From Smithella sp. (lineage in GTDB: Bacteria > Desulfobacterota > Syntrophia > Syntrophales > Smithellaceae): DNA of 36,527 nt. Of this stretch, positions 1 to 36,527 are shown in pieces. The translations under genes and the position numbers were made by a program. The DNA lies in contig JBEKJX010000001.1 in the NCBI GenBank assembly GCA_050011015.1, forward strand, positions 1 through 36,527, in the 5' to 3' direction. Below the pieces are notes generated by a model. The model saw only the letters and a program-made list of their open reading frames with translations. It was not told the origin of the DNA and did no database searches. The stretch's first letter is position 1, and the number at the start of each line of letters is the position of its first letter.

Positions 1-2166
1 GGCGAAATGATTTGGTTTCAGGGACTGTCCACGCCAACGCGCCAGGAAGATCAAATGGTGGTCTTTGACGGGATTTTATTGAATATCACGGAGCGCAAGC
101 AGGCGGAAGAAAATTTCCGTAAAGTTTTCATGATAGCGCCGGACTGTATAGTCATTAGCCGGTTGAGGGATGGGCTCATCATTGACGTAAACAAGGGGTA
201 TGAAGATATCGTAGGATGGAAAAGAGAGAACATCATTGGAACAAGGTCTACTGAACAGCCCTACAGGTTCTGGGTGGATATATCGGCGCGGGATATCATG
301 GTGGCAGATTTGAAAGCCGGAAGGGATGTTCTGCATCGTGAAACGGATTTTTGGCGAAGTGACGGCATTGTGCGAACCGGCATCTATTCTGCCCGCCTCA
401 TCAACATCGCCGGTGAAGAATGTCTTATTTTTGTTTTGCAGGACATCACAGAACGAAAAAATATGGAAGAAGCTCTGCGTCAGAGCGAGGAAAAATACAG
501 AAGCATTCTGGAAAATATTCAAGAAGCCTATTTTGAAGTTGATCTTGCCGGCAACTTTACCTTTTTTAATGATTCATTATGTCGGTTGACAGGAAGCTCC
601 AGACAGGAATTGACCGGTGCAAATTACAATGCATTCTCGGATAAGGAAACTTCAGAAAATGTTTTTCAGGCGTTTAGTAAAATATATAAAACAGGAGAAC
701 CCAACGAAGGATTTGATTGGCTTATTATAAGAAAGGATGGAACAAAAAGATACATTGAATCTTCCGTGTCGTTAAAAAAAGATTCATCGGGGAAGTCAAC
801 CGGGTTTAAGGGAGTCATACGCGATATAACTGAACGAAAACATATAGAGCAAGAACTCGAAAATATGGCAACCCATGATATCCTGACCGGACTGCCCAAC
901 CGTTTAATGTTCAGCCAGTTGCTTAACCACGCCATCCAGTCCGCACGGCGTTATCAAAGGCAATTTGCCGTCCTCTTCATAGATTTGGATCGCTTCAAAA
1001 TAATCAATGATACCATGGGGCATGAGGCAGGGGATCAACTTCTTCAGGAAATTGCCAATCGGTTTAGACAATCACTGCGTGGTGTCGATGTTGTCGGTCG
1101 CTTGGGAGGAGATGAATTTATTATACTGATCGAGGAAGTGAACGAATTGACTCAAATCGCAACTCTGGCCCAGAAGATACTTGCCTCCACTATGAAACCT
1201 GTGGTAATTCTCGATAAAGAATGCCGCGTAACTGCCAGCATTGGCATCAGTATATTTCCCGTAGATGGGGAAGACGACCAAACACTGATGAAAAACGCGG
1301 ATGTTGCCATGTATTTTGCCAAGGAAGAAGGTAAGAACAACTACCAATTTTACTCCAAAAACATTAGAACACTATCAACTGAGCGCATGTCTATCGAGGC
1401 AAATCTTCGTTTTGCCCTGGAACGAAAAGAATTTTTTCTGGACTATCAGGCCAGACTGGATTTTAAAACCGGTATGATAACCGGTGTTGAGGCGCTCCTG
1501 CGTTGGGAAAACCCGTACCTCGGTTCAGTCACCCCTACCCAATTCATTCCGGTGGCCGATGAAACAGGGTTGATAGTATCTATAGGCAGATGGGTGCTGA
1601 AAACAGCCTGCGCCCAAAATATGGCCTGGCATAGCCAGGGTTTGCCTCCCGTCCGCATATCGGTAAATTTGTCGCTACGTCAGCTAATGGATGATAATTT
1701 AATAGAAGATATCAAAGCCATATTGAAGGAATCCGGTATGGAGCCAAATCTTTTGGAACTGGAAATCAGTGAAAGTATGTTAATGCATAATCCTGTTCGC
1801 ATGATTTCAATTCTGACCAAAATAAAAAAAATGGGTGTCCGTCTTGCCGTTGATAATTTCGGCACGGGCTATTCTTCTCTCACTCAGATCTCTCACTTTC
1901 CTATCGATACGCTCAAAGTGGACAGATCATTCATCCGTAACATTACGCGAGATTCTGAAGACAAAGAAATAATTGAATCGATCATTAACATGGGCAAGCA
2001 CCTCAGTCTTACTGTTGTCGCTGAAGGCGTGGAAACGCAGTTACAGGATGATTTTTTGAGGAAACTCATCTGTGACGAGATGCAGGGTTTTTATTTCAGT
2101 AAACCTGTTGCGCCTGATCAATTTGCCGATCTGCTGCGTACACACAACGCCTTTTCACAAAAATAA
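1..2166 (+). CDS. PAS/PAC-PAS-PAS-GGDEF-EAL diguanylate cyclase/phosphodiesterase (5'-truncated by the window edge)
   Basis: Frame is open from base 1 and begins inside a PAC motif (GEMIWFQG...NITERK). Two further PAS/PAC repeats end in DITERK. HDILTGLPNR, DLDRFK, RGVD I-site, GRLGGDEF, EALLRW, DNFGTGYSSL, KVDRSF, AEGVET and QGFYF are present. Confidence 0.93.
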   Translation, partial: GEMIWFQGLSTPTRQEDQMVVFDGILLNITERKQAEENFRKVFMIAPDCIVISRLRDGLIIDVNKGYEDIVGWKRENIIGTRSTEQPYRFWVDISARDIMVADLKAGRDVLHRETDFWRSDGIVRTGIYSARLINIAGEECLIFVLQDITERKNMEEALRQSEEKYRSILENIQEAYFEVDLAGNFTFFNDSLCRLTGSSRQELTGANYNAFSDKETSENVFQAFSKIYKTGEPNEGFDWLIIRKDGTKRYIESSVSLKKDSSGKSTGFKGVIRDITERKHIEQELENMATHDILTGLPNRLMFSQLLNHAIQSARRYQRQFAVLFIDLDRFKIINDTMGHEAGDQLLQEIANRFRQSLRGVDVVGRLGGDEFIILIEEVNELTQIATLAQKILASTMKPVVILDKECRVTASIGISIFPVDGEDDQTLMKNADVAMYFAKEEGKNNYQFYSKNIRTLSTERMSIEANLRFALERKEFFLDYQARLDFKTGMITGVEALLRWENPYLGSVTPTQFIPVADETGLIVSIGRWVLKTACAQNMAWHSQGLPPVRISVNLSLRQLMDDNLIEDIKAILKESGMEPNLLELEISESMLMHNPVRMISILTKIKKMGVRLAVDNFGTGYSSLTQISHFPIDTLKVDRSFIRNITRDSEDKEIIESIINMGKHLSLTVVAEGVETQLQDDFLRKLICDEMQGFYFSKPVAPDQFADLLRTHNAFSQK

Positions 2167-2251
2167 ATATTGCAGCCAGTGAATTTCCTTATCTCTTGCT
2201 GCATATGAATTCCGAATGAAAGGCGCGGTAATCAAAGAATAGTGCTTTTAT

Positions 2252-3529
2252 TTAATGTGCCCACAGGCTGCGGTTTGAAGAATCGAAAGAACGCCGTTTT
2301 TGCCTGCTGCTATTTCCAGCCTTGGGAGAAAAAGGCTTTCTGTTATTATTGGGTTTAAAAACCCCTCCTCTGTCATTGCGGCGTGAAGGAGCTCCGTCGT
2401 CAACAGGCATGCTGGTAGTTAATCCGTCAACGCTGTGGTATTCGAGTTTTTCTCCGAGCACTCTTTTCAGAGAATGGGCAAGGCCGGCATCTTCTCCCGT
2501 TACAAAAGTAAGGGCATCGCCGGTTTTTGTGGCGCGTCCCGTTCGGCCGATGCGATGAGTATAGGCATCGGTAGTGGAGGGCATATCATAATTAATGACA
2601 TGGGAGATTCTTGTCACATCAATGCCGCGGGCGGCGATATCGGTCGCAACCATGATTTCGTAACGTCCGTCACGAAAACCGTCGAGTGCGTGCTGCCGTT
2701 TCTGCTGAGTTAAATTGCCATGCAGCGAAGTAACTTTGTATCCCGATTTATCCAGTTGCAGAGCTACGCTCTTGGCGCGCGATTTTGTCCGCGTAAAAAC
2801 GAGAACGGATTGCATCTCTGTTTTATCAAGAATATCTTTTAGCAGCGCCGTCTTGGCGGCCATTTGCACCGGATAAAAATGATGGGTAACGGTTTCAATT
2901 GGCGCTGTGTGGCTGATTTGAATGATCACCGGATTTTGCAGCAGATCATTGGCGAGCGATCTGATGTCCTGAGGCATGGTGGCGGAAAACAGCAATGTCT
3001 GACGATTTGCGGGAAGATGTTTCACTATTTTTCTGACATCCGGTAGAAAGCCCATATCGAACATGTGGTCGGCTTCATCGATGACCAGTACCTCTATCCG
3101 GGATAAATCAACAGTGCCACGGTTGATGTGATCCAGCAAGCGGCCGGGGCAGGCGGAGACGATTTCAACATTATCCCGCAGTCTGTTGATCTGACCATTA
3201 ATATTAACGCCGCCATAGATGGGTGAACTGCGTAGATTGGTTCGGCGTCCCAGTTGCACAATGGCTTTATGGGTTTGCTCGCTTAACTCGCGAGTTGGCG
3301 CAATAATCAGCGCGCGGATATAACCGCGCGAACCCTGCATCAGCCGCTGCAAAATCGGCAAGACAAAAGCTGCCGTTTTTCCCGTTCCTGTCTGGGCAAG
3401 CCCCATAACATCGCGGCCTTCCATAATAGGAGGGATTGATTGTGATTGAATTGGCGTTGGTATTTTGTAGCCGAGCGCCTGTACGCCCGCAAATATTTTC
3501 GCATTTAATTCGAACTTCTCAAAACTCAT
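2252..3529 (-). CDS. rhlE: DEAD-box ATP-dependent RNA helicase (RhlE-like)
   Basis: Q motif PTPIQ, AQTGTGKT, PTREL, DEAD, SAT, ARGID, HRIGRTGR and a basic C-terminal tail. Start placed at MSFEKFEL (3529) rather than the ORF-track 3565. Confidence 0.9.
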   Translation of the reverse strand: MSFEKFELNAKIFAGVQALGYKIPTPIQSQSIPPIMEGRDVMGLAQTGTGKTAAFVLPILQRLMQGSRGYIRALIIAPTRELSEQTHKAIVQLGRRTNLRSSPIYGGVNINGQINRLRDNVEIVSACPGRLLDHINRGTVDLSRIEVLVIDEADHMFDMGFLPDVRKIVKHLPANRQTLLFSATMPQDIRSLANDLLQNPVIIQISHTAPIETVTHHFYPVQMAAKTALLKDILDKTEMQSVLVFTRTKSRAKSVALQLDKSGYKVTSLHGNLTQQKRQHALDGFRDGRYEIMVATDIAARGIDVTRISHVINYDMPSTTDAYTHRIGRTGRATKTGDALTFVTGEDAGLAHSLKRVLGEKLEYHSVDGLTTSMPVDDGAPSRRNDRGGVFKPNNNRKPFSPKAGNSSRQKRRSFDSSNRSLWAH

Positions 3530-3871
3530 TTCTTCTTTTCCTTCTTTTTTCAGTATTTGTGACATTTGAATCCAGGTCTATTCGTTACGGTTGGTGAAAA
3601 CACACCGCCGCATGCCATGATTGGGAACCTGAAAAACAGGCCATAAGCATGGCGTTAAAGTTGGATTCTGTTACGATTAGCCGGATTTTCCTGCCGAAAT
3701 TTCTGAATTAGAAAGGATGGGAGGCAAATAACTATCGCGATCACTGGCAGGCTTCTACAGGTATTATTAATAAATAGCAAGGATTATCTTTTACAGAATA
3801 ATAAGCCTATATGTTGATTTCCAAATTTACTCTGGACAATTGTTTGAGTTGAGGGAACAAATCAGTTAATC

Positions 3872-5011
3872 TTACTTACTAAGATAATGCTCCAACCGGT
3901 TTAGTCCCTCTTTAATGTTTTCCAGAGAATTGGCATAAGAAAAACGCAAAAATCCCTCGCCGCCGCTGCCGAAATCGATACCGGGGGTGACGCCCACTTT
4001 AACATCTTCAATAATACGAAACGCCTCCTTGTAAGAGTCAGTGCAAAAGCGCCGCGCGTCGGCAAATACATAAAACGCGCCTGTCGGTTCGACATGGATG
4101 ACAAAACCCATATCCCTCAAACGTTCCAGCATATATAGACGGCGTTCATTGTAAATGGTCGTCATTTCGGCCACATCATTATGCGCTTTGGTGAGAGCGG
4201 CAATGCCCGCCCATTGAATAAAGCTATTGGCGGAAATCATAAAATTTTGATGAATTCGTTGCATGACGATAGTAAACTCTTTTGGAAAAATGCAATAGCC
4301 CAGACGCCAGCCGGTCATTGCGTATAATTTGGAGAAACCATTGATCACAAAAGCTTTATCGGTAAATTCCAGAATAGAATGAGCGCGGCCTTTATAGATT
4401 AAACCATGATAAATCTCGTCAGAAATAATGTATTGTTTGTCAAATTGAGCGATGTTCAGCAATTGCTCTTTATTCATTACAATTCCGGTCGGATTGGAAG
4501 GCGAATTGATCAGAATCGCCTTTGTTCGTGTGGAAAGTTTCTTTTTTATATCTTTCGGGCGATACTGAAATCCCTCTTCCGGATAAGTTTTAACATCCCT
4601 GACTTTACCGCCTGCCGCAAGGATAAAGTTTTGATAACAGGGATAGCGGGGATTGGATATTATTACTTCATCGCCGTGGTCTAAAATTGCCAGCATCGCG
4701 AAAAGCAAGGCCGGAGATGTTCCTGTTGATATCATTATCTGATTGGGAGTAATGCTGACCCCGTATTCTTTAAAATAAAAATCGCATATAGCCTGTCTGA
4801 GTTCCAGCAGGCCCAGGGCGTGGGTATAGCGGGTTTTGTTGTTTGCTAGAGCTTCGTTTGCCGCCTGCGTGATAACTTTTGGCGTGGGGAAATCAGGTTC
4901 ACCCACTTCCAGATGAATGACGTGTTCGCCCTGACGTTCCAATTCCTCGGCTTTTGCCATGACATCCATGACAATAAAAGATGTAAATTTAGACGCTCTT
5001 TTCGAACACAT
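3872..5011 (-). CDS. PLP-dependent class I/II aminotransferase (aspartate aminotransferase family)
   Basis: GEPDF, NSPSNPTG, SDEIY, GFSKLYAMTGWRLG (PLP lysine), GAFY and LRFSYA motifs. Confidence 0.93.
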   Translation of the reverse strand: MCSKRASKFTSFIVMDVMAKAEELERQGEHVIHLEVGEPDFPTPKVITQAANEALANNKTRYTHALGLLELRQAICDFYFKEYGVSITPNQIMISTGTSPALLFAMLAILDHGDEVIISNPRYPCYQNFILAAGGKVRDVKTYPEEGFQYRPKDIKKKLSTRTKAILINSPSNPTGIVMNKEQLLNIAQFDKQYIISDEIYHGLIYKGRAHSILEFTDKAFVINGFSKLYAMTGWRLGYCIFPKEFTIVMQRIHQNFMISANSFIQWAGIAALTKAHNDVAEMTTIYNERRLYMLERLRDMGFVIHVEPTGAFYVFADARRFCTDSYKEAFRIIEDVKVGVTPGIDFGSGGEGFLRFSYANSLENIKEGLNRLEHYLSK

Positions 5012-5151
5012 AAATACCCCTAATGTTTTGGCAGACTACCTCTATGGTGATTATCTAAAATTTTCAACAATTTTATTAGCTTTATGATTCCGTTTTTTGT
5101 TTTAAATGCTTTGTGAGCGTTTTGGCTTAATTATTCAAAAAAAACAAGAAT

Positions 5152-5167
5152 TGGTTCAGAACTTGCA
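5152..5167 (+). promoter_or_regulatory. Candidate sigma54 (-24/-12) promoter of the activator gene
   Basis: TGGTTCAGAACTTGCA has exact GG-N10-GC spacing and a TTGCA -12 box, but the -24 box (TGGTTC) departs from TGGCAC. Confidence 0.5.
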
Positions 5168-5204
5168 AATAAACAGCAGAATATGAAAAAACATATTGCT
5201 ATTG

Positions 5205-5218
5205 GTACAATTTTGTAC
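5205..5218. promoter_or_regulatory. Palindromic operator candidate GTACAATTTTGTAC (ACA-W4-TGT core)
   Basis: Perfect 6-bp-arm inverted repeat between the putative promoter and the activator start codon. The same core recurs upstream of the other two sigma54 promoters. Confidence 0.5.
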
Positions 5219-5249
5219 AAAAATACTTTCATGGTTAGTTGAGCTGTCT

Positions 5250-6833
5250 ATGAGCAAGACTACAAAGAAAACTTTTTCCGAGAAAGAACGCAAATTGAGT
5301 ATACATACTTATGAAGAGTTAGCCGCCCTGCACGCCATTGCCAAGATTCTGGCGCAACCGGGAGATTTGCGCGATCAGCTGGAATTAGCCCTACAGGAAA
5401 TGAGCTCACGTTTGGGTATGCAACGCGGGATGATATCCCTGATGGATCGCGAAAAAAAAGAGGCCTGGCTGGATATCGCCCATGATGTCAATATTGATGG
5501 TTTGGAAGTTTCCTACAAACCGGGAGAAGGCATTACCGGTAAAGTGGCGGAAACCGGCCGTCCAATGGCGGTGGCGAATCTGGGCAAAGAGACACATTTT
5601 CTGGATCGCACCGGCGCGCGGCGTCATCTTAACCGCGCTGAACTTTCATTTTTATGCGTTCCGATTATGTATGATGCGAACGTTGTAGGCGTTTTATCCG
5701 CCGATAAGATTGCCCAGCAAGTCGAAGACCTGGACAAGGAACTGGCCATACTCTCTTCGGTTGCCGAGTTGATGGCCAAGGCTGTCCATATCCGCGCGCT
5801 GGAGGAAGAAAACGAGCGGTTACGAAAGATTGTAGGCAGTACCCGTGCTCCTTCCTTAGACATTATCGGCCATTCCAAATCCATGCAGGAAGTATTTGGC
5901 CTTGTGGCGCAGGTTGCTGATTCTAATACAACCGTTCTGATCAACGGTGAAACCGGCACGGGGAAAGAATTAATCGCCAGCGCTATTCATAAAAACTCTC
6001 CGCGTAAAAACGGCCCGCTGGTGCAGGTTAATTGTGCCGCCATTCCCGACACTCTAATTGAAAGTGAATTGTTTGGTCATGAAAAAGGAGCGTTTACCGG
6101 AGCCCTGCATCAACGCAGAGGACGTTTTGAAGAGGCAAATGGCGGCACAATTTTTCTGGATGAAGTAGGAGAGCTTTCTGCTGCCGCGCAGGTAAAGCTA
6201 TTGCGAGTTTTACAGGAAAAGAGATTCCAACCGCTTGGATCTTCAAGAATTATAAATGTCAATGTGCGGATTATTGCCGCTACTAACAGAAATCTGGAAC
6301 AGGATATTACATCTGACCGTTTCCGTGCTGATCTGTTTTACCGTTTGAACGTATTTCCTATCTATTTACCACCGTTGCGCGAAAGAGGGAGCGATATAAT
6401 TCTTCTAGCTGACCACTTTATCTTAAAATACAGCAAGGAAATGCGGAAGAGCGTTAAAAAGATTTCAACAGCGGCAATCGAAGTATTTTTATCTCACAAA
6501 TGGCCGGGCAATGTGCGTGAACTGGAAAATTGTATTGAAAGAGCGGTATTGCTGACTAAAACAGATATGATCGATTGTATTCATCTGCCGCCTTCATTGC
6601 ATGTCAGAGAGAAAAAAACAGATAAGGTTGAACACAGCAAATTATCTTCTGTTGTTGAAGCGCAGGAACGATCATTAATTATCGATACTCTGGAAGCAAC
6701 AAGTGGTAATCAGACTAAGGCCGCAAATATTTTAGGAACAACAAAACGTATTATTCAATACAAAATCGGCAAACTTGGAATTGATCCTAAACTCTTCCGC
6801 AAAAACAATAAAACCGTCCATAAAAATGATTGA
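5250..6833 (+). CDS. NifA-subfamily sigma54-dependent transcriptional activator (GAF-AAA+-Fis HTH)
   Basis: N-terminal GAF ([12 protein letters not shown]...SFLCVPI...VGVLSAD), Walker [24 protein letters not shown], Walker [26 protein letters not shown] and C-terminal [14 protein letters not shown]. Likely ATG at 5250. Confidence 0.93.
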
Positions 6834-6905
6834 AATAATATTTAAGAATTATTGAAGAAACAGTATCAGGTCTTATGGTGTAGATCATTGTTTTTATTTC
6901 TAAAT

Positions 6906-6979
6906 TGAGGGATCGTCTAAAGGTAGGACAACAGGTTCTGGCCCTGTGAATCGAGGTTCGAGTCCTTGTCCCTCAGCCA
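6906..6979 (+). tRNA. tRNA-Gln (anticodon CTG)
   Basis: Acceptor stem TGAGGGA/TCCCTCA, discriminator G and encoded CCA. Anticodon arm ACAGG-TTCTGGC-CCTGT. T-loop GGTTCGAGTCC. Confidence 0.96.
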
Positions 6980-7016
6980 CACAATTCATTAACTGCTAAA
7001 TGTGCCTTTTTGATGA

Positions 7017-7271
7017 ACTGTCTTTGATTCTGCAGAGTTACCTAATTTGAAAAAAATAGACCCGCTTCTGGTTCTGGGCGGTCCGATGAGTGTAAATGAT
7101 GAGGATAAGATTCCATGGCTTGTTTCTGAAAAACAGTTCATCTGTGAAGCCATTAATTCAGGAAAACCTGTCTTGGGTATTTGTCTTGGTGCGCAACTTA
7201 TTGCAAGTGCTGCAGGCATCAGGATATACCGCAATCCCGAGAAGGAAAAACGATATTTAACATTCAATTAA
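7017..7271 (+). pseudogene. Internal fragment of a type 1 glutamine amidotransferase (GMP-synthase-like GATase1)
   Basis: Reads TVFDSAELPNLKKIDPLLVLGGPMSVNDEDKIPWL...KPVLGICLGAQLIA. In-frame TGA at 7014, no N-terminus, and it stops before the C-terminal HxE catalytic half. Confidence 0.8.
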
Positions 7272-7464
7272 ATACGGATTCTTAAAAGCTAAGGATGACT
7301 TCTTGCCTTCTTTTAAGCCGAAAAATATTCTTGTTAAATCATCTTTCGTTAATATATTAAAATTCTTAAATAATTAAGAGAACACGAATATTTCGTATTC
7401 TTGAAGGAATATTTTACAAAAATGTTTCATTAAGGGGTTACTTCATGCAAAATAATATTCAAGG

Positions 7465-7677
7465 ATAAAAAATTGTAATATCGAAATGTTTTATTATCAA
7501 AGGTGAACACTATAGATTGCCAGCACCTTCCGCCTTTGTTGCAAAAAAAGGAAAAAGAAATTGAGAAGAAAGATAAAAGTATGCTACCTTCCGCTTTCCG
7601 GAAGGCGGGAAAGATTTTGAATTGCTGAGGCTTTGGAAGAAACCGGTGGCAACCAGAAAGAAACCGTCCTCAAATAA
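7465..7677 (+). pseudogene. Frameshifted relic of the 3' end of a paralogous sigma54 activator (AAA+ tail and Fis HTH)
   Basis: Pieces in different frames: IKNCNIE (7465), NVLLSKVNTIDCQHLPPLLQKKEK (7485) and IAEALEETGGNQKET (7621). They align with [31 protein letters not shown]...[15 protein letters not shown] of the intact activator upstream. Confidence 0.75.
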
Positions 7678-7698
7678 GGATGATTGCAATGAAATAGT

Positions 7699-7737
7699 TC
7701 ATAAATGTTCTCTTTTTTTTAAAAGGAACAATTATGT
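7699..7737 (+). promoter_or_regulatory. Putative tandem enhancer (TCA-TAAA-TGT ... ACA-ATTA-TGT) for the operon
   Basis: Two WCA-W4-TGT sites 29 bp apart, about 90-130 bp upstream of the -24 GG. The same layout occurs upstream of glnA. Confidence 0.5.
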
Positions 7738-7824
7738 GCTTTTAAAAATAGAGACGGTTTTTTTTAAACAGCGTAAAGATTTAAAAATAAATGATATACA
7801 ACAATATAATTTATTTTATAAAAT

Positions 7825-7840
7825 TGGCACGACTTTGGCA
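7825..7840 (+). promoter_or_regulatory. Sigma54 (-24/-12) promoter of the mvhD-metF-glt-hdr-metV operon
   Basis: TGGCACGACTTTGGCA has the consensus TGGCACG -24 box and GG-N10-GC spacing, with an AT-rich upstream region. Confidence 0.78.
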
Positions 7841-8020
7841 AGTAACTGTGGTGCTTTGTGGTATTGAGTACAGGTAGAATCAATAACGTCGCAGAAAGCA
7901 AACGCAGGGAGTAGAAACAGGCTAAAATATTTATGTACAGATAAGTAAACCACCAAAGGGCTTTACATGTATTCGTATAGATTACCGGAATAATCCGGTA
8001 CAGATAAGTAGGTGTAAGCG

Positions 8021-8443
8021 TTGAATAATAAAATTCCTAAAATATATCTCTTCCATTGTGCAACAAGCTACGATCAAGAAGAATTGTTACGAAATTATTC
8101 CCCGCAGAATGGTGAAATTAAAATAATTTCGTTACCCTGTTCGGGAAAACTGGATATCCTGTACCTCACTAAAGCGTTTGAAACCGGTGCGGATGGTGCT
8201 GCCATTATGATATGTAAAGAAGGCGAATGCCGTTACATGGAAGGTAATATGCGCGCCAGAAAACGGGTACAGGCCATTGATGACTTACTGCAAGAAGCAG
8301 GGCTCGGAAATGGTCGGACTAAAATAATTCAGATGGGCGACGGGGGCATAACAGGGGCTGTCTATGAATTAGAAGAATTCTTACTTCAAATAAAGACAAT
8401 GGTTGAGAATTCTCCGGCTTTGCAAACATCGCACACGGAATAG
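8021..8443 (+). CDS. mvhD: MvhD/FlpD-family [2Fe-2S] subunit (divergent copy 1)
   Basis: FHC, PCSGK, KAFETGADG and CKEGECRY-EGN-RA-KRV. TTG start. Confidence 0.82.
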   Translation: MNNKIPKIYLFHCATSYDQEELLRNYSPQNGEIKIISLPCSGKLDILYLTKAFETGADGAAIMICKEGECRYMEGNMRARKRVQAIDDLLQEAGLGNGRTKIIQMGDGGITGAVYELEEFLLQIKTMVENSPALQTSHTE

Positions 8444-8479
8444 TTTTTCTTCAGTCCATAACGGTAAGGAGTACAAGGT

Positions 8480-9370
8480 ATGAAACATGATAGCAAATTA
8501 GCAGTTAAAACAAGCGGCAAAGAGTTTATTTTCACTGCCGAGTATTTGCCGCTTGCTGGTACCGAGTTAAAGATCGATCCTAAAATGTTCGGTAGCGGCG
8601 TGACAGCAGTAAACGTCGCTGATAATCACTTTGGTGTATCGATTTCCAGTCTGGCAGCTTCTTTTGCGTTGAGTCAGACTGGCATTGAACCGGTATTGCA
8701 AATTATAACGAGAGACCGCAATCGCATTGCGCTTCAATCCGATCTGCTGGGAGCCGCTTATCTTGGTGTTAAAAACGTTTTGTGTCTTTCAGGGTTTCAC
8801 CAAACTCTTATAGGCTGCAATGAATCAGCCAATGTTTTTGATGTTGATTCCATTCAACTCATTGATATAGTTAAAAAGATGAATAACGGCCAGTTACTGG
8901 ACGGTAAAAAAATCCAGGGGAATTTCTGTATGCTGATTGGTGCCGCCGCTAATCCGAATTTGAAGCCGATGGAACTGAATATTTTGAGATTAAGTAAAAA
9001 AATAGCCGCAGGCGCCGATTTTATTCAGACACAGTCCGTATTTGATGTCGATGCATTTAAAGTCTGGCTGGAAGCCGTTCTCAATGCAGGACTTGCCGAT
9101 AAGACTGCAATTCTCGCCGGTGTTCTGCCGCTCAAAAGCGCTGCCCAGGCTAAAGAATTAGCCGAGACTCATACCGACTTCGTTATTCCTGAAACGATCA
9201 TTGACCGGCTAACAGCTGCCGGTGGTCTTGAGGCTCAAGAAAAAGAGGGCGTTAAAATTGCTGCTGAAATAATAAAGAAACTCAAGGGCCTTCCTGGACT
9301 GAAAGGCGTCCATATTTTATCCGGTGGCAACGAGTCAACTATTAACGAATTATTAGCAGCCGTATCATAA
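8480..9370 (+). CDS. metF: Methylenetetrahydrofolate reductase-like flavoprotein (MetVF type, degenerate active site)
   Basis: FTAE, ADN, RDRNRIALQSDLLGA, VFDVDS, KKIAAGADFIQTQ and GVHI. The canonical GD motif reads GF. RBS AAGGAG. Confidence 0.85.
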   Translation: MKHDSKLAVKTSGKEFIFTAEYLPLAGTELKIDPKMFGSGVTAVNVADNHFGVSISSLAASFALSQTGIEPVLQIITRDRNRIALQSDLLGAAYLGVKNVLCLSGFHQTLIGCNESANVFDVDSIQLIDIVKKMNNGQLLDGKKIQGNFCMLIGAAANPNLKPMELNILRLSKKIAAGADFIQTQSVFDVDAFKVWLEAVLNAGLADKTAILAGVLPLKSAAQAKELAETHTDFVIPETIIDRLTAAGGLEAQEKEGVKIAAEIIKKLKGLPGLKGVHILSGGNESTINELLAAVS

Positions 9371-9388
9371 TAATTGAGACTGAATAAA

Positions 9389-10798
9389 ATGCCGAAGAAA
9401 TATCATATCGAAACAAAAAAAATTGCGCCGAGATTACCGAAAATAGGTAAGTTCGGGGTTGTTGACTGGCGTGAAGATTGCGCCCGGTGTCACAATTGTG
9501 TGAAAAAAGCCTGTGTGTACGACCGCTACCGGCAGGAAATGCAGTATATCAGAGATCTGGATGAATTTAATGCAATGTTCTTTGAATGTATGGGATGTTT
9601 CTCCTGCGTACAGAAATGCACGAAAGGCTTGCTTGCTTTAACCGTAAATCCCAAATACGAACACATGGGCAACGGTTATTTTACACCTGATATTATTCTG
9701 ACAACTTGGAATCAGGCGGAAACCGCCGGCATTCCCGTTTCGGGCGCCGGTTATCGAGGTAAGTTTACAGGCACCGGGTTTGATTCCATGTGGACGGATA
9801 TGTCTGAAATCGTTCGTCCGACCCGCGATGGTATTCATGGGCGGGAATATATCAGCACCGCTGTTGATATCGGAAGAAAACCCAAACATCTTTTATTTGA
9901 AGACAACAAATTGAAGACATCGTTATTACCGCTGGTAGATCTGCCGGTTCCGATTATCATTGATATGTTCCCTGATAAATATCATTTTCCCAACCTACAG
10001 CCGATGTTACTGGCTGTTGCTGTTAAAACCGGCACGATGGTTATCTTTAACTGGGAGCATCATCATCTGCTGGGAAAGTATGAAGAAAAACATTTATCGA
10101 ACATAATTTTCTATCTTGGCAAAGAGACGCCTATGCCAACGGTGGATATCCTTAAACAGTTGCGCCTTATTGAAATCGCCGATAGCGATAAAACCGAGCA
10201 GAGGATCAAAGAGATTAAGGCTGTCAATCCGGGACTGGTTGTGTCAGTCAGAGTTGAACTGGACGCACATGGCGAGGAGAGGTCTATCGCGCTGGCTCAT
10301 CATCCCATCGTTGAAGCTATACATATTGTGTCCGATATAAACGGCAATCAAACAGGAGTAGAAAAACCTAAATTTATAAAGGATATGACACGGAACATCC
10401 ACACGTCTCTTGTAAAAGAAGGCATCCGGGATGAAGTTACCCTGATCGCCAGTGGCGGCATTGCTCTGGCGGAACATATGGCAAAAGAAATTATTTGCGG
10501 TGCGGATGCCATCACGATTAATATGCCGCTCTTAATCGGTCTTGAATGCCGATTTTGTACAAATTGCCGTGATGGTTTTGTCTGTCCGGCGAAGATCGAG
10601 ACGATCACCACCCAATATGGGGTCGGACGTATGACGAATTTAATTGCCGTTTGGCATGACCAGTTGATTGAGGTGATGGGAGCCATGGGGATGCGGGAAG
10701 CCCGCCGTCTGCGTGGTGAAACCGGCCGTGCATTATTTTTTGAAGATCTCGAGGAGGATACTTTTGGAAGGCTTTTTGGCAAAAGAGTCGGGGCTTAA
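9389..10798 (+). CDS. Ferredoxin plus glutamate-synthase FMN-barrel-like protein (degenerate paralog)
   Basis: N-terminal CxxCxxC(x4)C and CxxCxxCxxxC clusters, GAGYRGKF-GTGFD, RDEVTLIASGGI, GADAI and a C-terminal CxxCxxC(x6)CP. Lacks GMSFG, GEGG and QGAKPG. Confidence 0.8.
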   Translation: MPKKYHIETKKIAPRLPKIGKFGVVDWREDCARCHNCVKKACVYDRYRQEMQYIRDLDEFNAMFFECMGCFSCVQKCTKGLLALTVNPKYEHMGNGYFTPDIILTTWNQAETAGIPVSGAGYRGKFTGTGFDSMWTDMSEIVRPTRDGIHGREYISTAVDIGRKPKHLLFEDNKLKTSLLPLVDLPVPIIIDMFPDKYHFPNLQPMLLAVAVKTGTMVIFNWEHHHLLGKYEEKHLSNIIFYLGKETPMPTVDILKQLRLIEIADSDKTEQRIKEIKAVNPGLVVSVRVELDAHGEERSIALAHHPIVEAIHIVSDINGNQTGVEKPKFIKDMTRNIHTSLVKEGIRDEVTLIASGGIALAEHMAKEIICGADAITINMPLLIGLECRFCTNCRDGFVCPAKIETITTQYGVGRMTNLIAVWHDQLIEVMGAMGMREARRLRGETGRALFFEDLEEDTFGRLFGKRVGA

Positions 10799-12344
10799 AG
10801 AAGTCCTGCCTGAAAATACAATTAAAACACTGGTGCCGGACGTTGAGGTGTCCCGTGAAGTCAAGCCGGCGCCCTCACGCTATCGCAATGAGATAGCCAA
10901 ATATATCATCCGCCGGAGCAGTGATTGTAAACTCTGTGGTAAATGTGCTCAGGTTTGTCCGCACGGCGTGCATGTATTGAAACCGGGATATAAATTATTT
11001 TCTGCCCCGCATTTGAACGTTTGTATAGGTCCTTCCTGCCAGAAGACGGATCATTATTGTATAGACCTGTGTCCAAATAAAGCGCTTCAAATGGTTGAAA
11101 ATCCCATGTTGAAGGCGATGGGTGACTATCGTTGGACGCCGGATATGCTCATAGCGACCTGGAAAATGGCGGAAACAGGGGAATCCCCGTCACCCGAATA
11201 CGGGTACGAATATGAAACCGGAGCTTCCGGAGGCGGGTTTGACCGGTTGCGATTCAAATTTCCTGAAAAACCACCCGTTGAATTACGAGACGATGAAATC
11301 GACACCAGTATTGTGCTCAACAGGCGGAACGATGGCCGGCCACAGGTGAAAATCGATGTTCCCTGGTATGGCGGAGGCATGTCTTTCGGTTCCGTCAGTA
11401 ACGTAGTGCAGCTTTCCAAGGCGCGCGCGGCCACCGCGTTTAATACCTTTACCTGTACCGGTGAAGGCGGTTACATGGAACGCATGAAGCCGTATGATGA
11501 TCACGTCATCACCCAAATCGCTACAGGTCTTTTCGGGGTTCGTGAAGAGACGATCCAACGTGTCCGTATTGTTGAATTTAAATATGCGCAAGGGGCCAAG
11601 CCCGGTCTGGGTGGCCATTTGTTAGCCGATAAAGTTACGCCGGCAGTCGCCAGGATGCGTGAAACCGTTCTGGGTATTTCACTTTTTTCACCCTTTCCGT
11701 TTCATAGCGTTTACTCCATTGAAGATCATCAGAAACACATGGACTGGATCAAGCACGTCAACCGGCGAACACTGATTGCCACCAAGGTCTCTACGCCTAA
11801 TGATGTGGATATGGTTGCTGTGGGCAGCTATTCCGCCGGTACCCATATCGTGCATCTGGATGGTGGCTACGGTGGAACCGGAGCAGCGCCAGACATTGCC
11901 AAGAAGAACATTGCCATGCCGATTGAGTATAGTATTGTCAAAGTCCATCGATTTCTGGAACAGGAGGGCATTCGTGATAAGGTTACGCTGATTGTTAGCG
12001 GTGGATTACGGACATCTCATGACATCGCCAAAGCGATCGCATTGGGGGCCGATGGTGTTGTTGTGGGCACTTCCGAACTGGTTGCGCTGGGTTGCATAAG
12101 ATGTTCACGTTGTGAGAGCGGTCGCGGTTGCCCGCGCGGTATTGCCACGACCGACGCAGAGCTTGCGAAAGATGTTGATCTTGAATGGGGCACGCAGCGG
12201 ATTCTCAATCTATATGCTGCTTGGCGAAAGGAACTTGTGGAAATATTGAAACGATTCGGACTGCGGAGTGTGAGTGAGTTACGGGGGCGCACGGATCTTT
12301 TAATGCACCTTGATTATACCAATGATGTGGAGATTCATAGATGA
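10764..12344 (+). CDS. gltB: Glutamate synthase FMN-binding (synthase) subunit with N-terminal ferredoxin (GltB2/GlxD/archaeal GltS type)
   Basis: GGGMSFGS, TGEGG, QIATGLFGV, EFKYAQGAKPGLGGHL, SPFPFHSVYSIED, DGGYGGTGAAP, SGGLR, AIALGADG and CxxCxxC(x5)CP-GIAT. TTG at 10764 follows GAGGAGG by 6 nt, but the start is uncertain. Confidence 0.9.
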   Translation: MEGFLAKESGLKEVLPENTIKTLVPDVEVSREVKPAPSRYRNEIAKYIIRRSSDCKLCGKCAQVCPHGVHVLKPGYKLFSAPHLNVCIGPSCQKTDHYCIDLCPNKALQMVENPMLKAMGDYRWTPDMLIATWKMAETGESPSPEYGYEYETGASGGGFDRLRFKFPEKPPVELRDDEIDTSIVLNRRNDGRPQVKIDVPWYGGGMSFGSVSNVVQLSKARAATAFNTFTCTGEGGYMERMKPYDDHVITQIATGLFGVREETIQRVRIVEFKYAQGAKPGLGGHLLADKVTPAVARMRETVLGISLFSPFPFHSVYSIEDHQKHMDWIKHVNRRTLIATKVSTPNDVDMVAVGSYSAGTHIVHLDGGYGGTGAAPDIAKKNIAMPIEYSIVKVHRFLEQEGIRDKVTLIVSGGLRTSHDIAKAIALGADGVVVGTSELVALGCIRCSRCESGRGCPRGIATTDAELAKDVDLEWGTQRILNLYAAWRKELVEILKRFGLRSVSELRGRTDLLMHLDYTNDVEIHR

Positions 12345-14956
12345 ATAACGGGATGATCGAAAAACTTTTAGATTCCCGACAAAGACTGATTGAGGAATTG
12401 CACATTCCTTACCCTACTTACAAAGGGGAGGAAGAAGGTGGTTGCGGTGTCGTTGGCTTTTGTGCCACTGTGCCGGTCGCTGCCCGTCATATTCATGAGC
12501 CGTCCAAACAGATGCATAACCGTGGTAACGGTAAAGGCGGCGGAATTGCGGCGTTAGGTTTTATACCGGAGCAGCTTGGCGTCACCCGGGATGTTCTGGA
12601 TAATTATTATATGGTGCATATCGCGTTCTTGGATAATAACATCAGGCAGGAGCTTGAAAGTAAATACATCACCCCTTATTTCGAAATTAAGACTTCCTGC
12701 CAGATGGATACCGTTGCCGACTGGACGACGATTCCTTCATTGGAAGCCAAGCCTCCGGATGTCATGCGTTATTTTGTTCGCGTGAAGCCGGAAGCGCTGG
12801 ACGCCTTCATTACAAAAAATGAATTAAGTGGAATGAAACGTGAAGAGGCAGAAGGCGAATTCTTAAGCCAGCAAAGCGTTACGCTGAATCAGGAGTATTA
12901 CGCTTCACTCGGTGATAAAAAGGCCTTCGTGATGTCTTATGGAAAGAATATCATGATTTTGAAGGTCGTCGGATATGCGGAGTCTATTACAGATTATTAT
13001 AAGATCGACGACTTAAAAGCGCATGTCTGGATTGCCCATCAGCGGTTTCCAACCAAAGGTCGGGTCTGGCATCCAGGTGGCGCTCACCCCTTCGGAGCGA
13101 TAAATACAGCTCTGGTTCATAACGGAGACTTTGCCAACTACAGTTCCGTCAGCGAATATCTTGCACAGCGTCATATTTATCCGCAATTCCTGACCGATAC
13201 AGAGGTATCTGTTCAGATATTTGATTTGCTGGACAGGACTTATCACTATCCACTGGAGTATATTATCGAGGCTCTGGCACCCACGACCGAATTGGATTTC
13301 GACAGGCTCTCCAAAGAGAAACAGTCCATCTACCGTGCAATTCAGGCAACTCATATTCATTCTTCCCCTGACGGTCCCTGGTTCTTTATAATTGCCCACA
13401 CCCTGGGGACAGCCGACAAATTTCAACTCATGGGCATTACCGATACATCCATGCTCCGTCCGCAGGTCTTCGCTTTTGCCGACGGTGAAGTGCAGGTCGG
13501 CTTGATTTGTTCTGAAAAACAGGCCATCGACGCAACTTTGCTCAGCATGTCAAAAGATGACAGCCGCATCTGCCCGGTCGCCGACAAATACTGGAATGCC
13601 CGGGGCGGCAGTTCGACGGATGGCGGGTCGTTCATTTTTACTCTTGAAAAAGACCAGGCCGGCAAATACAGGATGAATTGTACCGACAAATTCGGTGTTC
13701 CTGTACAATTACCATCCGGATCAGAGATCGGAAATTTATCTGAAGAAATAAAACGATCCGGTACTCACACCGATAAGATTGAGAAAGGTATTCGCGAACA
13801 CTTCGATGCCGGCAGCCAGATGGTCTTCCGTTATTTTACTGAAAACATTGCCGACTGGTCCGTTGCCGATGTCGGTTTTGCCTGCGAAACCGTTATTGCC
13901 TTGGTTAAGGATTCCAATCGTTTTGCTGAGGCGATTGAAATATTAACGCTTCTTAACGACCGGCGATACGGCACCGGTACGAAGAAACGTAAGCACATCC
14001 TGCAAATTGTTCGCACGGCTTTGCGGCGATTATTTGCCCTTATTCCGTTGATCGGGGAAACATCAGCCAGTGAGTTCCGGCAGATCAATTATCAAACCAA
14101 AAAACTTTTAAGAGAACCGCATATCGGTGAGACAACCCTGGTGATTGATACGCTTGGCTTTCCGCCCGAAGGAAACGAATCGAATGCCTCGCTTTTAGTA
14201 GACGGTTACATGAAGGGTTGGAAACATTTCATCGTTTATAACTGTGCCGGACAGCGTTTTACCGGTTGCGGCCTGGGGCCACACACTGAGGGCGTTACAA
14301 TCGATGTTTACGATAGTGACGGCGATTATCTCGCTTCCGGCATCGACGGTTTAACCATTACCGTTCATGGCAATGCCCAGGACCAATTAGGTCAGATCAT
14401 CAAAGAAGGTAAGCTGGTGATTCACGGTGATACCGGACAAACATTCTTATACGGTGCAAAAGGGGGTTCCATTTTTATTCTGGGTAATGCTGCCGGCCGG
14501 CCTCTGATTAATTCCGTGGGTAAGCCAAGGGTTGTGATTAATGGCACCTGCCTGGATTTCCTTGCTGAATCTTTCATGGCGGGCGATGTCTTTACGGGCG
14601 GCGGTTTTGTTATTTTGAACGGTATAACATTTGATGATCAAGGCAACATCGTTACTCTGAAAGAACCCTATCCCGGAGGCAACCTGTTCTCGCTTGCTTC
14701 CGGCGGCGCTATATACGTACGCGATCCTCATAAGTATCTTATCCGGGAGCAGTTGAACGGCGGTAATTTCTTCAAGATGACGGATCAGGACTGGGAGACG
14801 ATTTTGCCCTATCTTCAGGAGAACGAGCGTTTGTTCGGGATTAGAGTAGATGACCTGCTGACGGTTGACGGCAAACATAAGCGGCCCGGTCAAGTCTATC
14901 GAAAAGTTGCTCCGGACAAACTGTCGGCCAACATCCAAATCGAGTCAGACGAATAG
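12341..14956 (+). CDS. gltB: Glutamate synthase glutamine-amidotransferase (Ntn) domain fused to GXGXG beta-helix domain (GltB1+GltB3)
   Basis: Propeptide then Cys35 (GCGVVG), HNRG, AHQRFPT, AHPF, VHNGD, TDTE, DGPW and LRP. C-terminal GQRFTGCG, HGNAQD, HGDTG, GNAAGR and GGAIYVR repeats. ATGA-type overlap with the upstream gene. Confidence 0.9.
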   Translation: MNNGMIEKLLDSRQRLIEELHIPYPTYKGEEEGGCGVVGFCATVPVAARHIHEPSKQMHNRGNGKGGGIAALGFIPEQLGVTRDVLDNYYMVHIAFLDNNIRQELESKYITPYFEIKTSCQMDTVADWTTIPSLEAKPPDVMRYFVRVKPEALDAFITKNELSGMKREEAEGEFLSQQSVTLNQEYYASLGDKKAFVMSYGKNIMILKVVGYAESITDYYKIDDLKAHVWIAHQRFPTKGRVWHPGGAHPFGAINTALVHNGDFANYSSVSEYLAQRHIYPQFLTDTEVSVQIFDLLDRTYHYPLEYIIEALAPTTELDFDRLSKEKQSIYRAIQATHIHSSPDGPWFFIIAHTLGTADKFQLMGITDTSMLRPQVFAFADGEVQVGLICSEKQAIDATLLSMSKDDSRICPVADKYWNARGGSSTDGGSFIFTLEKDQAGKYRMNCTDKFGVPVQLPSGSEIGNLSEEIKRSGTHTDKIEKGIREHFDAGSQMVFRYFTENIADWSVADVGFACETVIALVKDSNRFAEAIEILTLLNDRRYGTGTKKRKHILQIVRTALRRLFALIPLIGETSASEFRQINYQTKKLLREPHIGETTLVIDTLGFPPEGNESNASLLVDGYMKGWKHFIVYNCAGQRFTGCGLGPHTEGVTIDVYDSDGDYLASGIDGLTITVHGNAQDQLGQIIKEGKLVIHGDTGQTFLYGAKGGSIFILGNAAGRPLINSVGKPRVVINGTCLDFLAESFMAGDVFTGGGFVILNGITFDDQGNIVTLKEPYPGGNLFSLASGGAIYVRDPHKYLIREQLNGGNFFKMTDQDWETILPYLQENERLFGIRVDDLLTVDGKHKRPGQVYRKVAPDKLSANIQIESDE

Positions 14957-14986
14957 GTGTTTTATTCCAATGAGAGAGTATCGAAA

Positions 14987-15556
14987 ATGACAACAAGAAT
15001 TACAAAAAGGAAAGCCACTGGAGATCTTTTTAAAGCCGTCCAGGAAAAAGCAGATGTTAATTTAAGTGTCTGCTACCAGTGTAAGAAATGTTCTATCGGC
15101 TGTCCTGTAGCCGACCAGACCGAATCGCCGCCTTCTGAGATTATCCGAAGACTGCAACTTGGCGCCGGTGACGAATTGTTACAAACGGACCTCATTTGGA
15201 CATGTCTATGCTGTGAAACATGTTATGCCAGGTGTCCTAATCAGATAAACTTTCCCGCTGTGATTGATGCCTTAAAGTTCATCGCTTTGGAAAAAGGGGT
15301 TGCCAGACCGGAGGGTAATGCGCCTTTATTTAACCATTTATTTTTGAACACGGTAAAGTCTTACGGACGCGTTTACGACCTGCAGGCTATTGCCATGTAT
15401 AAACTGAGAACCGGCAACTTAAAACAGGATACGGATAAATTCCCTTCGATGCTTAAAAAAGGCAAAATAGCAATTCTACCGCCGTCGGGTGGCGACAAAG
15501 CTAAAGTGAAGCGTATCTTCAAAAAGACAGAGCAAAACAGAGGAACAGGAAAATGA
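14987..15556 (+). CDS. hdrC: Heterodisulfide reductase subunit C-like 2x[4Fe-4S] protein
   Basis: CYQCKKCSIGCP and IWTCLCCETCYARCP. Lies directly before hdrB. Confidence 0.9.
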   Translation: MTTRITKRKATGDLFKAVQEKADVNLSVCYQCKKCSIGCPVADQTESPPSEIIRRLQLGAGDELLQTDLIWTCLCCETCYARCPNQINFPAVIDALKFIALEKGVARPEGNAPLFNHLFLNTVKSYGRVYDLQAIAMYKLRTGNLKQDTDKFPSMLKKGKIAILPPSGGDKAKVKRIFKKTEQNRGTGK

Positions 15557-16428
15557 AATACGCATATTATCCAGGGTGCTCAGCTCATTCAACTGCTCGC
15601 GACATGCATGAATCATGTCTGGCTGTAGCGAAAGCACTTGATATTGAACTGAATGAAATCAAGGGCTGGACATGCTGCGGTGCCAGTGCCGCTCACCAGA
15701 CCGACCGGAATTTGGCTGTCTCCTTGGCCTCTGCCAACCTCCTCTTGGCTCAAAAAATGGGCATGGACATGGTGGTTAATTGCGCCGCCTGTTATAACCG
15801 CTCAAAGGTTGCCAACTATGAAATTAAAAATTCCGAAGAGATAAGACAATCCGTTGCTGACAGTCTCGGTGAAATTTATGATGGATTGGTTCCGGTACGG
15901 CACTTTGTTGAGATACTTTTAAAAGACGTTGGACCGGCTAAATTGCGAAAGAAAATTATAAATCCGCTGAAGAATCTTAAAGTGGCTGCCTATTACGGTT
16001 GTTATCTGGTCCGTCCGCCGGAAGCAACCAACTTTGACGATCCGGAGAATCCTACAATTCTTGAAAGCCTGATCGATGTAACAGGCGGTACGAATGTGGA
16101 GTGGTCGGGTAAAGTGGATTGCTGCGGCGGTATGCAAAATCTTACACGGACAGAAATCACTGTTCGGCGGTCGGCGGCAGTCATAGAGATGGCACAGGCT
16201 GCAGGTGCCGAGTGCATCGTCGTTGCCTGTCCGATGTGTCAAATCAGCCTTGATGTCAGACAGGCTGACATGGAAAAGATTCTCGGCAAGAAATATGATA
16301 TGCCGGTTATTTATCTTACACAGTTACTCGGTCTTGCTCTTGGTATTTCGCCTAAAGAGCTCGGGTTGAATAAGCTCATGGTAAGTCCGGCAGCCATATT
16401 AAATAAAGTAAAAGCAGGAATCTCGTAA
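15553..16428 (+). CDS. hdrB: Heterodisulfide reductase subunit B-like protein (two CCG domains)
   Basis: YYPGC...WTCCGA...CAAC and YYGC...DCCGG...ACPMC, plus PVIYLTQLLGLALG. Confidence 0.93.
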   Translation: MKYAYYPGCSAHSTARDMHESCLAVAKALDIELNEIKGWTCCGASAAHQTDRNLAVSLASANLLLAQKMGMDMVVNCAACYNRSKVANYEIKNSEEIRQSVADSLGEIYDGLVPVRHFVEILLKDVGPAKLRKKIINPLKNLKVAAYYGCYLVRPPEATNFDDPENPTILESLIDVTGGTNVEWSGKVDCCGGMQNLTRTEITVRRSAAVIEMAQAAGAECIVVACPMCQISLDVRQADMEKILGKKYDMPVIYLTQLLGLALGISPKELGLNKLMVSPAAILNKVKAGIS

Positions 16429-16476
16429 AAACGGCTTATTGATGATAGACGATTAAAGACTACTTAAGGTTACGAT

Positions 16477-19400
16477 ATGCATAAAAGTGAAAAAAAATTA
16501 ACAGGTGCGGTTCTGGTTCAGGGCGGTGGTATCGCCGGCATCCAGGCAGCCCTCGACCTCGCTGATTCAGGGTTTAAAGTCTATCTTGTCGAGCGTGACG
16601 CGGCCATCGGCGGCATGATGGCTCAACTTGACAAGACCTTCCCGACCGGCGATTGCGCTACCTGTATTGTATCCCCCAAACTGGTCGAATGTGCTCGCAA
16701 TATCAATATAGAGATCCTCACCCTTTCTGAACTCGTTGGTTTGGAGGGGGAACCGGGTAATTTTAAGGCTAAAATCAAGGTTTCTCCAAGATATGTCGAT
16801 GAAGCGAAATGCAATGCCTGCGGTCAGTGTACGGATGCCTGTCCGGTCAATGTGCCCAATCCATTTGACTGTGAAATGGGTACCCGAAAAGCAATCGCCA
16901 AGCTCTATGCTCAAGCAACGCCTAACAAATTTGGTATTCTAAAGCTTGGCCATTCTCCCTGCAAAGTGGAATGTCCGGCGAACATTAATATCCAGGGCTA
17001 CATTCAATTAATCAGGAAGAAGGAATATCTCAAGGCCGTTAATCTCATCCGGGAGCGAAATCCGCTCTCCGCCATTTGCGGACGGGTTTGCACTCACCCT
17101 TGCGAATTAAAATGCACACGCAATAATATTGATTCATCCGTTTCCATCAGATTATTAAAGCGTTTCGCTTCGGACCAGGAAATGAGCATGGTCAAGTCCG
17201 GTGAACTGGCTCTTCCGGAAGAGAAGATTTCATCCTCGGGCGCCAAAAAAGTTGCCGTCGTGGGCGCCGGACCTGCTGGTCTTACCGCAGCCGCTGACCT
17301 GGCGGACAGGGGCTATGCAGTGACCGTTTATGAATCGACGTCAGCAGCGGGCGGCATGCTGCGATGGGGAATTCCCGCTTACCGTCTTCCGAAAGATGTA
17401 TTGGATTACGAAATTGAGCTTATTCGCCGCAAAGGCATAAAATTTGTTTATAACACCCGTATCGGTATCGATATTTCCATGGATAAACTGCGTCAGGAAA
17501 ATGCGGCCGTCTTTATCAGTATTGGTACCCAGAGCAGCCGGACGCTGGGAGTTGAGGGTGAAGACAAAACAGGGATCACCTATGGTCTGGAGTTCCTGCG
17601 TCAGGCCGGAGACAAGGAGAACCGTCCCAAACTAAACGGCAAAGTCGTGGTGATCGGCGGCGGCAACGTTGCTGTTGATGTAGCCCGCTCTGCTTTACGT
17701 CTTGGCGCCGATTCCGTCGAGATGGTGAGTTTGGAACAGCGCTACGAGATGCCGGCTTTGCCCGAAGAGGTTACCGCCGCGCTTGAAGAGAATATAAAAA
17801 TTAACAACGGCTGGGGTCCGAAGCGCATTCTCGGAAACGATAAAGTCAATGCCATCGAACTGAAACGCTGTACCAGAGTCTTTGATGAAACAGGGAGATT
17901 CAGCCCCACTTACAATGATAATGAGACAACGACATTAAACGCCGATCAAATCATCGTTGCCATCGGTCAGGCGATCGATAAAGTTTCGCTCAGTAACATG
18001 GGAGCGGCAACAGAACGTAATTTTTACAAGGTCGATAAGGTCACGCTGGAAACATCCGTAAAAGGCGTATTTGCCGGTGGTGACAATGTTCCGGGCAGCG
18101 CTTCTGTTATCGGTGCTGTTGGCGCGGGCAAGCGGGCGGCGGAATCGATCGATCGTTATCTCAAAGGCGAGGACATGCTGTCCGCCAGATTTGAGTCTAC
18201 AATCAAACCAATTGCTCCGGAATTTCTGCCTGAAACCAAGGGCATGGAAAAGAAACCGTCTGCCGAGCAGGCAATCCTGCCCGTTGCTCAACGTGCCAAT
18301 AATTTTAACGAGGTTGAAGAAGGTCTTACGGAAGAAGCTGCCCTGGCAGAAGCCGAGCGTTGTCTCAATTGTGCCCTGTGTTCCGAGTGTCAGCAATGCG
18401 TTGCTGCCTGCGAACAGCATGCTGTTGACCATTCGATGACGGAAAAGATCATCGAGCTTAATGTAGGCTCTGTTATCCTGACACCCGGTTTTGAAGAATT
18501 TGATGCTGCGAAAAAAGGCGAATACGGCTATGACCGGTATCCTAATGTGATCACCAGTGTGCAGTTCGAGCGCATGCTCTCCGCTTCCGGACCGTTCGAT
18601 GGCCATGTTATCCGGCGATCCGACGGTCAACCTGCCAAACGTGTCGCCTGGATACAGTGCGTTGGCTCACGGGATACTCGTTGCGGCAATGAGTATTGCT
18701 CTTCAGTTTGCTGCATGGTTTCCACCAAACAATCGATGATCGCCGCCGACCACTTGCCCGGACTGGAAGCAACCATCTTTTACATGGACATCCGGGCTCA
18801 TGGTAAAGATTTTGATCAGTATTACGAGCGGGCAAAAAAACAGGGTGTAAATTACATCAAGTGTATACCGTCCCGCATCATCCAGATGCCCGGGACGAAA
18901 GACCTGCGGGCGTCATTCTATAACGAAGCCAATCAATTGCAGGAAAAGGACTTCGACCTGGTTATTTTATCTGTCGGCATGGAACCAGGCTTATCCGCCG
19001 TGGATACGGCCAAACGTTTGGCTATCGAGCTGAATGAATACGGTTTCTGTTCCACCGATCGATTTGCGCCGTTGAATACCTCCCGGCCGGGAGTGTTTGT
19101 CGGCGGGGCTTTCCAGGAACCGAAGGATATCCCGGAAACAGTTACCCAGGCCAGCGCCGCGGCTTCAATGGCTATGGAATTGTTATCATCCGCCCGCAAC
19201 ACCCTGATTACCAAAGCAGTCTACCCGGATGAGCACGATGTCACCGACGAGCAGCCCCGGATAGGCGTTTTCATCTGCCACTGCGGTCGCAACATTGCTT
19301 CCGTGATTGATGTGGAAAAAGTGGTTCACGCCGTGGCTCAGGATCCGAATGTCATCTTTGCCACCCATACGTTATTCACCTGTTCAGACACCAGTCTGGT

Positions 19401-20946
19401 CAATATACGTGACGCCATCCGCGATAACCGGCTCAACCGTGTTGTTGTGGCTTCCTGCACACCGCGGACTCACGAACCTATCTTCCGGGATACACTCCGT
19501 GAAGCGGGCTTAAACCAGTATTTATTCGAAATGGCAAACATCCGTGACCAATGTTCCTGGGTACACTCGACGATGCCGGAGCAGGCCACTCAGAAAGCGG
19601 TCGAACTGGTGAAGATGTCTATTGCCCGGGCACGTCGATTAGTTCCATTACAGGGTTCTTATTCCAACGTCGTCCAGAATGGTCTGGTTATCGGCGGCGG
19701 TGTCAGCGGCATGACAGCAGCTCTTTCTCTGGCCGAACAGGGATTCAAGACGCACTTAATCGAAAGGTCGGATAAACTGGGCGGTAATTACCTTAATCTG
19801 CACTACACACTGGAACATGAAGATGTTGGCGGTTTCCTCACTGCCTTGATCAAACGTGTTCAGAGCAATCATAATATTGTCCTGCACATGAATAGTGAAG
19901 TAAAGAACGTGGCCGGTTTTGTGGGTAATTTTGAGGTTGCTCTTAACGAGCATAATAAAGAAACTATTGTGCCATGCGGTGCAATCATTGTCGCTACCGG
20001 CGCCAAACCGGCGAACACTAAAGATTTTCAATACGGCCAGTCCGCCAGTATCATGACTCAGTCGGAATTGGAGAATGCCTTACAAACAGGCACTTTTTCT
20101 TCTTCGAACCGCAATATTGTGATGATACAGTGTGCCGGTTCTCGGAATGAAGAGAGACCCTATTGCAGTCGTATTTGCTGCACAATGGCGGTCAAGAATG
20201 CCCTCAAATTGAAGAAGCAGAATCCCGATACGAACATCATGGTCCTCTATCGCGATATCCGTACCTATGGCTTCCGCGAAAAATATTATAAACAGGCTCG
20301 TGAGGCCGGTGTTATCTTTATGAGATATGAAAAAGAAAATCCGCCGGTTATTTCTGCTAATTACGATCTGGTTACGCTGAAGAGTCCTGACTTTCCGGAG
20401 CAGATAGAGATCGAAACCGATGCCATTGTGCTTAGCACCGGAGTCGATGCCTTGAAGGATAACCGTAAGCTGGCAGATATGCTCAAGGTACCGTTGAATG
20501 CCGATGGCTTCTATGTCGAGGCTCACCTTAAATTGCGGCCCGTCGAGTTTGCCACGGAAGGTATTTACCTTTGCGGTTTGGCCCATTCCCCCAAGTTGAG
20601 CGATGAGAATATCTCGCAGGCTAAAGCGACTTCATCCCGGGCGGCGACCATCCTTTCCAAGACCCGACTCGAAGTCGGCGGGCAGGTGTCGTGCGTAGAT
20701 CAGGAGAAATGTATTTCCTGTTTAACCTGCGTCAGGGCGTGTCCTTATCATGCGCCGCTTGTTAATATTAACAATAAAGCGGAAATTGCCGCCGCCGCGT
20801 GCATGGGCTGTGGTATATGTGCTTCGGAATGTCCGGCACACGCCATCCATCTGCGAAATTTCGAGTCCGATCAGTTCCAGGATATACTGAAGACTTTATT
20901 ATCAGAACCGGGTGAAGAGAATACACCGGTATCTGTACCGAAATAA
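16477..20946 (+). CDS. hdrA: Large HdrA-family flavoprotein (HdrL): HdrA module with inserted GltD/NfnB-like NAD(P)H oxidoreductase and a second HdrA module
   Basis: GGGIAG...IGGMMAQLDKTFPTGDC. GltD-like insert: PCKVECP, CGRVCTHPCE, GAGPAG, GGGNVAVD. Then WIQCVGSR, YCSSVCC, FICHCG, ASCTPRTHE, NIRDQCSW, second GGGVSG, QCAGSR, YCSRICC and a C-terminal 2x[4Fe-4S]. Confidence 0.93.
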   Translation: MHKSEKKLTGAVLVQGGGIAGIQAALDLADSGFKVYLVERDAAIGGMMAQLDKTFPTGDCATCIVSPKLVECARNINIEILTLSELVGLEGEPGNFKAKIKVSPRYVDEAKCNACGQCTDACPVNVPNPFDCEMGTRKAIAKLYAQATPNKFGILKLGHSPCKVECPANINIQGYIQLIRKKEYLKAVNLIRERNPLSAICGRVCTHPCELKCTRNNIDSSVSIRLLKRFASDQEMSMVKSGELALPEEKISSSGAKKVAVVGAGPAGLTAAADLADRGYAVTVYESTSAAGGMLRWGIPAYRLPKDVLDYEIELIRRKGIKFVYNTRIGIDISMDKLRQENAAVFISIGTQSSRTLGVEGEDKTGITYGLEFLRQAGDKENRPKLNGKVVVIGGGNVAVDVARSALRLGADSVEMVSLEQRYEMPALPEEVTAALEENIKINNGWGPKRILGNDKVNAIELKRCTRVFDETGRFSPTYNDNETTTLNADQIIVAIGQAIDKVSLSNMGAATERNFYKVDKVTLETSVKGVFAGGDNVPGSASVIGAVGAGKRAAESIDRYLKGEDMLSARFESTIKPIAPEFLPETKGMEKKPSAEQAILPVAQRANNFNEVEEGLTEEAALAEAERCLNCALCSECQQCVAACEQHAVDHSMTEKIIELNVGSVILTPGFEEFDAAKKGEYGYDRYPNVITSVQFERMLSASGPFDGHVIRRSDGQPAKRVAWIQCVGSRDTRCGNEYCSSVCCMVSTKQSMIAADHLPGLEATIFYMDIRAHGKDFDQYYERAKKQGVNYIKCIPSRIIQMPGTKDLRASFYNEANQLQEKDFDLVILSVGMEPGLSAVDTAKRLAIELNEYGFCSTDRFAPLNTSRPGVFVGGAFQEPKDIPETVTQASAAASMAMELLSSARNTLITKAVYPDEHDVTDEQPRIGVFICHCGRNIASVIDVEKVVHAVAQDPNVIFATHTLFTCSDTSLVNIRDAIRDNRLNRVVVASCTPRTHEPIFRDTLREAGLNQYLFEMANIRDQCSWVHSTMPEQATQKAVELVKMSIARARRLVPLQGSYSNVVQNGLVIGGGVSGMTAALSLAEQGFKTHLIERSDKLGGNYLNLHYTLEHEDVGGFLTALIKRVQSNHNIVLHMNSEVKNVAGFVGNFEVALNEHNKETIVPCGAIIVATGAKPANTKDFQYGQSASIMTQSELENALQTGTFSSSNRNIVMIQCAGSRNEERPYCSRICCTMAVKNALKLKKQNPDTNIMVLYRDIRTYGFREKYYKQAREAGVIFMRYEKENPPVISANYDLVTLKSPDFPEQIEIETDAIVLSTGVDALKDNRKLADMLKVPLNADGFYVEAHLKLRPVEFATEGIYLCGLAHSPKLSDENISQAKATSSRAATILSKTRLEVGGQVSCVDQEKCISCLTCVRACPYHAPLVNINNKAEIAAAACMGCGICASECPAHAIHLRNFESDQFQDILKTLLSEPGEENTPVSVPK

Positions 20947-20956
20947 GGAAATGATG

Positions 20957-21406
20957 ATGAACACGAATAATTTCGAACCTAAAATAGTAGCGTTTTGCTG
21001 CCACTATTGCGCCTATGCCGCAGCAGATCTGGCAGGCTCAGGGCGTTTACAATATCCGCCCAACATCCGTATCATCCGGTCGCCATGTACCGGCAGACTG
21101 GAGATTGACTTTTTCATGAAGGCCTTTGAGGCCGGTGCCGATGGTGTGCTGGTTGCCGGCTGTGAGGAAGGCAGTTGTCACTTTAAAGAAGGTAATTATC
21201 TGGCCAAGCGCCGGGTAAATACCACCAAGCAGTTATTAGAGGAAGCCGGTCTGGAACCGGAACGACTGCGCATGGTGAATGTGAGCGCCGCCAGTTCCCA
21301 GAAATTTGTTGCGTATGTCCGCGACATGGTTGAGACCATTGTTAAGCTTGGTCCCGCACGTAATAAGAAAACTACCCCTAAAGAACAAACAGGAGCAATA
21401 AAATGA
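20957..21406 (+). CDS. mvhD: MvhD/FlpD-family [2Fe-2S] subunit (canonical copy 2)
   Basis: FCCHYCAYAAADLAG-RLQYP, PCTGR, GADGV, GCEEGSCHF-EGN. Start at one of three tandem ATGs (20951, 20954, 20957). Confidence 0.92.
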   Translation: MNTNNFEPKIVAFCCHYCAYAAADLAGSGRLQYPPNIRIIRSPCTGRLEIDFFMKAFEAGADGVLVAGCEEGSCHFKEGNYLAKRRVNTTKQLLEEAGLEPERLRMVNVSAASSQKFVAYVRDMVETIVKLGPARNKKTTPKEQTGAIK

Positions 21407-22071
21407 TCGTTGCCGAAAGAAAAACCATTCCTGAGCTTGTCGAGATTTTAAAACCGCATAAGAAAATACTGGTGCTGGGCTGTGGCACCTGCGTCACCGT
21501 CTGCCTTTCTGGAGGTGAACGGGAGGTAAGTATCATTTCGTCTGCACTGCGTATTGCGTCCCGCGTTCAAGGTTTAAGCTTTGAAATCGATGAACTCACC
21601 ATTGAGCGCCAGTGTGATAACATATTTATTGAGCAGGCGGCGGAAGCTATCCAGAAAGCAGATGCAGTGTTGTCAACGGCCTGCGGTGCCGGCGTTCAGG
21701 CGATTGCCGAGCGCTTTCCCGAGAAGCCGGTTTATGCCGGATTGAACACTACCTTCATCGGCATCCTCGAGGAACGCGGTGTATGGACAGAGAAATGTGC
21801 CGCTTGCGGCGCCTGTATTCTGCATAAATACGGCGGTATATGTCCGGTGACACGCTGTGCCAAGCGCATGCTGAACGGACCATGCGGGGGATCCCGTGAA
21901 GACAGGTGTGAAGTGCGACCGGACAGACCCTGCGCGTGGCAACTTATTTACAAGAGGCTAAAGGACATCAACCAGCTCGAAAGACTCAAAGAAATGGAGC
22001 CGGCCAAGAACTGGAATTCAAGCCTGAGCGGTGGTCCTAGAATGTTAATAAGGGAAGACCATAAAATATAG
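21403..22071 (+). CDS. metV: MetV, Fe-S/Zn small subunit of MetVF methylene-THF reductase
   Basis: GCGTCVTVC-GGE, ERQC, ACGAGVQ, CAACGAC, CPVTRCAK-LNGPCGG, CEV and CAW. Confidence 0.9.
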   Translation: MIVAERKTIPELVEILKPHKKILVLGCGTCVTVCLSGGEREVSIISSALRIASRVQGLSFEIDELTIERQCDNIFIEQAAEAIQKADAVLSTACGAGVQAIAERFPEKPVYAGLNTTFIGILEERGVWTEKCAACGACILHKYGGICPVTRCAKRMLNGPCGGSREDRCEVRPDRPCAWQLIYKRLKDINQLERLKEMEPAKNWNSSLSGGPRMLIREDHKI

Positions 22072-22098
22072 CTACCCGGCATATGGAGAATTCGAGAC

Positions 22099-22139
22099 TC
22101 ATTATTGTTGTTTTGCCGATATTGATATGACAAAATTGT
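22099..22139 (+). promoter_or_regulatory. Putative tandem enhancer (TCA-TTAT-TGT ... ACA-AAAT-TGT) for glnA
   Basis: Two WCA-W4-TGT sites 31 bp apart, about 105-145 bp upstream of the -24 GG. Mirrors 7699-7737. Confidence 0.5.
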
Positions 22140-22243
22140 TCCACGATGAGAATATTGATTAAATAGCAAGATATACCAGGATGCCATCAATATAGGGGAC
22201 TAATGATTAAGAATGGTTATACTGTCACAATAATCTGTATCTA

Positions 22244-22259
22244 TGGCATATTTTTCGCA
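22244..22259 (+). promoter_or_regulatory. Sigma54 (-24/-12) promoter of glutamine synthetase
   Basis: TGGCATATTTTTCGCA with GG-N10-GC spacing, about 115 bp before the glnA start. Confidence 0.72.
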
Positions 22260-22374
22260 AGAACATGACCCATTAAGCTTATAATAATATTTGTTGAATG
22301 TTAATAAGAAATATGATCGAAAATATTTTATTGGGATAAGCAATAAAATATTTCAATAAATGAATGGAGGAATT

Positions 22375-24546
22375 ATGAAAAAAACAAAGCCAATGATTGC
22401 ATCGGAAAGAGACTATATCATCGAAAAAGAGAAATTTGTTCCCGTATCTGAATATTACGGCGAAGACACCTTTAATCATAAGGTTATGAAAGAAAAGATG
22501 CCTAAAGAGACTTATAAAAAGCTTATGGAATCTATCAATGAAGATAAGCCTCTTGATATCGAAACGGCGAATATCGTCGCCCATGCGATGAAGGAATGGG
22601 CATTGGAAAAGGGCGCGACTCATTTTGCGCACTGGTTCCAGCCTATGACAGGAATCACGGCAGAGAAACATGATGCTTTTGTCGATCCTGTAAGCGTTGA
22701 CGAAGTTGTAGAGAGATTTTCGGGCAAACAACTTGTTCAGGGTGAACCGGATGCATCCAGCTTTCCTTCGGGCGGCATTCGGGCGACCTTTGAAGCCAGA
22801 GGATATACTGCCTGGGACATGTCCTCGCCTGCTTTCATCAAAAGAAATGGTATTTCCACGACCTTATGCATCCCTACAGCCTTCATTTCCTATACGGGGG
22901 AAGCACTTGACAAAAAGACTCCATTGCTCAGATCGAACCGTGCTGTGAGCAAAAGCGCAGTGAATATGCTGAAGCTTCTTGGAACTAAAAATGTTAAAAA
23001 AGTTTTTGCTACTTTAGGGCCGGAGCAGGAATACTTCCTGATTGATATGGATTATTTTTTCAAGAGACCGGATCTCGTTTTGGGAGGCAGAGCTGTAGTG
23101 GGCGCACCCCCTGCCAAAGGCCAGGAACTGGAAGATCAGTATTTTGGCAGTATCAAGGAAAGAATATCGTCCTACATGCACGACATGGAAGAAGAACTCT
23201 TTAAACTGGGTATTCCGGCAAAGACCCGCCACAATGAAGTGGCGCCGTCACAATTCGAGCTTGCCCCTGTATTTGAAGAAGCTAACCTGGCGGTTGACCA
23301 CAACCAACTGGTAATGGATACCATGAAATCAGTAGGTAAAAAACATAACCTTGCCGCTCTGCTTCATGAAAAACCATTTGCCAAAATTAACGGCTCCGGC
23401 AAGCACGTCAACTGGTCTTTGTCTGACAATAACGGAAACAATTTATTGAATCCCGGCAATACGCCGCAGGACAATATCCAGTTTCTGGTATTTTTAGTTG
23501 CGACAGTTCGCGCTGTATATAAACACGCTGATATTCTCCGGGCCTCGGTCGCATCATACGCGAATGATCACCGGCTCGGCGCCAACGAAGCTCCGCCGGC
23601 AATTATTTCTGTGTTTCTTGGCGAACAACTTACTCAAATTTTATCAAATATCGAGAAAGGCACTATAACCAAAGCGACTAATGCGGAAATTATTGACCTT
23701 GGCATTTCCTCTCTGCCGATCGTAAGCAAAGACAATACCGATCGCAACAGAACATCACCGTTTGCTTTTACCGGTAACAAATTTGAGTTCAGGGCTGTCG
23801 GCTCATCACAGTCTATTTCCTTCCCGGCGGCTGTACTCAATACAATCGTTGCAGAAAGCCTGGATTATTTTGCCGAGAAGATAGAAGCCAGTCCGGTGAA
23901 GAACATCAATCAGGCTGTCATGGAAGTGCTTAAAAAAGAAATTAAGGAAATTAAGCCTGTTCTCTATAACGGCGATAACTATACAAAAGAATGGGAAGTA
24001 GAAGCAGGAAAAAGAAAGCTTCCCAATGATAAAACTACGCCGGTCGCATTGAAAGCATTGATTACAGACAAGGCATTGAATCTTTTTGATAAATATCAAG
24101 TTCTTTCCAATGTAGAGCTCAAATCAAGATATATAATTTATCTTGAAAAATACATTAAGGATCTGGAGATTGAAGTTAAATGCCTCAATAACATTTGCAT
24201 GAGTCAGGTGATTCCTTCGGCAGTGGCCTATCAGAAGAAACTTTCTGACGCTATTGCCGGGTCAAAAGAGGTTCTCGGAAATGCCGCGGTTGTTTCCGGC
24301 CAGGCAGAAATATTAAAGAGAATTTTAGATGCTGTTAATAAGATTTATTCTGCCAATAAAGAAATTTTAGCTAAAGTCGAAGCTGCCTCGGCAATTCACG
24401 ACGAAGCGAAAAAAGCAGAGATGCTTTGCAGCAAGGTCAAAACCAAGATGGACGAGCTTCGTGAATATGTTGATGCCCTTGAAGGTTTGGTTGACGATGA
24501 AACATGGCCATTACCAAAATTCTGGGAGATGCTCTTTATCAGCTAA
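22375..24546 (+). CDS. glnA: Glutamine synthetase type III
   Basis: About 720 aa with THFAHWFQPMTG-TAEKHD, QGEPDASSFPSGGIRATFEARGYTAWD, GPEQEYF, HNEVAP, GSGKH, RLGANEAPP, DRNRTSPFAFTGNKFEFR and WPLP. GGAGG RBS before ATG 22375. Confidence 0.96.
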   Translation: MKKTKPMIASERDYIIEKEKFVPVSEYYGEDTFNHKVMKEKMPKETYKKLMESINEDKPLDIETANIVAHAMKEWALEKGATHFAHWFQPMTGITAEKHDAFVDPVSVDEVVERFSGKQLVQGEPDASSFPSGGIRATFEARGYTAWDMSSPAFIKRNGISTTLCIPTAFISYTGEALDKKTPLLRSNRAVSKSAVNMLKLLGTKNVKKVFATLGPEQEYFLIDMDYFFKRPDLVLGGRAVVGAPPAKGQELEDQYFGSIKERISSYMHDMEEELFKLGIPAKTRHNEVAPSQFELAPVFEEANLAVDHNQLVMDTMKSVGKKHNLAALLHEKPFAKINGSGKHVNWSLSDNNGNNLLNPGNTPQDNIQFLVFLVATVRAVYKHADILRASVASYANDHRLGANEAPPAIISVFLGEQLTQILSNIEKGTITKATNAEIIDLGISSLPIVSKDNTDRNRTSPFAFTGNKFEFRAVGSSQSISFPAAVLNTIVAESLDYFAEKIEASPVKNINQAVMEVLKKEIKEIKPVLYNGDNYTKEWEVEAGKRKLPNDKTTPVALKALITDKALNLFDKYQVLSNVELKSRYIIYLEKYIKDLEIEVKCLNNICMSQVIPSAVAYQKKLSDAIAGSKEVLGNAAVVSGQAEILKRILDAVNKIYSANKEILAKVEAASAIHDEAKKAEMLCSKVKTKMDELREYVDALEGLVDDETWPLPKFWEMLFIS

Positions 24547-24560
24547 TAACAATATAATAT

Positions 24561-24597
24561 GATGAAGGGAACGGTTAAAACCGTTCCCTTCATCTTT
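24561..24597 (+). terminator. Intrinsic terminator hairpin after glnA
   Basis: GATGAAGGGAACGGT-TAAA-ACCGTTCCCTTCATC is a perfect 15-bp stem, followed by a short TTT. Confidence 0.8.
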
Positions 24598-24708
24598 AAT
24601 CATTGACGAGACCGAAAAAAAAAGATAAACACTTCCCACCAATGAGGCGTGTGAATTACCTGAATAAGCCTCAAGATATTAGTTCTGCCGGGGGATAAGT
24701 TCCTGACA

Positions 24709-25851
24709 ATGTCGCTCTTAAGAAAAGAACGTAGATCTTTGCTAGTCCTGGAAGATGGCAGCGTTTTCGAAGGGACTGCCTTTGCGGGCAACGGCGAAAC
24801 TATGGGTGAAGTTGTTTTTAACACGGGCATGACCGGTTATCAAGAAGTCATTACCGACCCGTCTTATAAAGGCCAGATTGTCACCATGACTTATCCTCTT
24901 GTCGGTAATTATGGCATAAATGACGAGGATATGGAATCTGCCGGTATTCATTTGGAAGGGTTCATTGTCAAGGAATATCAGCCTAATCCCAGTAACTGGC
25001 GGATGCGCCAGAGCCTCAAATCTTTTCTGGAAGATCATGGCAAAATCGGTTTGGAGGGCATTGACACCCGTGCTTTAACCCGTCGCCTGCGCCTGTCAGG
25101 CTCCATGAAAGGCATTATTTCAACTGAAACAAAAAACATCTCCGAACTGTTGGCGAAAGTTCAAGCTTATCCCGGATTGGTCGGGCGCGATCTGGTGAGA
25201 GAGGTCTCCTGCCAAAAGCCATACTTATGGAAAAATGGCGCGCCTTCTCAAAGTAAAATACCCGCCAGAAAACCGGTAAAAAAGCTGCGCGTCGTTGTCC
25301 TGGACTGCGGCGTTAAATATAATATTTTGCGTCTACTGGAAAATAATGGATGTCAAGTTATTGTTCTGCCTGCCTTTTCTACAGGCGATGAAATTCTTGT
25401 TTTGAAGCCGGACGGTGTTTTACTTTCCAACGGCCCCGGTGATCCGGCTGCTCTGCCTTACATAGTAGATGCGACACGCACCGTTATTGGCAAAATTCCG
25501 GTCTTTGGCATTTGTCTGGGGCATCAAATTATTGGTCAGGCGATTGGCGGCAATACTTCCAAATTGAAATTCGGTCATCATGGCATTAATCAACCTGTGA
25601 AAAATGTGGATACAGGTAGAGTCGAAATCACTTCTCAAAACCATGGTTTTGTTGTTGATCCGGAATCGGTGGATAAGAAAGCTGAAAGGACCTATCATAA
25701 TTTGAATGACAGAACATCCGAAGGAATGCAAATGTCTTTGGCGATGAGTGTGCAGTATCATCCGGAAGCCGCGCCTGGACCGCACGATACGGAATATTTG
25801 TTTATGCAGTTTATTCAAATGATGCAAAAAGCTAAGGAGGGGGCGGGATGA
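24709..25851 (+). CDS. carA: Carbamoyl-phosphate synthase small subunit
   Basis: [53 protein letters not shown] and QYHPE. Confidence 0.97.
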
Positions 25852-27377
25852 TTTTAATCATTGATTTTGGCTCCCAATATAATCAATTGATTGCCCGGCG
25901 GGTAAGAGAGAACAATGTTTATTGCCAGATTGAGCCGCCTTCAATCTCTATAGCCGCCATAAAAGCCCTTCGGCCCGAAGGTATAATTTTATCGGGTGGA
26001 CCGGCCAGCATTTACTCCAAAGGATCGCCACGCGTAGATAAAGGCATCTTAAGTCTGGGTATTCCGATTCTGGGCATCTGTTATGGTTTACAATATATGG
26101 TGGATTCGTTAGGTGGCAAGGTTATCGGCTCTACCAAGCGCGAATACGGATTTGCCGAACTCAACGTCAAAAAACAACAAGGCATTTTTAAAGGCGTGAA
26201 TAAAAAAACACAGAGCTGGATGAGTCACGGCGATTCTATCGGCACACTGCCTGCGGGATTTGTCATTACAGCATCGACGGCGAATACTCCGGTTGCGGCA
26301 GCCGAAGATGCGAAACGAAATTTTTACGGCTTGCAATTTCATCCGGAAGTTGTTCATACGCAGTCCGGCAAAAAAATGCTGGCCAACTTCCTGTTTAATA
26401 TTTGCCGGTGCAAAAAATCCTGGTCAATGAAATCTTTTGTCGCCCATGCCGTGGAAGAAATTCGCCAGCAGGTAGGATCAGAGAAGGTTATTCTTGGACT
26501 TTCCGGCGGCGTTGATTCTTCTGTCGCCGCTGTTTTGCTGCACAAGGCTATTGGCAAACAACTCACCTGCGTTTTTGTGGATAATGGCGTATTGAGAGCC
26601 GGTGAGGCCGAACGCGTCATGGAGATGTTTAAAAAAAACCTCCAAATCAACTTAAGGTTTGCGCGGGCAGGCAAACTATTTTTAAAAAAATTAAAAGGCG
26701 TGACCGATCCTGAGAAGAAACGAAAGATTATCGGCGGTACATTCATTGAAGTATTCGATCAGGAAGCGCGCAAAATAAAAAATGTGAAATTTCTGGCGCA
26801 GGGAACTTTGTATCCCGACCTGATTGAATCTCGTTCAGCATTTGGCGGCCCAAGTGCGGTCATCAAATCGCATCATAATGTCGGCGGTTTGCCCAAAAAG
26901 ATGAATCTCAAACTAGTCGAACCGCTCAAGCACTTGTTCAAAGATGAAGTCAGGCTTCTGGGCAAAGAACTGGGTCTGGCCGATGATGTGGTCTGGCGGC
27001 AGCCATTTCCCGGTCCGGGACTGGCTATTCGTATTATTGGTGATGTCACTGCGCAGCGTTTATCGGTGTTGCGCAATGCCGATACAATTTTACTGGAAGA
27101 AATTCGCGCCAATAGCCTTTACTATAAACTATGGCAATCATTCGCTGTTCTTTTACCTCTGAAGAGCGTCGGTATTATGGGAGATCAGCGCACCTATGAA
27201 AATATTCTGGCCATTCGGGCTGTCACCAGTGATGACGCCATGACTGCCGACTGGGCGCCATTGCCGCATGATATTCTGGCGCGGATCTCCAATCGTATTA
27301 TTAATGAAGTGCGCGGCGTCAATAGAGTTGTTTATGACATAAGTTCAAAACCTCCCAGCACGATTGAGTGGGAGTAA
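25848..27377 (+). CDS. guaA: GMP synthase (glutamine-hydrolysing)
   Basis: [53 protein letters not shown] and KPPSTIEWE. Confidence 0.97.
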
Positions 27378-27456
27378 TAAGGAAGTGTTCTTTTAACATC
27401 CCCAAAAGGGATGGGAAAATCAGGTAATTGAAAAATTCAACACATTGGTAAAATAA

Positions 27457-30400
27457 GTGCCAAAACGAAATGACATAAAAAAAATACTGCTTATCGGTTC
27501 CGGCCCGATTATTATCAGCCAGGCCTGTGAATTCGATTATTCAGGAACGCAAGCCTGCAAGGCTCTGCGCGAAGAAGGTTATGAAGTTGTTTTAATCAAC
27601 AGCAATCCGGCAACTATCATGACCGATCCGGAAATGGCCGACCGTACTTATGTGGAGCCGATCACGCCAGAAGCAGTGGAAAAAATTATTGCCCGTGAAC
27701 GGCCGGACGCGCTGCTTCCCACTTTAGGTGGACAAACAGGATTGAATACTGCCGTTGCTCTGGCGGAAAGCGGTGTGCTGGAAAAATACGGCGTGGAAAT
27801 GATCGGGGCGGCGCTGAATGTTATACATAAAGCGGAAGACCGGGAAAAATTCCGCCACGCTATGGAAAAAATCGGATTGCGCGTGCCTAAGAGCGGTTTT
27901 GCACGTTCGATGCAAGAAGTTATGAAAATTGCCGATGATATTGGCTTCCCAATTATTGTGCGCGCGTCATTCACCCTCGGTGGAACTGGCAGTGGTGTGG
28001 CTTATAATCGTGAAGAACTGATGGAAATCGCCAAGTCAGGACTGGATGCCAGCATGATTTCCGAAGTTATGATTGAAGAATCGGTACTAGGCTGGAAAGA
28101 ATACGAACTGGAAGTAATGCGCGACAAGGCTGACAATGTTGTCATCATTTGTTCCATTGAAAATTTTGATGCCATGGGTGTACATACAGGCGAATCCATA
28201 ACGGTTGCCCCGGCGCAGACCCTAACCGATAAAGAATACCAGGTTATGCGTGATGCCTCCATCGCCATCATGCGGGAAATCGGTGTGGAAACAGGCGGTT
28301 CCAATGTACAATTTGCCGTTCATCCGCAAACCGGTGAAATGATCGTTGTTGAAATGAATCCCCGTGTTTCGCGTTCATCAGCGCTGGCTTCCAAAGCCAC
28401 AGGTTTTCCCATTGCTAAAATTGCCGCTAAACTTGCTGTCGGCTATACGCTTGATGAGATTCCCAATGACATTACGCGCGAGACGATGGCTTCATTTGAG
28501 CCGACGATAGATTATTGTGTTGTGAAAATTCCCCGTTGGACGTTTGAAAAATTTCCGGAAACGGAAGATTTTTTAACAACATCGATGAAGTCTGTCGGAG
28601 AGACCATGGCCATTGGGCGGACATTTAAAGAGGCTCTGCAAAAAGCCATCCGTTCGCTGGAAATCGGCCGCTTCATTCTGGGGCAGGCTTTGCCTGCCGG
28701 TTTAAAAGATCAGCATGAATTTCTCAAAAGCAAACTGATCAAACCAAATTCTTTAAGATTATTTTATATAGCCGCGGCTATACAAAACGGGATGACAATT
28801 GAAGAACTTTATGAATTAACTAAAATTGATCCCTGGTTTTTGCATCAGATCAGAGAAATTGTGGAAGCTGAAGATGAGTTAAAGAAATTGCCTCCTTCCG
28901 CTGAATTACTCAGAGAAGCAAAGAAAATGGGATTTGCCGATCGCGCCCTGGCCGCTTTCTGGGGAATGACCGAGCTCGAGATTCGTAAGTGGCGCGAAAA
29001 AGAAAAAATTATTCCCGTATATAAACTTGTGGATACCTGCGCGGCGGAGTTTGAAGCCTACACGCCATATTATTATTCCACTTATGAAACAGAAACCGAA
29101 ACCAGACCCTCTACGAAAAAGAAAATTGCGATCATCGGCGGCGGACCCAACCGTATTGGCCAGGGAATTGAGTTTGATTATTGCTGCGTTCATGCGTCGT
29201 TTGCCTTGCGTGAAGAAGGTTGTGAAAGTATCATGATCAACTCCAATCCCGAAACGGTCAGCACGGATTATGATACATCTGATAAGCTTTTCTTTGAACC
29301 GGTGACGCTGGAAGATGTTTTAAATATCATCCAGGCCGAAAAGCCTGATGGAGTGATTGTCCAGTTTGGCGGTCAGACGCCGCTTAATCTTGCGCGCGGC
29401 CTGGAAGCGGCGGGAGTGCCCATTATCGGAACAACTCCCGATGCCATTGACCGTGCGGAAAATCGCGACCGCTTTCAGGAAATTGTTCACAAACTAAATC
29501 TTAACCAGCCGGATAATGACACGGCGATGGATGTGGAAAAAGCTCTCCTTGCCGCCGAACGCATTGGTTATCCGGTGCTGGTACGGCCATCTTACGTATT
29601 GGGCGGCCGTTCCATGGAAATCGTCTATGATCCCGAAACGCTGCGCAGTTTTATGGCCAAAGCACTGCTCGTTTCTCCCGGCCATCCCATTTTGATTGAT
29701 AAATTTCTTGAAGATGCCGTGGAAATAGATGTGGATGCCTTGAGCGACGGTACGACGACAGTTGTTGCCGGCATCATGGAACATATAGAAGAAGCAGGCA
29801 TTCATTCCGGAGACAGCGCCTGTATTTTACCGCCTCTGTCCCTTGCTCCCGATATTCTGGCACTGATCGAAAAGCAAACTAAACTGCTGGCCGCGGAACT
29901 CAATGTTATCGGTTTGATGAATATTCAATACGCCATTAAAGACGGCAAATTATATGTGCTGGAAGTAAATCCCCGCGCGTCACGTACGGTTCCTTTTGTC
30001 AGCAAAGCCATTGGCGTACCATTGGCGAAATTGGCGACAAAAGTAATGATAGGCAAATCTTTGAAAGAACTTGGTTTTATCAAAACAATAATTCCCAAAC
30101 ATGTTTCGGTTAAAGAAGCTGTTTTCCCGTTCAACCGTTTTCCCGACGTGGATATTTTGCTTGGGCCGGAAATGAAATCAACAGGCGAGGTTATGGGGAT
30201 AGATCGTTCCTTTGGTATGGCCTTTGCCAAATCGCAAATGGCGGCCGGATTCAAAATGCCGGCTAAAGGCAGTGTATTTATCAGCATTAATGATTATTAT
30301 AAGGACAAGATAGTTCCTGTGGCGAAATCTTTTCAGGAAATGGGATTTAAAATCGTGGCGACAAGCGGCACGGCCAGACATCTGAAAGCGCACAACATTG

Positions 30401-30660
30401 ACGCTCAAGTTATTTTTAAAGTCAGTGAAGGCAGGCCTCACATCGTTGATTTGATAAAGAATGGCGATATCCAAATGGTAATCAATACGAGCCTGGGGCG
30501 TAAATCTTCGAAAGATGCTTATCATATCAGACGGGGCGCGCTTATTTATAATATTCTTTACACCACGACTATCGCGGGAGCGCGCGCTTTGTGCGAAGCG
30601 GTAGCGGCAATTATTGCCGAGGACTGGCAAGTATGTCCGTTGCAGGAGTACCATAAATGA
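27457..30660 (+). CDS. carB: Carbamoyl-phosphate synthase large subunit
   Basis: MPKRND...[61 protein letters not shown] and a C-terminal MGS domain. GTG start. Confidence 0.97.
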
Positions 30661-30784
30661 CGGCCTTGCAAAAAGGCCATATGCTGCGTTGCGCTGCATC
30701 ATTCGTTGTTTCGATGTGCGCAAAAAGTACGTCGCACTCCTCATGTTTTGCGCGCCTTGCCTCTGGAACTTTTTGTAAGGCCGT
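30660..30784. repeat. 125-bp MITE/REP-like palindromic intergenic element
   Basis: 16-bp terminal inverted repeats ACGGCCTTGCAAAAAG / CTTTTTGTAAGGCCGT (2 mismatches as DNA, both G-U compatible). GC-rich self-complementary interior. No transposase. Confidence 0.75.
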
Positions 30785-30867
30785 ATATATAATTAAAAGA
30801 TGGGATGAGAATTTTTTAAGAACTTGTGTTTTAATCAATCCGCTTGAGCGGATAAGAGAGAGGCTAT

Positions 30868-32295
30868 ATGTCATCTTTATTTGAAGAAGCTTTAAATGAA
30901 CCAGGCGGGCCTCGCGAAGAATGCGGCATTTTTGCCATTTACGGCCATGAGGATGCGGCCAGATTAGCATTTTTCGGTCTTTTTGCCTTGCAGCATCGTG
31001 GTCAGGAATCAGCCGGCATTGTCAGTTCCGATGGTTGTAATGTATCGGAACACAAGGGCATGGGACTGGTCTCCGAAGTTTTCAAAGAGGCGACTCTGCA
31101 AAAACTCTCCGGCAAAATGGCCATAGGGCATGTCCGCTATTCAACTACCGGCTCCTCCACTCTTTCCAACGCCCAGCCCTTTTTGGTTCATTTCAGCGAT
31201 GAATATTATGCGCTGGGGCATAACGGCAATATTGTCAACGCGCAGAAATTACGTGAAGAGTTGGAAAGCAGCGGTTCTATTTTTCAATCTACCATGGACA
31301 GCGAAGTCATCATTCATTTGATGGCGCACAATTTGAAAAATGGTTTGGAAGAAGCGTTGTCTGCTGCGCTCGCGCGCGTGGAAGGCGCGTACAGCTTAAT
31401 CATGCTTACCCGCGATAAAATTATTGCCGCCCGTGATCCGCGAGGCTTTCGGCCGCTCGCGCTGGGAAAGCTGAACGGCAGTTGGGTTGTTGCGTCGGAA
31501 ACCTGCGCTTTTGATTTGGTTGGCGCGCAGTATGTACGCGATGTCGAACCCGGCGAAATCATCATCATAGATTCAAAAGGCTGTAAGAGCCTGAAACCTT
31601 TTCCGCCCGTCAAACATTGCCATTGCATTTTTGAACTGATTTATTTTGCCCGTCCCGACAGCCAGATTTTCGGTCAGAATGTTTATATGTACCGTAAAAG
31701 ACTGGGTCATGAACTGGCGCGTGAATACACTCCGGACCTGGACATAGTCATGCCCTTTCCTGATTCCGGCGTTTATGCCGCTCTGGGTTACGCGGAAGAA
31801 AGCGGAATTACTTTTGAGATGGGCATGATTCGTAATCATTACATCGGCAGAACCTTTATCCAGCCGACCCAGCTGATGCGCGATTTCGGCGTCAGAGTAA
31901 AATTAAATCCGGTAAAGGAATTATTAGCCGGCAAGAAAGTGATGATTGTGGAAGACTCCATTATCCGCGGTACCACCAGCCGCAGCCGTGTGCAAAATCT
32001 GCGCGGCATCGGAATGAAAGAAATTCACATGGTTATCAGCTGTCCGCCGACACTCTATCCCTGTCCCTACGGCATTGATTTCTCCTCCAAGGGCGAATTG
32101 ATTGCCGCGAAAAAAGAAAACGAAAAAGCCATCGCCGATTTTATCGGTCTTGATTCGCTGCATTATTTGACAGTGGAAGGTATGATCAGGGCCACGGGCT
32201 TGAGCAAAGATTGTTTTTGCCTGGCCTGCTTTAATGGCAATTATCCCATCGCGCCGCCGGAGAAGATTGATAAGTTTTGCATGGAACTGAAATAG
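30868..32295 (+). CDS. purF: Amidophosphoribosyltransferase (Fe-S type with propeptide)
   Basis: EECGIF (Ntn Cys after propeptide), LQHRGQE, GHVRYST, HNGN, RDPRGFRPL, CIFE-IYFARPDS, EDSIIRGTT, PCPYGID and CLACF. Confidence 0.97.
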   Translation: MSSLFEEALNEPGGPREECGIFAIYGHEDAARLAFFGLFALQHRGQESAGIVSSDGCNVSEHKGMGLVSEVFKEATLQKLSGKMAIGHVRYSTTGSSTLSNAQPFLVHFSDEYYALGHNGNIVNAQKLREELESSGSIFQSTMDSEVIIHLMAHNLKNGLEEALSAALARVEGAYSLIMLTRDKIIAARDPRGFRPLALGKLNGSWVVASETCAFDLVGAQYVRDVEPGEIIIIDSKGCKSLKPFPPVKHCHCIFELIYFARPDSQIFGQNVYMYRKRLGHELAREYTPDLDIVMPFPDSGVYAALGYAEESGITFEMGMIRNHYIGRTFIQPTQLMRDFGVRVKLNPVKELLAGKKVMIVEDSIIRGTTSRSRVQNLRGIGMKEIHMVISCPPTLYPCPYGIDFSSKGELIAAKKENEKAIADFIGLDSLHYLTVEGMIRATGLSKDCFCLACFNGNYPIAPPEKIDKFCMELK

Positions 32296-32299
32296 AAGC

Positions 32300-32423
32300 A
32301 TACCATTCCGCTTTTTTCGGCTAACTTTGTTGGCCTCGTCGTCGGCTTCCTCGACGTATGTTCATATACGCCTGCGGAGCCTCCTCCTTGCCGCCGCATT
32401 ATCCAAAAAAATCGAAACGGTAT
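32300..32423. repeat. 124-bp MITE/REP-like palindromic intergenic element
   Basis: Imperfect terminal inverted repeats ATACCATTCCGCTTTTTTCGG / CCAAAAAAATCGAAACGGTAT. The interior TCGACGTA...TACGCC...CCTTGCC resembles the 30660 element. Confidence 0.65.
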
Positions 32424-32596
32424 ACAATGATCTTTACATTTATTTTCTTTCAAATTTCTTCTTTACAAAAGAATCAGATTTGTTACGCTTTTGTCTAAAT
32501 AACACGTGTTCTTCAGATTATCAGCTTAAATGAGACTGACATTTAAAATAAATTTATTATTTATCTTTACAATAATGGTTTTTGGGAGGCTGTAAT

Positions 32597-33340
32597 ATGC
32601 AGAACAAATTTCTTTATTTCCCCAGTGGGGAGTGGCCTGCCGCGCAAGCGCTCGAGTATGAAAATATGAAGCTCTGGCAGGCAACGGCTACGGATTATCA
32701 GGGTTTAATCGCCTCTCATAAAGCGTCCGCGCCTAATGGAACCATTGTTCTTTTTCACGGCAATGGCGGCACGGCGCTTGACAGAGGATTCTACTTTGCG
32801 CCTTTTATAGAATTGGGCTTCCGCGTAATCCTGGCTGAATATCCTAAATACGGGGGGCGTCCCGGAAAGGTGGGAGAAAAACCATTTGTTGCCGATGGCG
32901 TGGAAACTGTCCGCCTGGCGTACGAACAATATGGAGAACCACTTTATCTTACGGGAGAATCGCTGGGTTGCGGTGTTGCCGCTGCCGTCGCAAAACAACC
33001 ACCAAAGCCCATCGCCGGTATAATATTAATTACGCCCTGGGACACGCTGGCTTCTGTTGCCAAATCGATGTTTCCTTTTCTGCCCGTGAAGCTGGTTTTG
33101 ACCGACAAGTATGACAGTATTGAAAATCTGAAATCTTTTAAAAACAAAATTTCCGTTGTGGGAGCCGAGCGTGATGAGATCCTGCCGATTAAACACGCGA
33201 TTAATTTGTATGACTCTCTTCCCGAAGGCAGAAAACGCATGTGGATAATCAAAGGCGCTGGTCATAACGATTGGCCGATGTACGCCGCCCCATTATTATT
33301 CAAAGAAATAACCGATTTTGTCAGGATTGATAAGTCATAG
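32597..33340 (+). CDS. Alpha/beta hydrolase (ABHD/Hydrolase_4-like), probably originally a lipoprotein starting at 32530
   Basis: FLYFP, FHGNG, EYPKYG, nucleophile GESLG, acid RDEI and GAGHND. An upstream out-of-frame signal peptide starts at 32530. Confidence 0.88.
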   Translation: MQNKFLYFPSGEWPAAQALEYENMKLWQATATDYQGLIASHKASAPNGTIVLFHGNGGTALDRGFYFAPFIELGFRVILAEYPKYGGRPGKVGEKPFVADGVETVRLAYEQYGEPLYLTGESLGCGVAAAVAKQPPKPIAGIILITPWDTLASVAKSMFPFLPVKLVLTDKYDSIENLKSFKNKISVVGAERDEILPIKHAINLYDSLPEGRKRMWIIKGAGHNDWPMYAAPLLFKEITDFVRIDKS

Positions 33341-33460
33341 GCAAGCTCATTGAGATTTTGTTAAACTTTTTGTGGTGGAAAACAAAACAAAGAGAAGATA
33401 TAAGTCAATAAAACATAGAGGAGGAAAACGCCCATTTACCGCCGAGTAACTTTAGCGCGG

Positions 33461-34456
33461 GTGCTGCAAATCAGCGCCCTGATGACTTTAATTTTTCTCG
33501 TGATTTGTGTTGTTTCTCTTTTAGTGGGCAGCGTCTATATTTCTCCGGGGAAAGTTTTTAGTTCCCTTGTCAATGCTCTTACGGGAAAGTTGTCCTTGTC
33601 TTCCGAAGAAGAATTAATTATATTTTCAGTACGCCTGCCGCGGATTGTTTTCGCGGGAATTGTAGGCGCGTCCCTTTCTATTGGCGGAGTTATTTTTCAG
33701 GCGATTCTGCGCAATCCACTGGCTGATCCTTATATTTTGGGAATATCGGGCGGCTCTGCCCTCGGAGCGATTATAGGCATTATTCTTGGCGCGGGTTCTT
33801 TTTATTTGGGTGTGCCGCTGCTGGCTTTTGTGGGAGCGCTGGCCACGGTATTTTTAGTGTTTATTGTTGCCGGTGGCACCCGAGGGCCTCTTATGGATAA
33901 TTCGCTTTTACTTTCCGGCGTCGTCGTGAACGCTTTTTTTTCCGCGGCCATTCTCTTTTTTCTTTCAGTAGTCAACAGCATGGAATTGCGCAGCATCACA
34001 TTTTGGCTGATGGGCGATCTTTCGCAGGCATCAAGCAGGGAAGTTTACGTTGCGGCTTTCTGCCTTATTGCCGGTTTTATACTGCTTTACGCGCAAGCTC
34101 GGAAACTGAACATCATTGTGCAGGGCGAAGAAACCGCCATGCATTTAGGGATCAATGTGGAGAAAACGAAGCAATGGCTGCTTGTCGTAACCTCGCTTAT
34201 TATTTCCGTGGCAGTATCTTTGGCGGGCATCATCGGTTTTGTGGGTATTATGGTGCCGCATTTGATGCGCCTTGTTTTCGGTTCCGATCACCGTTTGCTT
34301 TTGCCGGTATCGGCCTTGTTTGGCGCGTCATTTTTGATTGTTGCCGATACCATAGCCAGAGTTATTCTCGCGCCGGCTGAATTGCCTGTCGGAGTCATAA
34401 CGGCGCTTTGCGGCGCGCCTTATTTCATCTTTCTTTTGAAAAGGACGGCGCGCTAG
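33461..34456 (+). CDS. btuC: FecCD/BtuC-family ABC permease, likely for cobalamin
   Basis: RLPR, QAILRNPLADPYILGISGG, FWLMGDL, GEETA-HLG, GFVG-PH and ELPVG-TA-GAPYF. Adjacent to a B12 riboswitch. The true start may lie further upstream. Confidence 0.85.
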   Translation: MLQISALMTLIFLVICVVSLLVGSVYISPGKVFSSLVNALTGKLSLSSEEELIIFSVRLPRIVFAGIVGASLSIGGVIFQAILRNPLADPYILGISGGSALGAIIGIILGAGSFYLGVPLLAFVGALATVFLVFIVAGGTRGPLMDNSLLLSGVVVNAFFSAAILFFLSVVNSMELRSITFWLMGDLSQASSREVYVAAFCLIAGFILLYAQARKLNIIVQGEETAMHLGINVEKTKQWLLVVTSLIISVAVSLAGIIGFVGIMVPHLMRLVFGSDHRLLLPVSALFGASFLIVADTIARVILAPAELPVGVITALCGAPYFIFLLKRTAR

Positions 34457-34458
34457 CT

Positions 34459-35235
34459 ATGCCCATAATCAACGCTCAAAACATAAACTTCAGTTATCCC
34501 ACTAAGCCTGTGATGGAAGGGCTTTCATTTACTATTAATGAAGCACAAATCGCGGCAATTATCGGGCCCAACGGTTCCGGTAAAACCACTCTTTTAAGAA
34601 TTATTAACGGTACGCTTTTTCCCAATGCCGGGCAAATGCTTATTGACGGCAAAGAAACAAGCCGATGGTCACGAAAAGAAATTGCGCGAAAAGTCGCTAT
34701 CGTGCCGCAGGATACGTCCGTCATTTTCCCTTTTTACGCGGAGGAAATTGTGCTGATGGGAAGATTCCCGCATTTTAGCAGATACCGTTTTGAGGATAAA
34801 AAAGATTACCGGATAGTCCATGAAGCTATGGAAAAAACGGACACGCTTGCTTTTGCCGCCCGGCGTTTTAACGAGCTCAGCGCAGGAGAACGTCAACGAG
34901 TGCTGATTGCTCGCGCTCTGGCCCAGGAGCCAAAATTATTGCTGCTCGATGAAAGTACCGTTTTCCTGGATCTGAAACATCAGGCTCAGTTTTTAGCTTT
35001 GCTGCGGCAGCTAAACACAGCGCAACAACTCACCGTAATTTTTGTTACTCATGATATCAATCTGGCCGCGCAAAACGCAAACCGGATAATTTTACTTGAT
35101 TCCGGAAAAATTTATGCTATAGGAATGCCCGCGGAAGTCATTACCGCGGCGAACATAAAAGAGGTTTACGATGTCAATGTTCTGGTGGATCAAAATCCGC
35201 AAAACGGATTGCCCCGGATGACATTGTTGACCTGA
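34459..35235 (+). CDS. btuD: ABC transporter ATP-binding subunit (iron-siderophore/cobalamin family)
   Basis: GPNGSGKT, VPQ, GRFPH, LSAGERQRV-IARALAQ, LLLDE and THD. ATG at 34459. Confidence 0.88.
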   Translation: MPIINAQNINFSYPTKPVMEGLSFTINEAQIAAIIGPNGSGKTTLLRIINGTLFPNAGQMLIDGKETSRWSRKEIARKVAIVPQDTSVIFPFYAEEIVLMGRFPHFSRYRFEDKKDYRIVHEAMEKTDTLAFAARRFNELSAGERQRVLIARALAQEPKLLLLDESTVFLDLKHQAQFLALLRQLNTAQQLTVIFVTHDINLAAQNANRIILLDSGKIYAIGMPAEVITAANIKEVYDVNVLVDQNPQNGLPRMTLLT

Positions 35236-35400
35236 TTAGGCTAATTACAAGCTAATTAGCGAAGATTGCCAATAAAGGAAGCCGGTTAAAATCCGGCGCT
35301 GCCCCGCAACTGTAAGCGGAACGAAATCCACGTTAATCCACTGATGCTTTAAGCATTGGGAAGGAGTGGAGACTAGGGAGCCGCAAGTCAGGAAACTTTA
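35236..35400 (+). ncRNA. Cobalamin riboswitch
   Basis: AAAGGAAGCCGGTTAAAATCCGGCGCTGCCCCGCAACTGTAA ... CCACTG ... TGGGAAGG ... AAGTCAGGAAAC (B12 box), directly upstream of a TonB receptor. Boundaries approximate. Confidence 0.93.
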
Positions 35401-35445
35401 TGGTAGTCCAACTTACTTATTCCCGAGGGGGAAAGGAGAAGCTCC

Positions 35446-36527
35446 ATGAAGAAAGTCTTATTTTTAGTTCTGTTGTTTTCCGTAGTCAGTTTTTCACAAT
35501 TACATGCCGAGAGTAAAAATTATAATGCGCCTGACGCGTCCGTCACACTTGATACCGAGGATAAAAATGATTATGCACCCGAAACAGTTGTGACGATGGG
35601 AGAAGTTGTCGTTACGGCCACACGCGACACGCAGGAAGTCCGCAAAACCCCGGCCAATGTCACCGTTATTACCGCTGAAGAAATCGAAAAATCCGGGGCA
35701 ACAACTATCGTTGATGTACTTGATAAACTCGAAAGCATTCAATTTCGCACTTACAGCGGTAATGCCTCTCAAGCGTACATCGACATGCGCGGTATCGGTG
35801 GAGATAATCCTTACGGAAAAACATTGATTATGCTGGATGGCGTCCATTTAAACCGGACGGATATGTCTTCAATCAACTGGATGGAAATACCGGTCGACAC
35901 TATAGACAGAATAGAGATAGTCCGGGGACCGGGCAGTGTCCTTTATGGCGATTCGGCCATCGGTGGCATGATCAACATTATTACCAAGAAGGGACAGGGT
36001 GAACCAAAAATTAATGCGTCTATTATTATGGGGAGCGATGGTCTCAACGACGAACGGGTTGGCGTAACCGGCGCCACCGGTAAATGGACATACGCAGTAA
36101 AAGGGGAAAATAACTTTTCCTTCGGTTATCGGGATCGTTCAAAATATTCCGCGCAGGGCGGCGGTTTTGATTTGGGATATTCCCCCACCGACTTGTTGAA
36201 TGTTTCTTTAGATGTCTCGTTTGATAAATCGGATTATCAAATGCCGGGCGCTCTGACGCAGGCACAGATGGAGCAAAATCCGCGACAATACCAGAATTTC
36301 CCACCGATATTGTATAGTACAGCAACTCCAGACGATGATGGTTCAAATAAATATACCAACGTCAATTTGGGCATTAAATCTTTCTGGGGAGCATGGGGAC
36401 AATTCGAAATTAATTTTCTGTATGGTAACAAAGATAATCAATCTAATATGGAATCATGGTATTCCTACAAATATTCCGAGACAAATGACTATACCTACGG
36501 CATTACTCCTAAATACATTCTAGCTAA
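35446..36527 (+). CDS. btuB: TonB-dependent outer-membrane receptor, BtuB-like (3'-truncated, absent from the ORF track)
   Basis: AAGGAG RBS, signal peptide MKKVLFLVLLFSVVSFSQLHA, TonB box EVVVTATR, plug motifs MRG, LDGV and IDRIEIVRGPGSVLYGDSAIGGMINIITKK. Frame matches at both ends and runs off the window. Confidence 0.9.
   Translation, partial: MKKVLFLVLLFSVVSFSQLHAESKNYNAPDASVTLDTEDKNDYAPETVVTMGEVVVTATRDTQEVRKTPANVTVITAEEIEKSGATTIVDVLDKLESIQFRTYSGNASQAYIDMRGIGGDNPYGKTLIMLDGVHLNRTDMSSINWMEIPVDTIDRIEIVRGPGSVLYGDSAIGGMINIITKKGQGEPKINASIIMGSDGLNDERVGVTGATGKWTYAVKGENNFSFGYRDRSKYSAQGGGFDLGYSPTDLLNVSLDVSFDKSDYQMPGALTQAQMEQNPRQYQNFPPILYSTATPDDDGSNKYTNVNLGIKSFWGAWGQFEINFLYGNKDNQSNMESWYSYKYSETNDYTYGITPKYILA

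Follow-up and report, generated by a model that had tools for sequence, protein, structure and literature searches.

A conserved ten-gene block in Smithella: a candidate split glutamate synthase with an Hdr-type electron-input module

Introduction

In split ("archaeal-type") glutamate synthase (GOGAT) the domains of GltB are separate proteins, and in GltBD a GltD-type module feeds the FMN subunit. A precedent for electron exchange between a GOGAT and ferredoxin is the NADH-GOGAT GltAB of Clostridium acetobutylicum, which has a ferredoxin-NAD+ reductase side activity; it is a conventional two-subunit enzyme without Hdr, MvhD or Met subunits (PMC9365771). On the Hdr side, passages of PMC6085437 cite the methylene-THF reductase complex MetFV-HdrABC-MvhD from Moorella thermoacetica (Mock 2014; Bertsch 2015). 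HdrL of Desulfobacterium autotrophicum HRM2, as excerpted from PMC2702500, is a large HdrA-type protein with an NADH-binding part resembling glutamate synthase's small subunit, and an mvhD gene follows it. The excerpt treats the HdrL loci alongside dsr, fdh and further hdr genes and draws no link to gltB.

The window analysed here, a stretch of 36,527 nt from a Smithella MAG, contains ten genes which, judged from their sequences, probably encode one cytoplasmic Fe-S flavoprotein system, composed of a split GOGAT and an Hdr-type electron-input module. A full-text literature search found no published description of such a glt-Hdr enzyme combination or cluster.

Organization of the locus and its nitrogen context

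Ten co-oriented ORFs occupy positions 8021–22071 of the plus strand, on which all features given below lie, just where the preliminary description had placed them. Their order is MvhD1, MetF*, GltB2a, GltB2b, GltB1/3, HdrC, HdrB, HdrL, MvhD2 and MetV, with domains assigned by Pfam and NCBIfam profiles. The tight spacing stands as well: successive genes are separated by 36, 3, -86, -4, 0, -4, 48, -35 and -4 nt, and 288 nt lie between the MetV gene and that of glutamine synthetase. The 0-nt gap between GltB1/3 and HdrC and the adjacent overlaps of -4 nt read as translational coupling spanning the glt/hdr boundary.

A sigma54-type -24/-12 element (TGGCACGACTTTGGCA, 7825–7840) is found 181 nt 5′ of the first gene and differs from TGGCAC-N5-TTGCA by one mismatch; a motif search found no exact consensus site. 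One-mismatch sites are expected 0.78 times by chance, with at least one in 52 of 100 shuffles, so that the element is not significant alone; its letters are identical at four closely related loci. The gene upstream (5196–6833) encodes a sigma54 activator with GAF, Sigma54_activat and HTH_8 domains, whose best NCBIfam match is NifA (TIGR01817, 496 bits, just below the cut-off of 528.85). Acidobacteriota loci with a NifA-like gene upstream have similar sites 5′ of the operon. Downstream of MetV are a type III glutamine synthetase (GS-III, 22360–24546) and then carA, guaA, carB and a purF-like amidotransferase, the whole group spanning 22360–32295. Neither the ORF list nor profile searches revealed a stand-alone gltD in the window. 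The sigma54-like site, the activator, the glutamine synthetase and the lack of gltD had all been put forward in the preliminary description, and all are borne out.

The Glt core

GltB2b (10713–12344) carries a two-cluster ferredoxin domain (Fer4) at its N terminus, a C-x2-C-x2-C-x5-CP motif and a strong Glu_synthase match (Pfam, 2.4e-90). It aligns with residues 819–1170 of Azospirillum GltB (E 3e-52), QGAKPGxGG included, and is assigned by these matches as the catalytic FMN/2-oxoglutarate subunit. GltB2a (9374–10798, probably starting at the ATG at 9389) matches Glu_synthase weakly (1.4e-12), along with Fer4. It combines two N-terminal CxxCxxCxxx(x)C motifs and a TIM barrel with a Cys cluster at the C terminus; it has an invariant loop at residues 121–160, and its AF2 model falls among FMN/IMPDH-type barrels in Foldseek. 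The GAKPG substrate loop is missing; in BLASTP with GltB2b (23% identity, E 3e-24) it falls in a gap. The two gltB2 copies reported earlier are thus both present, with the correction that GltB2a belongs to the Glt core in every variant of the cluster.

GltB1/3 (12341–14956, 871 aa) is a fusion of GATase_6 and GXGXG domains, consisting of a 34-residue leader, an Ntn glutaminase with Cys35, a helical linker and a GXGXG beta-helix. EGGC35GV, H233-Q-R235, N261-G262 and T285-D286-T-E are invariant in 28 sequences. The folds that best match its AF2 model (pLDDT 75) are those of glutamate synthase alpha chains (6s6s_A, E 1.4e-10), followed by GlmS and PurF. Intact glutaminase residues and an intact FMN/2-oxoglutarate loop give the core the predicted equipment of a glutamine-dependent GOGAT. 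As in the split archaeal-type enzyme, no single chain joins the amidotransferase, FMN and GXGXG modules, a two-cluster ferredoxin domain heads the FMN subunit and a separate GltD is lacking. The window differs from that enzyme in that domains 1 and 3 are fused, a second, loop-less FMN paralogue is always present, and the core is bound to dedicated redox modules.

The Hdr, MvhD and Met subunits

The HdrC-like gene (14957–15556; Fer4, two CxxCxxCxxxC motifs) abuts the GltB1/3 stop. The HdrB-like protein (15553–16428; TIGR03288, 6.9e-66) has two CCG domains with complete motifs at residues 9 and 150, a hint that it may act on a disulfide-type substrate. HdrL (16477–20946, 1489 aa) matches the HdrA2 profile with 969 bits, aligns with HdrA (5odc_A) in four collinear pieces and has a GltD-like region at residues 158–664. 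It is best described from these alignments as a double HdrA, rearranged and fused, into which an NfnB/GltD-like NAD(P)H:FAD module is inserted at about 158–633; the PDB matches for this module are NfnA/NfnB, DPD and GltD. Three FAD-type dinucleotide sites (residues 16, 263 and 1073) and one GGGNVA (394) are present. Residues ~158–565 align with the module of two [4Fe-4S] clusters, FAD and NAD(P)H found in GltD, NfnB and DPD; unlike in GltBD and NfnAB, the module is inserted in an HdrA-type flavoprotein rather than placed directly on the FMN subunit. With HRM2 HdrL, as far as the excerpt describes it, the window's protein shares the HdrA-type and GltD-like parts and the mvhD gene that follows (PMC2702500).

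MvhD2 (20912–21406, probably starting at the ATG at 20951) is a typical MvhD (FlpD/MvhD Pfam, 1.3e-51). MvhD1 (8021–8443, 140 aa; PF02662, E 9.7e-23) is divergent and probably holds a [2Fe-2S] cluster, with Cys 13, 40, 65 and 70 invariant in an alignment of 13 sequences. MetV (21403–22071; PF12225, DUF5981, the MetV C-terminal domain, 2e-37) is an Fe-S protein rich in Cys, 13 of which are invariant, and with a mean column identity of 74% it is the best conserved of the subunits; no homologue was found among solved structures.

MetF* (8480–9370; PF02219, 8.5e-29) is an MTHFR-fold flavoprotein that keeps Glu21 and the TQ and TRDRNR motifs and has Phe in the position that a profile alignment with the human and E. 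coli enzymes pairs with the catalytic Asp of LRGD. Among 59 loci with HdrL in view, 43 have F or Y at this position and 9 have D; where HdrL is not in view, 11 of 13 have D. The Asp is kept in all clearly Hdr-less clusters and in full clusters of the Bryobacteraceae type. At least one other MTHFR gene is present in the MAG, there as a MetF-MetV fusion, and in each of five other genomes searched. Together with the frequent F or Y, this marks MetF* as a dedicated paralogue. It may still perform folate chemistry, since Glu21, the TQ motif and the Bryobacteraceae-type Asp are kept.

The window and the Moorella complex, as the available passages of PMC6085437 present the latter, both co-encode MetF, MetV, MvhD, an HdrA-type flavoprotein, HdrB and HdrC. 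The window departs from it in the interleaving with GOGAT genes, two MvhD paralogues, the 1489-aa HdrL in place of HdrA, a MetF* without the Asp-equivalent beside a separate MTHFR in the genome, and a setting of nitrogen assimilation.

Conservation of the block and exchange of its modules

From 219 relatives of GltB1/3, 80 loci were kept, of which 48 were fully visible, with 5 kb or more upstream and 9.4 kb or more downstream, and the other 32 were too short to count. All ten genes occur in the same order at 41 of the 48, a count over phylogenetically non-independent loci. Record labels place them in at least seven phylum-level groups: Smithella/Syntrophorhabdus, Dehalococcoidia, Phycisphaerae/Sedimentisphaerales, FCPU426, Leptospiraceae, Bacteroidales, Bryobacteraceae/Acidobacteriia and Myxococcales. 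Among 20 flanking ORFs at six other-phylum loci, 10 of them without a Pfam match, there was no GS, carAB, purF or NifA-like gene and nothing shared between loci; because the flanks are unrelated, the block ends at MvhD1 and MetV. Trees of concatenated Glt and Hdr proteins from the window and 29 loci (12 of the 41 were omitted for broken HSPs) have 20 of 27 splits in common, compared with a mean of 0.125 under label shuffling, and no strongly supported conflict. These comparisons support the view that the glt and hdr/met genes are one conserved unit, co-inherited among anaerobes from many phyla, and no chance neighbourhood; the possibility raised earlier, that they are not conserved together, is contradicted.

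Two other arrangements surround the same core. In type B, MvhD1, MetF* and MetV stand beside the Glt core without Hdr genes; this was seen at five loci (L049, L076, L079, L107, L109), L079 being from a D. autotrophicum MAG. In type C, without any MetF, a VAO-type protein with FAD and two [4Fe-4S] clusters is encoded directly upstream of GltB2a-GltB2b-GltB1/3. The 19 loci of the window's own order comprise five Hdr/Met, two with MvhD-MetV-MetF only, ten VAO-type and two cut off, and sigma54-like sites precede the first gene at 9 of 10 type-C and 2 of 4 type-A loci. In two genomes of the same genus (G020, G040) the VAO type is flanked by the orthologous NifA-like gene (87–89% identity) on one side and GS-III (91%) or carA (92%) on the other; a third (G129) carries the ten-gene type. 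Different redox modules at orthologous nitrogen loci are what an exchangeable electron-input arm predicts, and the pattern fits interchangeable modules serving the Glt core. The earlier proposal that the Hdr module had been repurposed as the electron-input arm of GOGAT is thus strengthened by block conservation and module exchange. A simple splice of the Moorella-type Hdr-Met module into GOGAT does not describe the cluster, because MvhD1, MetF* and MetV accompany the Hdr-less Glt core.

Other routes to glutamate, predicted contacts and RNA libraries

As to a canonical gltB elsewhere, neither another Glu_synthase match nor an ELFV glutamate dehydrogenase (GDH) was found in the MAG (79.7% complete), in G003, in G040 or in G129, the last two being 98% complete. 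Two genomes of the same family without the cluster have another 557-aa Glu_synthase ORF and GDH. The cluster is not everywhere the sole GOGAT, since a canonical GltB of ~1500 aa co-exists with it in four of five other-phylum genomes, three of them also having GDH; there it would either be redundant as a GOGAT or do something more. As to gltD outside the window, the MAG has two GltD-like ORFs, one after a PyrK-like gene that looks like NfnAB, the other fused to NuoF and adjoining an [FeFe]-hydrogenase.

Structure prediction of GltB2a with MvhD1 and MetV gave a median score of 0.44 (runs 0.55, 0.44 and 0.39), compared with 0.01 for the best control and 0.01 when MetV was replaced; partner pLDDT was at least 80, and 41% or more of the contacts were common to the runs. 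In calibration, 58 of 80 solved complexes reached the mark, as did 2 of 110 mismatches, but only 7 of the 80, and both mismatches, did so with a score of 0.60 or less. The structural check suggested earlier thus gives a weak pass, lending weak support to a GltB2a-MetV contact.

In RNA libraries of four studies, contigs with at least 90% identity cover between 20 and 29 of 30 bins. Among the junctions bridged are GltB2a/GltB2b, GltB2b/GltB1/3 and HdrL-MvhD2-MetV, as well as GltB1/3-HdrC-HdrB (X2 record 12; X3 record 21, zero differences), and one contig begins 67 nt upstream of the sigma54-like site; such contigs may contain DNA, and bridging does not prove a single transcript.

Discussion

The window has each of the six gene families known from the Moorella complex, and the operon might therefore encode two uncoupled enzymes, a ferredoxin-dependent split GOGAT and a Moorella-type MetFV-Hdr-MvhD methylene-THF reductase. 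The core does exist without Met, Hdr or MvhD in type C loci, and the N-terminal ferredoxin-like domains of GltB2a and GltB2b could accept electrons from free ferredoxin. We nevertheless regard this as unlikely: the met and mvhD genes are split around glt, an interleaving kept at 41 of 48 loci with unrelated flanks, and MvhD-MetV-MetF remain with the Hdr-less core of type B. The additional MTHFR genes, the Phe of MetF* and its variability elsewhere, the surroundings of nitrogen assimilation rather than the Wood-Ljungdahl pathway, and the weakly predicted GltB2a-MetV contact point the same way.

A catalytically active MetF* would link one-carbon and nitrogen metabolism, either with methyl-THF oxidation feeding glutamate synthesis, for which type B is the most plausible setting, or with methylene-THF as a second high-potential acceptor beside 2-iminoglutarate. 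The conserved fold and motifs and the distribution of the Asp speak for it, as does a type B carrier, Desulforapulum autotrophicum, which uses the acetyl-CoA pathway. Its chances seem slim, given the F or Y of the window and most HdrL-linked loci, the type C clusters that do without MetF, and catabolic C1 and anabolic nitrogen fluxes that would be orders of magnitude apart. Slimmer still are those of a GltB-like amidotransferase/FMN enzyme with another substrate, for example one resembling N-methylglutamate synthase or catalyzing another reductive amination. Redundancy with canonical GltB, sequence matches of the amidotransferase domain to GATase_6, GlmS and PurF profiles only, and the invariant loop of GltB2a would suit it. 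Against it, GltB2b shares QGAKPGxGG with solved GOGATs, to which it aligns over some 350 residues, and the GOGAT alpha-chain folds span both the amidotransferase and beta-helix parts of GltB1/3. Moreover, four genomes have no Glu_synthase system besides the cluster and no GDH that was found, and GS-III, carAB, purF, guaA and NifA-like genes are recurrent neighbours.

In the Hdr-linked GOGAT that we favour, removal of the 34-residue leader would expose the N-terminal Cys of GltB1/3, which would release ammonia from glutamine, and GltB2b would reduce 2-iminoglutarate at FMN, with GltB2a, its substrate loop lost, as an Fe-S (perhaps flavin) partner. NAD(P)H, the likely driver of electron input, would be oxidised at the NfnB/GltD-like insert of HdrL, and electrons would pass through its HdrA-type flavin and clusters to MvhD2 and MetV and on to the ferredoxin-like domains of GltB2a and GltB2b; MetF* and MvhD1 would be further cofactor-bearing subunits on this path. 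We infer that the subunits form a single complex, and likewise the electron donor, the sequence of carriers and any coupling to ferredoxin or an HdrB substrate; bifurcation to ferredoxin is plausible. In the window's lineage the operon would belong to a sigma54/NifA-like nitrogen regulon and provide the only recognisable route to glutamate. If this is true, energy might be recovered during nitrogen assimilation.

Operon layout and neighboring genes

Ten open reading frames (ORFs) lie on the + strand at 8021–22071. As the preliminary description had it, they are co-oriented and close or overlapping, with intergenic spacings between −86 and +48 nt (in order 36, 3, −86, −4, 0, −4, 48, −35 and −4 nt). 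Pfam and NCBIfam models identify them, all on the + strand, as MvhD1 (MvhD/FlpD-like); MetF*, a protein of the MTHFR fold; GltB2a, a weak Glu_synthase paralog with ferredoxin-type Cys motifs; GltB2b, a Glu_synthase/FMN subunit with a strong match and a ferredoxin domain of two clusters; GltB1/3, 871 aa, in which a class-II amidotransferase is fused to a GXGXG domain; HdrC; HdrB, with two CCG domains; HdrL, 1489 aa, combining HdrA with a GltD-like part; MvhD2, a typical MvhD; and MetV. The start of HdrC directly abuts the stop codon of GltB1/3. GltB2a and GltB2b share an 86-nt out-of-frame overlap at 10713–10798. Since tblastn matches of the two proteins also overlap in distant loci (in L023, B2a ends at 8446 and B2b starts at 8385), the long overlap seems, from these alignments, to be real and conserved.

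The operon is preceded by a gene for a GAF-AAA-HTH sigma54 activator, for which NifA is the highest-scoring NCBIfam model, at 496 bits where the cut-off is 528.85, and a tRNA-Gln(CTG) at 6906–6979 lies between the two. Downstream are genes for a type III glutamine synthetase (GS), which is a 728-aa GSIII_N-type enzyme, followed by carA, guaA, carB and a purF-like gene. The window also holds, at 7059–7271, a class-I glutamine amidotransferase gene remnant of about 70 codons, reading ...LVLGGPMSVNDEDKIPW...GKPVLGICLGAQL..., which has no start codon and has stops immediately upstream. At 33461–36525 there are a BtuC/FecCD-type permease, an ABC ATPase and a TonB-dependent receptor with a B12 receptor as its best match, probably a corrinoid uptake system.

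Conservation of the ten-gene block

A GltB1/3 scan with one genome per species gave 219 relatives, from which 80 loci were kept and the window proteins placed by tblastn. Only loci with no less than 5 kb of upstream and 9.4 kb of downstream sequence were counted, which leaves 48; 32 were too short and were left out. The conserved glt-hdr-met cluster, for which a gene-neighborhood search had been proposed, is found with all ten genes in the window's order in 41 of the 48. The records with the full set are labeled Smithella/Syntrophorhabdus, Dehalococcoidia, Phycisphaerae/Sedimentisphaerales, FCPU426, Leptospiraceae, Bacteroidales, Bryobacteraceae/Acidobacteriia and Myxococcales. HdrCB alone is missing in two loci (L064 and L068), and MvhD-MetV-MetF-B2a-B2b-B1/3 occurs without Hdr genes in three (L049, L076 and L079). 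L079 comes from a MAG labeled Desulforapulum autotrophicum, of which cultures exist. The Met set is rearranged in one (L047) and one is anomalous (L042). Three Syntrophorhabdus-labeled loci (L009, L013 and L014) have an extra gene about 1.5–2 kb past MetV, with 25–27% identity to GltB2b.

The ORFs on either side of the block were compared in six loci of other phyla. They are unlike each other and unrelated to nitrogen metabolism (ALAD, cellulase, gamma-glutamyltranspeptidase, a LysR regulator, a molybdopterin enzyme, AOR and others); thus the block ends exactly at MvhD1 and MetV. Trees of the concatenated Glt and Hdr proteins, built for the window and 29 loci after 12 of the 41 were dropped for broken HSPs, have 20 of 27 splits in common and no strongly supported conflict, compared with a mean of 0.125 common splits after label shuffling. 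The Dehalococcoidia copies adjoin the window's clade in both trees, from which the ten-gene block seems to have been transferred between phyla whole, as one unit.

More than 7,658 relatives of the GltB1/3 fusion are present in the protein collection at E ≤ 1e-20. Of the 401 species sampled from the window's phylum, 116 carry the fusion, as do 26 of the 151 genomes sampled from its GTDB order. Six metatranscriptome runs contain small shares of the window's sequence, and RNA libraries from wetlands, peat and bioreactors have contigs of at least 90% identity, mostly from relatives. Given these numbers and contigs, the system is not rare. In four runs aligned at at least 90% identity, 26, 29, 20 and 28 of 30 bins were covered. 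The contigs bridge B2a/B2b, B2b/B1/3, B1/3-HdrC-HdrB and HdrL-MvhD2-MetV, and a 260-nt contig over the B1/3-HdrC junction is identical to the window; RNA libraries may contain DNA, and such contigs are no proof of a single transcript.

Predicted glutamate synthase subunits

The Ntn (class II) glutaminase residues of glutamate synthase (GOGAT) are present in GltB1/3. Invariant in 28 sequences are EGGC35GV, H233-Q-R235-x-P-T, N261-G262 and T-D286-T-E. These we take to be the nucleophile, the oxyanion hole, and the Arg and Asp that bind glutamine in Ntn amidotransferases (cf. PurF, GlmS and GltB). A 34-residue leader would need to be removed, as it is in bacterial GltB. At the C-terminus there is a GXGXG beta-helix (PF01493, 5.7e-13). 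The top fold matches of the AF2 model (pLDDT 75, pTM 0.66) are glutamate synthase alpha chains (6s6s_A, 7mfm_G, 1ea0_A and 1ofd/1ofe), followed by GlmS and PurF, and the alpha-chain alignments cover both ends of the protein, amidotransferase and beta-helix. With phmmer against solved structures the sole match was FwdC, to the beta-helix part; the amidotransferase domain was recognized only through its motifs and fold. In the same-genus type A locus L096 (G129:C7, 11411–14024; types are defined below), GltB1/3 lies in two overlapping frames, residues 1–526 and 512–871, which is a frameshift or an assembly error in this 9-contig genome.

GltB2b contains the FMN TIM barrel, the FMN/2-oxoglutarate loop and the adjacent Cys cluster of GOGAT. 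About 350 residues align with the FMN domain of Azospirillum GltB (residues 819–1170; E 3e-52), including the loop QGAKPGxGG and the cluster C-x2-C-x2-C-x5-CP, with four Cys instead of three. Its paralog GltB2a (23% identity, E 3e-24) is without the QGAKPGxGG loop and retains an N-terminal eight-Cys motif, a C-terminal Cys motif and the GGI...GAD phosphate-binding region. Beyond the barrel its AF2 model is poor (pLDDT 63.8, with residues 1–101 and 121–160 below 50), and Foldseek matches the barrel to generic FMN/IMPDH barrels, which do not settle its role. The central domain of the bacterial alpha subunit, PF04898, gave only a sub-threshold match, inside GltB2b (22.1 against a cut-off of 22.8 bits), as fits a split-type GOGAT and not canonical GltB. 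N-methylglutamate synthase (MgsABC) is partnered with genes for GmaS and N-methylglutamate dehydrogenase, and neither was found among the window ORFs scanned with Pfam and NCBIfam models.

Hdr and Met subunits

HdrL resembles two HdrA copies, covalently joined and rearranged, with a predicted NAD(P)H-oxidizing insert. This reading is drawn from four pieces that match methanogen HdrA (5odc_A), residues 9–155 to 143–289, 634–850 to 292–510, 925–1079 to 2–156 and 1336–1466 to 508–641; from a module similar to NfnA/NfnB, DPD and GltD that separates the first two of these pieces; and from dinucleotide motifs at residues 16, 263 and 1073, with GGGNVA at 394. The protein has the thioredoxin-reductase-like FAD domain of HdrA, Fe-S domains at the N-terminus, in an insertion and at the C-terminus, and the GltD-like NAD(P)H region, and mvhD is the next gene, so that it fits the HdrL class as defined for Desulfobacterium autotrophicum in PMC2702500. 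Both CCG motifs of HdrB and both [4Fe-4S] motifs of HdrC are kept. MvhD1 keeps four invariant Cys. MetV, with 13 invariant Cys, is the most conserved subunit, and phmmer against solved structures gave it nothing meaningful and no solved homolog.

The families MetF, MetV, MvhD, HdrA-type, HdrB and HdrC are thus co-encoded, and the same six make up the MetFV-HdrABC-MvhD methylene-THF reductase, from which the cluster differs in gene order and in having HdrL for HdrA. Glu21 and the TQ motif are kept in MetF*. The set of MTHFR catalytic residues is incomplete in the window's MetF*, which has Phe where the LRGD of human MTHFR has Asp, a residue whose role is known from E. coli MetF work. At this position 43 of 59 loci with HdrL in view have Phe or Tyr and 9 have Asp, compared with Asp in 11 of 13 loci without HdrL in view, counts that are not phylogenetically independent. 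The window's own genome has another MTHFR, a MetF-MetV fusion with its SGD motif kept, split over two contigs with overlapping ends (C242, L084:1357–2238, and C146, L086:1417–2241). Because of this fusion, and of additional MTHFR genes in the five other genomes tested, MetF* was rejected as the only MTHFR; the neighbors of the cluster also belong to nitrogen assimilation, and not to the Wood-Ljungdahl pathway.

Structure prediction, proposed earlier as a check, was run for GltB2a against MvhD1 plus MetV and lends weak support to a contact in the model: the median score was 0.44 (runs of 0.55, 0.44 and 0.39), compared with 0.01 for the best control and, likewise, 0.01 with another protein in place of MetV. 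The partners had a pLDDT of 80 or more, and contacts agreed by at least 41% between runs. In calibration the mark was reached by 58 of 80 solved complexes and 2 of 110 mismatches, with scores of 0.60 or below coming from only 7 of the 80 and from both mismatches.

Exchange of redox partners at the nitrogen locus

From the 26 genomes of the window's order with GltB1/3, 19 loci were fetched and typed. Five have the full Hdr/Met set (type A), including the cut-off locus L112, typed from GltB1/3, HdrC and HdrB only; two have MvhD-MetV-MetF only (type B); and two are cut off. The remaining ten (type C: L094, L095, L097, L101–L106 and L110) have no Met, Mvh or Hdr gene. Directly upstream of B2a-B2b-B1/3 they encode a 617–630-aa VAO-family flavoprotein (e.g., L095:15288–17180, minus strand) with FAD_binding_4 and FAD-oxidase_C domains and a fused 2x[4Fe-4S] domain. 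Its substrate could be guessed to be a 2-hydroxyacid, such as D-lactate or D-2-hydroxyglutarate. A PPDK_N-domain protein is often near type C clusters.

In two genomes of the same genus, G020 and G040, type C stands between an orthologous NifA-like gene (87–89% identity) and GS-III (91%) or carA (92%), and in a third, G129, type A occupies that orthologous place. Recurrent neighbors of types A, B and C alike are NifA-like, GS-III, carA/B and purF genes. Three alternative redox partners for one core at the same nitrogen locus are expected if the partners are electron-input modules, and this exchange is the most telling result for that reading. The preliminary description had taken the Hdr module for the electron-input arm of GOGAT; the swapping of partner sets speaks for this, and the occurrence of MvhD-MetV-MetF without Hdr in type B means that the system is more than a Moorella-type Hdr-Met module inserted into a GOGAT.

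The ten genes had also been placed behind one sigma54 promoter. The exact consensus has no match anywhere in the window, and the loose GG-N10-GC pattern is uninformative there (27 matches against 20.7 expected). What stands is a −24/−12-like site at 7825–7840 with one mismatch, not significant alone, which is kept in the window's nearest relatives. Related operons in Acidobacteriota have similar sites in front of them, as do 9 of 10 type C and 2 of 4 type A loci of the window's order. A generic promoter/terminator scan gave nothing interpretable within the operon.

Glutamate synthases elsewhere in the genomes

In the window's own metagenome-assembled genome (MAG; 79.7% complete) there are two Glu_synthase matches, both of them from the window, and a search for ELFV glutamate dehydrogenase (GDH) gave none. 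Nor was another GOGAT or GDH found in G003 (a close relative, 2.78-Mb contig), G040 or G129 (both 98% complete), and the family members G103 and G059, without the cluster, have another 557-aa Glu_synthase ORF and a GDH. The search for gltD or gltB elsewhere, suggested in the preliminary description, thus agrees with the cluster being the GOGAT of these four genomes. On the other hand, canonical GltB of about 1500 aa accompanies the cluster in Phycisphaerales, Acidobacteriota, Bacteroidales and D. autotrophicum genomes, which counts against a universal GOGAT role.

Two other GltD-like ORFs were found in the MAG, one in an Nfn-like pair and one fused to NuoF beside an [FeFe]-hydrogenase. The stand-alone GltD-like gene on C30 was rejected as a missing beta subunit because it follows a PyrK-like gene in an Nfn-type arrangement, an NfnAB-like pair; on C32 (L089) a 990-aa NuoF-GltD-like fusion adjoins the hydrogenase large subunit. 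By its gene content the organism appears rich in ferredoxin-linked, possibly bifurcating enzymes.

Proposed mechanism

We lean toward an NAD(P)H-driven GOGAT supplied through HdrL, MvhD2 and MetV. NAD(P)H would be oxidized at the NfnB/GltD-like insert of HdrL, and electrons would pass to the HdrA-type flavin and clusters, then to MvhD2, MetV and GltB2a/GltB2b, in this putative order. There 2-iminoglutarate, made from 2-oxoglutarate and ammonia freed by GltB1/3, would be reduced. A GXGXXA motif is read as an NADP+ motif, and the GxGxxA of HdrL hints at NADPH. GXGXXG is tied to NAD+ in PMC12054007, with NADP+ for GXGXXA as the contrast that this implies.

That the ten-subunit system is a flavin-based electron-bifurcating glutamate synthase is a more tentative proposal, which we regard as less likely than not. 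The HdrA-type flavin, the ferredoxin-facing domains of HdrA and the intact HdrBC make it plausible. The HdrA-type flavin of HdrL would split electron pairs from NAD(P)H, sending one electron downhill through MvhD and MetV to the GOGAT core and the other uphill to ferredoxin or an HdrBC-bound acceptor, with a rough stoichiometry of 2 NAD(P)H + Gln + 2-oxoglutarate + Fd(ox) → 2 NAD(P)+ + 2 Glu + Fd(red). NADPH-GOGAT releases about 50 kJ/mol, which would cover the 25–35 kJ that ferredoxin reduction by NADH costs. In types B and C this core would work without bifurcation and draw on other donors.

Novelty and significance

Split GOGAT is already known. To our knowledge, the known GOGAT forms are only NAD(P)H-, ferredoxin- and, putatively, F420-linked. 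The putative F420-linked form is mentioned in the preprint 10.1101/2021.09.25.461819, the Moorella MetFV-HdrABC-MvhD complex in PMC6085437, and a clostridial GOGAT with a ferredoxin-linked side activity in PMC9365771, which was the only relevant item from a full-text search on split or archaeal-type GOGAT. In the full texts searched, which leave most subscription journals and supplements outside their scope, we found no description of a cluster of glutamate synthase with Hdr, HdrL, MvhD, MetV, MTHFR or bifurcation, in keeping with the earlier statement that no such complex was known to be characterized; nor did the accessible parts of PMC12054007, 10.1101/2021.09.25.461819, PMC5736913, PMC7325909, PMC5947623, PMC5947290 and PMC7117923 contain one. 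The parts, namely split GOGAT, the Moorella complex, HdrL, GltD/Nfn modules and clostridial GOGAT, are known; their union is not known to have been described.

The results give a putative role to the many orphan hdr, mvhD and metFV genes of non-methanogens, and they caution against taking metF, metV and hdr genes in MAGs as evidence of the Wood-Ljungdahl pathway. With its three interchangeable donor modules, the core is a natural experiment on how redox enzymes swap their electron-input arms. GOGAT is the main entry of nitrogen into biomass, and a GOGAT fed by an HdrA-type module would represent a new mode of electron supply to it. If bifurcation is true, this would be a new class of energy-conserving enzyme in anabolism, and energy-starved anaerobes would regain low-potential electrons each time they assimilate nitrogen.
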